Shown: positions 1 through 64,000 of the stretch, in pieces
Layout: every line of letters starts with the position of its first letter
Position numbering within the stretch: position 1 is the first letter of the stretch
From: a virus
Taxonomy: Duplodnaviria; Caudoviricetes
Virus record (IMG/VR): IMGVR_UViG_3300033069_001465
Direction: 5' to 3' (one strand)
DNA: 64,000 nt
Made by a program: the position numbers and the translations under genes
The notes under the pieces: model-generated
Databases searched by the model: none
What the model was told of the DNA's origin: nothing
Seen by the model: the letters and a program-made list of their open reading frames with translations, nothing else

Positions 1-254
1 CACCTGAAAATTTTATTGGAATAAAAGATGATAAGAATCCAGAATATTGTGATAATGGACTTCCTATAGACCCAATTAATCATGTTATTTGTGCTAATAA
101 CGCTGTTTTCTTAAAAAGAGAATCCCCAACAATAAAAATGTTGAAGGATGTTTATGATGATAGGAAAAAGAATAAGAAGATAATGATGAATAGAAAGGAA
201 GAATTAAAAGCGGTATTAGATGAAATAAAACAATTAGAAGAAGAATTATTCTAA
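1..254 (+). CDS. gp43: Family B DNA polymerase, C-terminal end of an apparent N-terminal subunit of a split gp43 (5'-truncated by the window edge)
   Basis: Frame starting at nt 3 reads PENFIG...VICANNAVFLKRESPTIKMLKDVYDDRKKNKKIMM...KQLEEELF*. This resembles the PolB segment after motif A (NISPE(T/N)...N...F.K...RK..KK.M, first fingers helix) and stops before motifs B and C. Not in the ORF track. Confidence 0.6.
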   Translation, partial: PENFIGIKDDKNPEYCDNGLPIDPINHVICANNAVFLKRESPTIKMLKDVYDDRKKNKKIMMNRKEELKAVLDEIKQLEEELF

Positions 255-743
255 TATCTTATTTAATTTTAGATTTCTGAAGTCTTGTTTTGAAATTTTT
301 TTACAAGTGATCATATCACATTTACCAAAATCGACTAATTTTTCGTCATGTTGATAGATGTTTACTTCACTACGAATCACTTCCATATATGGATATATAT
401 TTGGGTCATTCTTAATTAATTTAATTATGTCTGACTCTCTATTATCTTTAATTGCTTGAACTATTTCACCATTAATTTTAATACATCCTTTAAAGCTTGA
501 AGTATAAGTAAACCTATCAAGTAGTTTTTCAAAATGCCATTTTTTTACTTGTGATTTATCACAACCAAGGTTTCCAAGACCATTTTCAGGATAACTAACT
601 TTAACAATATTATTAAGCCAAGTAGATTTATAAAAGTAGACCCAATTATCATTTTTTTCATGGATATCACCAATCATAATAATTTTGACAAATTTAGGAC
701 CAAACTGGTCAGAAAGATAATATATATCACCTACTTTTAACAT
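246..743 (-). CDS. Hypothetical protein with C-terminal RxxKLxxIL motif
   Basis: 165-aa ORF ending DFRNLKLNKILE*; TATCTTTG element 4 nt upstream of the ATG. Confidence 0.8.
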   Translation of the reverse strand: MLKVGDIYYLSDQFGPKFVKIIMIGDIHEKNDNWVYFYKSTWLNNIVKVSYPENGLGNLGCDKSQVKKWHFEKLLDRFTYTSSFKGCIKINGEIVQAIKDNRESDIIKLIKNDPNIYPYMEVIRSEVNIYQHDEKLVDFGKCDMITCKKISKQDFRNLKLNKILE

Positions 744-747
744 ATTA

Positions 748-755
748 CAAAGATA
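748..755 (-). promoter_or_regulatory. Bacteroidota-type sigma -7 element (TATCTTTG)
   Basis: TATCTTTG-TAAT-ATG; the same 15-mer occurs at the starts at 3794(-) and 18728(+). Confidence 0.6.
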
Positions 756-759
756 CTAA

Positions 760-995
760 TTAAATCACTAACTCATTAAGTTTTTCATATCTATTGATTT
801 CCAATGTTTCAAAACAATTTTTATGATAATAGACAATTTCTCCATTATCATCTTTTATTTTAATCATTGGATCATCTTTAAATTGATTTATAATATTTAG
901 GCAGTCGTATATTTTACCTATGGTTAGATATAGATATTCTTCTTTTGTTCTTTTGTTCTACCCGGTAATTTTTTACTTATGCAAACTATTTTCAT
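760..995 (-). pseudogene. Small hypothetical gene frameshifted by an 8-bp tandem duplication
   Basis: TTCTTTTG occurs twice at 940-955. Removing one copy gives a 75-aa ORF, MKIVCISKKLPGRTKEEYLYLTIGKIYDCL...FETLEINRYEKLNELVI*, ending in the shared C-terminal motif. Confidence 0.75.
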
Positions 996-1008
996 AGTTA
1001 AAAATTTT

Positions 1009-1722
1009 TTAATCCCATAACCAATCTGCCCCACTGTAATTATCCTCAAATTCACAGTCTTTTCCATCCATTATATTAAAAAGAGTTTGTTTAGACTTAG
1101 CTCTTTGTGATCTATTTAAAAATTTTCTGAAATGTTTGGGCGCTTTTCTATGTCTTCTGTAATTTTTACATTCATGGTAAAACTTAGTATCAAGAATGTA
1201 TTCAATTTCAGCTTCTTCTTGTTCAAGAATAGTGCTATAAATTTTTACTTTAGTTTTATACTCTTTTTCATATTTGATATCAAAGTAAAAATTTGGTATT
1301 TTACAATAGTAAGATTTTGAATGTCTGTTCCATCCATGTACATGGAATGGAATCTCATCAGTAAACCATTTTTTTATTTGTGGAGGAAGATTAAGATAAG
1401 TCCATTCATTAATTCCATGTATGCGAGGCATATGATAAATCATTGTTTTGTATATAGATTTACCTTTCCTTTCCCAATCAAAAAGTTCAATTTTTTTAGC
1501 AAATGTTTTTGTTCCGAAATTTTGGCAGATATACCAGAATACCCAAGCATCATCACGATTTTGTATATCTTGTCTTGGTTCAAGATAAGCATTGTATCCA
1601 ATAAATTTGGGCTCAGTAAGTTCAGACCAACCTAAACTCCTTTGTGTTTCCCAATTTTTAGCAAGTTGCTTCTGAAGGCGAATGAATTCCTTCTCTTTTT
1701 CAAAGTGTTTGTTTTTTCTCAT
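1009..1722 (-). CDS. Hypothetical basic, aromatic-rich protein
   Basis: 237-aa ORF with a basic C-terminal helix ending ADWLWD. Confidence 0.8.
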   Translation of the reverse strand: MRKNKHFEKEKEFIRLQKQLAKNWETQRSLGWSELTEPKFIGYNAYLEPRQDIQNRDDAWVFWYICQNFGTKTFAKKIELFDWERKGKSIYKTMIYHMPRIHGINEWTYLNLPPQIKKWFTDEIPFHVHGWNRHSKSYYCKIPNFYFDIKYEKEYKTKVKIYSTILEQEEAEIEYILDTKFYHECKNYRRHRKAPKHFRKFLNRSQRAKSKQTLFNIMDGKDCEFEDNYSGADWLWD

Positions 1723-1724
1723 AT

Positions 1725-1751
1725 ATTTTGTTAGTTTTTAACTAACAAAAT
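1725..1751 (-). promoter_or_regulatory. 12-bp stem hairpin directly upstream of the ATG at 1722
   Basis: ATTTTGTTAGTT-AAA-AACTAACAAAAT on the minus strand; it ends 2 nt before the start codon and contains the stop of an upstream mini-ORF. Confidence 0.6.
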
Positions 1752-1786
1752 TTGAGCTCTTTGGTGTAGATGTATATTTTAATCAT
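1742..1786 (-). CDS. Possible leader peptide MIKIYIYTKELKFC
   Basis: 14-aa ORF whose TAG lies in the 5' arm of the hairpin at 1725-1751. Confidence 0.3.
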   Translation of the reverse strand: MIKIYIYTKELKFC

Positions 1787-1916
1787 AAAAAGAAATAAAC
1801 AGCAGTCCAATTCCGCTGAGGTTATTAAAAAGAAACCAACTCGGCTGACCAGAGAAAACACCTACCTATTTTTTTCAAGGCTGTCCAGCTTTTTATCCTA
1901 CCTTGTTGGTTTTTTG

Positions 1917-2281
1917 TGGAGGTGGGGAGCTCCGACTCTCCCGTCTTCTTCAGTTAATAATAACTAATCATTTACAAGCTTAGATAATTTTTCTAAAGTA
2001 TCAAAATAGTTAGTTAATTTATACTCACAAATAACTTAACAAAAACCTATCACTATTTACTGTTGTGATTCAGGTGAATTTTTTTATGAAAGTATCAATT
2101 AAGCTACTTCAAGCTCATTCACAATGAGTAAGTTGTTGCGTAGAGCAAATACTAAATCTTCTTTGCTTGCTACTTCGTTTGTTTTGCCGTTTAAAGCGTT
2201 GATGTCAATTTATTAATCGGATAACTCAGCCGATGCTTGCTTAACTACCATTACGATGCGAATCTATTCCAATTCACCCCC
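1917..2281 (-). ncRNA. ssrA: tmRNA (transfer-messenger RNA)
   Basis: 5' GGGGGTG pairs with 3' CACCTCC-A, with a G3:U wobble (Ala identity). T-stem GGGAG/CTCCC, length 365 nt, internal tag ORF ending in Ala, and its own host-type promoter upstream. CCA is not fully encoded. Confidence 0.9.
2099..2188 (-). other. tmRNA tag reading frame (A)GKTNEVASKEDLVFALRNNLLIVNELEVA*
   Basis: GGC resume codon after TTTAAAC, about 94 nt into the tmRNA; 29 codons then TAA. Confidence 0.7.
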
Positions 2282-2352
2282 ATAATTTAAAGAAACTGAC
2301 CAGAAGTGCGTCCTATCTTTTTCAGACTGACCAAAACCTTCCTGTTTCTTTA

Positions 2353-2383
2353 CAAAGATATATATAATATTTGAAAACTCAAA
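2353..2383 (-). promoter_or_regulatory. Bacteroidota sigma-type promoter for the tmRNA locus
   Basis: TTTG (2383-2380), 19 nt, TATCTTTG (2360-2353); matches the -33/-7 consensus. Confidence 0.75.
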
Positions 2384-2388
2384 AAAGT

Positions 2389-2685
2389 TTAAATTTCAAT
2401 AGTGAAAAACCAAGGATCTTTCGAATCTTTTGGATATTTAGATTTACCCATGATGATATCAATAAGTTCATTACCATTTATACCAACAATTTTCCTTGCT
2501 AGAATTCCTGTTTTGCCACTATCAATCAGATTTTGAATATTATCCTCAATAGGCAATTCATTAAGTGATTTTGGTTTTCCTGGTTGTGTTGATGCTATAC
2601 GGAAAGCATCTTTTTCATCTTTAGCAATAATAAAGTGTGACTTTGCATTTTTACCTTTATTATGGACATCATAAAATTTATTCAT
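2389..2685 (-). CDS. Hypothetical protein
   Basis: 98-aa ORF in a co-oriented gene run. Confidence 0.75.
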   Translation of the reverse strand: MNKFYDVHNKGKNAKSHFIIAKDEKDAFRIASTQPGKPKSLNELPIEDNIQNLIDSGKTGILARKIVGINGNELIDIIMGKSKYPKDSKDPWFFTIEI

Positions 2686-2694
2686 ATTTTTATT

Positions 2695-3171
2695 TTAAAT
2701 TGTTAATAGTAAATTTAACTTATTATTTCTTATTATTCTTTCTCTCTCATCTTTTTCTTCACATATTCTATAGACTGAGCAAGAATCGTTACCAACATTC
2801 CAAATAGCATCAACTTCATATTCATTAATATTAATATTGGACTTTGTTTCATTCCAATATATATCATAAGCATTATAATTATGCAAAAGGGTCCCTCGTC
2901 CTTTTACTAAGGTTAAAAATCCTTCATTTTTAACAAGTAATTTATTACTCATTCTTGCAGCATTTTTTATCTCTCTAATAGAGTCTTCATTAAAGCTCGA
3001 AGAAGATTTATCTAAATTGTAAATTTTATTAAAGGTATTTGAAAATTCATACCCAATATCCCAGGATATTTGATTTGCCCAATTTGTATATGTATTATAC
3101 AAAATGAGATAATCATGATTTAACTGATGATCATATAAGAAAACCGAGTATATTTTATAGATTAAGTCCAT
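2695..3171 (-). CDS. Hypothetical protein with C-terminal RxxKLxxLL motif
   Basis: 158 aa, ends IIRNNKLNLLLTI*. Confidence 0.8.
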   Translation of the reverse strand: MDLIYKIYSVFLYDHQLNHDYLILYNTYTNWANQISWDIGYEFSNTFNKIYNLDKSSSSFNEDSIREIKNAARMSNKLLVKNEGFLTLVKGRGTLLHNYNAYDIYWNETKSNININEYEVDAIWNVGNDSCSVYRICEEKDERERIIRNNKLNLLLTI

Positions 3172-3794
3172 TAGTCAATTTTAATAATCTCATCAGTATA
3201 TTCTCCACCTAAGTGAAATGTCATATATCCAAATCTATGCTGGTCGTCGACCTTAACATAGTATTTTTTGGTCCCAATATCAATTATAAATACACTTTTT
3301 GGTAGTGTATCTGTTTTCTTAAAGTGAACTCTCAGTTTATCCTCTATTAACATCCATAAAATCTTCATAACTCTATATTCTAAATAAGAACACATTTTAT
3401 CAAGTTTATAATATTCTTGACCTAATTCAAATGATTCATCATGTGAAAGAATAAAGTCAAGCTTTTCTTGACGGCCAGCAACTATATCTTTTGAAAATTC
3501 GACTCTGCCCTGTCCGATACTATGTGATCTATATTCAGAGTTATATTTAAAAGTATAATAATAAATATTATTATTATCTTTAGGATGATAATAATAGATA
3601 ACATGTTCATCTTTACTATTTTTTGGAATCTTATCAACTATTTCCTTGATAAATTCAGATCTAGATTTCCATCTTTTATTTGATCTTTCCTTGGCTTTTT
3701 CATAAAGTGCATGAATTTGTTCAATAGTCCACTCTTTAGGCTTTCTATTGAACTTCCTTTCAAATGAATTCGAATAGAGAAAATTATAATTCAT
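3171..3794 (-). CDS. Hypothetical protein with an internal RxxKLxxIL motif
   Basis: ORF 3171..3818; start moved to ATG 3794 because TATCTTTG-TAAT-ATG precedes it. Contains GRQEKLDFILS. Confidence 0.75.
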   Translation of the reverse strand: MNYNFLYSNSFERKFNRKPKEWTIEQIHALYEKAKERSNKRWKSRSEFIKEIVDKIPKNSKDEHVIYYYHPKDNNNIYYYTFKYNSEYRSHSIGQGRVEFSKDIVAGRQEKLDFILSHDESFELGQEYYKLDKMCSYLEYRVMKILWMLIEDKLRVHFKKTDTLPKSVFIIDIGTKKYYVKVDDQHRFGYMTFHLGGEYTDEIIKID

Positions 3795-3795
3795 A

Positions 3796-4017
3796 TTACA
3801 AAGATATGACAATTCCACGAATTATCCTAACAATATCTATGGTACTTACTACCAAACACTTATTAGTTATTTCGTCTATTCTCCTTTTGGGTATATCATA
3901 ATGTGTTTTATGAAACCAACATCTTTTAATATTAAGATTATCTGCCATTTTATGTAAGTTTTCAATGGAGTATGGAATGCAAATTAGATGTCTTTTAGTA
4001 TCACAATAATATTTCAT
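3796..4017 (-). CDS. DUF4031-like small protein
   Basis: HLIC..YS.E.LH.MA..L.IKR.WFH..HYDI pattern. Confidence 0.65.
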   Translation of the reverse strand: MKYYCDTKRHLICIPYSIENLHKMADNLNIKRCWFHKTHYDIPKRRIDEITNKCLVVSTIDIVRIIRGIVISL

Positions 4018-4038
4018 ATTTAATATATATAATTAATT

Positions 4039-4455
4039 ATGAAATATCTTAAATTATTTGAAAATTTTAGAGAAATAAAAATCGATGAATATAACAAAAT
4101 TGATAAACCAGAAGAACTTAATAAAAGGGAATTAGACCTAGTAAAGAAATTCGCAGATATCAATGAATGGGACCTTTTCTACCTAACAAGAAATTCTGAT
4201 ATTCAATTAGAGTTTTATAAAAGGAATGGTGATTATTTTTATAGAATATCAATAGATAAACAATATGATGAGTATTATTTAGTTTCAGTTGATTTTGAGG
4301 ACTTTGGTAGTCCAAATAAAGATAGCAGCAGATATTTTATATTAGATACATATGAGGAGCTGAATGAATTCTTACTAAAAATTGAAAAATTTTACAAGCA
4401 TAAACGACTGTTTAATACACAATCAATTATACAACCTCCGAAATGGATAATTTAA
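4039..4455 (+). CDS. Hypothetical protein, N-terminal MKYLKLFE tag
   Basis: TAATATATA upstream at 4021; distant member of the DEWF/KCDQ paralog family. Confidence 0.8.
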   Translation: MKYLKLFENFREIKIDEYNKIDKPEELNKRELDLVKKFADINEWDLFYLTRNSDIQLEFYKRNGDYFYRISIDKQYDEYYLVSVDFEDFGSPNKDSSRYFILDTYEELNEFLLKIEKFYKHKRLFNTQSIIQPPKWII

Positions 4456-4772
4456 TCTACAACTACACCAACTTTCTTATAAAATTGTAAATTTTCGGCC
4501 TTATCAACTAATTCTTGGTCAGCTATCGTTTTGTTTCCATACCACCATCCACCAACACCATCATGTCCAAGATAGAACACTTCATCTCCTAATTTAATAT
4601 CTTTTCTTGAAAAAGCATACCTATCTTTTTCTAACTCAAATCCAATTTTATACCCAAGATCCTCACATTCCTTCGAGGTAAATGTTGGAAGAACTATTCT
4701 CTGTGCAGTATGAGATACTTTTTTAATAGTTCTGTCAAAAAATCTTTCGTTAAATTTTTTAATATGTTTCAT
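4452..4772 (-). CDS. Hypothetical protein, N-terminal MKHIKKFNE tag
   Basis: 106-aa ORF. Confidence 0.8.
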   Translation of the reverse strand: MKHIKKFNERFFDRTIKKVSHTAQRIVLPTFTSKECEDLGYKIGFELEKDRYAFSRKDIKLGDEVFYLGHDGVGGWWYGNKTIADQELVDKAENLQFYKKVGVVVD

Positions 4773-4786
4773 TATCTAAATTTTTT

Positions 4787-5227
4787 TTAAAATGGAACTT
4801 CGCCTTCAATATCATTTAATGAAGTAGGTGCCGCCACATCTTCATCATAGAAGAATTTAGCTGTTATTAAAGGTTCACCACTTTTGACTTCCCATAAATC
4901 GAACTCAGATTCGTATTGTATTAGGATATCAGTTTCTAGCTTCTTAAGTAGATTCATAATTTTCATAACACTACCTATTTTTTCTGTTTTATTTAAAACA
5001 AATTGAACATTAATGCTGCCTTCATCATCAGTAAATACATAATAATTCTCAAATCCAGAATTTTTTATCATTTTTCTAAGTGTAGATAGTAAGTTTTCAA
5101 TGATATCATCCTGAGCTATTTCTTCAACTTCCTCAAGTTCAGGAATTTCAGGATAGTCATCTAATGGTTGATCTATATCATCAAACCCTTCTCTTTCGTT
5201 AATTTCAAAGTATTTTTTAAGTTTCAT
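4787..5227 (-). CDS. Acidic hypothetical protein with MKLKKYFE tag and an SSB-like C-terminal tip (DIEGEVPF)
   Basis: ORF 4787..5236; probable start at ATG 5227. Confidence 0.75.
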   Translation of the reverse strand: MKLKKYFEINEREGFDDIDQPLDDYPEIPELEEVEEIAQDDIIENLLSTLRKMIKNSGFENYYVFTDDEGSINVQFVLNKTEKIGSVMKIMNLLKKLETDILIQYESEFDLWEVKSGEPLITAKFFYDEDVAAPTSLNDIEGEVPF

Positions 5228-5228
5228 A

Positions 5229-6839
5229 TTATCCAATTTGTATTTTTAAAATGTTACCATCAAATTTTATATCAGGATTACATCTATGCATTAATAAAAT
5301 TGTTTCAATTTGTGATAAATCATCATAAGCATTTCTTAAAGAGACATCATCAAATTCAATTGAAACAACCACTTTACCTTCTACTCCTTTAATAGTAGAA
5401 TCATTGAAAAATATCGACTCTTTTAGATCCCTTATTAAGTCAGACCATTTTTCCAATACTTCAGAATCAAATCCAATTTTTCTCTTTATAGTAAGTTTAT
5501 TCCAATCAGCGGCTACACAAGCTTTGGCTAATCTTTCTAAATAAGTCATATTCTGAATCTCATCGTGTGTATGTTCATTAAAATATCCAACAGATACATT
5601 AGTACACTCTGGAACATAATCAACAAAATTATAGGAATCAGTAAATACACCTGTAGGATCTAGGTTCAATTTTAAACCACTTTTATTTAATTCTTTACAA
5701 AGTGATTCAGCAAACTCATTTGAGCAGCATCTCATTCCCATTTGCTCTGTGATAACAGAAAAGTAGTTTCTTCTATCAAATGAAATTACTTTCTTAATTT
5801 CTTTAAGAAATTCAAATGATTTGAAATCATCAGCCACTTTACCAGATCCAATTCCACCTCTTTCTTCACCTAAGAAGAAATAATAAACTCCTGGAACATT
5901 ATGAGCCATCATATACATCATTACTGCAACTCCAGCTTTATCATCTGCTCCTAGAATAGTTGTACCATCACTCATTATGTAATCTTGTCCATTTTTTGAC
6001 TGTGCTACTAATATAATATCACTTTTATCTCTTGATGCTGTATCTAAGTGTGATGTAAACATAGTATCGGATTTACCAATTATATGGTAAAGATTACCAT
6101 ATTTATCAGTTTGTAATCCTTCTGGTAAATATTTATAAACACCTTCTTCATGACCATGTGGATATGTTTCGGTTGTTAATGATATAAAAGTGGATCTAAC
6201 ATCTTTAGGATTAAATTTGAATTCAGGTACTTGAATCTCATCATCAGATTTATTGAGTGCTCTATTTTTAATTTTATTGTAATCCCTTACAAAGTTATAT
6301 ATTGTTCCTTTGTCAAATTTATTTCCAAAAAATGTTCTTATGAATTCCGCTATTTTAATTAATCCCCTTCTTCCATTTGGATAGTAAACATCAAAGCTGA
6401 AATCTGTATCAGAAACATCTAATTTCTCAATGCCAAATTTATTTTTTATTTCGGGATTTTGCTCAATATCAAGCAGTGCCCAACAAATTTGATCATCTAT
6501 TTTATCCAACATCATTGCGAAGTCATCCGTAAATTTAATTTGGATACTTTCTTTATCAATTTGTTTTTTACCGCTTCCCATATTTTTATTTGATATGTTT
6601 TTAAAAACCTTTAAAAATTCCTCAAACTCTTTCTTGTTGTATTTAGTATATCCTAAAACCTCTTCAAGTACCTTCATAGTAAGACTATCCTTGCCGATAG
6701 TAATTTTTTCAGTATAGTTAGGTGCATTTGAATTAATAGCTTTCAGATCATTAATAAGCCTATTGACTTTTTTTATTCCTAATTTTTCCATAGAGTCAAA
6801 GATATCACTTGCTCCTTTTGTTAAATAAACTCCTGTCAT
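5229..6839 (-). CDS. M28/M20-family zinc peptidase with a long N-terminal extension
   Basis: Motifs FTSHLDT, LGADDKAG, GEERG, SFDRR and NVSVGY..EHT..E. Confidence 0.85.
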   Translation of the reverse strand: MTGVYLTKGASDIFDSMEKLGIKKVNRLINDLKAINSNAPNYTEKITIGKDSLTMKVLEEVLGYTKYNKKEFEEFLKVFKNISNKNMGSGKKQIDKESIQIKFTDDFAMMLDKIDDQICWALLDIEQNPEIKNKFGIEKLDVSDTDFSFDVYYPNGRRGLIKIAEFIRTFFGNKFDKGTIYNFVRDYNKIKNRALNKSDDEIQVPEFKFNPKDVRSTFISLTTETYPHGHEEGVYKYLPEGLQTDKYGNLYHIIGKSDTMFTSHLDTASRDKSDIILVAQSKNGQDYIMSDGTTILGADDKAGVAVMMYMMAHNVPGVYYFFLGEERGGIGSGKVADDFKSFEFLKEIKKVISFDRRNYFSVITEQMGMRCCSNEFAESLCKELNKSGLKLNLDPTGVFTDSYNFVDYVPECTNVSVGYFNEHTHDEIQNMTYLERLAKACVAADWNKLTIKRKIGFDSEVLEKWSDLIRDLKESIFFNDSTIKGVEGKVVVSIEFDDVSLRNAYDDLSQIETILLMHRCNPDIKFDGNILKIQIG

Positions 6840-6850
6840 ATAGGTATATA

Positions 6851-7237
6851 TTATTTTTTTTCAATGATTATTTCATCAGCGTTATTATAATCTACTTTAA
6901 CTTGTCCAGCATTCATTCCTTTTGCTTTTTTAACGAATTTTTTCTTACAATAAAGTACTTTAATACTATTATCTTTTGATTTACAATTCTTAGCAGCTAT
7001 TAAAGCCACCTTTTTAATTGTCTCTTGTGTTGGTAGTTTGTCTTTTATTTTCATTACGACGTGACTACCGGGAACACCTTTTGCATGAAACCACATATCA
7101 TTATCATTTGCTACTTCTAATGTAACATAATCATTTGCCTCAGCATCTTTTCCTTGATATATAACAAAATCATCAATTATAATTTTTTTGAAATTAGGAC
7201 CTGATTTTTTTGATTCAAATGTTTTTAAATATTTCAT
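6851..7237 (-). CDS. NFACT-R (RqcH/DUF814-type) RNA-binding domain protein with MKYLKTFE tag
   Basis: GKDAEAND, DMWFHAKGVPGSHVV and VKK.KG...GQV motifs. Confidence 0.85.
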   Translation of the reverse strand: MKYLKTFESKKSGPNFKKIIIDDFVIYQGKDAEANDYVTLEVANDNDMWFHAKGVPGSHVVMKIKDKLPTQETIKKVALIAAKNCKSKDNSIKVLYCKKKFVKKAKGMNAGQVKVDYNNADEIIIEKK

Positions 7238-7662
7238 TATCTTGTATAAATATTTTTAAAAGAAAAATCCTGAGTATCATATAATATGATATTTTCATGA
7301 CCGAAAACTACAATAGTATCTTTAAAAAAGCTACATCCATGAATCTCATACATACTTAGAACGGATAACAAATCTTTATTTTTGAATACTAACACAAGAG
7401 ATAAATTATAATTGGCATATAATCTTATGTTATTATTTGTCGTTTTAAACCACAATGATCCATGCCTAATATCTTTTTTTGGTGATGATAAATCTATCGG
7501 ATCATCCAGCTGTGTCGTATTCAAGCGAAGACATTCTATTTTACTAGATATATCATTAATTTTTTTATTTCCATGTATAAAATCAATAGATGGATCATGA
7601 GTAATCTTGTTCCATGTTAGTACATCTTCCCCAGATTCATTTATTCTTTTTATATGTTTCAT
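7237..7662 (-). CDS. Hypothetical protein, MKHIKRINE tag
   Basis: 141-aa ORF. Confidence 0.75.
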   Translation of the reverse strand: MKHIKRINESGEDVLTWNKITHDPSIDFIHGNKKINDISSKIECLRLNTTQLDDPIDLSSPKKDIRHGSLWFKTTNNNIRLYANYNLSLVLVFKNKDLLSVLSMYEIHGCSFFKDTIVVFGHENIILYDTQDFSFKNIYTR

Positions 7663-9557
7663 ATATATTTTTTTAAATTTTCTAATAATCTATCAGCATT
7701 ATCAAATGGTTTTGATAAATTTTCTAAATCCAAATTAGATGTATAATAATCTTTTCCTTTATTTATATAGAAGGCCTCTATAAGGTCATTAGGGACATTT
7801 ATACCAGAGTATCTACATTGATTTACGATTGGGATTATCGCCTGTTTAGGTGTGAAATTTTCGTCTTTAAATGACTTTGGGAAGTCTTTACCATCATAAT
7901 CATTCGCACCGTCATCACCATGTACATAAAATCCTGCCACTTTTCCCTCTAAATGGTTTTTTAATAAGTCGTTATATTCACCAGATTGTGCAAATTTACC
8001 GGTTATTTCTGAATTTTTCAAATTTCCTTTTCCCAATACTTTAATAGCGTCATCATAGTGTAATGTTTGACTAGCACAAACTAATCTATCAAATAAAGCT
8101 TTTACTTGACTACTAACAGAGTACCAATGTATTGGACTAAATACTAAAAAAGCATCACACTTTTCAAGCTTTGTATATATGTCTCCGTCATACATAAAGT
8201 CTGGCTTTTTTTCATCATTCTTTTTATAACATGTGCAGTACCAATGACAATTATGTACCTCAATACCTTCACATATAAATTTGTGAGAATCACTAACAGA
8301 TATATCATAGACATCCGATGTTTCTATGCTTTCTATGCTTTCAATTTTTCCGAAGGATGTATGCTTTTTAGAATTTCTATATTTAATATATTCAAATTTG
8401 TAGTCTTTGTTAATTATACCGATTTCTCGCATGAATATATTGGCATTTTTACCGCTTATAATCAACATAGAAGACCTTTTAATAAATTTATTAAATCTAA
8501 AAGTTTCTATATGATCTAGATATGATATTGATGATTTTATTCCAAACTTTGATAATAACATTTGACAATCTCTTAGAGAATCTTTACTAACACTTGTTAA
8601 ATTTATCTCATAATATTTATTTCCATTATTATTTCTTAATATAACAGATCCATCAGTAGCAAACCATCCATTTAAAAATTTAGATATTTGTATTTTAGAA
8701 GAATTCATTATTATATCTGGTATTCTTCTACTGTGAATATTTTTAATCTTTTCTGATTTAATTAAAGTGTTTAGCGAGATGTTTATATTTCTATCTTTAA
8801 AAGATATCCAGTTGGTAGTAGTATTTTTTGATATTGGACCTTGTGAAACTGAAATTTCAAAATTAGATGATATAAAATTAAAAAGTTTTTCATCTCTTAT
8901 ATCATAACACAATCTTAATTTTCCACTCTTATATGATCCATCTCCCCATATCATACCAGCAATATGATAAACATTAATGTTATTATCATCGTTAATAAAA
9001 TTTTCATTAAAATTAAATGGAAGTCTATCACCAATTTTGATATCTTTTACATTTTTCCACTTTTCTTCATATCCAATTAATTTTCTCTTATTCCCATTTT
9101 TATATATTGGATTTATTATTTTTATTGGGTGATTGTCGGTAAGTTTTATTTTTCTACCATCCGAAACTATCACTTCAAATACATCAGAGTCTTTTCCTGA
9201 CATCCAAGCATTTTCAACTACTCCAGTAGATAGTTCATCTCCAATTTGAATATCTTCAATTTTCTTAAATCCATACTTTGTTTCTACTCTTTCACCTTTT
9301 GCAATACAATGATATCCACCAGCAGTTGATACACATCCCTTACATGGTTGTATGATTGATTTTTTAGACTGATTTACTGATAAGTCAATCACATCAAAAT
9401 TATAAATGTCAGAATATTTATCAACGACATACTCAACGATTGTATGAGTTTTACTTTCCATATTTGGACAAGTGTCTTTATCCCTTGGAGATCCTTGAAA
9501 GATAATTACCTTAGGCTTACTTTTATTAATATCTTCAAATAGTTTAATATATTTCAT
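7659..9557 (-). CDS. Flavodoxin-like iron-sulfur flavoprotein (FMN-reductase fold) interrupted by an intein
   Basis: GSPR; PCKGCVSTAGGYH|CHWYCTC after splicing; D.F.VFSPIHWY..SSQVKALFDRL; GKVAGF.VHGD. Confidence 0.85.
   Translation of the reverse strand: MKYIKLFEDINKSKPKVIIFQGSPRDKDTCPNMESKTHTIVEYVVDKYSDIYNFDVIDLSVNQSKKSIIQPCKGCVSTAGGYHCIAKGERVETKYGFKKIEDIQIGDELSTGVVENAWMSGKDSDVFEVIVSDGRKIKLTDNHPIKIINPIYKNGNKRKLIGYEEKWKNVKDIKIGDRLPFNFNENFINDDNNINVYHIAGMIWGDGSYKSGKLRLCYDIRDEKLFNFISSNFEISVSQGPISKNTTTNWISFKDRNINISLNTLIKSEKIKNIHSRRIPDIIMNSSKIQISKFLNGWFATDGSVILRNNNGNKYYEINLTSVSKDSLRDCQMLLSKFGIKSSISYLDHIETFRFNKFIKRSSMLIISGKNANIFMREIGIINKDYKFEYIKYRNSKKHTSFGKIESIESIETSDVYDISVSDSHKFICEGIEVHNCHWYCTCYKKNDEKKPDFMYDGDIYTKLEKCDAFLVFSPIHWYSVSSQVKALFDRLVCASQTLHYDDAIKVLGKGNLKNSEITGKFAQSGEYNDLLKNHLEGKVAGFYVHGDDGANDYDGKDFPKSFKDENFTPKQAIIPIVNQCRYSGINVPNDLIEAFYINKGKDYYTSNLDLENLSKPFDNADRLLENLKKYI
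8250..9308 (-). mobile_element. 353-aa intein with LAGLIDADG homing endonuclease
   Basis: Starts CIAKGERV; block B LTDNHP; LAGLIDADG-like IAGMIWGDG and FLNGWFATDG; ends VYDISV...HKFICEGIEVHN followed by Cys+1. Confidence 0.92.
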
Positions 9558-10428
9558 ACATGTCTTTTATAAATTTTATTACACCGTCAAGTTGGTCACA
9601 TTTATACATTTTTTCCTCCCAATTAACAACACTTCCATCATCCATTCCAACACATGCCAAAAACCAATCATCACTACATTTCATTATATCTATAGTTTCT
9701 TTTTCATTATTTGGTTTTATCCTCATAGTAAAATTTTTAACTACTATAACATCATCTTCTGATGTTTCTGATAATTTATGGCTTTTTATACTATCACCAT
9801 CATGTATCCTTATTTCTTCACTCTCAAACCACTTATCTAATCCCCAATTATCTGAGATAAGCCATTCTTTACCACCGGTAATAAGAGAAGCATCTTCAGT
9901 TTCAACCATAAAATCCTTTCCAACAAAATTCTTTAGTGTTAATATTTCACTGTTTGAAAGAAAGTATATATCGGGATTTTGTATAGTATTATCAAATTCG
10001 TCTTGTGTTACTTTATAATAATAGTTATTCTTAACATCTAATGATTCATCAACTTTGTTGGGTAATAGTGTTTTAAGACATTTTATAACACCATTTATTT
10101 GATCGCACTCATAAAAGAATGGATAGTCTGTTACTTGAAACCACTCATCTTTATATTTTTCTACTTTTATATATTTTTTCATAGATGTATCTTTATATGG
10201 AATCCATGTTCCTACACCAATAGGATGCTCATATGATCCTTGTTCTAACTCAAATTTATCAACTCTATATTTTCTTAAAAGTGATTTTATTTGATCAAAT
10301 TCTACATCAGTAAAGATATCTAAGTTAGAAGCAAAAAACTTTTCAACACCTTCACTGGCAGGCCCCCTGGATCCATAAGAAATCTCCCTAAATCCATTAA
10401 ATTTTTCAAATATTTTTAAATATTTCAT
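9544..10428 (-). CDS. Hypothetical protein, MKYLKIFE tag, two DEWF...(Y)xCDQxxG repeats
   Basis: KDEWFQV...YECDQINGVIK and DDWFLA...YKCDQLDGVIK. Confidence 0.8.
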   Translation of the reverse strand: MKYLKIFEKFNGFREISYGSRGPASEGVEKFFASNLDIFTDVEFDQIKSLLRKYRVDKFELEQGSYEHPIGVGTWIPYKDTSMKKYIKVEKYKDEWFQVTDYPFFYECDQINGVIKCLKTLLPNKVDESLDVKNNYYYKVTQDEFDNTIQNPDIYFLSNSEILTLKNFVGKDFMVETEDASLITGGKEWLISDNWGLDKWFESEEIRIHDGDSIKSHKLSETSEDDVIVVKNFTMRIKPNNEKETIDIMKCSDDWFLACVGMDDGSVVNWEEKMYKCDQLDGVIKFIKDMYEIY

Positions 10429-10760
10429 TTATTTATAACTTTATTTAGGTATTGCAATCCATAGAATATATCAACAACTCTTAATTTAATAACACCTTGT
10501 ACGGCAGGTGATGTAAAGCTATGCCCCTGCTTTCTAAGTAAAGCTGTTATCCAAATATAATCACCTCTTTTAACCTCTTTGACTGATAAATCCGTATTTA
10601 TGCCAATAGCACCTTCAGTAACAGGTATATCTTTCGGGTCGGTAAATATATCTAAGATTTCTTCGATTTGATACTCACCTTTAAGTTTTTGTATTTCTGG
10701 CTCTAAGTCTTTATTCTCAATATCTGAGGATAATTCGTCGTACTTTTTGATTTTATTCAT
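10425..10760 (-). CDS. Hypothetical protein
   Basis: 111 aa; late-type motif 4 nt upstream. Confidence 0.8.
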   Translation of the reverse strand: MNKIKKYDELSSDIENKDLEPEIQKLKGEYQIEEILDIFTDPKDIPVTEGAIGINTDLSVKEVKRGDYIWITALLRKQGHSFTSPAVQGVIKLRVVDIFYGLQYLNKVINK

Positions 10761-10811
10761 AAATTATATATTAAAATAAACAAGTAGTAAAATTTTAATA
10801 TATAACTTAAT

Positions 10812-12143
10812 ATGTCAAAGTTAATAACATTAAACGAAATGACGGATGAACAATTACTCAATGAATTATTTGATAACGAAATAGTCATATTTGAAGATGT
10901 TCAAGGAAGCAAAATCTACGTTAACTGGAATGGAAGAGAGTTTATAATAAAATCAAAATCACTATCTTCTGATCCTATTAACATGATAGATTTAGCTATG
11001 CAAAACTATTATAATCACGCAATTAACTATTTTAATTCACTTGATAATAGGGTTAAAGGATTACTAAATAGAGGATGGTGGTTTTGCTTTGAATATTTTG
11101 CAGATAACCAGCCAGCTAATATTGAATATAATAGAGTTCCGAAAAATAATTTGGTATTGGTATCCATTGCCAAAGGAAGCAAATTCACCTATACTATTGA
11201 TGAAATAGAGGAATATGCTCGTTTATTTGATGTGGATTCTATACCTGTTGTATTTAAAGGTAAATTAAGTGAAAAAGCAGCTGAGGCAATTAAGTATTTT
11301 TTAAACACCTCAGATTCAGATTTGGAATATGTTTTTGGAGATAAATCATTTACATTTTTCTTCTATAAGATTTTAAACCCACAAATAAATAATTCTTTTT
11401 TAATGAATGATGATTTTCAAAAAAACATTGAAAAACTTATTATTCGTGTCAATGGTAAAGATGTATCATTTGAATTATTAAATCCCTTATATAAAAGAAT
11501 TAGTAGTTCCAATTCTACAGAATTTGTAGAAGTTTATAGTCTTATATTAGTGAATTTTCTTAATTTCTGCCAATCTATTGATTTTAATTCAATTAAATTA
11601 AAAGGTGGCAGAAGAGAAGAAGTTTATATTTACCTAATGTGTAAATTATATAATATGTATGTATCTGAAGTAAAAGAAGACTTATTAAATTTTGATTTTG
11701 TAGTTCCAGAATTTTTTGATAAGGATAAATTTAGAATTAATACTGAATTAATAGACAATAAATTAACAAAAGAGTATATTGAAGAAAATAGAAAATTAGA
11801 ATATATTTTAAAAGTGATTCTAGGATCATTTAATAAGAAACGAAAAAAACCAATAGGGGTATTTACAGAAAATACAATTAACATTTTTAATAGATTTGTT
11901 GATTTTATTAGTAAGAAAATTGATGAGTATCTTAACAAAAAAAGTGAAACCGAATTTGTTAAAAAAGGATTAGTTGACTTCTCACAATGGTTTGATATTA
12001 AATATGATAAAGACGGTGAGGGTCAAGTTTACCCTAGTGTATGGGATGAAATAGAATCTGGTGGTGAACAGAAAAAAGGCAAAAAAGGCTCCAAAAAATC
12101 AGTTATATCAGATGAAAAAAATAACATTCAACCTACTAAGTAA
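10812..12143 (+). CDS. RNA/DNA ligase-like nucleotidyltransferase-fold protein with degenerate motif I
   Basis: EDVQGS (compare EKxDGS), FCFEY, PVVFKG and EKLIIR (compare EGxVxR), in ligase motif order. Confidence 0.45.
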   Translation: MSKLITLNEMTDEQLLNELFDNEIVIFEDVQGSKIYVNWNGREFIIKSKSLSSDPINMIDLAMQNYYNHAINYFNSLDNRVKGLLNRGWWFCFEYFADNQPANIEYNRVPKNNLVLVSIAKGSKFTYTIDEIEEYARLFDVDSIPVVFKGKLSEKAAEAIKYFLNTSDSDLEYVFGDKSFTFFFYKILNPQINNSFLMNDDFQKNIEKLIIRVNGKDVSFELLNPLYKRISSSNSTEFVEVYSLILVNFLNFCQSIDFNSIKLKGGRREEVYIYLMCKLYNMYVSEVKEDLLNFDFVVPEFFDKDKFRINTELIDNKLTKEYIEENRKLEYILKVILGSFNKKRKKPIGVFTENTINIFNRFVDFISKKIDEYLNKKSETEFVKKGLVDFSQWFDIKYDKDGEGQVYPSVWDEIESGGEQKKGKKGSKKSVISDEKNNIQPTK

Positions 12144-12657
12144 GCTAACATTATTTTTAATTACAATTTTTAGTCTTACATCTTGCACAATTTATAAAAT
12201 TGGACAAACACCAGATGATATGTACTATTCTCCACAATTGAATAGATATGTTCAGCAGACTACAAATAACTATACAATTGAAGATATACGTTTAAGACAT
12301 CAGATGTATGATTATAGATTCAGACTACTTGACTATGATGACTGGTATTATCAGAATAGATATACTAATCGAGGATATATTACTTTTGGATATACTTACA
12401 ATTGGAGATATTTAAATTATAATAATTTGTATCATCATAATTGGTATAATCCATACCTCTCATATCGTCCTGTCTATACATATTACAGAGCACAATATAG
12501 TAGTAATAATAATCGAAGAGTTAATACACCAAGAGTAGTTAATCTTAATACTTATAGGCCAGCTAACAATAACAATAGGCCAGCTAACAATAGGCCAGCT
12601 AACAATAACAATAGGCCGTCTAGCAATAATAGATCTGCTCCTATTAGGGTATTTTAA
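12112..12657 (+). CDS. Putative lipoprotein, Tyr/Asn-rich, with RPANNNN repeats
   Basis: ATG 12112; signal peptide with lipobox LTSC, then GQTPDDMYYSP. Confidence 0.7.
   Translation: MKKITFNLLSKLTLFLITIFSLTSCTIYKIGQTPDDMYYSPQLNRYVQQTTNNYTIEDIRLRHQMYDYRFRLLDYDDWYYQNRYTNRGYITFGYTYNWRYLNYNNLYHHNWYNPYLSYRPVYTYYRAQYSSNNNRRVNTPRVVNLNTYRPANNNNRPANNRPANNNNRPSSNNRSAPIRVF
12555..12630 (+). repeat. Tandem AGGCCAGCTAACAAT(AACAAT) repeats encoding RPANNNN
   Basis: Three near-identical units plus one degenerate unit. Confidence 0.8.
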
Positions 12658-12697
12658 TCGGTAAAAATAAATTTTTTTCATAAACAAACATATACTC

Positions 12698-13921
12698 ATG
12701 AGTATAATTTCTATGAATAAAGTTGTCGAATTTAAAGAGAAAGACTATTTAAGAACTATTGATAAAAAGAAACATAGCTTGCAATTTTTACCAGCCTCAC
12801 TTGAAGAACTGTCTAAAGTAAAAAAAATATCATATGGCGGAGTAGAATTAAAAACCTCCTATATTATAGATATTGTACATAATTTATTACTAAAATATTA
12901 TTTTAAAAAAGATAACTCATTTAATTTATCTGCTACCATCTTGAAAGAAAAATATGGCCACATATACAATTACTATATGGATTATCTAGTCAAGAATGAA
13001 TTCATTATTCTTGTCAGAAAACATCAAAAGGGTAAAAATTCTCGAATATATAAGCTCAACGAAAAGATTATAAAAGGTGAGATAAAACGGTATAAGAATC
13101 AAGATAATGTTTTATTAAAGAAATATCGAAATGCTATTTCAATTGTTGATAGCCCTCATTACGGAAAAGGCATACTAACTGAAGTAAAAAAGAAATTAGT
13201 TAATGATCTATTCTCAATTAATATAGATTATGTAAAATCTATATTTTTCTTAGATAGTACAAATCAAGATAATGATATTTATAATAAAAATAAGTATAGC
13301 GTAGAATGCATTAAAGATAATCACATATTTTATCACTTTGATGATTATGGAAGGATGCATACAAACTTTACCATCTTAAAATCATTTATTCGAAAAAATT
13401 GCCTACTCATAGATGGTGAAGAAACTTGCGAAATAGATATACCGAATAGTCAACCACTGTTTCTATATAAACTCATTAAAGATAATGATATATTTATCGT
13501 TAAAGATGAAGAGTTGGAATTATTTAGGATACTAACTGCTAGTGGTAAATTCTATCAATATTTACTTGATAATTGTGGATCACAAATGAGTAGAAAGGAA
13601 ATTAAAGAGGTTGTTTATAAGGTTTTATTCGGACGTAATTACAAAAATAATGCAGATAATCTATTTAAGAAATTGTTTCCGACTATTCATACATTTATAA
13701 AATCTTATAAAAAAGAAATGGGTGATTATAGAATGTTGTCTTATAATCTACAAAGGGCCGAATCTAACTTAATCTTTAATAGAATTATTAAGACGATAAT
13801 GGAGTTAGATCCCAATATTAAACTGATAACTGTTCATGATAGTATTATTTGTGCTAGAAAACACAAGGAAGCAGTTGAAATAGTATTCAATACACTATTA
13901 AAAGATGAGTTTGATTATTAA
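12698..13921 (+). CDS. Minimal PolA-superfamily (T7-like palm) polymerase with an N-terminal helical domain and no exonuclease
   Basis: GRMHT, motif A EIDIPNSQP, motif B R..IK...YKVLFG, LQRAES and motif C ITVHDS. The start may be ATG 12713. Confidence 0.7.
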   Translation: MSIISMNKVVEFKEKDYLRTIDKKKHSLQFLPASLEELSKVKKISYGGVELKTSYIIDIVHNLLLKYYFKKDNSFNLSATILKEKYGHIYNYYMDYLVKNEFIILVRKHQKGKNSRIYKLNEKIIKGEIKRYKNQDNVLLKKYRNAISIVDSPHYGKGILTEVKKKLVNDLFSINIDYVKSIFFLDSTNQDNDIYNKNKYSVECIKDNHIFYHFDDYGRMHTNFTILKSFIRKNCLLIDGEETCEIDIPNSQPLFLYKLIKDNDIFIVKDEELELFRILTASGKFYQYLLDNCGSQMSRKEIKEVVYKVLFGRNYKNNADNLFKKLFPTIHTFIKSYKKEMGDYRMLSYNLQRAESNLIFNRIIKTIMELDPNIKLITVHDSIICARKHKEAVEIVFNTLLKDEFDY

Positions 13922-13949
13922 GTCAGTTGATTAATTTAATATATAATTT

Positions 13950-14522
13950 ATGTTCAATTTAACTGATAGGAATATATCATATATTATAGTCTCACCTGAG
14001 AAGGAATCAAATACGCAAATAGATAATAAGTTCTTATGTGATAAGTTGTGTAATATTCTTTACTCTAAAGGATATACAATATTACCCGTAACTGGTCACT
14101 ATGAAGGAAGTTATGAAAGATCTTTTATAGCTGTTTGTGGTGATGGTAACGATATTTTAAGAAAAGACGCTTTTTTCCTAATGGAAGAGTTTGATCAGGA
14201 TTCTATTATAGCAAAATATAAAGGAGAAGAACAAGCTAAGAAAATTCTAAATAATGGATCTGAGAAGCTATTAAGTGTAGCAATTTACGATTCTAATACT
14301 ACAAATAAAACATACTTATATAATGGAGTATCCTTCTCATTCTTAGAGCAAAAAAGATATCATTTTTTAACTGGAAAAGAACAATTGAAAAAGGGAATGA
14401 TTGTTGAATTTTATAATAATGATCAATGGATTGAAAAGGTAGTTGAAAATATTGATGTGGAATATGAAAGACTATATAAATTATTAATTAAATATAACAA
14501 ACTTAGAGTTTGTATGGAATAA
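13950..14522 (+). CDS. Hypothetical protein (DUF3293-like fold possible)
   Basis: L..KGY...PV.GHYEG..E.SF...FDQDSII pattern. Confidence 0.65.
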   Translation: MFNLTDRNISYIIVSPEKESNTQIDNKFLCDKLCNILYSKGYTILPVTGHYEGSYERSFIAVCGDGNDILRKDAFFLMEEFDQDSIIAKYKGEEQAKKILNNGSEKLLSVAIYDSNTTNKTYLYNGVSFSFLEQKRYHFLTGKEQLKKGMIVEFYNNDQWIEKVVENIDVEYERLYKLLIKYNKLRVCME

Positions 14523-14524
14523 AA

Positions 14525-14809
14525 TTAGCTATTTATACTATCAATTTGCATATCACGGTACAAAGATAATACACGAAAGTATTCTTTATTATTTGATGGT
14601 GATACTCTTCTCAATACTGATAAATATCCTTGTAAAATATCAATTAGATTTGAATCAAAAAACTTTCCTTGTTTACTTGTGTCTGGATCCTCTTGTTTAC
14701 TCGTTGCATAATAAACCACCGACTTTAAATATGTGTCATAGTAATAATGAATTACTCCACCACTATATGATTCTTTATATAGAAAGATATTCCACATCAA
14801 TACTTCCAA
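14525..14809 (-). CDS. Hypothetical protein with C-terminal RDxxIxxI motif
   Basis: Ends LYRDMQIDSINS*; start uncertain. Confidence 0.65.
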   Translation of the reverse strand: MEVLMWNIFLYKESYSGGVIHYYYDTYLKSVVYYATSKQEDPDTSKQGKFFDSNLIDILQGYLSVLRRVSPSNNKEYFRVLSLYRDMQIDSINS

Positions 14810-14816
14810 CTATTTT

Positions 14817-15503
14817 TTATTTTTTAGAATCTTCAGCTGCTTCTTCTAAATCAGCTTTTTTAGCCGCATCAGCTAATACTTGAGATAAATCACACTCTTG
14901 TGCAGAAACACCAGCACTTCTATAAGAAGTTAATGTAGCACTGAATACTTTACTCATTTTCTTAGTTCCTTTGGAATCTGCTGCAAAGTTATAAGAAGCT
15001 CCGATACCTCTGGATGAACCTTCAGCAAATGAATCTTGGTTAGCACCAATATACATAAACTTCCAATTGTAATTCTTTTCTTGATGTTCAATAAGGGTTT
15101 TAACACTTTGTTTTGTATGCTCTTTTGAAGCATTTTCATGTCCATCAGTAATAGATACGATAAGAACTTTTTCTGGCCTTTCGGATTCATCTTTTGCCGC
15201 TAATCTAGCACCAGTTTCATTGATTAACCTAGCCAAGGAATCATTTAAAGGAGTAGATCCTCTTGGGGTATAATTAGATTCGTTTAATAACTTAACCTCA
15301 TTAAGTGGGGAAAAATCATTAATTGTTTCAAATTGTAACCCCATATTCTCATCAAATTGAACTAAAGTAACAGTTAAATCACCTGGTACATTTTTTTGAT
15401 CCTCAATTAGTTGGTTAAAACCACCAATAACATCAGATTTGATACTATTCATTGAACCAGATCTGTCAATTAAAATAGCAACGTGTGTGTAATTGTTTTT
15501 CAT
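14817..15503 (-). CDS. von Willebrand factor A domain protein
   Basis: MIDAS motif DRSGSM, TPLND and ITDGHENAS. Confidence 0.9.
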   Translation of the reverse strand: MKNNYTHVAILIDRSGSMNSIKSDVIGGFNQLIEDQKNVPGDLTVTLVQFDENMGLQFETINDFSPLNEVKLLNESNYTPRGSTPLNDSLARLINETGARLAAKDESERPEKVLIVSITDGHENASKEHTKQSVKTLIEHQEKNYNWKFMYIGANQDSFAEGSSRGIGASYNFAADSKGTKKMSKVFSATLTSYRSAGVSAQECDLSQVLADAAKKADLEEAAEDSKK

Positions 15504-15564
15504 TATAAAAACTATTTTTTTATTGCTTTCGCATTATAGAATAAAATTTATAATATATAAATTT

Positions 15565-16512
15565 ATGAAAGTTTACAATGTTTATAAACTATTTGAGAAT
15601 AAAAACATTAATTTTATTAAAAGGTCTATGAGTATTCATAGTAATTTCTATACTTATGATAAAGTTAATTATGTAGATTCAAAGTCTCCAGTTTTAATAA
15701 CATGTCCAAATCATGGTGATTTTTATCAAATTCCATATAACCATCTTATGGGCAAAGGATGTAAAAAATGTTCAGTAGAAAGAAATAAATTAAAATTTAC
15801 CAAAAGTAAAGATAGGTTTATTGATGATTCAAAAAATGTGCATTTTGATACATTTAATTATGATAAAGTAAAGTATATCAATGATTCTACTAAAGTTGTA
15901 ATTACCTGCCCAATTCATGGTGATTTTGAGCAAACTCCAAATAAACATTTGTTGGGCCAAGGATGTCCACTTTGCAAATTTGACAAATCAAAAACATCCT
16001 TTAATAAAAAATATTCAACATCATTTATAGATAAGTCAAATAGAGTTCATAATGGATATTACGACTACTCAAAGGCCAAATATTTAAATGCTAAATACCC
16101 AATTGAAATTATTTGTCCTAAACACGGATCTTTTTTACAACTTCCTTATAATCATCTTATAGGAAGGGGATGTATTAAATGTTCACAATCACAAGGTGAA
16201 AAAGCGATTGAATCTTTTTTAGTTTTAAACAAATTAGAGTATGAGTTTCAAAAAAAATTTCCTGATTGTAAAAATAAAGTACCATTATCCTTTGATTTTT
16301 ATTTACCAAAGTTTGACACACTAATTGAATTTGATGGCCTGCAACATTATAAACCATTGGGATATTTTGGTGGAGACAAGAAATTAGAATTTACACAACT
16401 ATGTGATAAAATAAAAAACGAATATTGTCTAAAAAACAATATTCGTTTGATAAGAATTTCATATAGTGATATTAAAAATATAAATAGAATATTATCAGGA
16501 ATACTGATTTAG
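15565..16512 (+). CDS. Free-standing putative homing endonuclease (three zinc-binding repeats plus a PD-(D/E)xK/Vsr-like domain)
   Basis: Three CP.HG.F.Q.P..HL.G.GC..C repeats and FDFYLP...LIEFDG.QHY. Start moved to ATG 15565, 5 nt after TAATATATA. Confidence 0.8.
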   Translation: MKVYNVYKLFENKNINFIKRSMSIHSNFYTYDKVNYVDSKSPVLITCPNHGDFYQIPYNHLMGKGCKKCSVERNKLKFTKSKDRFIDDSKNVHFDTFNYDKVKYINDSTKVVITCPIHGDFEQTPNKHLLGQGCPLCKFDKSKTSFNKKYSTSFIDKSNRVHNGYYDYSKAKYLNAKYPIEIICPKHGSFLQLPYNHLIGRGCIKCSQSQGEKAIESFLVLNKLEYEFQKKFPDCKNKVPLSFDFYLPKFDTLIEFDGLQHYKPLGYFGGDKKLEFTQLCDKIKNEYCLKNNIRLIRISYSDIKNINRILSGILI

Positions 16513-17241
16513 CATACCTATTTTTCCAACAGTTGCATTGACGTGCATTTGTAGCTTATCTTTATCTAATGATGATAATTGTTGAAGAAGCTGAAAGCTT
16601 TTTTGATATCCTGTCATATCAGCTTGCTCTCTATTATGCCAAAAATGATAGCACCTATATGGCATCTCTTTATAGGTTAGTCCTAGTTTCTTAACCTTAA
16701 CTGTCTGAAAATCATCTTCACATCCCCATCCCTCAAACATTTGACACCACCCACCAATTTTAACAATTGATTCAGCTTTGAAAATAACAATGCCACCACA
16801 AAGATTAATCTTTTGATTGTCATTTTCACCACGTCCAGCTCTTTGTATTTGTGGAAGCATGTTAAATGGATAATTGGTTTCCTCTGGAGTTAAATCTAAT
16901 ACAGAAGAATATGGACTAACCACATCGAAGTTATTTAATTCGTTAATAGAATTAACGAGTTCTTGAGGATCCATAACGATATCACAGTCTCCGAAAATAA
17001 TTACAGGATTTTTATTTCTTTTTAAGGCAACATTAAATGCCCATGATCTATTGTAAGGCTTATCACTTTTTATAAATACATGAGTAGCTCTTAGATTTAG
17101 ATGTGAAATTTTAGAATATTTATCTTGTTCTACGATGATTACATCAACATTATTGAAGCTTGCCAGCCATTCCAATACCTTCCTTAGATTGATTATTCTA
17201 TCCATTCTGTGACGGTATCCGATAACATATGTTACTCTCAT
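16495..17241 (-). CDS. Glycosyltransferase (GT-A, galactosyltransferase C-terminal-like)
   Basis: YNRSWAFNVA, DxD motif (GDCD) and GGW...FEGWGCEDD. Confidence 0.85.
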   Translation of the reverse strand: MRVTYVIGYRHRMDRIINLRKVLEWLASFNNVDVIIVEQDKYSKISHLNLRATHVFIKSDKPYNRSWAFNVALKRNKNPVIIFGDCDIVMDPQELVNSINELNNFDVVSPYSSVLDLTPEETNYPFNMLPQIQRAGRGENDNQKINLCGGIVIFKAESIVKIGGWCQMFEGWGCEDDFQTVKVKKLGLTYKEMPYRCYHFWHNREQADMTGYQKSFQLLQQLSSLDKDKLQMHVNATVGKIGMLNQYS

Positions 17242-17304
17242 TATAATTGTTTATTTTTAGTTTATATTCTATTTTAATTTGTTTGTTTCTAAGTAAATAT
17301 AAAA

Positions 17305-17336
17305 TTTGGTTATTTATTAAAATATTTTTATATTTG
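17305..17336 (+). promoter_or_regulatory. Bacteroidota-type promoter
   Basis: TTTG-N20-TATATTTG upstream of 17355. Confidence 0.6.
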
Positions 17337-17354
17337 TAAAAATAATAGTGTGAA

Positions 17355-18521
17355 ATGAAGATACGTAAGAAGTTTTTACAATTGACAAGAATGACATATC
17401 CCTATGGAACCGAAAAGTTTCTGGAATCTTTCCTGCCTGATGGCGTTCAAATGGATAAGTTCGGAAACTACTACCTTTCTGTTGGTGATAATTACACAAC
17501 AATGTTTACCTGTCACTTAGATACATCTTGTCGTAAGATGGAAAATGTTACTCACAAATTTTGTGGGAGTTATATAATGACAGACGGAACAACAATTTTG
17601 GGTGCTGATGATAAGGCGGGTATGATTGTTGTTCTATATATGATAGAAAAGAAAATTCCTGGTCTTTACTACTTCTTTATTGGTGAGGAAACTGGATGTA
17701 TTGGATCCTCTGACTTATCTGAGGAACTTGAAAAAGACGGTGATGTCCCAGTAGAATTAAAAAGCATTCAAAAAGTAATTTCGTTTGATAGACGAGGTAC
17801 AAATTCTGTTATTACAGAACAATTTTATGGAGTTTGCTGTTCAGATGAATTTGCTAAAGAACTTTGTTCACAATTAAACACAAGTGGTCTTTTACAAATG
17901 GTACCGGATGATACAGGAGTCTTAACTGATTCAGCACAATTTATGGGTATTGTTCCTGAATGTACAAACATTTCTGTTGGATATTATGATGAACATACAC
18001 ATAAGGAAAGACAGGATATAGAACACCTTTATAAGCTTTGTAAATCTATTGAAAAAGTAAATTGGGAAACATTGCCGGTGGCTAGAGATCCTATTAAATA
18101 TTACAGTGAGTACTATGGTGGATGGGGATGGGGATGGGATGGTGAAGATGATTGGGAATCACCAAGAGATAAGAGTGTTTCCAACGCAACTCCTGTTATT
18201 AGTCGAGATACACATTTAAGTGAGTATGCTGATTATTCTGCTGGATTGTACTCATTCGTTAAGAGGGATGGTATAAGAACAAAAGCCTATATTTCACAAA
18301 CATGGATTAATCATGAAAAACTATTAATTATGGAAATGTTCCGAAAACAAGGACGTGCCATTGATGAATTAAGATGGGATGGTACATCATGTTGGGTTAG
18401 GGATGTGGGTGAAACTATTAACGCATATGTTGGTAATAGAAGTGACTTAGTTGAATTTATTGAAAACTTTTCTACAATTCCGGTAGCTCATTTGAAATAT
18501 GACTTAGTGTTCGTATCTTAA
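17355..18521 (+). CDS. M28/M20-family zinc peptidase (paralog of 5229..6839)
   Basis: FTCHLDT, LGADDKAG, GEETG, SFDRR and NISVGYYDEHT. Confidence 0.85.
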   Translation: MKIRKKFLQLTRMTYPYGTEKFLESFLPDGVQMDKFGNYYLSVGDNYTTMFTCHLDTSCRKMENVTHKFCGSYIMTDGTTILGADDKAGMIVVLYMIEKKIPGLYYFFIGEETGCIGSSDLSEELEKDGDVPVELKSIQKVISFDRRGTNSVITEQFYGVCCSDEFAKELCSQLNTSGLLQMVPDDTGVLTDSAQFMGIVPECTNISVGYYDEHTHKERQDIEHLYKLCKSIEKVNWETLPVARDPIKYYSEYYGGWGWGWDGEDDWESPRDKSVSNATPVISRDTHLSEYADYSAGLYSFVKRDGIRTKAYISQTWINHEKLLIMEMFRKQGRAIDELRWDGTSCWVRDVGETINAYVGNRSDLVEFIENFSTIPVAHLKYDLVFVS

Positions 18522-18676
18522 AGATAATTCTTAGGAGTTCTATACTCCTTTTGTTCTACAATTTCTATTAATTGGCTGGGAGACAAATTTTTTGGATCCC
18601 AGCCTTTTTGTTTGCAGTAGTCACTAATAAATTTCTCTATTAATAACTTGGTATCCAATTTTTTACGCTTTTTCAT
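18518..18676 (-). CDS. Small hypothetical protein (52 aa)
   Basis: MKKRKKLDTKLLIEKFISDYCKQKGWDPKNLSPSQLIEIVEQKEYRTPKNYL*; late-type motif 5 nt upstream. Below the ORF-track size cutoff. Confidence 0.7.
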   Translation of the reverse strand: MKKRKKLDTKLLIEKFISDYCKQKGWDPKNLSPSQLIEIVEQKEYRTPKNYL

Positions 18677-18691
18677 GCAGGTATATATTAA

Positions 18692-18723
18692 TTTGATTAT
18701 TTCCTCTAAAAGTCGTATCTTTG
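18692..18723 (+). promoter_or_regulatory. Bacteroidota-type promoter
   Basis: TTTG-N20-TATCTTTG-TAAT-ATG. Confidence 0.7.
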
Positions 18724-18727
18724 TAAT

Positions 18728-19243
18728 ATGTTATTTAAGATAAAAGGCATATTAGACTTTACTCCACAGGATGTGACTAAGAAGCACAAAAATCAATCCG
18801 CGTGGAAATGTGTTGCAATGATTAAAACAAATTGCGATATATCAGATTACTACGCTTGGTTTTTAAAGACAAGATTTAACTTAACTTTAAATAAGCCACT
18901 TAGAGGTACACACATTACTTTCATATCTGATAGAATGGATAGAGAGTTATTTATGGAAGCATCTAATGTTTTCAATGGTAAAGAAATTACTTTCTACTAC
19001 CAAAATATGCCTCGTTCCAATGGTCAACACTGGTGGTTGAGAGTATGGTCTCCTGAAGCAGAAGATATCAGAGAAGCTCTTGGTTTGGCAAGAGATCCTT
19101 ATTTTGGATTACACCTGACTTTAGGTACTGCTAATGAAAAGAATATAGAACACTCTAAGTATATTTTAGATTGCTGCAAGAAGTTTGAATTATTAAGTTC
19201 TGAACCAAGACAGCCATTAGATAATTATGAAATTTTTAAATAA
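18728..19243 (+). CDS. 2H phosphoesterase family protein
   Basis: Two HxT motifs, THITFI and LHLTLG, about 68 aa apart. Confidence 0.7.
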   Translation: MLFKIKGILDFTPQDVTKKHKNQSAWKCVAMIKTNCDISDYYAWFLKTRFNLTLNKPLRGTHITFISDRMDRELFMEASNVFNGKEITFYYQNMPRSNGQHWWLRVWSPEAEDIREALGLARDPYFGLHLTLGTANEKNIEHSKYILDCCKKFELLSSEPRQPLDNYEIFK

Positions 19244-19283
19244 TGGTTTGAGCTTGGATAAATTATAAAATAAGTGAAATAAT

Positions 19284-19733
19284 ATGAATTTATTTAAAAT
19301 AATTTGGTATAAAATTTACTACCATCTCAGTAGATATCTGTTTCACAGTGTGGTAAAATCAAATAAAACCGGAAAATACAAGGTCGCGGGACCTTGGAAA
19401 GTACCAAGAATGAGTCCCACGTCCTTATCAAATACAGATGAGGAAATTTATCAATTATTATCTAAATATGCTAACTTATTTATTACAATCGAAAATTTTA
19501 AATTATCCTACCGTGGTAATGACGATTTTAATGATTTTATAAATCTACCGAATAAAGTATCACTTATCTCATTTGGTGATATAAAAGATCTTAAAGGATA
19601 TGTTATATATCTTGAATGTGAGATAAAAGATAAATATCATACAAAATTTATTTTTCATACCGAAAATGTACCTTACGATGATCCAAAATTGGTATCATTA
19701 ATAAGGGACAAAAGATTAAGCGAATTAGTATGA
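19284..19733 (+). CDS. Hypothetical protein with C-terminal RDxRLxxL motif
   Basis: Ends LIRDKRLSELV*. Confidence 0.75.
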   Translation: MNLFKIIWYKIYYHLSRYLFHSVVKSNKTGKYKVAGPWKVPRMSPTSLSNTDEEIYQLLSKYANLFITIENFKLSYRGNDDFNDFINLPNKVSLISFGDIKDLKGYVIYLECEIKDKYHTKFIFHTENVPYDDPKLVSLIRDKRLSELV

Positions 19734-20035
19734 TGTACAATCAAGTAGAACTAAAATTATCTTTTTCTGATAGATACAGAAGCTATGAAGATGGTGAGGA
19801 AGCCGAAGTCGGAATAGAGTTTGAAAGTGTTAGTAAAATGAGAAATTTTATAAATAACGGACAAAGAGTATTCAAAGTTTTAATGAATGATACATATGGA
19901 CGAACCTATCGATCAATGTATACAGTTTTCAAAGTGATAAAAATACACAAAATAAAACACAAGAAAATTGAAGCTACTATTCAGAAAATGAACCTAAGAG
20001 ATTATAACTTAGATACGATACTAGAGGCAATCTAA
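19730..20035 (+). CDS. Hypothetical protein with C-terminal RDxxLxxIL motif
   Basis: Ends LRDYNLDTILEAI*. Confidence 0.75.
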   Translation: MMYNQVELKLSFSDRYRSYEDGEEAEVGIEFESVSKMRNFINNGQRVFKVLMNDTYGRTYRSMYTVFKVIKIHKIKHKKIEATIQKMNLRDYNLDTILEAI

Positions 20036-20049
20036 ACAAAAAGATTTAA

Positions 20050-21036
20050 TTATAAAAAAATCCTATTGCCTTTATAGTCACATATTATAAATTCAAAGTA
20101 CATACCCATTCTATGACAGGCTTCCATTTTTTTCTTGTTTTTTTCTATTTTAGACTGATATGTCCATATTGATTTAGCCTCATAAATCTTATTTATGGAT
20201 TTTATATAAAAATCTGGGTAGTATCTTCTTCTGATATTTTTATCATCCATGTAATAGATTACCCCAGTGACCTTATTTATATCCTTGACTGTGTACAAAA
20301 TATCATCTTCTTTATATTTCAAGAGTAAAATATCCAAGGCTATATTTTCATATCCTTGAATTTTGATTATTTTACCTGATGGTAATGTATAATTTTTAAA
20401 TTTTACTCTCGACCTTAAATTATTTAGAAAGTTTTCTTCTTTTTGCATTGGGTGTCCTCCATATTTTTCAAAATTTGCCTTCCTTACTCTATCTTTTATT
20501 ATATCAGATTGTATTGCGTGTTCCACTCCATATTTTTTAAGGTTAGTCTTTTTAACTTTCTGTTTAACTTCTTCAACCTTCATTGGACTATCTACACTAT
20601 ATTTATCAATAATTGATTTTCTTAATTTATTTTTTGTTGCTTCTGTTTTCATAGGATGTGTTCCATATTTTAATAAAAATGTTTTATTTGAACTTTCATT
20701 CCTTTTTTTATTTACAAATATACACCTATGTGATCCACATGAGGATTGATATCCTCTATTATTATCTAAAAATCTACACAGTCCTCCACACTGACAAATT
20801 ACATCATGATCAATATCATTTAATATTCTAAAAACAGATTCTTTTATTGAATTATTATATAAATAAATACTTTTAACTTTCTGTGAAACACTTTTATTTT
20901 TAATTAAAAAAAATGAAAATGATCTATTATTTTTAATTTCTTCTCTTATCTTCAAAAGTGTAATTTTTAATTCTACTTTATTTTTACAAAGTTCTATCTC
21001 ATTTACATATTGAATAAATGCACTTCTACTTTTCAT
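20050..21036 (-). CDS. Putative homing endonuclease (zinc ribbon, KYG repeats, PD-(D/E)xK domain)
   Basis: CQCG...C....C, four KYG/KYS repeats and YYPDFYI...YEAKS. Confidence 0.75.
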   Translation of the reverse strand: MKSRSAFIQYVNEIELCKNKVELKITLLKIREEIKNNRSFSFFLIKNKSVSQKVKSIYLYNNSIKESVFRILNDIDHDVICQCGGLCRFLDNNRGYQSSCGSHRCIFVNKKRNESSNKTFLLKYGTHPMKTEATKNKLRKSIIDKYSVDSPMKVEEVKQKVKKTNLKKYGVEHAIQSDIIKDRVRKANFEKYGGHPMQKEENFLNNLRSRVKFKNYTLPSGKIIKIQGYENIALDILLLKYKEDDILYTVKDINKVTGVIYYMDDKNIRRRYYPDFYIKSINKIYEAKSIWTYQSKIEKNKKKMEACHRMGMYFEFIICDYKGNRIFL

Positions 21037-21106
21037 AAACTTTTTATATATTTTATATAAAATATATATTAGATTATATAATCTCTGTAGTAAAAATAAT
21101 GTAAGT

Positions 21107-21889
21107 ATGCCAGAATTACCTGAGTGTAAAATAATGTCTGAATATATTAATCAACATAGTAATAACAGGTATGTTAAAATCTACAATGTTGAAAGGGGAA
21201 ATATTCCAAGTGAATATTTAAGTTCCAAGTTTGTAATACATTCTACTAATAATGGAAAAGAACTTAATCTCAAATTATCATTTAGAGATAGGGATCCTAT
21301 TACCATTTTTGTTTTTATGGGAATGAGTGGTAATTGGAAGTATGTTAGAACAAATGAGTGGAATGATACCAAATATGTTCGCTTAAGACTCGATGATGAA
21401 ACTGGGCACTCTTTATTATTACATGGTGGATATATGGGTCCGAAGTATAATATTAATAAACCATTTAGTGGAACAAAACGAGGACCAGATCCGATGAAAG
21501 ATTTTGAAAATTTTAAGAAAAATATCATATCCAACTTAGATAAAAAAGATTTTAATAAACCAATTTATGAAGCATTATTGAATCAAAAATATTTCAATGG
21601 TATAGGAAACTATCTTAGGTCTACTATTCTTTATTATTTAGATGAAAATCCATTTCAAAGTGCTAGGGATATAATTAAAAATAGACCAGAAATACTTGAT
21701 TTGTGTAAGGATATTCCTATAAAATCATATCAATTAAATGGTGGCCAACTAAGAGATTGGAAAAATCCATTTGATACCGATTCACAGTCATTTATAGATT
21801 GGGTTTATTATCAAAAAGGTGACTCTATGAAAGATTCAAATAAAAGAACATTTTGGTTTGATCCAAAGTGGAAAAAATATAAAAAATAA
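21107..21889 (+). CDS. nei: Fpg/Nei-family DNA glycosylase, NEIL1-like (zincless finger)
   Basis: MPELPE, GMSG, H2TH LLNQKYFNGIGNYLR and C-terminal DSNKRTFWF with no Cys zinc finger. Confidence 0.9.
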   Translation: MPELPECKIMSEYINQHSNNRYVKIYNVERGNIPSEYLSSKFVIHSTNNGKELNLKLSFRDRDPITIFVFMGMSGNWKYVRTNEWNDTKYVRLRLDDETGHSLLLHGGYMGPKYNINKPFSGTKRGPDPMKDFENFKKNIISNLDKKDFNKPIYEALLNQKYFNGIGNYLRSTILYYLDENPFQSARDIIKNRPEILDLCKDIPIKSYQLNGGQLRDWKNPFDTDSQSFIDWVYYQKGDSMKDSNKRTFWFDPKWKKYKK

Positions 21890-21890
21890 T

Positions 21891-22154
21891 ATGATGCAAA
21901 CACTAACTGAGGATCAATCAAGGGAATACAACATATCTTTATCAAAGGATATAGAAGATTGGTGGTCTGATCTTTCAATATCTGAAAAGAAAAGTATATA
22001 TGATTATCATAAACCCATGTTTTTACAAATTAAATGTTCACATGAATTTAATAAAATCAATTTCTATTCAGAAAAAATAGAACATTGTCATAAATGTAAT
22101 TATAATAGATCTATCTCTGATGCTAGGAACGAAAAAATAAATGATTTAATATGA
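21891..22154 (+). CDS. Small zinc-finger-like protein with C-terminal RNEKINDLI motif
   Basis: CSH...CHKC; probable start at ATG 21891. Confidence 0.7.
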   Translation: MMQTLTEDQSREYNISLSKDIEDWWSDLSISEKKSIYDYHKPMFLQIKCSHEFNKINFYSEKIEHCHKCNYNRSISDARNEKINDLI

Positions 22155-22981
22155 ATAAGGCAGATTTTTACTATAAGGAAAATTTAAAAAAAATTATAAA
22201 TGAGGGGTCATTGGATTCTAATCCTCGACCAAAATATAAAGATGGAACACCAGCACATAGTAAATTTATAACACAAGTTTTTGAAGAATATGATATTTCC
22301 AAGGCAGAGTTCCCAATAACAACATTGAGGAATACTGCCATTAAAACTGGTATAAAGGAAATACTTTGGATATATCAAAAGCAGTCAAACTCTTTAAAAG
22401 ATGCTATGGATATGGGAATTAATTGGTGGAATGAATGGGACATTGGTGATAAAACAATCGGACAACGATATGGTGCAACTATCAGAAAATATGATTTTGT
22501 TAATAATATCCTAAAAAATCTTAAAAATGATCCATTTTCTAGGAGACATATCATAAATCTGTATCAAGAAAATGACCTAAGAGAAACGAAAGGTTTATAT
22601 CCATGTGCTTATGAGACTATTTGGAGTGTTAGAAAAAAAAATGATGACTTACTTTTAGATCTAACTTTAAATCAGAGGTCTAACGATTATATAATGGCGG
22701 GATATATAAATAAAATACAATATGTTTCTTTACAAATGATGTTTGCCTCACACCTGGGATATAAAGTTGGCAAATTCTGTCATTTTGTTCAGAACCTACA
22801 TATATATGATAGACATTATGATGCAGCATTAGAGATATTAAGTAGACCGCCGATTAATGATTGCCCATATATTGAACTGAAATCAAAGAAAGATTTTTAT
22901 GACTTTAGTATTGACGATTTCTATATTAAGAATGTGAATGGAATAAAAAAGTTATCATCAGATATAGAAATTGCTATATAA
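22151..22981 (+). CDS. thyA: Thymidylate synthase
   Basis: FSRRHI, LYPCAY, NQRSND, INKIQY and NLHIYDRH. Confidence 0.93.
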   Translation: MNKADFYYKENLKKIINEGSLDSNPRPKYKDGTPAHSKFITQVFEEYDISKAEFPITTLRNTAIKTGIKEILWIYQKQSNSLKDAMDMGINWWNEWDIGDKTIGQRYGATIRKYDFVNNILKNLKNDPFSRRHIINLYQENDLRETKGLYPCAYETIWSVRKKNDDLLLDLTLNQRSNDYIMAGYINKIQYVSLQMMFASHLGYKVGKFCHFVQNLHIYDRHYDAALEILSRPPINDCPYIELKSKKDFYDFSIDDFYIKNVNGIKKLSSDIEIAI

Positions 22982-23735
22982 ATTTATATTTATACTCCTT
23001 GTATTTTTTATTTTTACTTAAAATTCTCCATCTTATTGTTGTTATTGGTATGTTTAGTTGATTTGAAGCCTCTCCTAATGATGAATATTCAATTTCATTT
23101 ATTATTACAGGTGTGTTCTGTGATCCTTTATACCCTCTAGTTAATGCACTTTTTGACATCTTTTCTATTGATTCTTTAGAGTGTTTCTTGCCAAAAAATG
23201 GATTTTTATCACCAGATTTATCAAAACATTTAATGCATTTATTGGTATTTTGCTTTTTAGTTCTTCCACATTCGCAATAATAAACAATCTTTGATTTTCC
23301 ATTTTGCCAATTCGGATTTTTCTCCATTGGTTTTGAAAATTTAATAATTTTTTCTTCTTTAGTCATATTGGAAAAAGTTAAAATTAGTGATTTACTAATT
23401 TTATCACATATTTCCTTTTTATTTGGATTGTATGATAGATTATCACCACCGGAAGATGAAATTCCTATATTAAATCCATTTATATATGGTTTATATAAAT
23501 CCAAATAGTATTGCTCTCGTATCAATAAAATATTTGTATCACACTTTTCAACTATCTCAAATTTAAAATTATCTATTCCATATTTATTGAATGATCTTTG
23601 CATATATATATTTATATGTTTATCTAAGTTAAGATCATTAATATGTCTATTCCATCTTATCTTTATATTTTTTGCCGATCCAATATATATTCTATTATTT
23701 GGAATACATGTGATTTTATAAATTCCCGTAATCAT
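22974..23735 (-). CDS. GIY-YIG homing endonuclease with NUMOD3/NUMOD1-like motifs
   Basis: GIYKI...IYIGSA..I..RW..H and NPFFGKKHSKESIEKMS. Start moved to ATG 23735, 5 nt after the late motif. Confidence 0.9.
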   Translation of the reverse strand: MITGIYKITCIPNNRIYIGSAKNIKIRWNRHINDLNLDKHINIYMQRSFNKYGIDNFKFEIVEKCDTNILLIREQYYLDLYKPYINGFNIGISSSGGDNLSYNPNKKEICDKISKSLILTFSNMTKEEKIIKFSKPMEKNPNWQNGKSKIVYYCECGRTKKQNTNKCIKCFDKSGDKNPFFGKKHSKESIEKMSKSALTRGYKGSQNTPVIINEIEYSSLGEASNQLNIPITTIRWRILSKNKKYKEYKYKFI

Positions 23736-23789
23736 ATTAGTATATATTAAATTAATAGAGATATCCTTCAACTATTTATCTAACTAAAT

Positions 23790-23817
23790 AAAAAACCCTC
23801 TCAATTGAGAGGGTTTT
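23790..23817 (-). terminator. Intrinsic terminator after the major capsid gene
   Basis: Palindrome AAAACCCTCTCAATTGAGAGGGTTTT with a U-tract. Confidence 0.8.
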
Positions 23818-23836
23818 GTTATTTCTAATCTGAGGA

Positions 23837-25522
23837 TTAGTTAAGGAATCCACCAGCGTCTGTAACGTTAAGTTGCATATACTGTTTTTGTGGGAACCAA
23901 CCAACTTCAGCTACTGCATATCTTGAACGTAATAACATTCTAGGAGCGAATGTAGCTTCAGAAATGATGCTGATAGATTGTGCCATTAAGTATGGAACAA
24001 AGATAACACCAGGTTGATCAGGGTTGTTCTTTCTACCAAGAACGATTCTGTTGTCGTTATACTTCATGTAAGGATCAACATAAACAGTGATATCACCGAT
24101 TTGACCTACAGGGTATAATTGACCTGAACCATTGATCTTAGATTTAGCAGGGTTAATTGTGTAACCAGCTACATCCATGAAAGCTGCTGCAAGACCTCCG
24201 TTAGTAACTGCAAATTGTGCAGGACCAACACGACCTTCAGTTGCGATGAAGTTAGAAGCGTGTACTAACTTAGTGATAAGTTTTCTTTGTACAGCGTGTG
24301 TAGTTTCACCACCTGGGCCAGAAGTACCAACATAAGATGTGTCTAAGTCAAATAAAGGACTACCACCTCTCGTAGGAGCAGATGTTCTGTTTAATGCACC
24401 TAATTCGAAGATTTTAGCAATGATTTGCTTAGAAATTGTTTGAGATAACTCATTAACAAGGATAGACTCCATCTTTTGAACGATGTCCATACCAGTGTTA
24501 GCTTTGATATCTTCAATTTCACTTCTTCTAAGAGCTGAAGATACTTCAATAGTACCAACTGCGATAGATTTAGAAGAAACTTTAGGTCCGATAACACCAG
24601 CGTAGCTGTTATCATCATCTTGACGAGACATTGGATAAGTACCACCGTTAGTCCAGTTAGATACGAAGCCAGGAATGTGATCTTCAAGAGCAGACACTAA
24701 TTCAACTGTACATGCAGAAACTGCAGTACCACCAAGTAAAGTGATTTGAGCCACCATAGAGGCAGTTGGGTTGAAAGTGTTTTTAGTTTGGTCAAATGCC
24801 CAAGGAGCAGGACCAGTTACACTGCTAGGAGTTACAGCACCGAAAGCGTTAGCTTGTCTGTAAGCCTTAAACATTGGGTAACCATCAATACGAGAGAATC
24901 CTAAGAATTCTGTCCAATATTGTTTAGAAACACCACTAGTTGCTGGGTCAGTTGTTGATGTTGAACCAGTGTTGATGTTCTGGAATAATCTACCACCAGC
25001 TAAACCACCCTGAGTTTGAGTGATTGAAGCACTTACTAAAGCAGCAGTTAAACCTGCAACAACAGCGGCAGCTTCACTAGTGCTAGTAACGTTAACTTTG
25101 AAAACCTGAGGTCTTTCATTGTTATCAAGATTACTATCATCATACTGGAAGTCGATGTAAAGTAAGTCGATTTTTGGACCAGGAGTAGGTTTTACAGCAA
25201 CAAGGTCAAGACCAATTGTTTGAGCTGCAATTTTCATAGCTACTGGTAAAAGGTTTTGGCCTAAATCACCAGAACCGACTTGACCACCATGGCTAGACCA
25301 GTTAGTACCGATAGTACTACCTGCCCAAGTTGAAGGCTGAGGAGCGGTTATTGAACCCATACCTGCGATACCTGCGTTAAGGTATGCATTTTCATTGATA
25401 GAGTGGTACTCAGCATATTCTGATAACCAGTCTAATTTTTCTTCGCTAACAACACCCATGTTCTCCAATACAGGAGCCCATTTCTTGAAAGCTTTTTGTT
25501 TGTCTATTCTAATGTGTGACAT
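23837..25522 (-). CDS. gp23: Major capsid protein (T4 gp23-like)
   Basis: KWAPVLE, LVAVKP..GP, L.NELSQ.I.K.I, G.I.VYVDPY, GVIFVPY and FAPR....SRYA; codon bias typical of high expression. Confidence 0.93.
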   Translation of the reverse strand: MSHIRIDKQKAFKKWAPVLENMGVVSEEKLDWLSEYAEYHSINENAYLNAGIAGMGSITAPQPSTWAGSTIGTNWSSHGGQVGSGDLGQNLLPVAMKIAAQTIGLDLVAVKPTPGPKIDLLYIDFQYDDSNLDNNERPQVFKVNVTSTSEAAAVVAGLTAALVSASITQTQGGLAGGRLFQNINTGSTSTTDPATSGVSKQYWTEFLGFSRIDGYPMFKAYRQANAFGAVTPSSVTGPAPWAFDQTKNTFNPTASMVAQITLLGGTAVSACTVELVSALEDHIPGFVSNWTNGGTYPMSRQDDDNSYAGVIGPKVSSKSIAVGTIEVSSALRRSEIEDIKANTGMDIVQKMESILVNELSQTISKQIIAKIFELGALNRTSAPTRGGSPLFDLDTSYVGTSGPGGETTHAVQRKLITKLVHASNFIATEGRVGPAQFAVTNGGLAAAFMDVAGYTINPAKSKINGSGQLYPVGQIGDITVYVDPYMKYNDNRIVLGRKNNPDQPGVIFVPYLMAQSISIISEATFAPRMLLRSRYAVAEVGWFPQKQYMQLNVTDAGGFLN

Positions 25523-25585
25523 TTTTTTTTGTTTGTTTTTTTGTCTACTTTCGTAGATTAGTTTTTTTTAGTCTATTTTCATAGA

Positions 25586-27772
25586 TTAAATGCTTCTGAA
25601 TCTTTCCATAATTGCGTTAACTTCACTGTCTGAAAGTCTATCTTCTTGTATTAGGCTTTCGTGAGCGACTAACTTCTTAGTTACAGATTCATTTTTCTTG
25701 AGATTTCTAGTTAACCAGAAATGTTCTACTTTTGATTCAGTATTTAATTCTGGGTATAATCTAGCTTGAGATAAGATAGATTTTCTAGATGCTTCATTTA
25801 GCTGACTCCAGATTGGCTTAATGTTTTCAGGCATCAATCTGACTAATTTTTCTTCAATTGATTCATTCTTAACTGAAAGTGCTTCAGAGATTAATTTTAA
25901 AACATCAGAACTTGAGTAATAACTCTTTTCGTTTATGTAAAGTTTAACTTGTTCTTGCTCATCGTTAGAAAGTTCATAATAACTATCAACTTGAGACTTG
26001 TTTAAGAATTTTAAGAAATTTAAATCGTTTGACTCAGAAACTTTACGTTTTTTAGCTTCTTCGATTAGTTTGTCTATTTGTAAAGATAGGTCGCTATCTG
26101 ATTCTCCATTATATTCAGTATTTTCACCAAATACTCTTTCTTCTTCACCAACTTCTTCATTACCACATTCATCACAATCTTCCTGATTATCTAATTGACC
26201 AGGTAAAACTTCTTCACCAGGTAATTCAGAACCTAAGTCCTGATTAGGTAATCCTTCTTCTTCAACAAATTCTTCTTCACCAGGTAATCCTACTTCGGAA
26301 GTATATTCATCAACCAAAGGAAATTCTTCATCATATTCGTCTTCTTCTTCAGGAAGCAATTCAAATCCTGCTTCGTTAAGTGTTGGGAATGATTCACCAC
26401 TATTTTCGAATACTTTACCACCGTTTAATTTCTCAGAAATCATGCCTGCATAAGTTACAGTTTTGTCTAAGTTTTCAGCGATATATTCAGAATAAGCAAT
26501 GTTATCATCTAAATGTTCTGCAATGTATTCGGAATATGCGATATTTCCTTCTACATGCTCTGCTAAATATTCAGAATAAGCAATTGAGTTATCTAAGTGT
26601 TCAGCTAAATATTCAGAATAAGAAATATTCTTATCAAGATTTTCAGCGATATACTCAGAGTATGCAATGTTCTTATCCAAGTTTTCAGCGATATATTCAG
26701 AATAAGCAATATTCTTATCAAGATTCTCAGCTAAATATTCAGAATAAGTAATGTTTTTGTCGATATTTTCAGCTAAATATTCAGAATAAGTAATGTTTTT
26801 GTCGATATTTTCAGCTAAGTATTCAGAGTAAGTAATGTTCTTATCTAAGCTTTCAGCTAAGTATTCAGAATAATTAATAGCTTTTTCTAAATTTTCAGCT
26901 AAGTAGTCATTGTGACTTACTAATTTTTCAGTAGTTGATTTTAATGATTTGTTTTCATTAACTACAACTTGAACTTTTTCTGCTAAGTAATCTAAATACT
27001 TAACAACTTGCTCGTTAGTTTTGTTTAACTCTTCGTAGTACTCTAAAAGTTGCTCTAATTTTTTCGGATTTAAGTTACCAGTTTTTAAGGCAGATTTAAC
27101 TTCCTTTTTAGTAGATGCAATCTCATTGATTATATACTTAGAATAATCTGTCAATTGATCTTTGGTAACGAATTCATTTTTGTTCATGTTGAATAGTTCG
27201 TTAATTTTTGACTCGTCGGACATTTCATATATCCTAAAGTTAGCGTTGTCTGTGTAACCAAATGACTCATTTACTGATGTCAATCTAGCAGAAGCAAAAC
27301 CTGGGTCAGCTACAATGTCGTAAGTGAATAACTTCTTCAATGTAACTGTTCCATTAGCTTCTGTAATACCAGCAGCTCTTGATGAAACGAACATTGGACA
27401 ACCATCATCTACTAATGCTTTTGCTTCTTTACCCCAATAAGTATTTAATAATCTAATTTGACCATCAACCCTATTGCTCTCCTTAACATAAAATGCTTTT
27501 TGAATAAGGTGAGAAGATCTTGATAATGAAGTATCAAATACATCAGGATGATCGAATTCACCATAAACTACACCCATAGTATTTATTCTTTCGTTTAATT
27601 CATCTAAACATGGAATAAATTTGTCTGCAGTGTAAATTCTTTCATTTCTGTTTTTAACACCAAACTCAGTAAATATACCACCTAACACATAGTCTTTCTT
27701 ACTAGCGCCTTCAGCGTTTTCATTCATACTAAGTGGGGTTGTATTGTTTTCAACAATTAATACTGGTTTCAT
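25586..27772 (-). CDS. gp21: Prohead protease (gp21-like) fused to a scaffold (gp22-like) domain with 14-aa repeats
   Basis: GIF..FGVKNRNERIY, GEFDHP, SSRAAG and YDIVADPGF, followed by a coiled coil with YLDY and the repeats. Confidence 0.88.
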   Translation of the reverse strand: MKPVLIVENNTTPLSMNENAEGASKKDYVLGGIFTEFGVKNRNERIYTADKFIPCLDELNERINTMGVVYGEFDHPDVFDTSLSRSSHLIQKAFYVKESNRVDGQIRLLNTYWGKEAKALVDDGCPMFVSSRAAGITEANGTVTLKKLFTYDIVADPGFASARLTSVNESFGYTDNANFRIYEMSDESKINELFNMNKNEFVTKDQLTDYSKYIINEIASTKKEVKSALKTGNLNPKKLEQLLEYYEELNKTNEQVVKYLDYLAEKVQVVVNENKSLKSTTEKLVSHNDYLAENLEKAINYSEYLAESLDKNITYSEYLAENIDKNITYSEYLAENIDKNITYSEYLAENLDKNIAYSEYIAENLDKNIAYSEYIAENLDKNISYSEYLAEHLDNSIAYSEYLAEHVEGNIAYSEYIAEHLDDNIAYSEYIAENLDKTVTYAGMISEKLNGGKVFENSGESFPTLNEAGFELLPEEEDEYDEEFPLVDEYTSEVGLPGEEEFVEEEGLPNQDLGSELPGEEVLPGQLDNQEDCDECGNEEVGEEERVFGENTEYNGESDSDLSLQIDKLIEEAKKRKVSESNDLNFLKFLNKSQVDSYYELSNDEQEQVKLYINEKSYYSSSDVLKLISEALSVKNESIEEKLVRLMPENIKPIWSQLNEASRKSILSQARLYPELNTESKVEHFWLTRNLKKNESVTKKLVAHESLIQEDRLSDSEVNAIMERFRSI
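26453..26914 (-). repeat. 42-bp tandem repeat (10 copies plus 1 degenerate) encoding YSEY(L/I)AE(N/H)LDKNI(A/T)
   Basis: Visible directly in both DNA and protein. Confidence 0.95.
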
Positions 27773-28000
27773 TTATTTGAATTTATTTTTGTAAAGTATA
27801 TATTCATCTCTAAAAACCTCAAAATTTTAAAGGTGGATTATTTATAGACAAAGGAAAAACTTTACCAAATTTGAATCCTATAATAATCATTAATAATGTA
27901 ATTAAGCTTGAAATTTTCGTAAAAAATGGTGATTTTAATATTTATTAAATTATTTTATAAATAGATACTTTTTTACAGGAACAATTTAAAAACTAAAAAA

Positions 28001-28402
28001 ATGATATTAACAAGAGAAGCTTCCATAAAGATAAACGAGTCCAACTATTCTTATTATGAAGAGTTAGGATACGATGTATCAATTGGTGATAAATTAACAA
28101 TACCAATTGAACTGTTATCAACAGGCAGTCATCAAAAAATAAGTTGCCAATGTGATAAGTGTGGAACTATTAAAGATGTAATTTTTAAAAATTACGTTAA
28201 ATATGGTAATAAATGGGGTGAATACTATTGTCGAAAATGTTCCGAACATAAAAGAAAGAAATCACTGAGCCTTAACTATGGGGTTGATTATCCAATTCAA
28301 AGCAAGGAGATCAAGAAAAAGATACAAAAAACCATGATAGAAAAATGGGGAGTTGACAACCCATCTAAGTCTAAAGAACTTCTAAACAAAAAATATAGGT
28401 AA
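28001..28402 (+). CDS. Zinc-ribbon plus (Y/W)GV-repeat protein, resembling a homing-endonuclease DNA-binding module without a nuclease
   Basis: CDKC...CRKC, NYGVDYP and KWGVDNP. Confidence 0.7.
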   Translation: MILTREASIKINESNYSYYEELGYDVSIGDKLTIPIELLSTGSHQKISCQCDKCGTIKDVIFKNYVKYGNKWGEYYCRKCSEHKRKKSLSLNYGVDYPIQSKEIKKKIQKTMIEKWGVDNPSKSKELLNKKYR

Positions 28403-30148
28403 TTAGAATTCAAACTCACCGCCACCTTGTGCTGGAGGAGGAGTTTCACCGCCACCTTGTGCTGGAGGAGTTTCACCACCGCCTTCTCCACCAAATTCAC
28501 CACCGCCCTCTCCACCAAATTCACCACCGCCTTCTCCACCAAATTCACCGCCTTGAGGTCCACCAAATTCACCACCGCCCTCTCCACCAAATTCACCACC
28601 TTCTCCACCACCTTGTGCGCTTCCAGCCCCTTTAGATTTAATCCAGTATGCTTTATTCTCTTCTTTTTCTTCTGGGGTTAATTTCATGATTTTATCAATT
28701 AGGTATTCAATATGAAAATAAGGTTGACCTTCAGCAGTTTGAATTCCTAGTAGACTTGATAATATAGATGATCTTTTTTCCATATTAGCCAATTTTTTCC
28801 ATTCTTCAAATATTTGATTTGAATTAAATGAAATATCAATTTGATTTAGGAATATTTCATCATCTTTTAATTCAGGAAATTCCATACACATTTGAAGTCT
28901 AAGAGATTTTACAATAAGCTCTTTAAAGTTAGATCTAATTCTATTAATAAAATTAGAAAATTTAACTTCATCTCTAGTCATCTCGGACGCATCTGAAAAA
29001 ACATTACCTCCTCCGTTTTCCTTTTCAAACCTTGAAAAAGGTATTTTAGATGCTCTTTTCAATGCATTGTAAAACCAAGTTAACATATCACTCTCATTTA
29101 AATTATGTCCCTCTGGTGATACTAGCTCCATGTTTGGAGTACCAGCTTCACCTTCAGGAAACCATATTTGCTTATTATAAGGAAGATGTTTTGTACCATT
29201 TATAGTTAATGTTCCTAAGGAATCATCCCATTCTACCTCTTCAGAATAATCTGATATTAGCTGACCAACTTGCTCCTCAGCTCTTTGTCTAGGTAACCCT
29301 TTGATAGGAATAGTGAACTTCTGATAGACAGTAGCATTAATAACGTTGAACATAATTCTAGTTTGCTCAATTATTTTTAACTGATTATAGGGTTTAATTA
29401 ATCCTTCTACATAAGAAGTTTCGGAATAATCATGCTGGGTTGAATAAGATATAAATACTATTTGAGAATCTAAAAATATTCTTCTTAATTGTGGATCTTC
29501 GGGATATTGAATCCAAAGATTACCAATAGATGGTTCATATGCCGGAACTAATGTTTCTGGTCTCATTCTATTGAAGTGAATAATATTCTTTTTCTTATCA
29601 TCCCATACAATTTCTAATGCAACATATCCATCAATTAGAAAATCCTTCATCATATTCCATGATGTTATACCATCGGAGAATCCAAACTTGTTATATATTT
29701 TTTCAAAATATTCTGTATACTTATCTTTAACATCTTGTGAATAATCATTAGATAATGGTTTTAGGAAACAAAAATCTCTATCATCATTATAAATAATAGA
29801 TTCATCAGCCACAGATGAAATGAAATCTCTTATTTCATCTTTGATAGAATATTCTCTTAAAATTCTTCTTTTATCAGAATACGCTCGATCTAAATATGGT
29901 ATAGACTTTCTATTTAATATTTGAGCAACGGCTTTTTGACTAAAGAAATCATACATTGAGTTCCCTTTTTGAGAATAGGGGTCCTCATTCATACCAACAC
30001 CTACAGTATTCCTGATGATCATATCATCATATTTCATTCCAAATGAACTAAGATTTCTTAACAGTCGATTAAACAATCCTTTATTTTCTACTGAAGAAGC
30101 AATATTTGTAGGTTGTTGCTGTTGGTTCAATGAATTGTATGAAGCCAT
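28403..30148 (-). CDS. gp20: Portal protein (T4 gp20-like)
   Basis: KPYNQLKIIE, LP.Q.AE, W.P...G, Y.ALK..KIP.SRF and TRDEVKF..FI.RIR..F. Confidence 0.92.
   Translation of the reverse strand: MASYNSLNQQQQPTNIASSVENKGLFNRLLRNLSSFGMKYDDMIIRNTVGVGMNEDPYSQKGNSMYDFFSQKAVAQILNRKSIPYLDRAYSDKRRILREYSIKDEIRDFISSVADESIIYNDDRDFCFLKPLSNDYSQDVKDKYTEYFEKIYNKFGFSDGITSWNMMKDFLIDGYVALEIVWDDKKKNIIHFNRMRPETLVPAYEPSIGNLWIQYPEDPQLRRIFLDSQIVFISYSTQHDYSETSYVEGLIKPYNQLKIIEQTRIMFNVINATVYQKFTIPIKGLPRQRAEEQVGQLISDYSEEVEWDDSLGTLTINGTKHLPYNKQIWFPEGEAGTPNMELVSPEGHNLNESDMLTWFYNALKRASKIPFSRFEKENGGGNVFSDASEMTRDEVKFSNFINRIRSNFKELIVKSLRLQMCMEFPELKDDEIFLNQIDISFNSNQIFEEWKKLANMEKRSSILSSLLGIQTAEGQPYFHIEYLIDKIMKLTPEEKEENKAYWIKSKGAGSAQGGGEGGEFGGEGGGEFGGPQGGEFGGEGGGEFGGEGGGEFGGEGGGETPPAQGGGETPPPAQGGGEFEF
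28413..28620 (-). repeat. Gly/Glu-rich tandem repeat (GGEGGGEF; GGGETPPAQ) forming the portal C-terminal tail
   Basis: 24-bp units, GC-rich relative to the genome. Confidence 0.9.
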
Positions 30149-30219
30149 TTAAAATTTAAATATTTTTTCATATATATTAAAAAATAGTATATTGTTTATA
30201 TTCTAATATATTAATAAGT

Positions 30220-30912
30220 TTATTGCCCATATTTGTCAAGACTCTTTTGTATCCTTAGTATATGATTTTTTAATACTTTATAGTTATCCAATATATCATC
30301 AGACGCAGTAAAAAAATCATCAATTAATGATTTAGACATTTCTTTATGTCTTTCTCCTTGTTCTCCTATTTTAGCTTCCCATATTTCATATAACTTTTTA
30401 GGATCATATTTATTTATAGGATGTTGTGAGTATAGAAATCTAGGGACCATACTCATAGATATTTTATGTACGGCTTTGACTTGAGCCATATTATATTCAA
30501 CAATAGCATATTCAAATCCATATTTTAGTAATTCGCGATACATACCCTCATATGTTACTTTAAGCAATCTGTCATTTTCAAAATCTTCTTCTATTATAAA
30601 TTTATCAAAAATGGCAGCTCTTACTTCTAATGGTATGAAATTAAAATTAACCCCATGTATAATAATTAGGTTTTCAAATTTTTTAAAATCAATAGTAAAT
30701 ATTGGAGAATATTTCATCCAATTAGAATCATCCATATAATGTAGAAAATAAAACCCACCCAATTGAATTTTACCAATTGGTATATTCATTATATTATCAT
30801 CTGATTTAGAATAGGCATTATAAAAGAACAAAGAATTGTTTTTAAAATTCTCTACTATTCCATCACCGTGGACTAAATTGCTTAATTTTATTCTTTCTAA
30901 CAACTCTGCCAT
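30220..30912 (-). CDS. gp2: DNA end protector-like protein (T4 gp2-like)
   Basis: G.FY...Y...YSPIF...GVNFNFIP...R pattern; next to the portal and gp4 genes. Confidence 0.55.
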   Translation of the reverse strand: MAELLERIKLSNLVHGDGIVENFKNNSLFFYNAYSKSDDNIMNIPIGKIQLGGFYFLHYMDDSNWMKYSPIFTIDFKKFENLIIIHGVNFNFIPLEVRAAIFDKFIIEEDFENDRLLKVTYEGMYRELLKYGFEYAIVEYNMAQVKAVHKISMSMVPRFLYSQHPINKYDPKKLYEIWEAKIGEQGERHKEMSKSLIDDFFTASDDILDNYKVLKNHILRIQKSLDKYGQ

Positions 30913-31337
30913 TAAGTAAATATATTTCTTTTAAATATGTATTCTACTAATTTTAAACCACTTTTATATTCTTTGGACTCATATTTATCAAATTTAATAT
31001 GTGGGTATATATGAGTAATTCTATTTATAAAACTCAACATTATTTTCATAACGGCATTAGTATTAAAATTACTTGAATCTTTAGTAAATGATTCGTCTTC
31101 CGACTTAGCCTGTATTATTATGGAAAATGAATAAGGATCGATGGTAACCGGGATAAAAGATACAATTCGCGCTCTTGTTACTGGATGGTTGTTCATTGAA
31201 CAAACAATCACATCATAGTCATCACTTAACTCTGTTAAATAATCTTCAATATCCTCTATATTAACTTTAAATGTCTTTTGGAACTTTTCCCTTTCGATAA
31301 TAGAAATTGACTCATTAAATTTTTTGAGATACTTCAT
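30912..31337 (-). CDS. Hypothetical protein, MKYLKKFNE tag, IEDYxxEL.D family
   Basis: EDIEDYLTELSDD. Confidence 0.8.
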   Translation of the reverse strand: MKYLKKFNESISIIEREKFQKTFKVNIEDIEDYLTELSDDYDVIVCSMNNHPVTRARIVSFIPVTIDPYSFSIIIQAKSEDESFTKDSSNFNTNAVMKIMLSFINRITHIYPHIKFDKYESKEYKSGLKLVEYIFKRNIFT

Positions 31338-31341
31338 AATA

Positions 31342-31353
31342 TAATATATATTA
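31342..31353. promoter_or_regulatory. Palindromic bidirectional late-type promoter TAATATATATTA
   Basis: Lies between the divergent genes at 31337(-) and 31369(+). Confidence 0.6.
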
Positions 31354-31368
31354 AAAAATTTAAGTGGT

Positions 31369-31878
31369 ATGCTAAATAGTGCCCCCAGACAACCAGGTAA
31401 ATATAAACAAGGTCTTTACACTCCAAAGAATAAAGAAAAACTCATTAAAGCTAATTCATATGGTGGGGTTTTCTACCGATCTGGTTTAGAACATAAGATG
31501 ATGATATATTTAGATTCAAATGAAAGTGTTAAAGTGTGGGGAGCTGAACACTTAAGAATACCATATGAAAAAACTGAATACAATAGTAAGACCAAAGAAA
31601 TGGAAACCACATCACATGGATATTATCCAGATTTTTATTATGAATTAACTAGATCAGATGGATCGGTGTCAAGAGTTGTTGCTGAAGTAAAAGCTTCTAA
31701 TGAAACGGTAGAACCAAAATTACCAATTAAACCAACTGCTAAACAATTGAAAAATTTTGAATATGCTTTGAAAATGTGGAATAAAAACTTATCGAAGTGG
31801 AAATATATGATAGAATATTGTGAGAGAAAGGGATTTGAGTTTATAATAATAACTGAAAAACACCTATCAAAGAATTAA
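31369..31878 (+). CDS. gp4: Head completion nuclease (T4 gp4-like, TnsA-type)
   Basis: YKQG.Y.PKN..K, YRSGLE, W..E...IPY, YYPDF, EVK and N..KW. Confidence 0.88.
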   Translation: MLNSAPRQPGKYKQGLYTPKNKEKLIKANSYGGVFYRSGLEHKMMIYLDSNESVKVWGAEHLRIPYEKTEYNSKTKEMETTSHGYYPDFYYELTRSDGSVSRVVAEVKASNETVEPKLPIKPTAKQLKNFEYALKMWNKNLSKWKYMIEYCERKGFEFIIITEKHLSKN

Positions 31879-32235
31879 ATGTATTCCCTTAAGGAATAGA
31901 TATGATAGCAATCCTATACAAACTAAGCTAGAAATCATATCATATACGTCATTAAATTTTCTTGATTTGAAAAATAGTACTAAAAATTTAATAGAAGAAA
32001 CTATTATTATTAGTAAGAAATAATATGAGAGGCTAGAAAATAATCCTATTATTAGCCATATTAAGTAAAAGACTTTGGTTACATAAAATATGTAATCTGT
32101 CAATTTTGATGTTGATAGATGTCTTTGATTAAATTTAACATAAAGTCTATCTTTAAACCTTAAGTGATAAATTTCTGCCCATATAAATAATATGGGAAAT
32201 AAATAAAAAAGAGTATGTATAAAGTTAGCTAGCAT
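31867..32235 (-). CDS. Small integral membrane protein
   Basis: Three or four hydrophobic segments. Confidence 0.75.
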   Translation of the reverse strand: MLANFIHTLFYLFPILFIWAEIYHLRFKDRLYVKFNQRHLSTSKLTDYIFYVTKVFYLIWLIIGLFSSLSYYFLLIIIVSSIKFLVLFFKSRKFNDVYDMISSLVCIGLLSYLFLKGIHLIL

Positions 32236-32524
32236 CTACTATGATATCTTTTAATTTTATTAGATTGTTCAACTGATATTGTGGTAATCTTATATTTTTT
32301 TCTGATAATACCATATTATAAATATCATCACTTACTACTGTTTCTATAACTGACCCAACGACTCTGTCATACTCATTTGGAACATCTTGTATATCTCTAC
32401 TATCATAAATATCATTAAGATATTTCCTATATGACTCTACATTAATATGTAGTGATGCACCATCTGGTCTAACTCCCCATCCTCTTTCTGATTCTTCCCA
32501 GAATTGTAATAAAACCTTATTCAT
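32225..32524 (-). CDS. Hypothetical protein
   Basis: WEESERGWGVRPDG.SLH motif; AAACTT-N16-TAGAAT upstream. Confidence 0.8.
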   Translation of the reverse strand: MNKVLLQFWEESERGWGVRPDGASLHINVESYRKYLNDIYDSRDIQDVPNEYDRVVGSVIETVVSDDIYNMVLSEKNIRLPQYQLNNLIKLKDIIVDAS

Positions 32525-32566
32525 ATACTCTATTTAAATATTCTATTTAAAAGAATAAATAAAGTT

Positions 32567-32965
32567 TTAAAATCCACCACCATATCTAGTTCCAACTTCA
32601 GCATATACCTCATAATCTGCTATTTGGAAGTAAATAAACATCATATCCTGATAATTTTCAACATCTTGGGCGAATACAACTTTTAATCCATAATTCATAC
32701 TGTCTAATTCAGGTATAAATGTAGATATTTGTTGCCTGATTATTTCTTCAACAAATGATGCGGAAACTCTAGTTTCATACAAAAGTAATACTAGATCGGC
32801 ACCTAAATCTGGCTCACCTAATACTTCACCTTTATTTGTAAATAAGACCATTTCATATTTTTGAATAATGACATTTATAATATCATCCTCTATCAATTGA
32901 CCACTTTTATACTTAGGGTGTCCTTGATATCTTATGTAAAAATCTTTAAAGTCTATCGAGTTCAT
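32567..32965 (-). CDS. gp25: Baseplate wedge / sheath initiator (gp25-like)
   Basis: LFTNKGEVLGEPDLG..L..LLYE...I..QI..FIP. Start moved to ATG 32965. Confidence 0.75.
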   Translation of the reverse strand: MNSIDFKDFYIRYQGHPKYKSGQLIEDDIINVIIQKYEMVLFTNKGEVLGEPDLGADLVLLLYETRVSASFVEEIIRQQISTFIPELDSMNYGLKVVFAQDVENYQDMMFIYFQIADYEVYAEVGTRYGGGF

Positions 32966-32999
32966 ATAAATATATATTAAATAATAATATATACATATT

Positions 33000-33566
33000 A
33001 TGAAGTATCTTAAACGAGTGTTTGAAAACACTACCAATGATGCCGCCCGTATCTTGTTTTTTGATAGATATAAGCAATCTATTTTAAAAAATATTGAAGA
33101 TAATTTTAATATAAATGTATTTGATTTTATAGATGAGTTCATTCATATTGAGGATAGTGGTGTTGATGTTGATATCAAATTCATAATTAATTTTAAAAAC
33201 AGAGATAAATATCCACAAAATAGAAATTTTGATATAGTAAAAAATAGAGGATCGATAAAAAATAATATTTATCAAACTGAACTTATAAATCGAAGAACAA
33301 TGTATGAAAGTCGGTTTGAATATGGATTGACATATTGTGGATACCCAATAGACAAAAATGATATAACTAATAAATTTATTAGTGTTCTTTTTATTAATCA
33401 AAAAAATCCATCAACAAGTATGGGTGATAATTTACATTTTTTGGATAAGTTCAAATATGTTATTTCTGAAATATGTAAAAAATACCAATTAAAAGTTGTT
33501 AAAGAAAATTCAACTATGGAAAAAATTGGATACACATCTTATAATATTTTACTAGATAATATATAA
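33000..33566 (+). CDS. Hypothetical protein, MKYLKRVFE tag
   Basis: Late-type motif at 32985. Confidence 0.8.
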   Translation: MKYLKRVFENTTNDAARILFFDRYKQSILKNIEDNFNINVFDFIDEFIHIEDSGVDVDIKFIINFKNRDKYPQNRNFDIVKNRGSIKNNIYQTELINRRTMYESRFEYGLTYCGYPIDKNDITNKFISVLFINQKNPSTSMGDNLHFLDKFKYVISEICKKYQLKVVKENSTMEKIGYTSYNILLDNI

Positions 33567-33575
33567 ATCATAATT

Positions 33576-34013
33576 ATGAATCATATTCAACTATTTGAGG
33601 AATATTCCAATTACTATAAAAAAATTGGGAGTGATTATGACAGTATAGGTATTGCACCTGACCAGTATACTGAAATATCCGACGATATATTTAATAAAAT
33701 AAAAGTAAAATTATCAGAGAAAAAATTCAATGTTAGTAAGGTAAATATACCATTATCTAATAGATTATTACATCCAGTAGACGTGATTATAGTTGTGAAT
33801 CGAAAAAACGAGGAATCTAATTTTGTATCAGGTAGAATAAAAATGACCACAGATGAATGGTTTTATGTGCAACTAGACTTTGGAACTCTACATGATAATG
33901 GGTCGAATAAATGGCGATATATCAATTTGCGAGAAGCAGATATTTGTGGTATATACAAATGTGACCAATTAGAAGGGTTATCTGGTACGCAGCTTTTCAA
34001 TTTGCCCGTTTAA
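33576..34013 (+). CDS. Hypothetical protein, MNHIQLFEE tag, DEWF/KCDQ family
   Basis: DEWFYV...YKCDQLEG. Confidence 0.8.
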   Translation: MNHIQLFEEYSNYYKKIGSDYDSIGIAPDQYTEISDDIFNKIKVKLSEKKFNVSKVNIPLSNRLLHPVDVIIVVNRKNEESNFVSGRIKMTTDEWFYVQLDFGTLHDNGSNKWRYINLREADICGIYKCDQLEGLSGTQLFNLPV

Positions 34014-34026
34014 GTTGTTTGACGAG

Positions 34027-35001
34027 TTAGAACAATTCTCTTAATCTTCCTATAACCGTCATCCCTAATACAATCGGATCTGTATTTGTTTCTAATAATT
34101 TTGTATGTTCTGCAATAATATAATTTACCTGAAACAATTTATCAATGTTTTCTCTTTTTTCAGAAAATGACCATTGAATAAAATGTTTTCCAAATAGGTT
34201 AATCATTTCATCTATTTTATCTGGACCAAAGTTGTTCATTAAGAAATGATATATATCTTCATAATTTTTAGATTTGTCATAAATAATTGCATATAGATCA
34301 TTTCTCAATTTGAGATTTATATTTGAATTGGAGGATCCTTCTCCAGTTTCTTTAAAATGTTGAAGTTCATTCATCACTGAACGAAAATCTGGGAAATTTT
34401 TATTAATAATTTTTATTAAATCATCCTTTTTAATATTTATCTTTTCTTCTGGAGCAATTACATCCATTATTCTTTTATAGATGGATGTTTTAAGAAATTT
34501 TTCTTCATCAGCATTAATGCAGTCAAAGTTAATTTGTGTTGATCTTGATTTAATACCATCAGATATCTTATTAATGTGATTTGTATTAAATATAAATCGA
34601 ACATTTCGACTAGAATACTCATCTATGTATGCCTTTAAAGCATCTTGATATTGCGGAGATGTTCTTTCAAATTCATCTAAGAAAACATATTTCATAGAAT
34701 CTTGATCGATCATGTAGTCTAAGTCTAACCCCATATAAACTTTAGAACAGAAGTCATCAATTTTGGTCCTTAGAACATCAATTGAGGTATAGAAGGAGCT
34801 ATTTATTTCTAAGAAAGCTTTATCTTTTGAATATCTACCAATGAGTATTCTGGCTAATGTTGTTTTGCCGGTTCCATAATGTCCGTATAAAATAACATTT
34901 TTCTTAATTCCATCCTCAAATATTTTTTGAATTCTTGGTAGAAGAATAACATCTTCAAACTTTTTAGGTCTCCATTTTTCGCTTAGTAACAGTTCTTTCA
35001 T
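34027..35001 (-). CDS. gp44: Clamp loader AAA+ subunit (T4 gp44 / RFC-like)
   Basis: EKWRPK, Walker A GHYGTGKT, INSS, Walker B FLDEFE, SR and FPDFRS. Confidence 0.92.
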   Translation of the reverse strand: MKELLLSEKWRPKKFEDVILLPRIQKIFEDGIKKNVILYGHYGTGKTTLARILIGRYSKDKAFLEINSSFYTSIDVLRTKIDDFCSKVYMGLDLDYMIDQDSMKYVFLDEFERTSPQYQDALKAYIDEYSSRNVRFIFNTNHINKISDGIKSRSTQINFDCINADEEKFLKTSIYKRIMDVIAPEEKINIKKDDLIKIINKNFPDFRSVMNELQHFKETGEGSSNSNINLKLRNDLYAIIYDKSKNYEDIYHFLMNNFGPDKIDEMINLFGKHFIQWSFSEKRENIDKLFQVNYIIAEHTKLLETNTDPIVLGMTVIGRLRELF

Positions 35002-35032
35002 AATTATAAATTGATATAATTATAAATTGATA
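35001..35032. repeat. 16-bp tandem duplication TAATTATAAATTGATA in the clamp-loader leader
   Basis: Exact duplication, 35001-35016 and 35017-35032. Confidence 0.85.
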
Positions 35033-35044
35033 TAGTTTGAAAGT

Positions 35045-35488
35045 TTATTTAAATCGTGATCCACGATATCTACCCCCAATAAATCCACTACCACCATATG
35101 ACTTACTAATTGGATCCTTTATTTCTAAGCTCATAATAGCATCTATAAATTCTTGAGGTGGTTTATACTTATGATCTCGTACATAGTGTGATACTTTACT
35201 TGGGAATTTATAACATTTCCCATTATATTCAATTTTTTTAACTTGTGATCCCATAAGAACACCACATAATTCGCACTGGTGAAACCCTTTATGTCTTTCT
35301 GAAGTATACTCATCTGAACGTTCTACTGCTTCTAGCTTTTTAATAAATTCTTCAGAAACCTCACCAGTCGTAAAGTTTTCTTCACTCCCGATCCATCCGA
35401 CATTTAGGCATTCTTTACCATGTATACGACCATATGCATATGGAGTTAGGTCTTCATAATAAGATTCAAATAATTTTAGATGTTTCAT
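35045..35488 (-). CDS. Hypothetical protein, MKHLKLFE tag, probable metal-binding domain
   Basis: YEDLTPY.Y, LNVGW, H.C..C and HYV.DH.Y.PP.EF. Confidence 0.8.
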   Translation of the reverse strand: MKHLKLFESYYEDLTPYAYGRIHGKECLNVGWIGSEENFTTGEVSEEFIKKLEAVERSDEYTSERHKGFHQCELCGVLMGSQVKKIEYNGKCYKFPSKVSHYVRDHKYKPPQEFIDAIMSLEIKDPISKSYGGSGFIGGRYRGSRFK

Positions 35489-35519
35489 TTTAATATATAT
35501 TAAAATGAAACATCTAAAA
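35474..35519. repeat. 46-bp perfect palindrome spanning two divergent start codons and a shared promoter
   Basis: TTTTAGATGTTTCAT-TTTAATATATATTAAA-ATGAAACATCTAAAA. Confidence 0.9.
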
Positions 35520-35993
35520 AAGTTTGAAGGATTTAGTCAGTTCACAATGTATGGAGAAAAATGGAAAGATCAAGCTCCAAATGAACTTACGATAATTAAA
35601 GATAAAGAAATAAGAAAATATCATCGGGAGAATACCGATTGTATTGGTGATTTAGTACAAATAAACTACGTAGCAGATAGTATTGTATATGGTGATCCTG
35701 ATGAAATGGAAATAGATATTTATATGATTAATATAAATAACCAATTAAAATTAAATGTTGATATTACATATGGTGATTTGGTTGTTTCCGAATTTAGTAT
35801 AGAGGCACCACATAAAGTTAGTGTTATTCAATATACATCTTATCATTCTAAATTTGATCCAAGTAATACTATTTTTGCCTTTGAGGATGAATCATTAGAA
35901 GCCTTTATTGCCTTCTTAAACAACTTTGACGGATTTCAATTAACAACTGATGATTTTAAATTTTTAGATAAAAGGGATAATTATTCTCAATAG
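35505..35993 (+). CDS. Hypothetical protein, MKHLKKFE tag
   Basis: 162-aa acidic ORF. Confidence 0.8.
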   Translation: MKHLKKFEGFSQFTMYGEKWKDQAPNELTIIKDKEIRKYHRENTDCIGDLVQINYVADSIVYGDPDEMEIDIYMININNQLKLNVDITYGDLVVSEFSIEAPHKVSVIQYTSYHSKFDPSNTIFAFEDESLEAFIAFLNNFDGFQLTTDDFKFLDKRDNYSQ

Positions 35994-36310
35994 TCAAAGT
36001 CTTCATCAGTGTAAAAAATATCAACATCACCATAATCGGTATTATTGAAATACCATCCTCCCCAATCTGTATCTTCAACAGATTCAGCATTCAATAGCTT
36101 GAATATTTGTTCTTTTACTTCATCATTGAATTCTATATCTGGTATTAATATATCAATATCGTGTTCGGATGTAACTTTTCCTTTCCCAAATCCACCAATG
36201 AGTGATGCATTTTTTGATATATTTTTTTGTAATAAAGACAATGCTTTATTCGCATCATCTATTGTATGCAACTTTTCAGTAATATACTCCTTAAATAATT
36301 TTATTTTCAT
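35987..36310 (-). CDS. Minimal Pol-beta-type nucleotidyltransferase
   Basis: IGGFGKG...HDIDILI...VDIF: G(G/S), DxD and a third Asp. Confidence 0.75.
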   Translation of the reverse strand: MKIKLFKEYITEKLHTIDDANKALSLLQKNISKNASLIGGFGKGKVTSEHDIDILIPDIEFNDEVKEQIFKLLNAESVEDTDWGGWYFNNTDYGDVDIFYTDEDFDY

Positions 36311-36323
36311 AATACATATTTTA

Positions 36324-36350
36324 TTTATATATAAATCTATGATTGGAGAA
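36324..36350 (+). repeat. 27-bp direct repeat, left copy
   Basis: TTTATATATAAATCTATGATTGGAGAA, identical to 38856-38882. Confidence 0.95.
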
Positions 36351-36358
36351 TTTCTGGA

Positions 36359-38824
36359 TTAGATACTAATATAGAATCTTGAATTTCCTGATGATATACC
36401 TTGAATCATCTTCATTTCCCCTTGATTAAGCACTATGTTTGATTTTATCTTATCAACAAGTTCATCCAATTCTTCTTTCTTTTTGGTGTGGCTTAGATAA
36501 TTAAATATCTCACTGAAATAATCTACATGATTTCTTCCTTGTTGATGAAAATCCTGTCCATCTATTTTTGACCACTTATCAGCTTGATTTCTAGTTCTTT
36601 TAACTAAATTAAAATAGTTTTGGAACCCCCAATTAAAATAGTAATAAATTAGAGAAACCGATTCGTGTTGATATATATCCATATTAGGAATTATTTGATT
36701 ACCATAGTTCTTTCTGACCTTTGTCCTATTTTTGACCAACCAATCACATAGTTTTTCTCTCTCACTATCATCCAATCTAAAATCCTCTCTTAAATAAGGT
36801 GTTTGATTATATGACTCCATGTTAAATAAAATTCTTATTAGGAATTTCATTTGATCTTTACTGAAACTAATTTTTAGACTGTTCATTAAATCAATATTAT
36901 CAGTTTTAACTAAACTGGTAATCATATAGAGAGTTGATGTAAACCCTAGTTCATCATATCTACCAAATGAGAATGACTCATTTTTTAATTTAGGATAGAA
37001 ATAATCAACTATTGTTTGCGCATCTATGTCTCTTTTATTTCTATCAATTTTTACAACCCACTGTTTTATAGTATTTAGTGCATAATTCGTTGTTGTATAT
37101 TGTGGTAATACTTTTTTATAGAGTCTTAATAGTTCCTCCCTTTCACACAATTCTTTTAATTTAGGGTATCCTGATAAATATTCTTCATCGATATCTAAGA
37201 ATACTGAGGAACTTATTTTATTTTCATCTAAAAATTTATTCATTGCTTCTTCTTGACTAGAGGATGGATTGATAACCAAATCAACTATTTTATCAACGTG
37301 TGATTTTATTTGTGGATATTTTTTAGATAACTTCATCCAAACATTTAATGGATTTGAGTTAAAAACATAACCTAAGTCAAATTTTGATTTTTGTATTAAT
37401 TTTATTAAGCCATCCGTATCGACCTCATACCCATTTAATTTCGCAAATTCTAATATTTCATCTATCTTACTAACATTATTATCTCTTAAGTAGCTAACCA
37501 ATTGATCCCATGTAAATATGTGTGGCCCAACTCCATAGTATTTTAAAACATATAATTGTTGATTAAAATTTAGCCCATAGTTAGAAAAGCTTTCTATCGT
37601 CGAATTTTGTAGTCGATCTATTATATCAATAGAATCATAATCAAATATTTTCTTTAGATCTTCATCTTTTGTATCAAACATTTTTATTTCTCTTGGGAAT
37701 GGATTTAAATTAAATAAATAGTTCATATTTATTTTTTCTCTTAGTTTAAATTGTTTTTTTCTACTAATTATCCATTCTAAGCCCTTTCCCTTTATTTGGC
37801 CGAGATAATTTATCTCCATTTTATCTTGCAGCCCATGATTTTCCATTTCATCTGTAGTGAATAGTTTAAAGTCATCTTGTTTAAATACGGATTTATTTTT
37901 TAGAATATCATCTTTTGATATTCCAAATTCAATTAGGTCGCTTACCGGAGTGTTATTAAAATTAATCTCATCAAATTTAATTTTCAATGAGTCTAATTTA
38001 AACCCCCTATCTAATAGTATCGCTGATAACTTATCAGAATAAATTGATCTATCATCAACTAAATGAGCTGTATAAAGCTTATATCCATAGGTTATTCCTA
38101 TTTTTCTATAATTATCATTTAGATCTGTCAAGAAGGCAACAAATTGTCTATTTAACCCATTATTATAAGAATTAAATGTAGATTGATCCAAAATACACCA
38201 ACTTGTATCACCTGCTAATCTTCTTAATTGGAAACTATCAGAAACTTTAATTATAATTATGTCATTCGCCTTGCTTTTATAAATTAAATCAACATTTGTA
38301 TTCTTAACTTCTCTTAAGATAGATTCGTATTTTAAGTTCTTTTGATTTACAAAAGAGTTCAAAGCATTAGACAATTCAGATTGAGTTTTATATCTTGATA
38401 TTTTCTTTATGAATACGTTTTTATCTTTTCTATCATATAATTTCAAAAATAGAGGATACATATTACTATTTACCAAATCTTTCTGTGTAGAAGGTAACTC
38501 TGATATCATTTGTTTAATCTTCCAATTATTTCTAGCGGATATAATATCATCTTGTAACTCTTCCCATTTTGAATAATTCGTAATGGTTTTGTTTAAGTTT
38601 CTAATATAAGGCGCGGATATTATCAAATCATATAACTCTTTAAGTGACTCAAAGCTAACACCTTGTTCTAGCCACATTTTAACAAAGAATCCTAAATATC
38701 CATTATGATCTTTAGTTAACTCCTTTATGTCATTATATGTTTTGCTATTTTCACCCACCCCAAACTTTCGCAAAATTGATCTGGCTAGTTGTGTATTTTC
38801 AAATAATTTAAAATTATCGATCAT
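36359..38824 (-). CDS. Large hypothetical protein (821 aa), MIDNFKLFE tag, GxxxWCI motif
   Basis: LAGDTSWCI...FNSY...; bracketed by the 27-bp direct repeats. Confidence 0.85.
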   Translation of the reverse strand: MIDNFKLFENTQLARSILRKFGVGENSKTYNDIKELTKDHNGYLGFFVKMWLEQGVSFESLKELYDLIISAPYIRNLNKTITNYSKWEELQDDIISARNNWKIKQMISELPSTQKDLVNSNMYPLFLKLYDRKDKNVFIKKISRYKTQSELSNALNSFVNQKNLKYESILREVKNTNVDLIYKSKANDIIIIKVSDSFQLRRLAGDTSWCILDQSTFNSYNNGLNRQFVAFLTDLNDNYRKIGITYGYKLYTAHLVDDRSIYSDKLSAILLDRGFKLDSLKIKFDEINFNNTPVSDLIEFGISKDDILKNKSVFKQDDFKLFTTDEMENHGLQDKMEINYLGQIKGKGLEWIISRKKQFKLREKINMNYLFNLNPFPREIKMFDTKDEDLKKIFDYDSIDIIDRLQNSTIESFSNYGLNFNQQLYVLKYYGVGPHIFTWDQLVSYLRDNNVSKIDEILEFAKLNGYEVDTDGLIKLIQKSKFDLGYVFNSNPLNVWMKLSKKYPQIKSHVDKIVDLVINPSSSQEEAMNKFLDENKISSSVFLDIDEEYLSGYPKLKELCEREELLRLYKKVLPQYTTTNYALNTIKQWVVKIDRNKRDIDAQTIVDYFYPKLKNESFSFGRYDELGFTSTLYMITSLVKTDNIDLMNSLKISFSKDQMKFLIRILFNMESYNQTPYLREDFRLDDSEREKLCDWLVKNRTKVRKNYGNQIIPNMDIYQHESVSLIYYYFNWGFQNYFNLVKRTRNQADKWSKIDGQDFHQQGRNHVDYFSEIFNYLSHTKKKEELDELVDKIKSNIVLNQGEMKMIQGISSGNSRFYISI

Positions 38825-38855
38825 ATTTTATATATTAAAATAGGAGATTATATAT

Positions 38856-38882
38856 TTTATATATAAATCTATGATTGGAGAA
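38856..38882 (+). repeat. 27-bp direct repeat, right copy (promoter plus first four codons of the gp15-like gene)
   Basis: Identical to 36324-36350. Confidence 0.95.
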
Positions 38883-39617
38883 AGATTTAATTTTGAAGAT
38901 GTGTTTTTTCGTGACTTAACAGTTTGTGTTTTGGATACATTAGAAGGTGAAGTTTGGTGGACGAATCGATTTTCATCAGGAGACATAGAAGTTAAGGTTC
39001 CTTTTTATTATTCCATGACAGGAGATGAAAGATTTCTCTTAGATTCTTTTGCTGATGATGTCGTTTCTGATAACAGATATGTAGAGTTAAACACTGATAT
39101 TATACCAAGAGGTCATTTAACAATGACTGGATTTGATATTAAATCAGATGAATTTGCTAATCCAAATGTTTGGCTAAGAACTGTTGTTGAGAACAAAACA
39201 GAAATTAAAAAAGTTTTAACGAAAGTTAGAGCAGTTCCGATATCGGTTAAATACGACTTATCAATTTTATTAGCAAGTGAAATAGATTCTTTTAAATGCA
39301 GTCAGGCAATAATTAATACCCTATGGTTGTATAGGTTTATGTATTTTGAACACAACTATATGAATATAGATGCGGTCATGATACTTCCGGATGCAAATCA
39401 GGTTGAAATTTCAAGAGAGAAGAACCTTACAACTGACAATACTATCAAATTGACAGTATCTTTTGAAGTTCATACTTATTACCCAGCATTTCGAAGTGGT
39501 GATGGGACAACTGATGTAATAAATCCAAAGAAAACCAGATGGTATTTGAATTTAATTGAATCTAGACGAGCCGGAGTTCCATTTGTTTTAGATAATAATA
39601 TAAATAATAATCCTTAA
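38871..39617 (+). CDS. gp15: Tail terminator / sheath stabilizer (T4 gp15-like)
   Basis: KVPFYY...ERFL...IPR...VP....Y.L.I...D...Q.I pattern. Confidence 0.65.
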   Translation: MIGERFNFEDVFFRDLTVCVLDTLEGEVWWTNRFSSGDIEVKVPFYYSMTGDERFLLDSFADDVVSDNRYVELNTDIIPRGHLTMTGFDIKSDEFANPNVWLRTVVENKTEIKKVLTKVRAVPISVKYDLSILLASEIDSFKCSQAIINTLWLYRFMYFEHNYMNIDAVMILPDANQVEISREKNLTTDNTIKLTVSFEVHTYYPAFRSGDGTTDVINPKKTRWYLNLIESRRAGVPFVLDNNINNNP

Positions 39618-39690
39618 TAAATAAAAGTGAAAAAAATGACTTTTTGTTTATAATATATAGATTAAGATAAAATAAAAAACAAAATTTACT

Positions 39691-40974
39691 ATGAAGAATA
39701 TTAAATTAGAACTATTTAATTTCAGAAAAAAATTAGGTATTGAGCAAGAAGAAGTTTCCATGATAATTGAATCATATATTGATATGTGTAATGAATTATC
39801 AGAAAAACAAATTGTTACTGCCTTAAATGAAAGACTAAAAACATATACTTTTGATAAAGAGGTTAAGTCACTTCTTGAAACACTTAATCTTGATATGAAA
39901 GAGTATCAACTTGTTTATGAGTTAAAACATTTGTATAATGTTTTAAATGGTAAAAATCAAGGAGAATTATATAGACAACCTATTAACGTGCTTTTGCAAA
40001 CCATCAATCTTGAAAATGATCAAGATAGATTATCAAAAGTTCTTAATGAGTTAGCTATTTATGATTGGGTTCCTGAAATTAAACTTTTTGTTCACAACTT
40101 AACAAAGTCTCCAGAACAAAGAGCTAATTTATTATCAGGTGGTAAAGGCGAATCCATTTTCACAATTGTTGAGCAAGTAGAAGATGGATATCTTTGTTTA
40201 TTAAGAGAATCATGGTTCTTATTATCTGAAAATAATATTGAAAAAACGGCTCTCGAAACTCACGTTACTGATAATGAAAAATTAAGAGTTTTAAGAACAC
40301 TAGAAACTGCTATGAAATATGCAGATATATCTGAAGATAGAGTTAATTTTAGAATTTCTGAAAATCTAACTGTTGGATTATCTGTTTCTAAAAATGGTGT
40401 TATTTATATAAATGATGATGAATTAAATAAGGAAACGACCTTAGAAAGTTTATTTAGTTCTCCAATCATTCCAATTGTTAATAAAAATTTCTATCCGGTT
40501 ATTTTAGAAACTTCGTCTAATTTAGATAAGTTTGTTGAATTAGATGTTGTTAAGAAAATTTCTAATTTAGTAAATCCTTACCTTGAAATTTATGCATTCA
40601 ATTATAAAAATGCTACATATCTTTACAGATGTGATGAAAGATACGGACATTCATTTTTCAAATATGATTCAGCAATTGAGCTAGTAAATGAAGTTAGAAA
40701 TGAATTAAACTATGATTTAACATATTTTTTTGAAAATAAATTAGATGTGGAATTAATTAGTAAAAAGAAATTAGAAGATAAAGAAAGAGAAATTTCTTTA
40801 AAATTAGAAGATGTTAAATTTAACATTTCAAAAGTTAAAACATCCTTAGAATATATCGGCGAATCAAATGTTTTAAATGTTGCTTTAGAAAATCTACAGA
40901 AGAGAAAAGAAGTATTAGAAAATGACTTACAATCAGTTAAAGAATCACAATACAAAGAAAGAGTTAAAGCATAA
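39691..40974 (+). CDS. Hypothetical, probably virion or prohead-associated protein with a C-terminal coiled coil
   Basis: Late motif at 39651, A-rich leader and its own terminator. Confidence 0.75.
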   Translation: MKNIKLELFNFRKKLGIEQEEVSMIIESYIDMCNELSEKQIVTALNERLKTYTFDKEVKSLLETLNLDMKEYQLVYELKHLYNVLNGKNQGELYRQPINVLLQTINLENDQDRLSKVLNELAIYDWVPEIKLFVHNLTKSPEQRANLLSGGKGESIFTIVEQVEDGYLCLLRESWFLLSENNIEKTALETHVTDNEKLRVLRTLETAMKYADISEDRVNFRISENLTVGLSVSKNGVIYINDDELNKETTLESLFSSPIIPIVNKNFYPVILETSSNLDKFVELDVVKKISNLVNPYLEIYAFNYKNATYLYRCDERYGHSFFKYDSAIELVNEVRNELNYDLTYFFENKLDVELISKKKLEDKEREISLKLEDVKFNISKVKTSLEYIGESNVLNVALENLQKRKEVLENDLQSVKESQYKERVKA

Positions 40975-40991
40975 ATTAAATTAATAAATTT

Positions 40992-41017
40992 AAACCCCTC
41001 ATATTGAGGGGTTTTTT
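40992..41017 (+). terminator. Intrinsic terminator
   Basis: AAACCCCTCA-TAT-TGAGGGGTTT followed by TTT. Confidence 0.85.
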
Positions 41018-41091
41018 ATGCTTATACTAAACTTATTTAATTATATAAATATAAAATATAATTAAACACTCTAAAAAATAATATTATGTAA

Positions 41092-41457
41092 ATGTATCTT
41101 CACAATCGGGACTTATACGCAGAAATTGTCGTATCGAAAGCACAAGGCAAACTAACAAATAAATCTAAACTAATGTTAGAAATCTTAGCCAAGAGAACCA
41201 TCAAAAAAATGAGATATTGGAACAATGATGACAAAATGGATTGTTATCAAAGTGGTTTATTAGATATGTTCGGTAACTGGTATAACTTTAATGAAGAAAA
41301 AAGTGATAACGCCTTCGCATACTTTACCGAGGTTTTTAAACGTGGATTGGCAAAGGGTTTTAATGAAATTTACAAAAAGAAAGGAGATAACGAGAATTTA
41401 ATTAAGGTTATTAGTATCGAGTCGTCAAATGATGGACAGGGACTACATTCTTTATAA
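41092..41457 (+). CDS. gp55: Late-transcription sigma factor (T4 gp55-like)
   Basis: YL.N.DL, D.Y...L......NFN.EKS.NAFAYFT. Confidence 0.85.
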   Translation: MYLHNRDLYAEIVVSKAQGKLTNKSKLMLEILAKRTIKKMRYWNNDDKMDCYQSGLLDMFGNWYNFNEEKSDNAFAYFTEVFKRGLAKGFNEIYKKKGDNENLIKVISIESSNDGQGLHSL

Positions 41458-41468
41458 TATATAGTGAT

Positions 41469-42953
41469 ATGGATTATCACATTTTACTTAAGTCTTTAAA
41501 TTTTGCCAATAGAAGGGAAAATATAATATCAAAAAAATATCCAGACCTTTATAATCAAATAATAAATTATACTAAGGATTTAGTTCCATTTAAGCAAAAG
41601 GTGTATAACTATTTGCATAATATTGATTCCATACCAACTTGTAAATCTTGCAAAAATAAGGTTGGATTTTTCAATAACACATATTCAATTTACTGTTCTA
41701 ATAAGTGTAAAAATTCGGATCAAGAATTTATTGATAAAACTTCTATATTAAGAGAAAGAAGTATGATGTCTAAATATGGTGTTAAATATACATTTGATAT
41801 GTTATCTATCAAGAATAAAATAAAAAACACATTAAATGAAAAATATAATGTAGATAATATATCAAAATTACCATACATAAAGGATAAAATATCAAATACA
41901 AAAAAGCAAAAAACTATTATTGAGTACAATAATAAATCTATAAATCTAATAAGCATAGATGAAAATAGAGTAATGAGTATACTGTGTGATAAGTGTAATA
42001 ATGTATATGAAATAAATTATACAACATATTTACTTAGAATAAAAAATGAACATGATATTTGTATAAATTGTAATCAGTTAAATAATCTTAAAAGTTCACA
42101 TTTGGAAAAAAACATTTCTAAAATTATATCGGATGCTGGTATAGATTTCATATCTAATTATAAAATTGGAAATAGAGAACTTGATATTTACCTACCTGAT
42201 AAAAAAATCGGATTTGAATTTAATGGATTATATTGGCACTCTGAAGTATTTAAGGAAAAAAACTATCATCTAAATAAAACATTATTATTTGCAAAGAATG
42301 GCATAAACATATTTCATATATGGGAAGATGATTGGATATACAAACAGGATATTGTGAAATCTATGATATTAAATAAAATTGGTAAAACTAATAACAGAAT
42401 ATTTGCTAGAAAATGTGATATTAGAGAGGTAGTCGATAATAAAATAGTTAGAGAGTTTCTAACAAAAAATCACATTCAGGGGTTCATTGGATCAAAGTAT
42501 AAAATCGGATTATTTTTCAAGGAGGAGTTGGTTAGTCTAATGACATTTGGGAATCTTAGGAAATCATTAGGGCAAAAAAGTAAAGATGGATCATATGAAT
42601 TACTAAGATTTTGTAATAAATTAAATACAAGTGTTGTTGGAGGGTCTTCCAAACTATTTAAATATTTTTTAAATAACTATCCATCAAAAGAAATTATAAG
42701 CTATTCTGATTTGAGTAGATCTAATGGTGATATGTACTTAAAGTTGGGATTTAAATTATCACACACGTCTCGTCCTAATTACTATTATGTTGTTAATGGA
42801 ATTAGAAAGCATAGATTTAACTATAGAAAAGATAGACTAATTAAAGATGGATTTGACCCAAATAAAACAGAAATTCAAATAATGTCAGAACAAGGATACT
42901 ATAAAATTTTTGACTGCGGAATGCAAAAATGGATATGGAAAAGTGTAAAGTAG
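41469..42953 (+). CDS. Putative homing endonuclease (zinc ribbon, KYGV repeats, PD-(D/E)xK domain, Hef-like C-terminus)
   Basis: CKSC..YCSNKC, ELDIYLPD..IGFEFNGLYWHS, FARKC, YELLRFC and IFDCG..KW. Confidence 0.8.
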   Translation: MDYHILLKSLNFANRRENIISKKYPDLYNQIINYTKDLVPFKQKVYNYLHNIDSIPTCKSCKNKVGFFNNTYSIYCSNKCKNSDQEFIDKTSILRERSMMSKYGVKYTFDMLSIKNKIKNTLNEKYNVDNISKLPYIKDKISNTKKQKTIIEYNNKSINLISIDENRVMSILCDKCNNVYEINYTTYLLRIKNEHDICINCNQLNNLKSSHLEKNISKIISDAGIDFISNYKIGNRELDIYLPDKKIGFEFNGLYWHSEVFKEKNYHLNKTLLFAKNGINIFHIWEDDWIYKQDIVKSMILNKIGKTNNRIFARKCDIREVVDNKIVREFLTKNHIQGFIGSKYKIGLFFKEELVSLMTFGNLRKSLGQKSKDGSYELLRFCNKLNTSVVGGSSKLFKYFLNNYPSKEIISYSDLSRSNGDMYLKLGFKLSHTSRPNYYYVVNGIRKHRFNYRKDRLIKDGFDPNKTEIQIMSEQGYYKIFDCGMQKWIWKSVK

Positions 42954-43249
42954 TTCACCATAAAAAAGAAGATTATGATGTTCTAATTGATAGAACTACA
43001 AAGTGGGGTTGCCCATTTTCATATAGAAAAGGAACAAGGGCAAAGTATATTTTGCCAACTAGAAAAGAAGCAATTGAAGCGTATCGTGAATGGATTACCA
43101 ATGGTGAAGGCAAATATCTATTAAATGACTTACATGAGCTTAAAGGGAAAACTCTTGGTTGCTGGTGCAAACCTAAGACTTGTCATGGTGATGTATTAGT
43201 TGAGTTGGTGAACAATTTAGATAAACCAAAAGTTGGATTTGATATTTAG
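42929..43249 (+). CDS. DUF4326-like protein
   Basis: YDV.IDR.TKWG.PF...ELKGKTLGCWCKP..CHGDVL. Confidence 0.85.
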   Translation: MDMEKCKVVHHKKEDYDVLIDRTTKWGCPFSYRKGTRAKYILPTRKEAIEAYREWITNGEGKYLLNDLHELKGKTLGCWCKPKTCHGDVLVELVNNLDKPKVGFDI

Positions 43250-43617
43250 ATTATTAGGTCTTCTATTAGCTTAATTAGTCCATCAAATTGGTCACATTTA
43301 TAACTTTGGGAAAACACTTCTTTAGTTTTTTGATTAGTTGCTATAAACCACTCATCTTTGACCTTTTCTACAAACCATTTATCATCATCTTTTATAATTT
43401 CTAAATGCTTAGTTCCTCCCATTACTTTTCTATCAAATTCATAATCTATACAATTATTAAATAATAATTCAATCAATTCACTTTTTTCTTCTGGAGTAAA
43501 TGGTACCCTATTTGTTCCAACTCTTACTCCGGTAGCGCCCATTAATTTTTCATATTCATAATAATCAATTCTTTGATAGTATTGATTTGTAGACTCATAT
43601 GATTTCAAATATCTCAT
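43246..43617 (-). CDS. Hypothetical protein, MRYLKSYE tag, DEWF/KCDQ family
   Basis: KDEWFIA...YKCDQFDGLIK. Confidence 0.8.
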   Translation of the reverse strand: MRYLKSYESTNQYYQRIDYYEYEKLMGATGVRVGTNRVPFTPEEKSELIELLFNNCIDYEFDRKVMGGTKHLEIIKDDDKWFVEKVKDEWFIATNQKTKEVFSQSYKCDQFDGLIKLIEDLII

Positions 43618-44237
43618 TATTTAATAGGACAATTTGTTGCACTATAGATATAATCAAAATTTCTTTTAATTGATACACCCAATGCTTTAGCAGTTGTTTC
43701 AACATCTAAAAAACACTCTTGGTCAGATCCGCCAACCATTATAACTTCTTTATTTCTTAGTCTTAAAAATAAATCATAGAGTTTTTTAGGACAATGATAC
43801 CAGACATGTTTGTTTCCGATATAAACAATGATTGTTCCTTCATTTGTTAAAAAGTAATTTCCTCTTCTTAATAAACCCTTACTTTCTTTATTTTTAACAT
43901 CTTGGTATATATCTGGTGATAGTATCTTTTTATAAAAATCAGCATCTACATTATAATTATATCTTTTTTCTATAATATCCTTTTGGTTATTAAATACATA
44001 TAGATCATTATTATTTGGCTTGTCTGGATTCTTATCATATAAATAATCAGTATCTACATTCTTTCCCTCTACATGGTTATCAAATATTTGATAAACAGTT
44101 TCAAATTTTTTACAATACTCATTTAATTGCTTTAAATAATTATCAGTGAAGAATTTTTTAAATGACTTCTGAACATCAACTATAATTAGTATCGATTCAT
44201 TATTATTGATTTCCTCGTATGTCTTTAAGTATATCAT
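43617..44237 (-). CDS. Isochorismatase/nicotinamidase-like cysteine hydrolase, MIYLKTYE tag
   Basis: Triad-like D (IIVDVQ), K (IEKRY) and C (VGGSDQEC). Confidence 0.7.
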   Translation of the reverse strand: MIYLKTYEEINNNESILIIVDVQKSFKKFFTDNYLKQLNEYCKKFETVYQIFDNHVEGKNVDTDYLYDKNPDKPNNNDLYVFNNQKDIIEKRYNYNVDADFYKKILSPDIYQDVKNKESKGLLRRGNYFLTNEGTIIVYIGNKHVWYHCPKKLYDLFLRLRNKEVIMVGGSDQECFLDVETTAKALGVSIKRNFDYIYSATNCPIK

Positions 44238-44247
44238 AATTTATATA

Positions 44248-44679
44248 TTATTTAGGAGAAATAGTTATTATTTGTTTCCATAAAGGGTCCGACACATAAG
44301 CTACCCTATTAGTGCCATTAATTGGAATTTCTCTATAAGTGCTTCCATTTCCTTTTTTAGATATTTGATTATAGTGAATATTATAATTCTTTTTTAATCT
44401 ACTTATTGCAGTTTCAACTTTTTTCTTAACATATAATTGATCCAAGTGATCAAATAAGATAGTAATTTTATATCCTGGAATTCCTTTAAATTTAGAAGAT
44501 TTATTAAATCCTTTAACATTTTTAATGGATTTATTTACTTTGTGACTGACAACTTCTACTTTAATTGGTAATTCATCACCTTTATGATCGTTTAGTTCTA
44601 GAAAATAATCTTCTACTTCCTCTGTGTCATTAAGGTTTTCAAATAGATTAAAGTCTTCAAAAAGATTAAGATATTTCAT
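44248..44679 (-). CDS. Hypothetical protein, MKYLNLFE tag, EDYFLEL.D family
   Basis: Paralog of the N-terminal half of 44707..45516 (EDYFLEL.DH, PG(Y/F)KI.I, IHYNQI). Confidence 0.8.
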   Translation of the reverse strand: MKYLNLFEDFNLFENLNDTEEVEDYFLELNDHKGDELPIKVEVVSHKVNKSIKNVKGFNKSSKFKGIPGYKITILFDHLDQLYVKKKVETAISRLKKNYNIHYNQISKKGNGSTYREIPINGTNRVAYVSDPLWKQIITISPK

Positions 44680-44706
44680 ATATGTATATATTAAAACAAA
44701 TAAAAT

Positions 44707-45516
44707 TTATTTTGTGGGATCAATAAAAAAGACAAATTCGAATACCTCTGATCGAGATGATTCTGATCCGAGGCTGATTATTTTATAAAAAATAACGACG
44801 TTAGGACAAAGTAATATTAGCCTTTTAAATATTGATCGTAAAAAAGTTTTGGAAATAATAAGCCTGCCATCTAGCCAGTAAGCATCATTATTAGTGAATT
44901 TAATAAGTGCAACAATACAATTAACAATTGATTCACAATTTGATCTCATTATATCTGCATTTGTTATGTTACCATATAACAACTCCTGTTTAAATTTTGA
45001 ACTGTCTCCAATAATATTTTTTGTAAAAATATCAAAAGTGTGTTTATAGTGTCCTGTTATAGTTAGCTCTTTATTATATTCTGCCATATCTAAAAAATCT
45101 TCAATGGTATCTAACTCATTATCTTTTAAGGACTCATTTAATTTTCTATTTGAAATTGTGATTGTATATACGTTGTAAAATGGCCCTTCATATATTTGGT
45201 TGTAGTGTATGTGATAATGCTTTATTAGTCTTTTTAAGGCCTGACCAACTATCGATTTTATATAATCTTCTTCATTGGATGCATATGTGATACGTATTTT
45301 AAATCCAGGTAAATATTTATGATCCCATTTTTCTTTTGTCCATTTTTGCCCACTTGATTTATTAGTGTATTTTTCTTTTTTTTCTCTTTTGTGTACCTGA
45401 TGATTGCATATATCTATATGTATATTATGATCACTTAATTCTAAAAAATAGTCTTCTATTTCTTCAATTTCGGACATACTATCATAATGACTATCAAAAA
45501 GTTTGAGATATCTCAT
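44707..45516 (-). CDS. Hypothetical protein, MRYLKLFD tag, EDYFLEL.D family
   Basis: Paralog of 44248..44679, with a second domain after an internal LNES. Confidence 0.8.
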   Translation of the reverse strand: MRYLKLFDSHYDSMSEIEEIEDYFLELSDHNIHIDICNHQVHKREKKEKYTNKSSGQKWTKEKWDHKYLPGFKIRITYASNEEDYIKSIVGQALKRLIKHYHIHYNQIYEGPFYNVYTITISNRKLNESLKDNELDTIEDFLDMAEYNKELTITGHYKHTFDIFTKNIIGDSSKFKQELLYGNITNADIMRSNCESIVNCIVALIKFTNNDAYWLDGRLIISKTFLRSIFKRLILLCPNVVIFYKIISLGSESSRSEVFEFVFFIDPTK

Positions 45517-45527
45517 AGAATATATAT

Positions 45528-45556
45528 AAAAAAAAGCACTATAATTATAGTGCTTT
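45528..45556 (-). terminator. Intrinsic terminator
   Basis: AAAGCACTATAATTATAGTGCTTT palindrome with a U-tract on the minus strand. Confidence 0.7.
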
Positions 45557-45579
45557 CGTTATTATTTTAATTTATTTAA

Positions 45580-46176
45580 TTAAAGTGGTAATTCTTCCTC
45601 TTCATCATCATCTTCTACCTCCTCAAATTCACCTTGTGGCTGACCTTGTGGCTGAACCTGTGGCTGACCTTGTGGCTGACCTTGTGGCTGACCTTGTGGC
45701 TGAACCTGTGGCTGACCTTGTGGCTGACCTTGTGGTTGAACCTGTGGCTGACCTTGTGGTTGACCTTGAACTTGAACAGGTGCTTGAGCATCAACTTGAA
45801 CTTGTGGCTGTCCTTGTAAAGGAGCCTGAGCTTGTGCTTGAACAGGTGCTTGTGCCTGAGCTTGAACAGGTGCTTGTGCCTGTCCTTGTGGCTGTCCACC
45901 AAATAAAGCAGATGGATCTATTTTATCGATGTTTAATCCTTGTTGAAGAACGTGTTTTGTAATTTCTTCAGCTAATTGAACATCTGAGTAGAATTGTCTA
46001 GCATTTTTATCTAATGAGTCTTTAACCTTTTTAATATAAGCGTTTAATAAAGATTGAGGAATATCAGCAGTAACATTGACTCTGTATATATCATCAACAA
46101 TCATTACACTTTCCTTAATGATTTCCTGTAGCTTTCTTTTGTTAGAATAAGATTCAAATTTTCTTATGTGTTTCAT
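45580..46176 (-). CDS. MKHIRKFE-tag protein: possible ribbon-helix-helix domain, Q/P/G linker and acidic tip
   Basis: YRVNVTADIPQSLLNAYIKK...; (GQPQ)n; ends DDDEEEELPL. Confidence 0.8.
   Translation of the reverse strand: MKHIRKFESYSNKRKLQEIIKESVMIVDDIYRVNVTADIPQSLLNAYIKKVKDSLDKNARQFYSDVQLAEEITKHVLQQGLNIDKIDPSALFGGQPQGQAQAPVQAQAQAPVQAQAQAPLQGQPQVQVDAQAPVQVQGQPQGQPQVQPQGQPQGQPQVQPQGQPQGQPQGQPQVQPQGQPQGEFEEVEDDDEEEELPL
45631..45895 (-). repeat. 12-bp-based tandem repeats encoding GQPQ/VQPQ and QAQAPV
   Basis: Directly visible. Confidence 0.9.
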
Positions 46177-46230
46177 TTTTAAGAAATAATTTTTTATATA
46201 ATCTATATATTATAATTAAAAAGCGTTTTT

Positions 46231-46734
46231 TTACTTTTTTAGAAGCAGCAATACAATTACTGATACTAACCCACCACCACCAACAGTGAATCCTAAAAAC
46301 TTTTGCCTTTTTAGTTTTTTGATTTGTTTACCATTGTTCGAAATGATAATATCTTTATCCTTAGACTGTTTATCTGCTAATATTTTATCACTTTCATATT
46401 TCGTTATTTGTGCTTTTAGATTGAGTATCTGATCTTCTCGATCTTGTATAACCCCGTTTAAGGTATTTATTTTTAGTTTTAACTCAGCTATCTGTATACC
46501 TAAATTATTGACAACTATAATATTCGCACTATCTAATTTTTCATATTGTGCTTTCGATTGCCTTAATAAATATAATAGATCATAGTCGTTATCAATTTTT
46601 TGAGCTTGTTCTAAAGTAAAGACAACATATGTTTTTCCATCTTTAATATAAGATTGTGGATATTCTTGTTTGACTTGTGCTTCTAATGTTACGAGAGCAA
46701 ATAATCCGAATAATAGAAATAGTATTTTTTTCAT
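46231..46734 (-). CDS. Signal peptide, coiled coil and C-terminal TM protein (spanin-like candidate)
   Basis: MKKILFLLFGLFALVTLEA|Q and a C-terminal hydrophobic segment. Confidence 0.55.
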   Translation of the reverse strand: MKKILFLLFGLFALVTLEAQVKQEYPQSYIKDGKTYVVFTLEQAQKIDNDYDLLYLLRQSKAQYEKLDSANIIVVNNLGIQIAELKLKINTLNGVIQDREDQILNLKAQITKYESDKILADKQSKDKDIIISNNGKQIKKLKRQKFLGFTVGGGGLVSVIVLLLLKK

Positions 46735-46735
46735 A

Positions 46736-47395
46736 TTAATTTATTTTATTTTTAAGTGAATTTATTAAATCATCACCAACTCTTTTTATTGGTTTTTCGG
46801 TAGCACTTTTGATTTGTGCATTTAAACCATTAACCCCATTCTTTATTTTAGATAATTCATCAAAGGAAGTAGATACTCTTTGTTCAATTAATACCATTCT
46901 TTGATTGATTTCATCAAGTAATTGTAATTTTACATTTGCAGAATCTTCTAGCTTAGTATACTCATATTTTAATGTTTTAATACTATCTGCTATTTTGTCT
47001 CTTTGTTTTTGTATTTGAATTATCTCATTTTTTAGCCTTTTATTTTCTTGCTTATATGTATCAGGTTTTGAGAACCAAAAATAAACTATAACTGATAATA
47101 CAACACATCCCAAAAGTAGATATATTGGCTTAATGCCTTTTAATAGTGATACCACTACTGATTTTCCTTTTGATAAAAGAGATCCCAAAAATGAAGCAAT
47201 TCCTGTTTTAGAAGATGGTGATACACCCTCAGTTATCATTTTTGTTGATGTAGGAGTAGGTTTATCTTCTGGAATAACCACCGTTGATGTGATTTCTTCT
47301 TTTGGTTTGACTATTTTAGTCCTGGGATTGGCAGGCTTTTTAGTTGTTTTTTTAACAGGATCCTTACCTGTATTTGATTTTTTACTTAATGCCAT
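46736..47395 (-). CDS. Single-TM coiled-coil protein (inner-spanin-like candidate)
   Basis: TM IYLLLGCVVLSVIVYFWF followed by a long coiled coil; coupled to 46231..46734. Confidence 0.55.
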   Translation of the reverse strand: MALSKKSNTGKDPVKKTTKKPANPRTKIVKPKEEITSTVVIPEDKPTPTSTKMITEGVSPSSKTGIASFLGSLLSKGKSVVVSLLKGIKPIYLLLGCVVLSVIVYFWFSKPDTYKQENKRLKNEIIQIQKQRDKIADSIKTLKYEYTKLEDSANVKLQLLDEINQRMVLIEQRVSTSFDELSKIKNGVNGLNAQIKSATEKPIKRVGDDLINSLKNKIN

Positions 47396-47492
47396 ATAAT
47401 ATAATAATTTTTATTTTTTGAAAAACTTTAACTATATTTGTAATATATATTCAGTAGTATCATCTACCTTTAAAATTTTAGAAAAAATAGAC

Positions 47493-47993
47493 ATGATTAA
47501 GAAAATAGTATCGTTTGACTTTGATGGAACATTAATCCATACCCCTACTCCTGAATCAGGTAAGCATGAATGGGAGAAAAAAACAGGGCTTTCATGGGCC
47601 GGAAGAGGCTGGTGGGGAAATGCAGAATCTCTTAATACAAATGTTTTTTACCCACCTGTTAATCAGTGGGTTTACAATCAGTTTGAAAAATATCAAGCCG
47701 ATGATAGTAATTATGTTTTTATTGCAACAGGTAGATTACATAGACTTGAAAGACAGGTAAGAAAGGTTTTAGACTTACATGATATTAAGTGTGACTTATA
47801 TTGTAACACTGGTGGAGATACCTTTTACTTTAAATGTCATTTATTCGAAACCTTAATCAAGGCCAACCCACATGCTGATGAACTTATCATGTTTGACGAT
47901 AGGCATGAACATTTACACAAATTTGTTGAATGGGCAAAGAAACAGCCTATTAAAGTGACTATTATTGATGTTATTAATAAAGTAACAATGTAA
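47493..47993 (+). CDS. HAD-superfamily phosphatase (Swiss-Army-Knife RNA-repair-like)
   Basis: FDFDGTL..TP, WW...ESL, ATGR, K and MFDDR..H. Start moved to ATG 47493. Confidence 0.8.
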   Translation: MIKKIVSFDFDGTLIHTPTPESGKHEWEKKTGLSWAGRGWWGNAESLNTNVFYPPVNQWVYNQFEKYQADDSNYVFIATGRLHRLERQVRKVLDLHDIKCDLYCNTGGDTFYFKCHLFETLIKANPHADELIMFDDRHEHLHKFVEWAKKQPIKVTIIDVINKVTM

Positions 47994-48220
47994 TGTATAG
48001 TATTGACAAAGATTATATGATCCCTATTGAGGAAATCAGTTGTCCTGGGTGTGGACAAAAATATGGACATCACAATACTAAAGTGGATATAAAGTCAGAA
48101 GAATGCTCTGCTTGTGCTAAAGAATTTAGGAATTCTAAAGAATTAGAATTAGTTGAAGCTTCTTATTTTATAGAACAGGTATTAGGATATCAAAAAATGA
48201 AAAAAAAATTTAATAAATAG
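47993..48220 (+). CDS. Small zinc-finger protein
   Basis: CPGC...CSAC. Confidence 0.7.
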   Translation: MYSIDKDYMIPIEEISCPGCGQKYGHHNTKVDIKSEECSACAKEFRNSKELELVEASYFIEQVLGYQKMKKKFNK

Positions 48221-48225
48221 TAATT

Positions 48226-48507
48226 ATGGCAACAATAACAAAAGAACAAGTTTCTACTGAGCTAGAAGAAAAGTTGGGTCAACCTTACTTACTTATTCTA
48301 CATAATGACGATTTCAACACATTTGATTGGGTAATTGAATGCCTAATGAAGATATGTGGTCATGAGTATGAACAAGCTTCACAATGTGCTCACCTTGTCC
48401 ATTTTGTCGGTAAATGTGATGTTAAGAGAGGTGATAAGGAAACAATTTCTGAAATGTATAAGAAATTAAAAGGTGCTAACCTTAGTGCCACAATGGAACT
48501 TGCGTAA
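48226..48507 (+). CDS. clpS: ATP-dependent Clp protease adaptor ClpS
   Basis: LILHNDDFNTFDWVIECL...A..VH..GKC.V. Confidence 0.92.
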   Translation: MATITKEQVSTELEEKLGQPYLLILHNDDFNTFDWVIECLMKICGHEYEQASQCAHLVHFVGKCDVKRGDKETISEMYKKLKGANLSATMELA

Positions 48508-50664
48508 TTATAGTTTATAATTTCCACCAAAAAATTCATTACCACTGTTATAAACTCGATTTTGATATTGAGACATCATCCTTCTTTGCCTATTGACGTT
48601 TATAATAGATGAATAATCAGCGGTTTCTTTATATTCAACATCTTTTAATATTGCATTAAAATAGCTAAGTGACTCAGCATCTAAAATAGATGGCGCATAA
48701 TCTTCAACCATTTGTTTATATTCATACTTATTGAATATACTAGAAGTATCAACTAATGTCATTACTGTATCATCATTTCCAATATCTGCGGCATATCTAA
48801 CATTACCAGCTGGTGTAATATGTTTAACAAAGGTTGTTATTTCTCTAACATTATCTTCATTGTTGATAACAAATCTTTTCTTATCCATAGCATCTTGATA
48901 ATCTTTGACCAACATATTTTTATTGTCACCAACTTTTAGTCCTATTTTTTCCTCTTCTGCGTCTGCTTTATGTTTATATCTAAAAAATATAGAAGATCCA
49001 TAGTTATTATTCCCCTCAAAGACATGTGGTAAATGTGCTAAAAATTCATTTCCGTAACTATTTATTTCTAATACAACTTTAAAATTATCGTAATGAAAGT
49101 ATTCAAACGCAATCATATAGAATAGTTCAGCTAGTTGTTTTACTGATACAAGATTTGACCTAAACATTCCTATTTGAACTAAGCAAAAGAAATCACTCAT
49201 TGTACTATAAGTATGCTTTTGCATCTCTATTATTTCTCGTGCCTTAGGAGCAATTTTAAAAATATTAATAACTGAATAGTCCTGACCCAGTCCTTCTGAT
49301 ATATCAACCGTCATTATACCTTTAATCTGCTTTCTTTGAATTGGCATAAACAAATTATCATCATCTACCCATTTTAAATCAGAATAAGAGAATCTTAATT
49401 TTCTATCAAATTCATATATCTCTTCAAATTTATAATTTTTCTTACCAGTTAATAAATGTTCAATAGTACTCTCAGTTAATAACGACCTACTTGAATTAAT
49501 AAATCTCAATCCATATTCTTGATTAAATGCATCCTCACCACCAATATCTTTGATAGCTTCTTCTTTCCATGTTGTTACTTCTGCTAGCATTTGAATTGGT
49601 ATTTGTAATCCTTTTGCATCTATAAACTGAAATGATTTTGCCATAGCATCTGTACAAACCTCATTATTAAAAACAGATATAATGTCTTTTTGTAAATCGG
49701 GATTGAATTTAACATCTATTTTAGTTAGGTCACCAAACTCACTTACAACTTGATTATAGATATCATCTTTTGTTATACCAAGTTCAGCCATTTTAAATTG
49801 ATTCAGTCTATAATACGTTACAAATCTACCAGGTACTTGATACCAATAAACACGCATCGCTCTATAGTTATTCTTCTGTGGATCCCCACCAGGTCTTTCT
49901 GCATCTGTTAATAGCTTATAGAATAGGTTCATACCATTCGGGGTTGATGTAATAATGATCTTAGAGTTTTCAATGGCAGACACCGTTGGAAAAGCTGCGG
50001 TATAGTATGCCTCAATAATATTTGGTGGAATGTGTGCAAATTCGTCCATATATAAGAAGTCAATTGTAAAACCAATCGCTGGTGTCTTTGTTCTAGCAGA
50101 GCTTTTAATTCTACATCCATTATCAAATATAACAGATCTTTGGTTCCAGTTTTTGATTCCTACTTTTAAAAAGAATGGTAGTTGAACATAAATAGATTTT
50201 ATCTTATCAATAATTTCTATTGCTGTATTAGCAATATTCGCAACAATCATGATATTTTTATCATTATTAAATGTAATAAAGTGTAGCATTGTGATTGCGG
50301 CCGATATGGTCTTACCTATCTGTCTTGAACCACAAAGAATACTAAATCTACCACCATAGTATAAATCTAATATATCTCTTTGGTAATCCCTTAGTGTAAT
50401 ATTACCAACACTACCGTCTTCAGTTTTAACTCGACAATATTTTTCGGCAAAATAATGTATATCAACCTTACATCTGATATACTCTTGAAACTCAGCATCT
50501 GTTATCGCAAATGTAATGCCGGCTCTTCTAACACCGACTTCATTTTTAAACCATGGGTTTTGAAACCTTTTGATTACAAATCCATCATTTATTTTATTAG
50601 TTATTTCTTCAACTACTTTACTATTGAAGATAAATTTTTTCTCTTGAACCTCTTTAACTGCCAT
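48508..50664 (-). CDS. gp17: Terminase large subunit (T4 gp17-like)
   Basis: LRDYQ, Walker A SRQIGKT, Walker B YMDEFAH, STPNG, F.QEY, VDISEGLGQDYS and DDTVM. Confidence 0.95.
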   Translation of the reverse strand: MAVKEVQEKKFIFNSKVVEEITNKINDGFVIKRFQNPWFKNEVGVRRAGITFAITDAEFQEYIRCKVDIHYFAEKYCRVKTEDGSVGNITLRDYQRDILDLYYGGRFSILCGSRQIGKTISAAITMLHFITFNNDKNIMIVANIANTAIEIIDKIKSIYVQLPFFLKVGIKNWNQRSVIFDNGCRIKSSARTKTPAIGFTIDFLYMDEFAHIPPNIIEAYYTAAFPTVSAIENSKIIITSTPNGMNLFYKLLTDAERPGGDPQKNNYRAMRVYWYQVPGRFVTYYRLNQFKMAELGITKDDIYNQVVSEFGDLTKIDVKFNPDLQKDIISVFNNEVCTDAMAKSFQFIDAKGLQIPIQMLAEVTTWKEEAIKDIGGEDAFNQEYGLRFINSSRSLLTESTIEHLLTGKKNYKFEEIYEFDRKLRFSYSDLKWVDDDNLFMPIQRKQIKGIMTVDISEGLGQDYSVINIFKIAPKAREIIEMQKHTYSTMSDFFCLVQIGMFRSNLVSVKQLAELFYMIAFEYFHYDNFKVVLEINSYGNEFLAHLPHVFEGNNNYGSSIFFRYKHKADAEEEKIGLKVGDNKNMLVKDYQDAMDKKRFVINNEDNVREITTFVKHITPAGNVRYAADIGNDDTVMTLVDTSSIFNKYEYKQMVEDYAPSILDAESLSYFNAILKDVEYKETADYSSIINVNRQRRMMSQYQNRVYNSGNEFFGGNYKL

Positions 50665-50713
50665 AAAGGAATATTCCTATTTTAAATATATATTGTAAAA
50701 TCAAATTTCCCAC

Positions 50714-51325
50714 ATGAGTGCTCAAGAGAAAAAGGAACAAAAGGCAACTGAATTGAAAGATGAATTTGAAAGAATTCAGGAGAATAACAAAGACCTAGAT
50801 ATATCTAAATACCTTGCAAAAAAAGATGATCTTCCTGATTTAGGTGAGATACAAATATATGATTATGATGCGGATTTAACCGAATCCACAGAAAAAGCAA
50901 TGGATCTACTAGAAAGTCTTGTTGACTTATATTTGGGTGATTCTAAGAAGATTCTTGAACATCCCTATATTAGGAATAAGTTAAAAGAAGATGCAATGGT
51001 TTATGCTGAAACTATATTCTTATCTAAGATGACTAGAAAGAACTTTTTAACACAATTAAGACAAGTTGATAACGGTGATAATTCAGCCAGAATGCATGAG
51101 GTTATTAATCAGACAGTAGGCCAAATTAGAGATAATTCAAAATTTTCATCAACTCAGAGAACCGAGTTAGAAAAGTTCTATAAGGAAATTCGTAAAGATT
51201 TAGGATTAAATGAAATTACAACAGAAGCTTCTGCTGAAGAAGCTGAAGAAGCAGAAAGCGCAAAGATTATGGATACTAGAAGTATGAATGATATGATTGA
51301 TAAATATTTAAAAAACAAGGGTTAA
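50714..51325 (+). CDS. gp16: Probable terminase small subunit (gp16-like)
   Basis: Helical protein with SARMHEVI (compare gp16 PR..EV), divergent from gp17. Confidence 0.5.
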   Translation: MSAQEKKEQKATELKDEFERIQENNKDLDISKYLAKKDDLPDLGEIQIYDYDADLTESTEKAMDLLESLVDLYLGDSKKILEHPYIRNKLKEDAMVYAETIFLSKMTRKNFLTQLRQVDNGDNSARMHEVINQTVGQIRDNSKFSSTQRTELEKFYKEIRKDLGLNEITTEASAEEAEEAESAKIMDTRSMNDMIDKYLKNKG

Positions 51326-52680
51326 TGAATATCACTTTTAAATAGAAGCAAAAAGGTCGAGGACCAAATTTTATTATTTTTTACTTCTGATGGAATATCA
51401 TTTATATCCTCATATTCACTTGTGTCCTCACTATTTTCTGAATATTCATAATCATCAATTATCATATTAGGAAGTCTTCTTTTAATTAGGTTTTCAAAGT
51501 ATGATTTGGAAATTTTACCTTTAAATCCCTTATTTTTCTCAGCATCAATTCTTACACTTAGAGCATCAATTTTTTTTCCTTTGTAGGCACTATATGATTG
51601 AAAATCATAATAAATATTACTTGACCCTAATTTATCAGATATTTCGGTTAGTATATCTTGAATATCCTCAAAAGCCTTCGTCCATTTTTCTAACTCTTCA
51701 TATTTAAATGATTTAAATATTTTCTTTACCTCCATATCTATTTCTGATTCGGATTTATCTCCATACAGATTGAATACACAGCAATTTTTTATAAATTCAT
51801 AAAAATTCGGAGGAATTTCTTCGTAACTATTATTTTCAAATATTTTAAATGATTCAAAAGTCTTAATTAAATTAGAATAATCTATGATAACCTTTTTAGT
51901 TATCTTTTTATTTAAATCATTATCAGTTATTTGATTAACAACTAAAGCTGGTTTGTACTCCGATATATCTTCTTTAATAACAGATTTTAACCCATCATCA
52001 GTTTTTTTCAGTATTGACTTTAAAACTTGATTAGCTTCATCAACAATTTTTATTGTATCATATTGATTATCATATAGATGAACTGTATCATATCTGGTTA
52101 TTTCTTCATCAGTGAACTTATTAATAAATGTTCTATATCCAACTAAATGCTGTAGTAAGAGTTTTATTTTATTATATCTAATATCGTCATCATTTTGATT
52201 ATAGAAAGTTTCAGAAATATAATAGAAGTTTTTAATTTTCAATCCTTCTTCTTTTAGTTTTTTCTCTAACTTATTTAAAACTGTCTCATAGTTCTTTTTA
52301 TTTTGTTTTGAGCAAATGATGTAGATATCATCAGTTTTGTTTTTAAGATGTGTTATATTATTTAAATTGATTTTAAAATCAATATTGTCAATAATATCCT
52401 TGTTTAGGAATTCTTGCATTGATATTCCAATATTTCCAAGGTTGCCATTGCTTAGTTTTAGTTTAACCTTTAGTTTATTAAACATATCAATTGGAAGCCA
52501 AAAGGATTGACCATTATAATCAACTTTATTTCCCTGACTTTTATAAACCCCACTTTTTATTAAATTAAAATCTGATGTTGATATTTTAATAATAGGAATA
52601 TTAGGATTTGTTTTATCAACAATCCATACCATATTATTAATTTTTATCAAAGTATCTATATCAAAAAAATGAGATATCAT
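51322..52680 (-). CDS. Degenerate HAD-like protein with a C-terminal extra domain after an internal LIKTFESF motif
   Basis: HFFDIDTLI at the N-terminus; internal NLIKTFESFKIFEN and EDIQDILTEISD. Confidence 0.7.
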   Translation of the reverse strand: MISHFFDIDTLIKINNMVWIVDKTNPNIPIIKISTSDFNLIKSGVYKSQGNKVDYNGQSFWLPIDMFNKLKVKLKLSNGNLGNIGISMQEFLNKDIIDNIDFKINLNNITHLKNKTDDIYIICSKQNKKNYETVLNKLEKKLKEEGLKIKNFYYISETFYNQNDDDIRYNKIKLLLQHLVGYRTFINKFTDEEITRYDTVHLYDNQYDTIKIVDEANQVLKSILKKTDDGLKSVIKEDISEYKPALVVNQITDNDLNKKITKKVIIDYSNLIKTFESFKIFENNSYEEIPPNFYEFIKNCCVFNLYGDKSESEIDMEVKKIFKSFKYEELEKWTKAFEDIQDILTEISDKLGSSNIYYDFQSYSAYKGKKIDALSVRIDAEKNKGFKGKISKSYFENLIKRRLPNMIIDDYEYSENSEDTSEYEDINDIPSEVKNNKIWSSTFLLLFKSDIH

Positions 52681-52889
52681 CTTAAATATTTTTTAACATC
52701 TATTTTTGTGTGATGAGGCATGCCGTCAAACCTAGATCCTTCATATTTTTTATCAGTCCATGTAACCCCTCCAGATAAATCTTTATCAAAGCTTTTACAT
52801 TTTGGGCAAACTGTTGGTTTAGTTTCTTCTGTGAACTCAAAGGTGGCTTTACACCATGGGTTTTGACAAACTGCTTTTTTTACATCCAT
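52677..52889 (-). CDS. Small zinc-ribbon protein
   Basis: CQNPWC...CPKC. Confidence 0.75.
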   Translation of the reverse strand: MDVKKAVCQNPWCKATFEFTEETKPTVCPKCKSFDKDLSGGVTWTDKKYEGSRFDGMPHHTKIDVKKYLR

Positions 52890-52917
52890 AGATTATATAT
52901 TAAAAAATAAATGCGGC

Positions 52918-53361
52918 CTATTTTACATGACCTTTACTAATAGCAAAATCATATAGAGTTGGCAAATTTAAATATTTATTAAACCCATTTCTGATATCTC
53001 CTAAAGTTTTTGATCTTTTGATTATTTCTACTACCATGAATCCAAATTCTTCTTGAAAGTCTAAATAACATTCTACCCATGGCTTATTATAATGTTCTAG
53101 TAGAAACCATTCTTTATTTCCACCGCTTAACCAATATAAACATTTTTCAGGATCAATTGTTGTGTTATGTTCTACTTCTATGCTCCAAACATCCTTGATG
53201 TCTAATTTCATCATAATTGATACCGCCTCCGCTAAATCTGTAGTGACCTCATTTTTAATTTCAAAGAATAGTTCGTTAGTAGGTTCTTTTGTTATTTTAA
53301 CAACATTACTACCAAATACAAGAGTGTTATCTGTTACCTCTCTTCTTTTTTTCATATCCAT
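52918..53361 (-). CDS. Hypothetical protein
   Basis: 147-aa ORF. Confidence 0.8.
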   Translation of the reverse strand: MDMKKRREVTDNTLVFGSNVVKITKEPTNELFFEIKNEVTTDLAEAVSIMMKLDIKDVWSIEVEHNTTIDPEKCLYWLSGGNKEWFLLEHYNKPWVECYLDFQEEFGFMVVEIIKRSKTLGDIRNGFNKYLNLPTLYDFAISKGHVK

Positions 53362-53371
53362 GGGTTGTTTT

Positions 53372-53671
53372 TTATACTCTCACGGAAGGGTCGCCAATAC
53401 CACTTATGAACTTCCCCTTAAAAGTTCCATTTTCAAATATTCCATTTTCCCATCTTCCGTAAAAATTACCATTTTTCCAAATTCCGTAATGCCAATTACC
53501 TGAGTAAAAGTTACCAGAATTCCATATTATTGTTTTGTGAATAATTTCAATGCAAGCATCTTCAGTTTCAGAGTCGATCAACCAATAAAATCCTTCTTTT
53601 TGTAGGATTTTTACTATTTTATGTTCTTCAGTAACGGGTGTTCCGTTATAAACGACTTCTTTAAACTTCAT
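53372..53671 (-). CDS. Protein with (W/F)xxG pentapeptide-like repeats
   Basis: WNSGNFYSGNWHYGIWKNGNFYGRWENGIFENGTFKG. Confidence 0.8.
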   Translation of the reverse strand: MKFKEVVYNGTPVTEEHKIVKILQKEGFYWLIDSETEDACIEIIHKTIIWNSGNFYSGNWHYGIWKNGNFYGRWENGIFENGTFKGKFISGIGDPSVRV

Positions 53672-53744
53672 AATAAATGTAAACTTGAATTATATATTCT
53701 TGTTTTTTAACAGTAAAAAACAAGAAGTGGATTTTTTTAAAAAT

Positions 53745-54197
53745 TTATAAATTAATCTTAAATTGAGGATTCTTAGATTTACCAGAGTTAGTTTTAGTGG
53801 ACCAAAAAGAGATCAGAAAATCGATTGCGGATTCTGTGGTATAGAAATCTTTACTTGCTTTTCCATAGGGTTGTTCTTTTTGACCATCAAATTTTTTATT
53901 TAGCTCAAGGTTTTTTGTATTCTCTATTTCACTATCATAGAAATAAATTGATAATTTAAATATAGGTTTATATCCTTCCCCAGTAACTCTTACTTCAGCA
54001 ATAATTTTATTATCATGTATTATTTGGTAATAAGTTTCAGATACTTTCTTTGTTGAGATTCCCCATTTTTTTAATTTAACACTATTACCATCACCAAATC
54101 CCCCAATCACTTTAAGTTTATTGAATGCTTTACTAACTTTAGATGATAGTCCACCCAATAGGCCCTCGTTAAAAGATTTGTAATTTTTTATATTCAT
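53745..54197 (-). CDS. Hypothetical protein, MNIKNYKSFNE tag
   Basis: Late motif at 54218. Confidence 0.8.
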   Translation of the reverse strand: MNIKNYKSFNEGLLGGLSSKVSKAFNKLKVIGGFGDGNSVKLKKWGISTKKVSETYYQIIHDNKIIAEVRVTGEGYKPIFKLSIYFYDSEIENTKNLELNKKFDGQKEQPYGKASKDFYTTESAIDFLISFWSTKTNSGKSKNPQFKINL

Positions 54198-54295
54198 ATT
54201 GATTACTCAATTTTACATATATATTAAAATCCAGTTTATTTATTTTATGCTTAATAAATTTAATATATAATCAAAATAAATCTACAGTTTTTAAA

Positions 54296-57200
54296 ATGAA
54301 ATATTTAAAATATCATCAAGAATATAGAATGGAGAATCTTAAAACTGACTTTGAATCATCTACAATGATAAGCGAGGCATTTGAGAACGACATAACATGG
54401 GGTGGATCTTTATTAGGAAGGCTTATCAATTCAACATTAAGGAAGATGAAGATTGGATATAACTATACTAAAATAAATAACTTAGTCAAATTATTTAACC
54501 AAGAATTATATTCTTTATTAGAAGACTACTCTTTAAATGATGATGAAAAGAAAAAGCTAAACAACTTATCATATAGAATGTTGTTAGAAGAGATTTATAA
54601 AGAAGTTTCTAGTGAGAAAGATGTTAAAGAGAAATTAAAAATTCTTTTAGGTGATGCTTCAAATATCGGATTAGTAGATAATGTTATTTCACAAGTAGAA
54701 AAAGCTAATTTAGAAAACAAGGAGGTTCTTCTTGAAAAACTAAAGAAATTTAAAAATGATTTATTAGAAATTCAAAAAGGATTAGGAATAGATGGCGAAG
54801 GTGAAGGAGAGGGAGAAGAAAATGCGGATGATGCCAAATCTAATCCAGCAGTTATTTTTTATAACAATTCAAAATTATTATTACAATCAATTTGTAAAAT
54901 ACATAGAGATATTAAGAATAACACAGTTAAATTTGAAAAAGGTGTTAGTGATGAAATAAAAGTTGGTAATGAATATTCCTATACTAATAAAGAAGGAAAA
55001 ACTAATAGAGTTAAAGTTATATCATTAAATAATGTTATTAATATTGGTGATGATAAAGAATATTTAACTAAAGATGATGTTAAAAAGGAACCTATTAAAA
55101 AAGGATTAGTTTCAGTAGCTGTTATGGGATCAGACGGTAAATATACCGCATCTACTGTTGCAGTTGATCCATCTATGCTTAAAAAGACTACTGATAGTAA
55201 AACATCTACTTTTTTTGATGATAAGAAATATCAACAACAAAGAACTAATACATCACAAGAAATTCTAACTAAAATAGAACTAGCAAAGAAAGGACTTTCT
55301 GTATATACTGCCAAAAGAAATAAAGAAAGAGTTAATTTCTATAATAATGAAATTAAAACATACCAAGCAAAATTAGATAGAGTTAAAGGTAAAGAAGCTA
55401 CTAAAGTTCCAGGAAAGGTTTCAACTGAAACAAGACCTGATTATGATGTAACAGCAGATAAAAGAGCTAAAGAAGAAACTAAAAGAATGCATGGTCAGCC
55501 AATGACTACTGAATCTGTTATTAATGAGGAAGTTGATGCAAATCTTAGAGACCAAGAATCTCAAGCTAGATTTTCATGGAATAAAGTGGTTAATGCTTAT
55601 AATAAATCAGGAATTGCTAAATTTGTTCCATATATCGAATCAATAATTGATGTTAATGGTGCTGATAAATTAAAAGAATCTAAGAAAAAAATACTTGAAA
55701 TTGGTAGGCAAGTTGTAATAAACTATGATAATGTTGGTAAACCAATTTCTATGGATGAGCTAATATCTGAAGCTGAGGGAACCTCTGTATCAGATATTGC
55801 TAAGTCTATATCATTATTTGGTAGAGTTTTGTTAGCATTTTCTGAAGATATGGGACTTTTAGGTTCTTATGGCAATTCATATAAATCAGAAGGTGATGCT
55901 GGTGGTGCAGGAAATCATATTAAGTTATTCATCAATTCATTTAATAAAATAAAAGAGGTATACCCATCAATTAAAAAAGAATCAATTGTTAGAGATTATT
56001 CTTCTTTCATATTAATAAAAGAGGAAGCTGACGAAGCTCCTGATAATATTAAGCTTGATGAACCTAAACCTGATGAAGAACAACCAGCAGGACAGCCAGT
56101 AGAACCACAGAATACTGAAGTTCCAGATGAGAGTGATAATAGTGATCGTGTTAAAAAGTCTTGGTTCAAATTCTTTAAAAAAGATGAAGAAAAAGAATGG
56201 AAAGTAACCAAAGAGGATCAACAATTAAGAGATGATATTGAAAAGAAAGAAGGAACTGATATAAAATTATCGAATCCTGATGATGATCATATTATTAAAA
56301 TTGTAAACATTTTTGGAAGAGCATATAAATTATATGCAACTGACTATATTCCATCAGGTCGTCCTAATGGGAAGATATCATTAAAAACAATGAGAGAATA
56401 TGAACACATTGGCCAAGGTGAACCTAAGTGGAGTGCAGAAGGTACTCCTGGTTTTGGACCATGGGCGGCTAAACTTCCATATAATAAATGGCAAGATGGA
56501 ATAACTAAGATATTAGAAGATAAACAATTAAGAAGAATATTAGCTAATGCTAAGTTTGTTTCTGATGCTGAATCTAGCACAAACACTCCAATGAAATCAC
56601 CTGGATCAGGAAAAACATTACTTACATTTATAAATGACTTGTTAAATAATGATAATGGTACTTTTAAGAAGCATAGAGCTATTATATTTAAAAAATATTT
56701 TAATACTGAAGGAAGTGGTGGCGGAACAGCTCAACAAGGCAACTTACCAGATTCGCCTACTTTTGATCCAATTATTTCGAAGGATGATGAGGGTGCAGTA
56801 GACATGCCTTTTTTTAGTGAGCAATTTACTACTGGATTAAAAAACAAAAAAGGAAATATTATAAAGGTTGTATCTAAAGACGATAATGTCTATACTATTT
56901 ATCCTATTACTGCCGGAAGTGATAAAGATCCATATGTTTTATTCAGATATCAAGTGAGTAGTAAGAATAATCCTAAACAATCAATTGCTAGTGATTACGT
57001 CAGAAAGCAAACTGCCAAAACGGAAAATAAAGAGGTCTATAAAACAGATTATATTGAAGATGTGAGAAATAATGGTATTCCTTATTCAAATGATGTTAGG
57101 ATCAACATTGGATTTGCATCTACTAAAGGATTTCTAATTGGTGGTAAATTTCCATTTAAATCAATAAGTGTTGAGGATATTAAGAATAATAATTTTAATG

Positions 57201-57394
57201 GTATTAAAGATTATATCATGGAGATATCTGATATCTATTACCTAATTGTTCCAACACCAGAAAAGAATAAAAAAAGTGGTGATGTAAAGCAAAGAAACAA
57301 ATTAGTTGATGCTAGATTTACAATGACTAGAAATGATGTGGATTTAGATGGTAAGGTTAATAAAATAATAGCAGAATTTAAAAATAAGAAATGA
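54296..57394 (+). CDS. Large (1032 aa) hypothetical, probably internal virion protein, MKYLK start
   Basis: Late motif at 54261; several (I/L)xE sites (ISE, INE, IKE) at apparent domain boundaries. Confidence 0.8.
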   Translation: MKYLKYHQEYRMENLKTDFESSTMISEAFENDITWGGSLLGRLINSTLRKMKIGYNYTKINNLVKLFNQELYSLLEDYSLNDDEKKKLNNLSYRMLLEEIYKEVSSEKDVKEKLKILLGDASNIGLVDNVISQVEKANLENKEVLLEKLKKFKNDLLEIQKGLGIDGEGEGEGEENADDAKSNPAVIFYNNSKLLLQSICKIHRDIKNNTVKFEKGVSDEIKVGNEYSYTNKEGKTNRVKVISLNNVINIGDDKEYLTKDDVKKEPIKKGLVSVAVMGSDGKYTASTVAVDPSMLKKTTDSKTSTFFDDKKYQQQRTNTSQEILTKIELAKKGLSVYTAKRNKERVNFYNNEIKTYQAKLDRVKGKEATKVPGKVSTETRPDYDVTADKRAKEETKRMHGQPMTTESVINEEVDANLRDQESQARFSWNKVVNAYNKSGIAKFVPYIESIIDVNGADKLKESKKKILEIGRQVVINYDNVGKPISMDELISEAEGTSVSDIAKSISLFGRVLLAFSEDMGLLGSYGNSYKSEGDAGGAGNHIKLFINSFNKIKEVYPSIKKESIVRDYSSFILIKEEADEAPDNIKLDEPKPDEEQPAGQPVEPQNTEVPDESDNSDRVKKSWFKFFKKDEEKEWKVTKEDQQLRDDIEKKEGTDIKLSNPDDDHIIKIVNIFGRAYKLYATDYIPSGRPNGKISLKTMREYEHIGQGEPKWSAEGTPGFGPWAAKLPYNKWQDGITKILEDKQLRRILANAKFVSDAESSTNTPMKSPGSGKTLLTFINDLLNNDNGTFKKHRAIIFKKYFNTEGSGGGTAQQGNLPDSPTFDPIISKDDEGAVDMPFFSEQFTTGLKNKKGNIIKVVSKDDNVYTIYPITAGSDKDPYVLFRYQVSSKNNPKQSIASDYVRKQTAKTENKEVYKTDYIEDVRNNGIPYSNDVRINIGFASTKGFLIGGKFPFKSISVEDIKNNNFNGIKDYIMEISDIYYLIVPTPEKNKKSGDVKQRNKLVDARFTMTRNDVDLDGKVNKIIAEFKNKK

Positions 57395-57957
57395 TAAAGA
57401 AGTATAGTGATTTTGTAAGGGAAAAATTTAATGTTTACCAGAATGATCCAACTGAATTAGCATCTGATAAGAGCTATTTTAATGAATCGGAATCTGACAT
57501 TAAGGAATTTTTATCCAAGAAGACAACTATTGATAATATTTATAAGACGTATACAGATGAGAAAGATCTAATAAAAAAATTAGCTGCTCAAAAATTCATT
57601 CCTGTAAATACATTTGATAAAAAGAAAATAAAATTTACTAATCCACTTATTGGATTATATGCTTTATCTGCTGAAAAATCAAGAGAACTAAGATCTCTTG
57701 AAAATGAATTAGGTACTCAAACAGATACTTTGTCTCAAAGACAAAGTGCAATAGGTACAAACCCAGACGCAACTGACTCTCTACAAAATGATGTTGCATA
57801 TACTCAAGGGAAGATATCTGATATTAAATCAAGAATCACCAAATTAAAGAATGAGATAGTAACATTGGAGAGAAATACAAGGGACAAATTAAAACAAATG
57901 AAAGATGGTCTAGCTAATAACAAAAAAAAGTTAGATTATTTTATCAAAACCAAATAA
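57391..57957 (+). CDS. Coiled-coil protein, MIKKYSDFVRE tag
   Basis: 188 aa with a C-terminal coiled coil. Confidence 0.8.
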   Translation: MIKKYSDFVREKFNVYQNDPTELASDKSYFNESESDIKEFLSKKTTIDNIYKTYTDEKDLIKKLAAQKFIPVNTFDKKKIKFTNPLIGLYALSAEKSRELRSLENELGTQTDTLSQRQSAIGTNPDATDSLQNDVAYTQGKISDIKSRITKLKNEIVTLERNTRDKLKQMKDGLANNKKKLDYFIKTK

Positions 57958-58020
57958 GAAATAGAAAAAATCTGTTTTTTTATTTTTATATATAATGTAA
58001 CAAAAAATAAAATTTTTAAT

Positions 58021-61000
58021 ATGGCAATTCAAATTGGTAAATACAAAAGACCAGGTATCTTCATAGAAGAATACGATAATTCAATAATTACTAGCCCGAC
58101 TGTTGAGGGAATTAATACGTTGGTTGTTGGGTTTTCCAAGAAGGGACCAATTAATACCCCTGTTCGTTTAACAAATCTAAACGACTTAGATAGCATATTC
58201 GGATCTATTGACAGAGGATTAGAAAGAAAGGGATCTTTCTTTCACAGAACTATCGCTAAGATGTTAGAATCTACTCCGGTATACGCCCTTAATCTATTAG
58301 CAACTGATGACACACTTGACCAAATGGAATATAGATCATTATCAGCAGCTTCTGATAAAGCAAATGATGAATTATTAACTGATTCTTATAGAAAGTTCTT
58401 TAATACAACTGGTTTCTGGAAAAGAGATACTGATGCTTTTATTAACCTAGTAGGTACTACAAGTAACACTATTCTTAATTTAACTAACCTTTCAGATAGA
58501 CCTGTGAGTGTATTTATGTTTAAGACTAAGTTAACAGGGTTTGATAGAACCTTAATTGAATGGTATGGTACAGCAGAGAAAGTTCCACCATATTTAAACA
58601 CAAATGATTACGCATCTGAATACATGGTTGATGCTATTGTTGTAGGTGGTGATTGGTCTAATTATTCAGTTCTATCTGTTGATCCTAGATGGTCAAGATA
58701 CTTTGATTCAACTGGTCTTAAGAAATCAATGATAAGTGATTTTGCCAATGATAGAAACGTTAATTTGTTAGCATATTATGAAGGACTATCTTTAATTCCA
58801 TATTTTAGAGATGGTAATGGTAAAAATATATTTATTGAAAGTATTATAAACAGAGACACTGATAAAACTGGTGTATTCTGTGCATTTGATATTGACTCAT
58901 TTGAAACTGATTATCCAAAAGGTATGGTTGATTTAATTGGTAATAATTTAGTTGGCAGTGAAAACGCAACTATTGATTTCTTATCATATTATGATACTAT
59001 CAATGAAGTTACCGCATTTGGTGATGTTCCTCTTGATAAAACTGGTAATGTATGGGCTATTATTGGTACCTTCTCTTCTTTTAGAACATCAGGCACACCA
59101 GGTAGAACTGCATACTTCTCAGAGGGATATATTGACAGTGTTGAAACTGTTTTAGGAACATATTCAGCATCAAGTGTTAGTGTGAATGTAACATTCACTA
59201 CTGCCACTCCTTACGCTATAATTGGTGGAGCGGCTGTAGATGTTGATACAACGACAACAACATTTACTGTTGCAACATCAAGCTTTACTACTTTAGGAGC
59301 GACATATACATCAACATTGGTATTAAAGAATACTGGTATTATCGAATTGGTTAATGGATCAACTACAAATGTTAAACCATTAGTTGAAGCAACTGACCTT
59401 GTTCTTGGATATGCAACAACATACATATCTGCTGGTGGTGTATTTGGTACACCAACATGGACTGATGTTTGTACAAAATCTACTGGATTTAATGAATTAG
59501 CTCTTACTACTGATTATACTGTAGCAACAGCAAGTAACAGTGTAGTGATTACTTTCACTGATACCGCAGCTACACCAAGTTTAAGAAATTATGAGCAATA
59601 TAGAAGAATTAAATATTTTAACAATCTTGTTAGCTTATTAGATTCAGTAGCTAAAGCTAAAATGAGTATGATTGTTAATGGTAGTACATTAGAAAAACTA
59701 TCTTTAGCTGATGTGACAGTTTCAAATATTGTAACATCAACTACTTCTAATAAGTCATTTACACTATCTGGGCTTTCAACATACACAGATATTGTAACAG
59801 ATGGTCTTTTAGTGTTCTATACTGTAGATGATGAGTTTGTTGTTGGTACTGATACAATTGTTACAAAATCAACTGTAGCAACTACCGCAGAAGGTGTTGC
59901 TGGTAAATATTCTGACTTTTATTTAGATTACACAAATGGTACTATTAATAGTGGTGATTATTTCTACACTAATTTTATTACTGAAGGTGATGAATTTGAT
60001 GTTACTTTTGCAACATCTGGAGCAACTGCCTATGTTACCTTACAAACAACAACTGGAACTTCAACAAGTGGTTGGCCGTCAGTTGGTATGATTCAGTCAG
60101 GTGACTTACTAAGATTTCCAGATTCAGTATTAAACAAAGGAACTATAACCATAGCAACTGACTATACAAATCATGGTAATCCAGTTACAGGTGAATATAA
60201 ATTTGTAGTAAATGGGACTGTTGTTGATGAAACTTTACTTAGTGTAACAAGTGTTTACGCATTAAATTTAAAACACTATACTAAAATATATATTGACAGT
60301 TCTGATAATCTTCAGGTTGAATTTGTTGATGCTGCCGGTGATGCTCTTCCTTTAGATGCAGCAGATACACAACCTATTGACGAATTAGCAAATGCTAAAT
60401 TTGGATTTGATTTATTCTCTGATAAGCTAAATTACAAACAAACATTGGAACTAGTTTATCCAACTGGATATACTACATCTCCTAATAAAGTTCTCGTATC
60501 AGCATCAAGATACACCGAAGTAAAAGTTGGTGATTTCTTAGAAGCTTATGTAGATAATACATTATTAGAAACTGGTGAAGTTCCAAGAAAATTAACCAGA
60601 ATTTTAAGCAAGAAGTTCTACGCAGCTGATACAACTTTAGTTGAAATTTCCTGCGATGCTAGAATTGCGGTTTCAAATTATGGAACAGCACTTAGTCCAG
60701 ATTGGCAGACAACAAGATACACAACTATCGAAGATTATGTAACTACTTATAAGGCTATTACATTAGCTGGATTTAAAGTAAGACAAGCTTCAATTCCTGA
60801 TGGAACTGAAGATAGACAAACAGCTATTTTAAACCTTGTTGCTAAAGGAACACCAATGTTCAACGCTTTAGTAAACAAAGAAGCAATTGATTTTAGATAT
60901 GTTGTTGACTCATTTGGATTAGGATTAATTGAGGGGTCTAAACAACAATTAGTAGATATATGTGGTGATAGATTAGACTGTCTTGGATTCTTAAATATGC

Positions 61001-61794
61001 CTTCAATGAAACAGTTTAAGGCTTCATCTGACCCATCATTCACAAATAGTGATGGTGTATTAGACACATCATTTATCGCTAATGGTGGTGATCCTGAAGC
61101 AAATCCGTCATTCTACTACTCATTCGGTACTGGTAGAGGTACAACTTGTGTTGGATACTTCTTACCTTACTTGGTAATAAATGATAATAGCAGACCACTT
61201 GATTTACCACCAGCAATGTTCGCAGCAACTACATATTTGAGAAAACATAACTCAAATATAACATCAATAGTTCCTTGGACAATTGCAGCGGGTGTTAACA
61301 ATGGTAGAGTTACTGGATTCGATAATGTTGAAATGGATTTTACATTAACAGATATTGAGAATCTTAACTTAGCTCAAATGAACCCAATCGTTTACAAGAG
61401 AAATAGAGGATTTGTAATCGAAACTGAAAACACAGCTCAAACTCTTTATAAATCAGCTTTATCTTACATACACGTTAGAGAAGTGTTGATTGAACTTGAA
61501 AGAGAACTTTCTAGAATGTTACTAGATTTCCAATGGAGATTTAATACACCTGAAACTAGAGCTGAAATTAAGTTGAGAGCAGACGTTATTTGTGAAACAT
61601 ACGTTAGTAAGAATGGCTTATATAACTACTTCAACAAATGTGATGATGAAAATAACACAAATGACATCATAGATAATCAAATCGGTGTTCTTGACACATA
61701 CGTAGAACCAATTAAAGGTATGGGTATAATTGTTAATAACATTACAATCCTTAGAACAGGTGCTATTCAAAGTGGTGGTTTTATAATCCCATAA
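58021..61794 (+). CDS. gp18: Contractile tail sheath protein (T4 gp18-like) with a large central insertion
   Basis: RPGIFIEE.D.S, GFSKKGP.NTP, PW.IAAG...G, NPIV, VRE.LI, FN..ETR, CD.ENNT..IID and YVEP.K. Confidence 0.92.
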   Translation: MAIQIGKYKRPGIFIEEYDNSIITSPTVEGINTLVVGFSKKGPINTPVRLTNLNDLDSIFGSIDRGLERKGSFFHRTIAKMLESTPVYALNLLATDDTLDQMEYRSLSAASDKANDELLTDSYRKFFNTTGFWKRDTDAFINLVGTTSNTILNLTNLSDRPVSVFMFKTKLTGFDRTLIEWYGTAEKVPPYLNTNDYASEYMVDAIVVGGDWSNYSVLSVDPRWSRYFDSTGLKKSMISDFANDRNVNLLAYYEGLSLIPYFRDGNGKNIFIESIINRDTDKTGVFCAFDIDSFETDYPKGMVDLIGNNLVGSENATIDFLSYYDTINEVTAFGDVPLDKTGNVWAIIGTFSSFRTSGTPGRTAYFSEGYIDSVETVLGTYSASSVSVNVTFTTATPYAIIGGAAVDVDTTTTTFTVATSSFTTLGATYTSTLVLKNTGIIELVNGSTTNVKPLVEATDLVLGYATTYISAGGVFGTPTWTDVCTKSTGFNELALTTDYTVATASNSVVITFTDTAATPSLRNYEQYRRIKYFNNLVSLLDSVAKAKMSMIVNGSTLEKLSLADVTVSNIVTSTTSNKSFTLSGLSTYTDIVTDGLLVFYTVDDEFVVGTDTIVTKSTVATTAEGVAGKYSDFYLDYTNGTINSGDYFYTNFITEGDEFDVTFATSGATAYVTLQTTTGTSTSGWPSVGMIQSGDLLRFPDSVLNKGTITIATDYTNHGNPVTGEYKFVVNGTVVDETLLSVTSVYALNLKHYTKIYIDSSDNLQVEFVDAAGDALPLDAADTQPIDELANAKFGFDLFSDKLNYKQTLELVYPTGYTTSPNKVLVSASRYTEVKVGDFLEAYVDNTLLETGEVPRKLTRILSKKFYAADTTLVEISCDARIAVSNYGTALSPDWQTTRYTTIEDYVTTYKAITLAGFKVRQASIPDGTEDRQTAILNLVAKGTPMFNALVNKEAIDFRYVVDSFGLGLIEGSKQQLVDICGDRLDCLGFLNMPSMKQFKASSDPSFTNSDGVLDTSFIANGGDPEANPSFYYSFGTGRGTTCVGYFLPYLVINDNSRPLDLPPAMFAATTYLRKHNSNITSIVPWTIAAGVNNGRVTGFDNVEMDFTLTDIENLNLAQMNPIVYKRNRGFVIETENTAQTLYKSALSYIHVREVLIELERELSRMLLDFQWRFNTPETRAEIKLRADVICETYVSKNGLYNYFNKCDDENNTNDIIDNQIGVLDTYVEPIKGMGIIVNNITILRTGAIQSGGFIIP

Positions 61795-61808
61795 TAATTG
61801 AATAAAAT

Positions 61809-61843
61809 AAAAAAAGTCGAACAGAAATGTTCGACTTTTTTTT
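61809..61843 (+). terminator. Intrinsic terminator after the sheath gene
   Basis: A7-GTCGAACA-GAAA-TGTTCGAC-T8. Confidence 0.9.
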
Positions 61844-61887
61844 AAACATTTGTCCAAAAAAGTTATATAAAAATAAAATAAAAAATT

Positions 61888-62076
61888 ATGCCAACAATTA
61901 GTAGTGGAAACATGAGCGCGGAAGTATCTGAAAAAGTTGATCCAGTATGGGAAAATAAACAATATTTATTAAAGGTTATAATGGATCAATGTCAAATAAC
62001 AACAGAAGATTTAAATAATCAATCAATTGTTAGATCTAAAGTTAGAGAATCCAAAATTGAAAAAATTATTTCTTAA
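61888..62076 (+). CDS. Small protein with C-terminal RESKIEKII motif
   Basis: 62 aa; AAACAT-N16-TATAAA upstream. Confidence 0.75.
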   Translation: MPTISSGNMSAEVSEKVDPVWENKQYLLKVIMDQCQITTEDLNNQSIVRSKVRESKIEKIIS

Positions 62077-62090
62077 TTTTTTTGAGAAAT

Positions 62091-62125
62091 AAAAAAGTCG
62101 TATAGAAATATACGACTTTTTTTTT
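62091..62125 (+). terminator. Intrinsic terminator
   Basis: A6-GTCGTATA-GAAA-TATACGAC-T9. Confidence 0.9.
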
Positions 62126-62145
62126 ATCTTTTTTATATATAGGAT

Positions 62146-62730
62146 ATGAATATTCAGAAGATAAGATTAATTAAAAAGTATCATACAATTATCTCATTTA
62201 TTATCTTCTGTTCCACATTAATATATGGTATATTTAAAATTAATTTACCAATAACATCCGAAGCTCTTTCAAGATTTGGAACTTATAAAGAAACAAATTT
62301 TATATGGATATCATCATTATTACTGATAATTACATCCATATGTATAAATTCTACAACAATATCGGAATGGAATTTGAAGTATAAGAAATTAACAAGATTA
62401 TTATTTAATATAGCAATTTTTGGACTATTTAATGTTGCTTTCATTAATATGGACCACAATAAAACTTTACATAATATATCAGCTGGTATTTTTTTCTTAT
62501 TTTATACTATTTCAATATTCTTTACAGGTATTCAAATGATTAAAAATGATTTTAGAATAGCAATATCCTCGATATTAATATCAATATTAATGTTAATAAG
62601 TATAGTATTTCTATTACATAGAATACAATCTATTTCAGAGATATCATTTATAATATTAAGCTTCCTTTGGAATTTTATTATCATTTATTCAATTGAATTT
62701 AAAAAATTGTTGAAATTATTGGGATTTTAA
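62146..62730 (+). CDS. Multi-pass membrane protein (DUF998-like possible)
   Basis: About 6 TM segments; LS.FG and LHN.SA..FF. Confidence 0.7.
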   Translation: MNIQKIRLIKKYHTIISFIIFCSTLIYGIFKINLPITSEALSRFGTYKETNFIWISSLLLIITSICINSTTISEWNLKYKKLTRLLFNIAIFGLFNVAFINMDHNKTLHNISAGIFFLFYTISIFFTGIQMIKNDFRIAISSILISILMLISIVFLLHRIQSISEISFIILSFLWNFIIIYSIEFKKLLKLLGF

Positions 62731-62754
62731 TTCATTTTAATTATATATATCTAT

Positions 62755-63537
62755 ATGACAATAGATGTAAAACAATTTCTTGAAGAAAATCCAAATGTTA
62801 AAAAAGTTGTACTCAATCAGTTTTTTGGACTTGGTGATATACTCTTTATTGAGCCTATTTATAGATATCTACATGATTTAGGATTGGAAGTTATAGCTCC
62901 AATTCAAGATGGATACATATGGATACAAGAACATATTAATTATGTTCATTTTAAAAAAATGTCTGAATATAACATAGATTATGAAAGATTTGAACATGGA
63001 TTATTAATATTAAATGGTAATATTATTGAAGATACACTATACTTACCAACAAGATTTTCTGATCAAATATTTAGAGATTTAAGACCACATGACTCATCCG
63101 CTTCAAGATATTGGATGAGTGATAAATATAGAGTTTTAGGACTACCAGTTGAACAATGGGAAAGTATTAAATTTACAAGAAACTATGAAAGAGAAGAAAA
63201 ATTGAAACAACTTGTATTAAATGATATAACCGAATATGACTTTTATAATCCATTTTTTCAAAATAGCTTAAATGTAAATTTAGGACTAGATGAAATTGTT
63301 AAATGTGATTTACCTTTAATACAAATGAACAAAATAGATGATTATACTATGATAGATTGGTGTGGTATAATAGAGGGTGCTCGAAAGGTTAGTACCGTAT
63401 CAACTTCCTTACTATATATGATACAATCTATATATCAACCTGGAAAAGAATATCACTTATATCCAAGGTTACCAGAAAGATCCTTTTATACAGTAGAAGA
63501 CTTTCTACCAAGTTATTGGATAAAACACGAAATGTAA
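62755..63537 (+). CDS. Putative glycosyltransferase (GT-B/GT9-like)
   Basis: Q..GLGDILF..P and IE.A.....VSTS..Y. Confidence 0.55.
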   Translation: MTIDVKQFLEENPNVKKVVLNQFFGLGDILFIEPIYRYLHDLGLEVIAPIQDGYIWIQEHINYVHFKKMSEYNIDYERFEHGLLILNGNIIEDTLYLPTRFSDQIFRDLRPHDSSASRYWMSDKYRVLGLPVEQWESIKFTRNYEREEKLKQLVLNDITEYDFYNPFFQNSLNVNLGLDEIVKCDLPLIQMNKIDDYTMIDWCGIIEGARKVSTVSTSLLYMIQSIYQPGKEYHLYPRLPERSFYTVEDFLPSYWIKHEM

Positions 63538-63538
63538 T

Positions 63539-64000
63539 ATGAATTGCTTTATAATAATGCACAATAGGCTATCTAATCCAAAAAAGATGGCAGAATTTCT
63601 ATCAGATCATGATATAAATGTTATATTTATAGATAATAACTCCACATATCAGCCATTATTGAATTGGTATGAAGACTGTCCATATAAAGTATATCGATTA
63701 AAAGAAAATTTAGGGCATAAATGCCTTTACAGATCTGGAATTTTAAATGATTATAAAGATCAGCACTATATACTAACCGATCCTGACTTGGATATATATG
63801 ATGTCCCTGATGATTTTTTGAATTTTTTAATGAAAGGATTTAAAAATGTAAATATTATAAAGAGTGGATTTTCGCTTAAGATAGATGATTTACCAAAGAA
63901 TGATTATACAAAAATGATATATGATTGGGAGATAAAATTTTGGCAGAGACCACAAGATGAATATGGATTCTATTTTTCTGAGCTTGATACAACATTTGCA
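63539..64000 (+). CDS. Glycosyltransferase family 2-like protein (3'-truncated by the window edge)
   Basis: MNCFIIMHNRL...IDNNSTYQPLL.WY...NLGH...YILTDPDL...LDTTFA; open to the window end and not in the ORF track. Confidence 0.8.
   Translation, partial: MNCFIIMHNRLSNPKKMAEFLSDHDINVIFIDNNSTYQPLLNWYEDCPYKVYRLKENLGHKCLYRSGILNDYKDQHYILTDPDLDIYDVPDDFLNFLMKGFKNVNIIKSGFSLKIDDLPKNDYTKMIYDWEIKFWQRPQDEYGFYFSELDTTFA

What the first reader, a model, noticed from the sequence alone, without database searches (positions are those of the whole stretch)
246..62076. A second, C-terminal tag R-[DNEY]-x-[KRQN]-[LI]-[DNES]-x-[LI] on small accessory proteins, never co-occurring with the N-terminal tag
Seen at C-termini: RNLKLNKILE (246), RYEKLNELVI (760), RNNKLNLLLTI (2695), RDMQIDSINS (14525), RDKRLSELV (19733), RDYNLDTILEAI (20035), RNEKINDLI (22154) and RESKIEKIIS (62076), and internally RQEKLDFILS (3171..3794). 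The protein bodies are unrelated. Most lie in units with host-type or middle-type promoters and none has the MKYLK tag. Inference: a short amphipathic docking helix or degron that directs many early effectors to one partner (host RNAP, a protease/adaptor or a phage hub). I know of no characterised function for it. With the N-terminal tag it suggests a two-address protein-sorting system.
Basis: partly seen in the sequence, partly recalled or inferred. Interest (0 to 1): 0.8.

Follow-up and report, generated by a model that had tools for sequence, protein, structure and literature searches.

The report
Shared C-terminal address tag, huge phage
About one protein in six of this uncultured, T4-related huge phage lineage, mostly small, unrelated, fast-changing proteins that are not made late, ends in the same ten-residue helix; it behaves like an address label read by one partner that I could not identify.

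Summary
All eight C-terminal peptides are at the stated coordinates.

Independent genomes settle it. In the 642-kb relative LR756502, 168 of 929 called proteins (18%) carry the tag at the C-terminus. LR745206 has about 150. LR756504 has about 130 with a shifted version in which position 1 is Lys, not Asp/Asn/Glu. T4, Tenacibaculum phage PTm1, Sphingomonas phage PAU, Lak-A1 and parts of two other huge phages have none.

- The tagged bodies are unrelated, and synonymous codons vary, so the constraint is on the protein.
- Tagged genes never follow the late-promoter-like AATATATA box.
- They almost never carry the N-terminal MKYLK leader.
- They turn over faster than other genes, yet orthologues keep the tag.

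Best reading: a portable docking helix on early or middle accessory proteins, co-evolving with one reader. Sliding clamp, PrkA, MoxR, microcompartment and encapsulin ideas found no support.

The scan already found this tag in the neighbouring window, and analogous tags in other huge-phage clades. I found no description in print.

The parts
252..281 (-). C-terminal tag of ORF 246-743 (165 aa); 1 residue before the stop after the 10-column window
   Evidence: 21.6 bits with the LR756502-trained matrix
766..795 (-). C-terminal tag of mini-ORF 760-867 (35 aa); Tyr at position 1
   Evidence: fits the regex but scores below 9 bits with the LR756502 matrix
2704..2733 (-). C-terminal tag of ORF 2695-3171 (158 aa)
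   Evidence: 20.3 bits
3447..3476 (-). Internal tag-like helix (Gln at position 1) in ORF 3171-3818, between an N-terminal part of about 115 aa and a C-terminal part of about 90 aa
   Evidence: conserved in the LR756502 orthologue 65611-66285 (39% identity overall)
14531..14560 (-). C-terminal tag of ORF 14525-14809 (94 aa); it lies just downstream of a vWA-domain gene on the same strand
   Evidence: fits the regex but scores below 9 bits with the LR756502 matrix
19701..19730 (+). C-terminal tag of ORF 19284-19733 (149 aa); its stop overlaps the next start (ATGA)
   Evidence: 15.9 bits
19994..20023 (+). C-terminal tag of ORF 19730-20035 (101 aa); the only window carrier with a detectable orthologue in LR756502, which is also tagged
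   Evidence: invariant in four metagenomic relatives; predicted helix at residues 89-100
22122..22151 (+). C-terminal tag of ORF 21891-22154 (87 aa); its stop overlaps the start of thymidylate synthase
   Evidence: 14.1 bits
62041..62070 (+). C-terminal tag of ORF 61888-62076 (62 aa), downstream of the tail-sheath gene
   Evidence: 17.5 bits

Best explanation
The tag is a portable amphipathic alpha-helix of 10-14 residues placed at the C-terminus. Its consensus is hydrophobic-R-[D/N/E]-x-K-[L/I]-[N/D/E/S]-x-[I/L]-[L/G], followed by 0-8 more residues and often preceded by a T-hydrophobic-x-E capping box. It works as a short linear docking motif, an address label. It has been attached to many unrelated, mostly small and fast-turning-over proteins that are not expressed from late promoters. 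One common partner reads it and co-evolves with it.

Shown:
- The motif exists, and its excess at C-termini is extreme.
- The constraint is on the protein, not the DNA.
- It is portable across unrelated bodies.
- It is restricted to one clade of about 640-kb phages.
- A lineage-specific variant exists.
- Orthologues retain it while their bodies diverge.
- It excludes late-promoter units and the N-terminal leader.

Inferred:
- That it binds a partner rather than acting within its own protein.
- That there is only one partner.
- That the carriers are early or middle proteins.

My guess for the outcome is common handling of the early accessory proteome. That could be hand-over to an unfoldase or protease for timed clearance, or recruitment to one site in the infected cell. 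The data do not choose between these.
For: - Enrichment: 8 of 8 pattern matches in the window are terminal against 0.008 expected. C-terminal matrix hits number 168 of 929 genes in LR756502, 142-151 of 884 in LR745206 and 129-136 of 884 in LR756504. There are none in T4, PTm1, PAU, Lak-A1 or 160 kb of LR756501, and 1-2 of 517 genes in 400 kb of LR756500.
- Helix geometry: positions 0, 1, 3, 4, 5, 7 and 8 are constrained, while 2, 6 and 9 are free. The free positions form one exposed stripe (i, i+4, i+7). AlphaFold2 predicts residues 89-100 of ORF 19730-20035 as a terminal helix. Its confidence is lower than that of the body, so it is not firmly packed.
- Portability: 92 carriers fall into 87 BLAST clusters. 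Carriers range from 35 to 622 aa and include a riboflavin kinase and a BtpA-like protein.
- Co-evolution: LR756504 uses R-K-x-[K/R/I]-I-[E/D/N]-[N/D/E]-L-[L/I] on a completely different gene set. No tagged protein is among the 166 orthologue pairs between LR756502 and LR756504.
- Purifying selection: in 50 orthologue pairs between LR756502 and LR745206 the tag is 58% identical and the body 38% (p=4e-9). Both members had to pass the matrix, which favours this result.
- Timing and sorting: the AATATATA box precedes the capsid, portal, protease and terminase genes. It precedes 0 of 166 C-tagged genes, 151 of 665 other genes and 45 of 96 N-tagged genes (p=7e-17). Overlap with the N-tag is 2 against 17.7 expected.
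- Gene arrangement: carriers sit in tight operons (median gap -1 nt, threefold excess of TGA stops). They pile up at both genome ends, 61 of 166 in the first 20 and last 42 kb of LR756502.
Against: - No reader was found. 52 proteins are conserved in all three tag-bearing genomes and absent from six tag-less sets, and nothing singles one out.
- All positive genomes form one clade, so every clade-specific gene correlates equally well with the tag.
- The timing class rests on a promoter-like motif, not on expression data. Some window carriers lie downstream of genes that do have the box and could be co-transcribed.
- A helix that only stabilises its own protein, or tags that bind one another, would leave the same sequence signature.
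- The structure model is of modest confidence (mean pLDDT 67, five sequences).
- My gene calls come from a simple codon-score caller, so the percentages are approximate.
Confidence: 0.55

Rival explanations
1. Degron. The helix is the handle by which a phage-encoded (or host) AAA+ unfoldase, protease or adaptor removes early accessory proteins on schedule. This is a special case of the address-tag reading.
For: C-terminal peptides are the usual bacterial degron site (established for ssrA and ClpXP). The tag-bearing phages encode two ClpP, a third ClpP-like protein, a 707-aa Clp/Hsp100-type ATPase and a PrkA AAA+ protein. Carriers are non-late and include ordinary enzymes.
Against: ClpP and the Clp ATPase are also present in tag-less Lak-A1, and the ATPase is in tag-less LR756501. 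PrkA occurs in 64 other viral loci with no tag of any kind. None of these genes carries the late box, so there is no sign of delayed expression. The 0-8 variable trailing residues argue against reading of the carboxylate end as in ssrA. The phage tmRNA tag ORFs do not resemble the motif.
Confidence: 0.2
2. Mutual association. The tags bind each other in short helical bundles or condensates and gather the accessory proteome into one assembly, with no separate reader.
For: This would also force all copies in a genome to drift together, as seen between the D-type and K-type lineages. It needs no dedicated receptor gene, which fits my failure to find one.
Against: Ten to fourteen residues is short for a stable bundle. 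A near-invariant Arg and polar Asn/Asp on the conserved face look more like groove recognition than a zipper. There is no direct test.
Confidence: 0.1
3. Clamp-binding tail. The spacing [D/E/N]-x-x-[L/I]-x-x-[I/L]-[L/G] mimics a PIP-box or T4-type polymerase tail and docks carriers on the phage gp45-like sliding clamp.
For: The spacing of the polar and three hydrophobic positions equals that of a PIP-box (read from the logos; the PIP consensus is from my own knowledge). Clamp-binding motifs are typically terminal. The phage is T4-related and encodes a gp44-type clamp loader.
Against: The phage's own DNA polymerase ends in a different, conserved hydrophobic/acidic tail in both LR756502 and LR745206, not in the tag. 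No recognisable replication protein carries the tag. The only helicase hit is internal. 15-18% of the proteome is far more than any known clamp clientele. Neither Pfam gp45 model finds a clamp gene in these phages, so the partner itself is unlocated.
Confidence: 0.05
4. No partner. The helix is an intramolecular cap that stabilises small, marginally folded proteins or shields their C-termini from host proteases.
For: Carriers are small (median 95-114 aa) and evolve fast. A capping box often precedes the helix.
Against: Seven near-fixed positions on unrelated folds are hard to explain by packing against different bodies. A genome-wide switch of position 1 from acidic or amide to Lys in one lineage has no intramolecular reason. 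The model shows lower confidence for the helix than for the body.
Confidence: 0.06
5. Remnant of common descent or a nucleic-acid signal. The carriers are one diverged paralogue family, or the conserved element is really DNA or RNA (recombination site, terminator, coupling signal) read through as protein.
For: Carriers lie in tandem arrays, often with ATGA overlaps.
Against: The bodies differ in length (35-622 aa) and in family. Upstream of the Arg, conservation fades within 5 residues. All synonymous codons are used, with only a modest A/T shift, and the flanking DNA is not conserved. The distance to the stop varies from 0 to 8 codons.
Confidence: 0.03

Closest known systems
Capsid targeting sequence (CTS) of phage T4 internal proteins IPI-III and Alt
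   Same: A short portable peptide on unrelated proteins of a T4-type phage that sends them to one destination. The same phages carry a CTS-like N-terminal leader on about 10% of their genes.
   Different: The CTS is N-terminal, sits on late genes and is cut off by the prohead protease (my own knowledge of T4). This tag is C-terminal, never follows the late box and excludes the N-terminal leader.
Cargo-loading peptides of encapsulins and encapsulation peptides of bacterial microcompartments
   Same: Short terminal helices or peptides, often C-terminal, that are the only shared feature of otherwise unrelated cargo enzymes and dock on one shell protein (my own knowledge).
   Different: There are no encapsulin or BMC shell genes in three tag-bearing genomes. 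The sequence is different, and hundreds of carriers are mostly orphan proteins rather than a few enzymes.
ssrA-type C-terminal degrons and adaptor-binding tails (SspB/ClpX)
   Same: A C-terminal peptide is sufficient to hand any protein to one AAA+ machine. These phages encode ClpP, a Clp ATPase and their own tmRNA.
   Different: There is no fixed C-terminal end residue. The Clp genes are not specific to tag-bearing phages, and the tmRNA tag ORFs are unlike the motif.
PIP-box and T4/RB69 polymerase C-terminal clamp-binding tail
   Same: Terminal position and the same spacing of one polar and three hydrophobic residues.
   Different: The phage polymerase itself uses another tail. Carriers are not replication proteins.
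Host-targeting motifs on effector repertoires (Plasmodium PEXEL, oomycete RxLR)
   Same: One short motif marks a large, fast-evolving, otherwise unrelated repertoire of small accessory proteins. This is an analogy from my own knowledge.
   Different: Those motifs are N-terminal, eukaryotic and linked to export. Nothing here indicates export, and hydrophobic segments are not enriched.
C-terminal tags of other huge-phage clades noted earlier in this scan
   Same: The same pattern of use: 15-25% of genes, small orphan proteins, a terminal helix, an unknown reader and tags that change in step between relatives (unchecked notes).
   Different: The sequences are different (for example a V-x-x-V-[M/Q/H]-[E/D]-S end) and the phage clades are unrelated. 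I did not examine those genomes.

Membership tests
T4 capsid targeting sequence | N-terminal position, ending in a prohead-protease site | tested here: not met
   The tag lies 0-8 residues from the C-terminus.
T4 capsid targeting sequence | Carried by late-expressed, packaged proteins | tested here: not met
   0 of 166 carriers follow the late-type AATATATA box, against 45 of 96 N-tagged genes. There are no virion data.
PIP-box / T4-type clamp-binding tail | Spacing polar-x-x-hydrophobic-x-x-hydrophobic-hydrophobic at a terminus | tested here: met
   Logo positions 1, 4, 7 and 8. The residues are aliphatic, not aromatic.
PIP-box / T4-type clamp-binding tail | Present on the replicative polymerase and other clamp clients | tested here: not met
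   The polymerase C-terminal piece ends in a different conserved tail in two genomes. No replication protein is tagged at its end.
PIP-box / T4-type clamp-binding tail | Binds the sliding clamp | not testable with these tools
   No complex prediction or binding assay is available. The clamp gene was not located with Pfam gp45 models.
ssrA-like C-terminal degron | Fixed residues at the very C-terminus read with the carboxylate | tested here: not met
   The trailing length after the motif varies from 1 to 8 residues and the end residues differ.
ssrA-like C-terminal degron | Confers protease-dependent instability | not testable with these tools
   This needs reporter half-life assays.
Encapsulin / microcompartment cargo peptide | Shell protein gene in the same genome | tested here: not met
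   PF04454 and PF00936 are absent from LR756502, LR756504 and LR745206.
vWA-MoxR-associated small proteins with conserved C-terminal motifs | MoxR-type AAA+ and vWA genes conserved with the tagged genes | tested here: inconclusive
   No PF07726 match passes the cut-off; there is one weak hit on a clade-specific 369-377-aa AAA protein. A vWA gene sits next to one window carrier but has no homologue in LR756502. A PrkA/DUF444/SpoVR set is conserved but is not tag-specific elsewhere.
One diverged paralogue family | Detectable similarity outside the motif | tested here: not met
   87 clusters from 92 carriers. The eight window carriers have no significant Pfam or PHROG family.

The most novel reading that the evidence does not exclude
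These huge phages run a proteome-wide, two-label sorting system. A cleavable N-terminal leader marks late proteins destined for the capsid. A C-terminal helix marks the early accessory proteome for a second, dedicated reader encoded by the phage. Similar labels in other huge-phage clades would make this a general principle of how very large phages manage hundreds of orphan proteins.
Probability: 0.4. Interest if true: 0.88.

Novelty: new variant of a known kind. Interest (0 to 1): 0.78.

Why it matters
Most genes of huge phages are small orphans with no handle for study. Here a sixth of the proteome carries one ten-residue label.

- That gives a single experimental entry point (a peptide bait) to a partner that must matter for the infection.
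- It gives a simple sequence rule that sorts hundreds of unknown genes into a class that is not late, not packaged and handled in common.
- The in-step change of the label between sister lineages is a natural compatibility experiment.
- The tag could also serve as a portable targeting tool.

Tried and rejected
1. Sliding-clamp docking. The polymerase tail in LR756502 and LR745206 is a different conserved peptide, and no replication protein is tagged.
2. PrkA as reader. PrkA, DUF444 (YeaH) and SpoVR are among the best-conserved clade-specific genes. However, 64 other PrkA-bearing viral loci (60-70% identity) show no tag of this or any other kind after clustering. Twelve of 15 loci from the same clade do carry tags.
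3. ClpP and Clp ATPase. These are also present in tag-less phages, and none has the late box.
4. MoxR, microcompartment shell and encapsulin: absent.
5. Phage tmRNA tag resembling the motif: no.
6. DNA- or RNA-level element: rejected on codon variation and unconserved flanks.
7. Membrane anchoring: hydrophobic segments are not enriched in carriers.
8. Pfam, PHROG, ESM Atlas and PDB sequence searches on carriers or candidates gave nothing useful.
9. Four literature searches found no description of the tag. The paper that discusses these genomes does not contain the word 'motif'.
10. Orthologue-based co-variation with a receptor was not attempted. With one clade and 52 candidates it would not be decisive.
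Full report
WHAT THE WINDOW IS

The window is 28% G+C. It reads well under the standard code: my codon-score gene caller covers 92% of it with 77 genes.

It holds the structural core of a T4-type phage:
- gp23-like capsid protein (23837-25522)
- prohead protease (25586-27772)
- gp20-like portal (28403-30148)
- large terminase (48508-50664)
- tail sheath (58021-61794)
- gp15-like protein (38871-39617)
- gp44-type clamp loader (34027-35001)

It also holds thymidylate synthase, an Fpg/Nei glycosylase and homing endonucleases.

The nearest public genomes are the uncultured megaphages LR745206 (635 kb) and LR756502 (642 kb), with capsid proteins 70% and 69% identical. Next come LR756504 (636 kb, 53%) and LR756501 (735 kb). 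Lak phages, Tenacibaculum phage PTm1 and Sphingomonas phage PAU are more distant. According to PMC9723777, LR756502 comes from a French freshwater lake and LR745206 from a Japanese subsurface site.

THE OBSERVATION

Every match is 1-4 residues from a stop.
- Shuffling each protein 2,000 times gives 0.35 matches overall and 0.008 at C-termini.
- The underlying codons differ between copies and the DNA after the stops is unrelated, so the constraint is on the peptide.

INDEPENDENT TEST IN WHOLE GENOMES

I pulled all of LR756502 and called 929 genes.
- The strict pattern occurs 98 times, 84 of them within 8 residues of the end.
- A weight matrix refined on that genome finds 168 C-terminal copies (18% of genes) against 47 internal ones. 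That is a 77-fold difference in density.
- The same matrix, which never saw the window, recovers six of the eight window tags.
- An unbiased scan of gapped residue triplets in the last 14 residues puts the tag first in LR756502 (p=4e-75) and in LR756504 (p=2e-145). It finds only noise in five control sets.
- LR745206 has 142-151 carriers.
- T4, PTm1, PAU, Lak-A1 (read with code 11 or 15) and 160 kb of LR756501 have none. 400 kb of LR756500 has 1-2 among 517 genes. Several of these are equally A+T-rich.
- Viral contigs from many metagenomes that belong to the same clade also carry tags.

ANATOMY

The consensus is hydrophobic-R-[D/N/E]-x-K-[L/I]-[N/D/E/S]-x-[I/L]-[L/G].
- Most often one or two more residues follow; the range after the 10-column window is 0-8.
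- A frequent ending is L-G-I.
- A T-hydrophobic-x-E-[Y/H] box often precedes the Arg.
- Positions 2, 6 and 9 are free. On a helix they form one exposed stripe, while the conserved residues cover the rest of the surface. This is the signature of a helix lying in a groove.
- AlphaFold2, run on ORF 19730-20035 with four metagenomic relatives, gives a small alpha/beta body and then a helix over residues 89-100. The helix has lower confidence than the body.
- Upstream of the capping box nothing is shared.

WHO CARRIES IT

- Carriers are small, with a median of 114 aa in LR756502 and 95 aa in LR756504, but they range from 35 to 622 aa.
- Ninety-two carriers with the tag removed fall into 87 BLAST clusters.
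- The eight window carriers have no significant Pfam or PHROG family.
- Among larger carriers in the relatives I found a riboflavin kinase, a BtpA-like protein and a CCA-adding enzyme with a weak variant tag.
- Seven of the eight window carriers have no homologue in LR756502, although flanking core genes are 45-80% identical.
- In LR756502, 31% of carriers have an orthologue in LR745206, against 49% of other genes (p=2e-5).
- Where an orthologue exists it nearly always keeps the tag: 50 of 57 pairs. The tag is then 58% identical while the body is 38%.
- None of the 166 orthologue pairs between LR756502 and LR756504 involves a carrier from LR756502.

A SHIFTED TAG IN THE SISTER LINEAGE

LR756504 has R-K-x-[K/R/I]-I-[E/D/N]-[N/D/E]-L-[L/I].
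- Position 1 is Lys in 84 of 136 copies. It is Asp, Asn or Glu in about 90% of copies in LR756502 and 85% in LR745206, and in six of the eight window copies scored.
- More than a hundred unlinked genes have therefore changed together. That is expected if all copies must fit one reader, or fit each other.

TIMING AND THE SECOND LABEL

- An AATATATA box lies 12-35 nt before the start codons of the capsid, portal, protease and terminase genes.
- In LR756502 it precedes 45 of 96 genes with the N-terminal MKYLK-type leader, 151 of 665 other genes and 0 of 166 C-tagged genes (p=7e-17).
- None of the eight window carriers has it directly upstream. Two or three lie downstream of genes that do.
- The two labels coincide twice, against 17.7 expected (p=5e-7).
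- Carriers sit in tight operons, with a median gap of -1 nt and 32% TGA stops against 10.5% in other genes.
- They are concentrated at the two genome ends, reading inward.
- I infer that they are early or middle genes. This is not shown.

- Clamp: the spacing matches a PIP-box. However, the polymerase C-terminal piece ends in another conserved tail.
- Proteases: two ClpP, a ClpP-like protein and a Clp ATPase are present, but they also occur in tag-less relatives.
- Phyletic filter: 52 LR756502 proteins are conserved in both other tag-bearing genomes and missing from six tag-less sets. They include PrkA, DUF444/YeaH, RNase R, an EF-G-like GTPase, a peptidase T-like family with three paralogues and a small phosphatase. 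An earlier two-genome version of the filter (74 proteins) had also included SpoVR and a 377-aa AAA protein.
- PrkA looked attractive, being 67-84% identical across the clade. Yet 64 more distant PrkA-bearing viral loci have no shared C-terminal tag at all.
- MoxR, microcompartment shell and encapsulin genes are absent.
- The phage tmRNA (window 1914-2281, minus strand) encodes a different tag.
- I could not run complex predictions.

COMPARISON WITH WHAT IS KNOWN

In use, the tag resembles the T4 capsid targeting sequence, encapsulin and microcompartment cargo peptides, and C-terminal degrons. It fails the testable defining features of each; see the membership table. Four full-text searches found no description of it.

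Earlier notes of this scan report the same tag in the neighbouring window of this genome. They also report differently spelled C-terminal tags in several other huge-phage clades, all with unknown readers. I treat those as unverified leads.

VERDICT

This is a real, strongly selected, clade-specific C-terminal docking helix on the non-late accessory proteome. Its reader and its consequence are unknown. Confidence in the address-tag reading is 0.55. The degron version is the most specific rival, at 0.2.

Noticed in passing
window 1914-2281 (-): A tmRNA-like gene. Rfam RF00023 scores 30 bits, below the family cut-off of 47, with E=2.7e-10 over the full model; ARAGORN misses it. A possible 29-codon tag frame ends in ...E-L-E-V-A. 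LR756504 has a tmRNA above the cut-off (65 bits) whose frame ends in ...M-A-V-A-A. The relatives also encode RNase R and an EF-G-like GTPase.
   Followed up: partly
window, e.g. upstream of 4039, 10812, 25586-27772(-), 28403-30148(-), 48508-50664(-); LR756502 genome-wide: An AATATATA box lies 12-35 nt before start codons of structural and N-tagged genes. It is a likely late promoter, analogous to T4's TATAAATA.
   Followed up: partly
window 7659-9557 (-): A 632-aa protein with the N-terminal leader. A flavodoxin/FMN-reductase-like enzyme is interrupted by an intein with a LAGLIDADG endonuclease domain.
   Followed up: no
window 14817-15503 (-): A vWA-domain protein lies immediately upstream, on the same strand, of the tagged ORF 14525-14809. 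Neither has a homologue in LR756502.
   Followed up: no
window 40333-40362 (-): A strong tag-like peptide (17 bits) sits 10 codons before a stop, in an antisense frame inside the conserved gene 39691-40974. It is probably chance, but it is the only off-gene hit in the six-frame scan.
   Followed up: no
LR756502 273831-277142 and 519947-521446 (L006, L011): Phage-borne PrkA, DUF444 (YeaH) and SpoVR, the bacterial yeaG-yeaH-ycgB trio. PrkA is more conserved than the capsid protein, and it is common in IMG/VR viral contigs (132 confirmed matches).
   Followed up: partly
window 17355-18521 (+); LR756502 243765, 300298, 412580: A clade-specific peptidase T/M28-like family with three paralogues in LR756502. 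It was noted by another reader as sharing an N-terminal module with other enzymes.
   Followed up: no
window 20050-21036 (-), 41469-42953 (+), 22974-23771 (-): Two DUF7487 proteins (one with a restriction-endonuclease-like domain) and a GIY-YIG/NUMOD3 homing endonuclease flank the variable islands that hold tagged ORFs and thymidylate synthase.
   Followed up: no
LR756502 256301-257968 (L006:6301-7968): An XPD/DinG-type helicase has a perfect tag-like peptide at residues 246-253, inside the protein. Internal matrix hits are 2-5 times denser in tag-bearing genomes than in controls.
   Followed up: no

Follow-up and report, generated by a model that had tools for sequence, protein, structure and literature searches.

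Why should unrelated proteins of a single phage begin with the same short peptide? The window, by which we mean the whole 64-kb stretch of viral DNA analysed here, is a piece of an uncultured huge phage with a T4-type head. Around 24 of its genes, amounting to 20–30% of the window genes, encode an MKYLKxFE-like N-terminus, and the original prediction took this to be a tag that targets proteins to the capsid. The shared N-terminal tag is real: all 21 N-termini quoted in that prediction were confirmed in place, and three further candidates were found at 5227 (minus strand, MKLKKYFEINE), 10760 (minus strand, MNKIKKYDE) and 15565 (plus strand, MKVYNVYKLFE, doubtful). We graded 14 tags as strong, five as slightly deviant, having one extra residue ahead of the Glu or some other minor difference (31337, 4772, 7662, 33000 and 54296), and five to six as loose. 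Some of the loose forms, at least, can be assigned to this tag family, since those at 57391 and 5227 have homologues in the related genome LR745206.1 that start MKYLKKYKIFLE and MKINKYKKFLE, respectively. The tagged genes are as follows.

4039..4455, plus strand: tagged, MKYLKLFEN...; 138 aa, no family; promoter-like motif 9 nt upstream
4452..4772, minus strand: tagged, MKHIKKFNER...; 106 aa
4787..5227, minus strand: loosely tagged, MKLKKYFEINER...; 146 aa; LR745206 homologue as given above
6851..7237, minus strand: tagged, MKYLKTFES...; NFACT-R RNA-binding domain from residue 22 (PF05670, 1e-12)
7237..7662, minus strand: tagged, MKHIKRINES...; 141 aa; its I-N-E|S matches the capsid propeptide site
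7659..9557, minus strand: tagged, MKYIKLFED...; flavodoxin-like FMN reductase split by a LAGLIDADG intein (PF03358, PF14890, PF14528)
9544..10428, minus strand: tagged, MKYLKIFEK...; 294 aa
10425..10760, minus strand: loosely tagged, MNKIKKYDE...; opens the 10760-4452 minus-strand operon
30912..31337, minus strand: tagged, MKYLKKFNES...; 141 aa; two genes upstream of the portal gene
33000..33566, plus strand: tagged, MKYLKRVFEN...; 188 aa
33576..34013, plus strand: tagged, MNHIQLFEE...; 145 aa
35045..35488, minus strand: tagged, MKHLKLFES...; DUF7919 from residue 10 (1.4e-28)
35505..35993, plus strand: tagged, MKHLKKFEG...; LR745206 homologue starts MKHIKRFLE
35987..36310, minus strand: loosely tagged, MKIKLFKEYITE...; weak nucleotidyltransferase match (PF01909, E=0.0034, below cut-off)
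36359..38824, minus strand: loosely tagged, MIDNFKLFEN...; 821 aa; LR745206 homologue (1284 aa) starts MKYISRFHLNEN
43246..43617, minus strand: tagged, MRYLKSYES...; 123 aa
43617..44237, minus strand: tagged, MIYLKTYEE...; 206 aa; LR745206 homologue 60% identical, also tagged
44248..44679, minus strand: tagged, MKYLNLFED...; paralogue of the 44707..45516 product
44707..45516, minus strand: tagged, MRYLKLFDS...; 269 aa; paralogue of the 44248..44679 product
45580..46176, minus strand: tagged, MKHIRKFES...; 198 aa; LR745206 homologue starts MKHIRTYEN
53745..54197, minus strand: loosely tagged, MNIKNYKSFNEG...; 150 aa
54296..57394, plus strand: tagged, MKYLKYHQEY...; 1032 aa, no family
57391..57957, plus strand: loosely tagged, MIKKYSDFVRE...; 188 aa; weak LR745206 homologue (23% identity, E=2.6e-6), start as given above

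For the gene at 4787..5227, a TTG at 5236 was set aside as the start in favour of the ATG at 5227. Most tagged proteins are small orphans without an enzymatic domain, and none was found among the proteins recognised as serving replication, nucleotide, tail or packaging functions. The enzymes that the prediction had listed as cargo stand in part: the NFACT-R domain (1e-12) and the intein-containing, flavodoxin-like FMN reductase were recovered, whereas the nucleotidyltransferase match is sub-threshold (E=0.0034) and the cysteine hydrolase assignment found no support in Pfam or PDB sequence searches.

Measured against chance, the tag exceeds expectation, as the prediction required of a genuine motif. 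The strict pattern K[YH][LI]KxFE occurs 8 times in ~128,000 six-frame positions, each time right after the Met at an ORF start, and a degenerate DNA pattern of the tag was matched six times, versus 0.00 expected from 100 dinucleotide shuffles. Leu4 is encoded by CTT, TTA, CTC, CTA and TTG among the tagged genes, which indicates that selection acts on the peptide; the Lys, Tyr and Glu codons likewise vary synonymously, so that variation is found at nearly every codon, also in the tags of contig G003, and the amino-acid substitutions (Y/H, L/I, K/R, F/Y) are conservative.

The bodies behind the tag are non-homologous, as had been claimed: all-vs-all BLASTP with the first 14 residues removed yielded only one clear paralogue pair (44679/45516, 1e-17), together with a weak common domain in 10428/43617/33576. 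The body of the 43617..44237 protein is conserved in other tagged phage proteins (loci L008 and L108). Pfam domains of tagged proteins start C-terminal to the tag, the first strand of the FMN reductase (KVIIFQGSPR) begins at residue 16, and residues 1–24 are unstructured in an AF2 model of the DUF7919 protein (35488), placing the tag outside both Pfam domains and AF2 fold, as a short peptide at the extreme N-terminus of unrelated proteins. Among DUF7919 homologues, 11 of 12 are tagged, and the most distant one is untagged, starting directly at the domain, which, together with the position of the Pfam domains, supports the description of the tag as grafted. In DUF7919 homologues with Thr at x6, the tag is lengthened and ends I-N-E|S.

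A promoter-like motif, AATATATA, lies within ~31 nt upstream of 13 of the 24 tagged genes and also precedes the portal, protease-scaffold and terminase genes, suggesting that the tagged genes are expressed late. The prediction that tagged genes sit mostly behind a late-type promoter holds for these 13; the remainder lie within operons. The genes at 35488 and 35505 diverge across a 16-bp palindrome.

The T4 comparison made in the prediction is upheld by the head genes of the window, whose profile matches indicate a T4 superfamily head with a Gp23 capsid protein, a Gp20 portal and a gp21-family (S77) protease.

23837..25522, minus strand: major capsid protein of the T4 Gp23 family, with a propeptide site predicted at I-N-E44|N
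25586..27772, minus strand: prohead protease of the gp21 family in residues ~1-170, followed in the same protein by a scaffold-like C-terminal part (phrog_207, 4.7e-30; PF03420)
26466..26909, minus strand: tandem repeat of 42 nt in 10.6 copies; each 14-residue scaffold unit that it encodes contains L-A-E|N
28403..30148, minus strand: portal protein, T4 Gp20 family, by profile matches

Gp23 (PF07068, 96.8 bits) and Portal_T4 (PF07230, 203.8 bits) matched above curated Pfam cut-offs, and the protease profile matches the T4 gp21 structure (PDB 5JBL, E=1.2e-9) in an alignment that pairs the catalytic His and Ser. The protease-scaffold fusion, a feature that T4 lacks, is presumably both the enzyme that removes the tag and its docking partner.

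Many tags end in a [LIF]-x-E|[SNAG] motif that is also conserved in the capsid propeptide: seven related capsid proteins have [IL]-x-E-[SN] at residues 43–64, the protease domain of the clade invariably ends in [LIV]-x-E-S, and L-A-E|N recurs in each of ~10 scaffold repeats in the window, LR745206 and G003. In phage PAU, the L-M-E64 site of the capsid protein lies within one residue of the start implied by the 520-residue mature protein, as defined by N-terminal sequencing (PMC5646251). Within residues 4–18, [LIVFM]xE[SANGDTE] occurs in 44–93% of tagged versus 10–17% of untagged ORFs, a 3- to 9-fold enrichment of the hydrophobic-x-Glu motif over untagged N-termini across four genomes, reaching 93% in G003 and PAU. 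The P3 residue is hydrophobic in just 44% of window tags, several having T, K or S (TFE|S, KFE|G) and thereby departing from the L/I-x-E rule of T4.

Contrary to what had been proposed, the tag is not peculiar to this phage but common to a wide set of AT-rich viral contigs. It was found at >118 IMG/VR loci and on ~94 of 910 ORFs (~10%) of the 634-kb genome LR745206.1, and persists at 37% GC in G003. Tagged genes turn over quickly: 9 of 22 have a homologue in LR745206 (median identity 38%), versus 39 of 57 comparison genes (median identity 53%), and all nine homologues start tag-like, seven clearly and two loosely. This poorly conserved set resembles, on these comparisons, the evolution of T4 internal proteins. 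PTm1, the closest cultured relative, has no expanded tag, and the protease was not found in two fairly complete tag-bearing contigs, G005 (348 kb) and G007 (84%). G005, although rated 100% complete owing to inverted terminal repeats, is probably a fragment, because every structural gene is absent. A literature search found no published description of the expanded tag.

T4 itself carries tags on four ORFs (MKTYQEFIAE twice, MKTFKEFIKE and MKTFKEF...), compared with ~24 in the 64-kb window and ~94 in LR745206.1. The capsid-targeting sequence of T4 IPI, IPII and IPIII is removed by the prohead protease gp21 (PMC9026906, PMC3012670), which cuts after L/I-x-E; residues 4 and 7 target, while residues 8 and 10 direct processing (PMC9026906). 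Both the T4 and the window tag are N-terminal peptides of 8–13 residues with an MK start, hydrophobic or aromatic residues 3–4 apart and, in part of the window tags as in T4, a hydrophobic-x-Glu end, carried by unrelated, fast-evolving small proteins in phages with Gp23-type capsids, Gp20-type portals and a gp21-family protease. Set against MKTYQEFIAE, MKYLKxFE has MK, a hydrophobic residue at 3–4, K5, F/Y at 7–8 and Glu at 8–10, a peptide too short for homology statistics; the apparent likeness is limited to this pattern of MK, hydrophobic or aromatic residues and Glu. The window tag differs in that P3 is often F, T or K, as opposed to L/I in T4, and in that the putative cargo includes recognisable enzymes and proteins of 800–1000 residues.

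Intermediate in sequence between the two is a tag in PAU (Sphingomonas/Sphingobacterium), which belongs to the same clade as the window phage, the Gp23-type jumbo phages of Bacteroidota. Its consensus, MKT[LI]xxL[YF]E..LNE (e.g. MKTLSKLYESKLNES), differs from that of the window and is found on ~22 ORFs; written with the residues after Glu, MKT[LI]xxL[YF]E[SA]..LNE[SA], it has the same architecture and L-x-E|S/A end. Most of these ORFs flank the PAU protease and lie just upstream of the capsid gene, where T4 has its core genes 67, 68 and 22. The literature search found no published description of the PAU tag, which is testable because this phage has been cultured.

Taken together, we favour, at somewhat better than even confidence, a reading in which this N-terminus serves as a T4-like capsid-targeting propeptide that the head protease removes. 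The first half, M-K-[YH]-[LI]-K-x-[FY], would be amphipathic, a short peptide by which the newly made protein docks, during head assembly, onto a prohead core built from the protease-scaffold fusion protein. The end, [LIF]-x-E with S, N, A, G or D as the next residue, would be a cleavage site of the gp21-family protease; the tag would be cut off within the prohead, and the body would then lie unattached among the DNA. The tag would have been added to a sizeable, quickly evolving collection, small proteins for the most part and a few enzymes, whose genes are expressed along with those of the head and whose members would be packed at modest copy number; on infection, at least some would exit together with the DNA. 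The protein cargo of the phage is probably unusual in both size and variety. Head capacity speaks for this reading: one copy each of the ~94 tagged LR745206 proteins amounts to ~2.2 MDa, against >40 MDa of ejection proteins in the SPN3US head (PMC7411985). Weighing against this reading are the tagged share of genes in the window and in LR745206.1, which goes far beyond documented cargo sets, the tag-bearing G005 and G007 without a protease, PTm1 without an expanded tag, the short pattern to which the likeness with the T4 tag is confined, and the low share of hydrophobic P3 residues in window tags.

The tag could instead be a protease-removable propeptide that leads proteins into the prohead core as internal structural or scaffolding components, akin to an inner body, or as proteins to be degraded and expelled, rather than as cargo injected to act in the next host. 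We regard this as unlikely, though it is the alternative to which we would turn first: the PAU tagged genes surround the protease at the position of core genes, most tagged proteins are orphans, and the inner body of phiKZ-type giant phages is assembled from numerous proteins that undergo cleavage (PMC9026906). However, the FMN reductase with its intein, NFACT-R and DUF7919 are hard to see as filler, and the high turnover is more like that of T4 anti-defence internal proteins than of conserved structural parts. Also unlikely, and ranked after it, is that the tag addresses another partner, such as a phage chaperone or unfoldase, timed degradation or another intracellular assembly site, its likeness to T4 and to the protease motif being coincidental. 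Such coincidence gains some ground from the shortness of the tag, from the frequency of Glu-ending hydrophobic motifs in AT-rich proteomes (the 10–17% of untagged N-termini) and from tag-bearing contigs in which the protease was not seen; it fits poorly with enrichment beside head genes and behind a motif common to portal, protease and terminase genes, with the clustering around the PAU protease and with the compensation that maintains I-N-E|S in DUF7919 homologues, and we saw no candidate for an alternative receptor.

Least probable, and in our view very improbable, is that the peptide is functionless and the shared start a by-product of a promoter-plus-start cassette (TTTAATATATA, a few bases, ATG AAA TAT TTA AAA), serving as a recombination or translation-initiation module. 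T4-type phages do shuffle genes via promoter cassettes, the motif lies just 4–10 nt before the ATG in many tagged genes, and the divergent pair 35488/35505 has a common palindromic start region. Against this stand the five Leu codons, the synonymous variation and the conservative substitutions; ~10 tagged genes are operon-internal without the motif, the tag is kept at the 37% GC of G003, and untagged genes carry the same motif upstream.

A capsid-targeting propeptide would also have counterparts beyond T4. In the giant phages phiKZ, 201phi2-1 and SPN3US, dozens of different inner-body and ejection proteins totalling tens of MDa are cut after Glu, at S/A/G-x-E, by gp175-type proteases, a diverged relative of gp21, with long, heterogeneous propeptides and no common N-terminal tag reported (PMC9026906, PMC7411985, PMC5694885). 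The head genes of these phages represent a lineage different from that of the window phage. For encapsulins, a short terminal cargo-loading peptide is sufficient for the entry of diverse enzymes into an HK97-fold shell; it mostly sits at the C-terminus, attaches to the shell protein itself and stays uncleaved, in a system without DNA or ejection.

All of the MKYLKxFE-like N-termini quoted in the original prediction were recovered at their coordinates in the window, which derives from an uncultured huge phage and has a GC content of 28%. A strict form of this shared N-terminal peptide (the tag), K[YH][LI]Kx[FY](N)E, was found eight times across the six-frame translation of the window, in each case directly after the Met of a long ORF, and the tag was clearly separated from shuffled sequence, with 6 matches to the back-translated DNA pattern compared to 0.00 in 100 dinucleotide-preserving shuffles. 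A position matrix set 14 strong N-termini apart from all others; 5 further N-termini deviate slightly, by one residue inserted ahead of the Glu or in another way, and 5 or 6 more are loose. Related genomes, LR745206.1 (hereafter LR745206) and G003, were used for comparison in place of a whole genome for the window. Homology to LR745206 backs two of the loose forms: its homologues of the genes at 57391 (57391–57957, +; MIKKYSDFVRE) and 5227 (4787–5227, −; MKLKKYFE) begin MKYLKKYKIFLE and MKINKYKKFLE, respectively.

Paralogy was rejected as the cause of the shared tag, since the bodies behind it are, as had been claimed, unrelated in general, the exceptions being a single pair of paralogues and one weak domain in common. 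The tagged genes had also been placed mostly behind a late-type promoter; this holds for 13 of them, which carry the promoter-like motif (T)TTAATATATA 4–31 nt upstream, while the remainder are operon-internal. These operon-internal genes, together with synonymous variation in the tag codons, argue against the tag being a shuffling or expression cassette, a reading that we disfavour, and led us to reject a translation or promoter by-product as its sole cause. Five codons, drawn from both Leu boxes, encode Leu4, and synonymous changes also occur at Lys, Tyr and Glu, indicating selection on the peptide; synonymous variation of the tag is also seen in G003, a relative with 37% GC. At 35465–35528, two tagged genes (35488/35505) diverge from a 16-bp palindrome, TTTAATATATATTAAA, with identical first five codons (ATG AAA CAT CTA AAA), so that each promoter region overlaps the tag of the other gene.

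Consistent with the proposal that the tag is grafted onto its bodies, Pfam domains begin past it, at residue 10 in the DUF7919 protein (35045–35488, −), residue 22 for NFACT-R and residue 16 for the first strand of the flavodoxin-like domain. Among DUF7919 homologues, 11 of 12 are tagged, and the most distant (36% identity) starts with the domain itself, at its conserved YYEDL; AlphaFold2 run on the DUF7919 alignment gave a confident fold for residues 27–120 and pLDDT <50 for residues 1–24. Most tagged window proteins are small orphans. Pfam recognised NFACT-R on one tagged protein, as predicted, and the predicted flavoprotein is a tagged FMN-reductase-like protein with a LAGLIDADG intein; DUF7919 is the third recognisable domain. 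The suggested nucleotidyltransferase had only a sub-threshold match, and the suggested cysteine hydrolase found no support, its PDB sequence search returning only noise. Two tagged proteins are large (821 and 1032 residues), and ESM Atlas yielded no function for either. In the window, the tag is absent from thymidylate synthase, Fpg glycosylase, the clamp loader, homing endonucleases and a gp15-like tail protein. The intein, with its LAGLIDADG endonuclease domain (~residues 106–436), splits the FMN reductase gene (7659–9557, −), an unusual location given that this is a presumed head-cargo gene.

The tag recalls the capsid targeting sequence (CTS) of T4, where the first ten residues are enough for packaging, with residues 4 and 7 serving targeting and residues 8 and 10 processing (PMC9026906). 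Four ORFs in the T4 genome begin MKT[YF][QK]EF (MKTYQEFIAE twice, MKTFKEFIKE and MKTFKEF...). In the cultured phage PAU (JQ362498.1), MKT[LI]xxL[YF]E[SA](K)LNE[SA] is found on ~22 ORFs and is intermediate in sequence between the T4 tag and the window tag; most of these ORFs lie at 100–113 kb (100248–113735), on either side of a stand-alone protease (111408–112148), and these ORFs are situated just upstream of the capsid gene. We found no published description of the PAU tag. None of five cultured jumbo phages of Bacteroidota (PTm1, pT24, MA9V-1, PAU and MaF61) contains the exact window pattern; of these, only PAU has its own expanded tag variant, and PTm1 has a few CTS-like starts at most. A literature search, including the Iyer jumbo-phage survey, found no report of this motif or of a CTS-like system in huge or jumbo phages. 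T4 provides the precedent for a system of this kind; the scale, cargo and host group are new.

Judged by sequence, the head module of the window is of T4 type, and the structural genes are as follows:

23837–25522 (−), major capsid protein, Gp23 family (profile match)
25586–27772 (−), head protease, 728 residues (profile match)
28403–30148 (−), portal, Gp20 family (profile match)
48508–50664 (−), large terminase
58021–61794 (+), tail sheath

None of these five proteins carries the tag, and the promoter-like motif also lies upstream of the portal, protease-scaffold and terminase genes. The capsid protein shares 70% identity with its counterpart in LR745206 (634,780 bp) and 53–69% with those of other uncultured phages of 636–735 kb; remoter relatives are found in Lak megaphages and in the cultured Bacteroidota jumbo phages Tenacibaculum PTm1 and pT24, Chryseobacterium MA9V, Flavobacterium MaF61 and 'Sphingomonas' PAU.

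Built from five related phages, a protease N-domain profile matched the crystal structure of T4 gp21 (5JBL, E=1.2e-9); the five-sequence profile was needed, as a PDB search with the single protease sequence gave no match. In the deposited 5JBL chain, the two positions matching the conserved His (GExDHP) and Ser (SSRAAG) read Ala; these are the mutated catalytic residues. An invariant [LIV]-x-E-S immediately follows the protease domain in all five proteins. The remainder of the protein is scaffold-like, with a 42-nt tandem repeat (26466–26909, −; 10.6 copies) encoding 14-residue YSEYLAENLDKNI-type units that all contain L-A-E|N, and hydrophobic-x-Glu sites are enriched 1.5- to 2-fold in this part. 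These repeats are conserved in LR745206 and G003; a scaffold HMM found no homologue in PAU. Between genomes, the repeat and the tag do not co-vary, and for this reason we do not take the repeat as an argument for co-evolution. The repeat also creates a spurious antisense ORF (26380–26751).

T4 gp21 cleaves after L/I-x-E (PMC9026906). Capsid proteins of seven relatives conserve [IL]-x-E-[SN] at residues 43–64 (I-N-E44|N in the window), and in PAU a predicted cut after L-M-E64 would leave 521 residues, compared to the 520 of 585 residues of the mature protein determined by N-terminal sequencing (PMC5646251, Table 1). Around the first tag Glu in four genomes, P3 is mostly L, I or F, and P1' is S, N, A, G, D or E. 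Within residues 4–18, [LIVFM]xE[SANGDTE] occurs in 44% of tagged ORFs in the window, 64% in LR745206, 93% in G003 and 93% in PAU, versus 10–17% of untagged ORFs and 4–12% in a control segment; the weak point is the window itself, where P3 is commonly T, K or S. DUF7919 homologues with Thr at position 6 have a longer tag, ending in I-N-E|S.

A narrow DNA pattern retrieved at least 118 loci from IMG/VR; among the 134 matches listed, nearly all are at ORF starts with unrelated bodies, on contigs of 17–38% GC and 4–501 kb. With a crude ORF caller, ~94 of 910 ORFs are tagged in LR745206, 33–43 of 708, in clusters, in G003 (a contig of 482 kb that is rated complete and has the same head genes) and 16–24 of 79 in the window. 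Among the 28 contigs that bear the tag and measure 90 kb or more, the protease was found in 10; five of the 28 are rated at least 84% complete, and three of these have it. The main loose end is G005 (IMGVR_UViG_3300012582_000004, 348 kb), which has inverted terminal repeats, is rated complete, carries 13–20 tagged ORFs and has accessory genes in common with the window; capsid, portal, protease, sheath and full terminase were not detected in it, even by read-through six-frame HMM searches, the sole capsid-like trace being a 65-residue fragment near 37.5 kb. On the simplest reading, G005 is probably a fragment. The highest density seen, 42 exact-pattern matches, is in G006 (IMGVR_UViG_3300029983_000007, 330 kb), where tagged starts (MKYIK[KT]FE) at intervals of ~300–700 bp form long tandem arrays at 248–305 kb, implying genes of ~100–200 residues.

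Tagged genes are also less conserved: homologues in LR745206 exist for 9 of 22 tagged genes of the window versus 39 of 57 untagged ones, at a median identity of 38% versus 53%, in the manner of T-even hypervariable internal-protein loci (PMC3012670). All nine homologues of tagged genes begin tag-like, seven clearly and two loosely.

The best-supported interpretation is that the tag is a T4-type capsid-targeting propeptide, here on a very large and variable cargo. The tag would dock onto the protease-scaffold core and be taken off by the head protease; docking, cleavage, packaging and ejection of the tagged proteins are each steps that we infer. Head capacity is no obstacle: a single copy of every tagged protein in LR745206 totals ~2.2 MDa. 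Three rivals remain beside the targeting propeptide, namely that the tagged proteins are internal structural components that are not ejected, that the tag is read by a different receptor, and the disfavoured shuffling or expression cassette. We put forward only tentatively, as a possible but rather doubtful generalisation, that in huge T4-related Bacteroidota phages and many smaller AT-rich relatives one N-terminal tag, readable from sequence, loads the capsid with around a hundred different proteins, some of them enzymes, that are exchanged rapidly and delivered ready-made to the next host.

Should the tag function as it does in T4, head-carried proteins of an uncultured phage could be identified from sequence alone, a class rich in anti-defence and host-takeover factors that is usually found only by virion mass spectrometry. 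Loading of about a hundred proteins, if true, could make the whole 'injected proteome' of uncultured phages readable from the genome; a cargo of ~10% of the proteome would alter the view of giant-phage genome size, since weaponry packed in advance would account for much of the additional coding capacity, and would yield candidate counter-defence proteins by the hundred. The tag could also offer a natural handle for packaging proteins in Bacteroidota phages, and the idea is directly testable because cultured PAU bears a tag variant.

Untagged genes in the window include an S-adenosylmethionine lyase-family protein (13950–14522, +), a family with anti-restriction activity in T3-like phages, and a vWA-domain protein (14817–15503, −). 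Homing-endonuclease-like genes are dense (15565–16512, 20050–21036, 22974–23735, 28001–28402 and 41469–42953), comprising DUF723/zinc ribbon, two DUF7487, GIY-YIG with NUMOD3 and Hef-like HNH types; one DUF7487 gene sits between the portal and protease genes.
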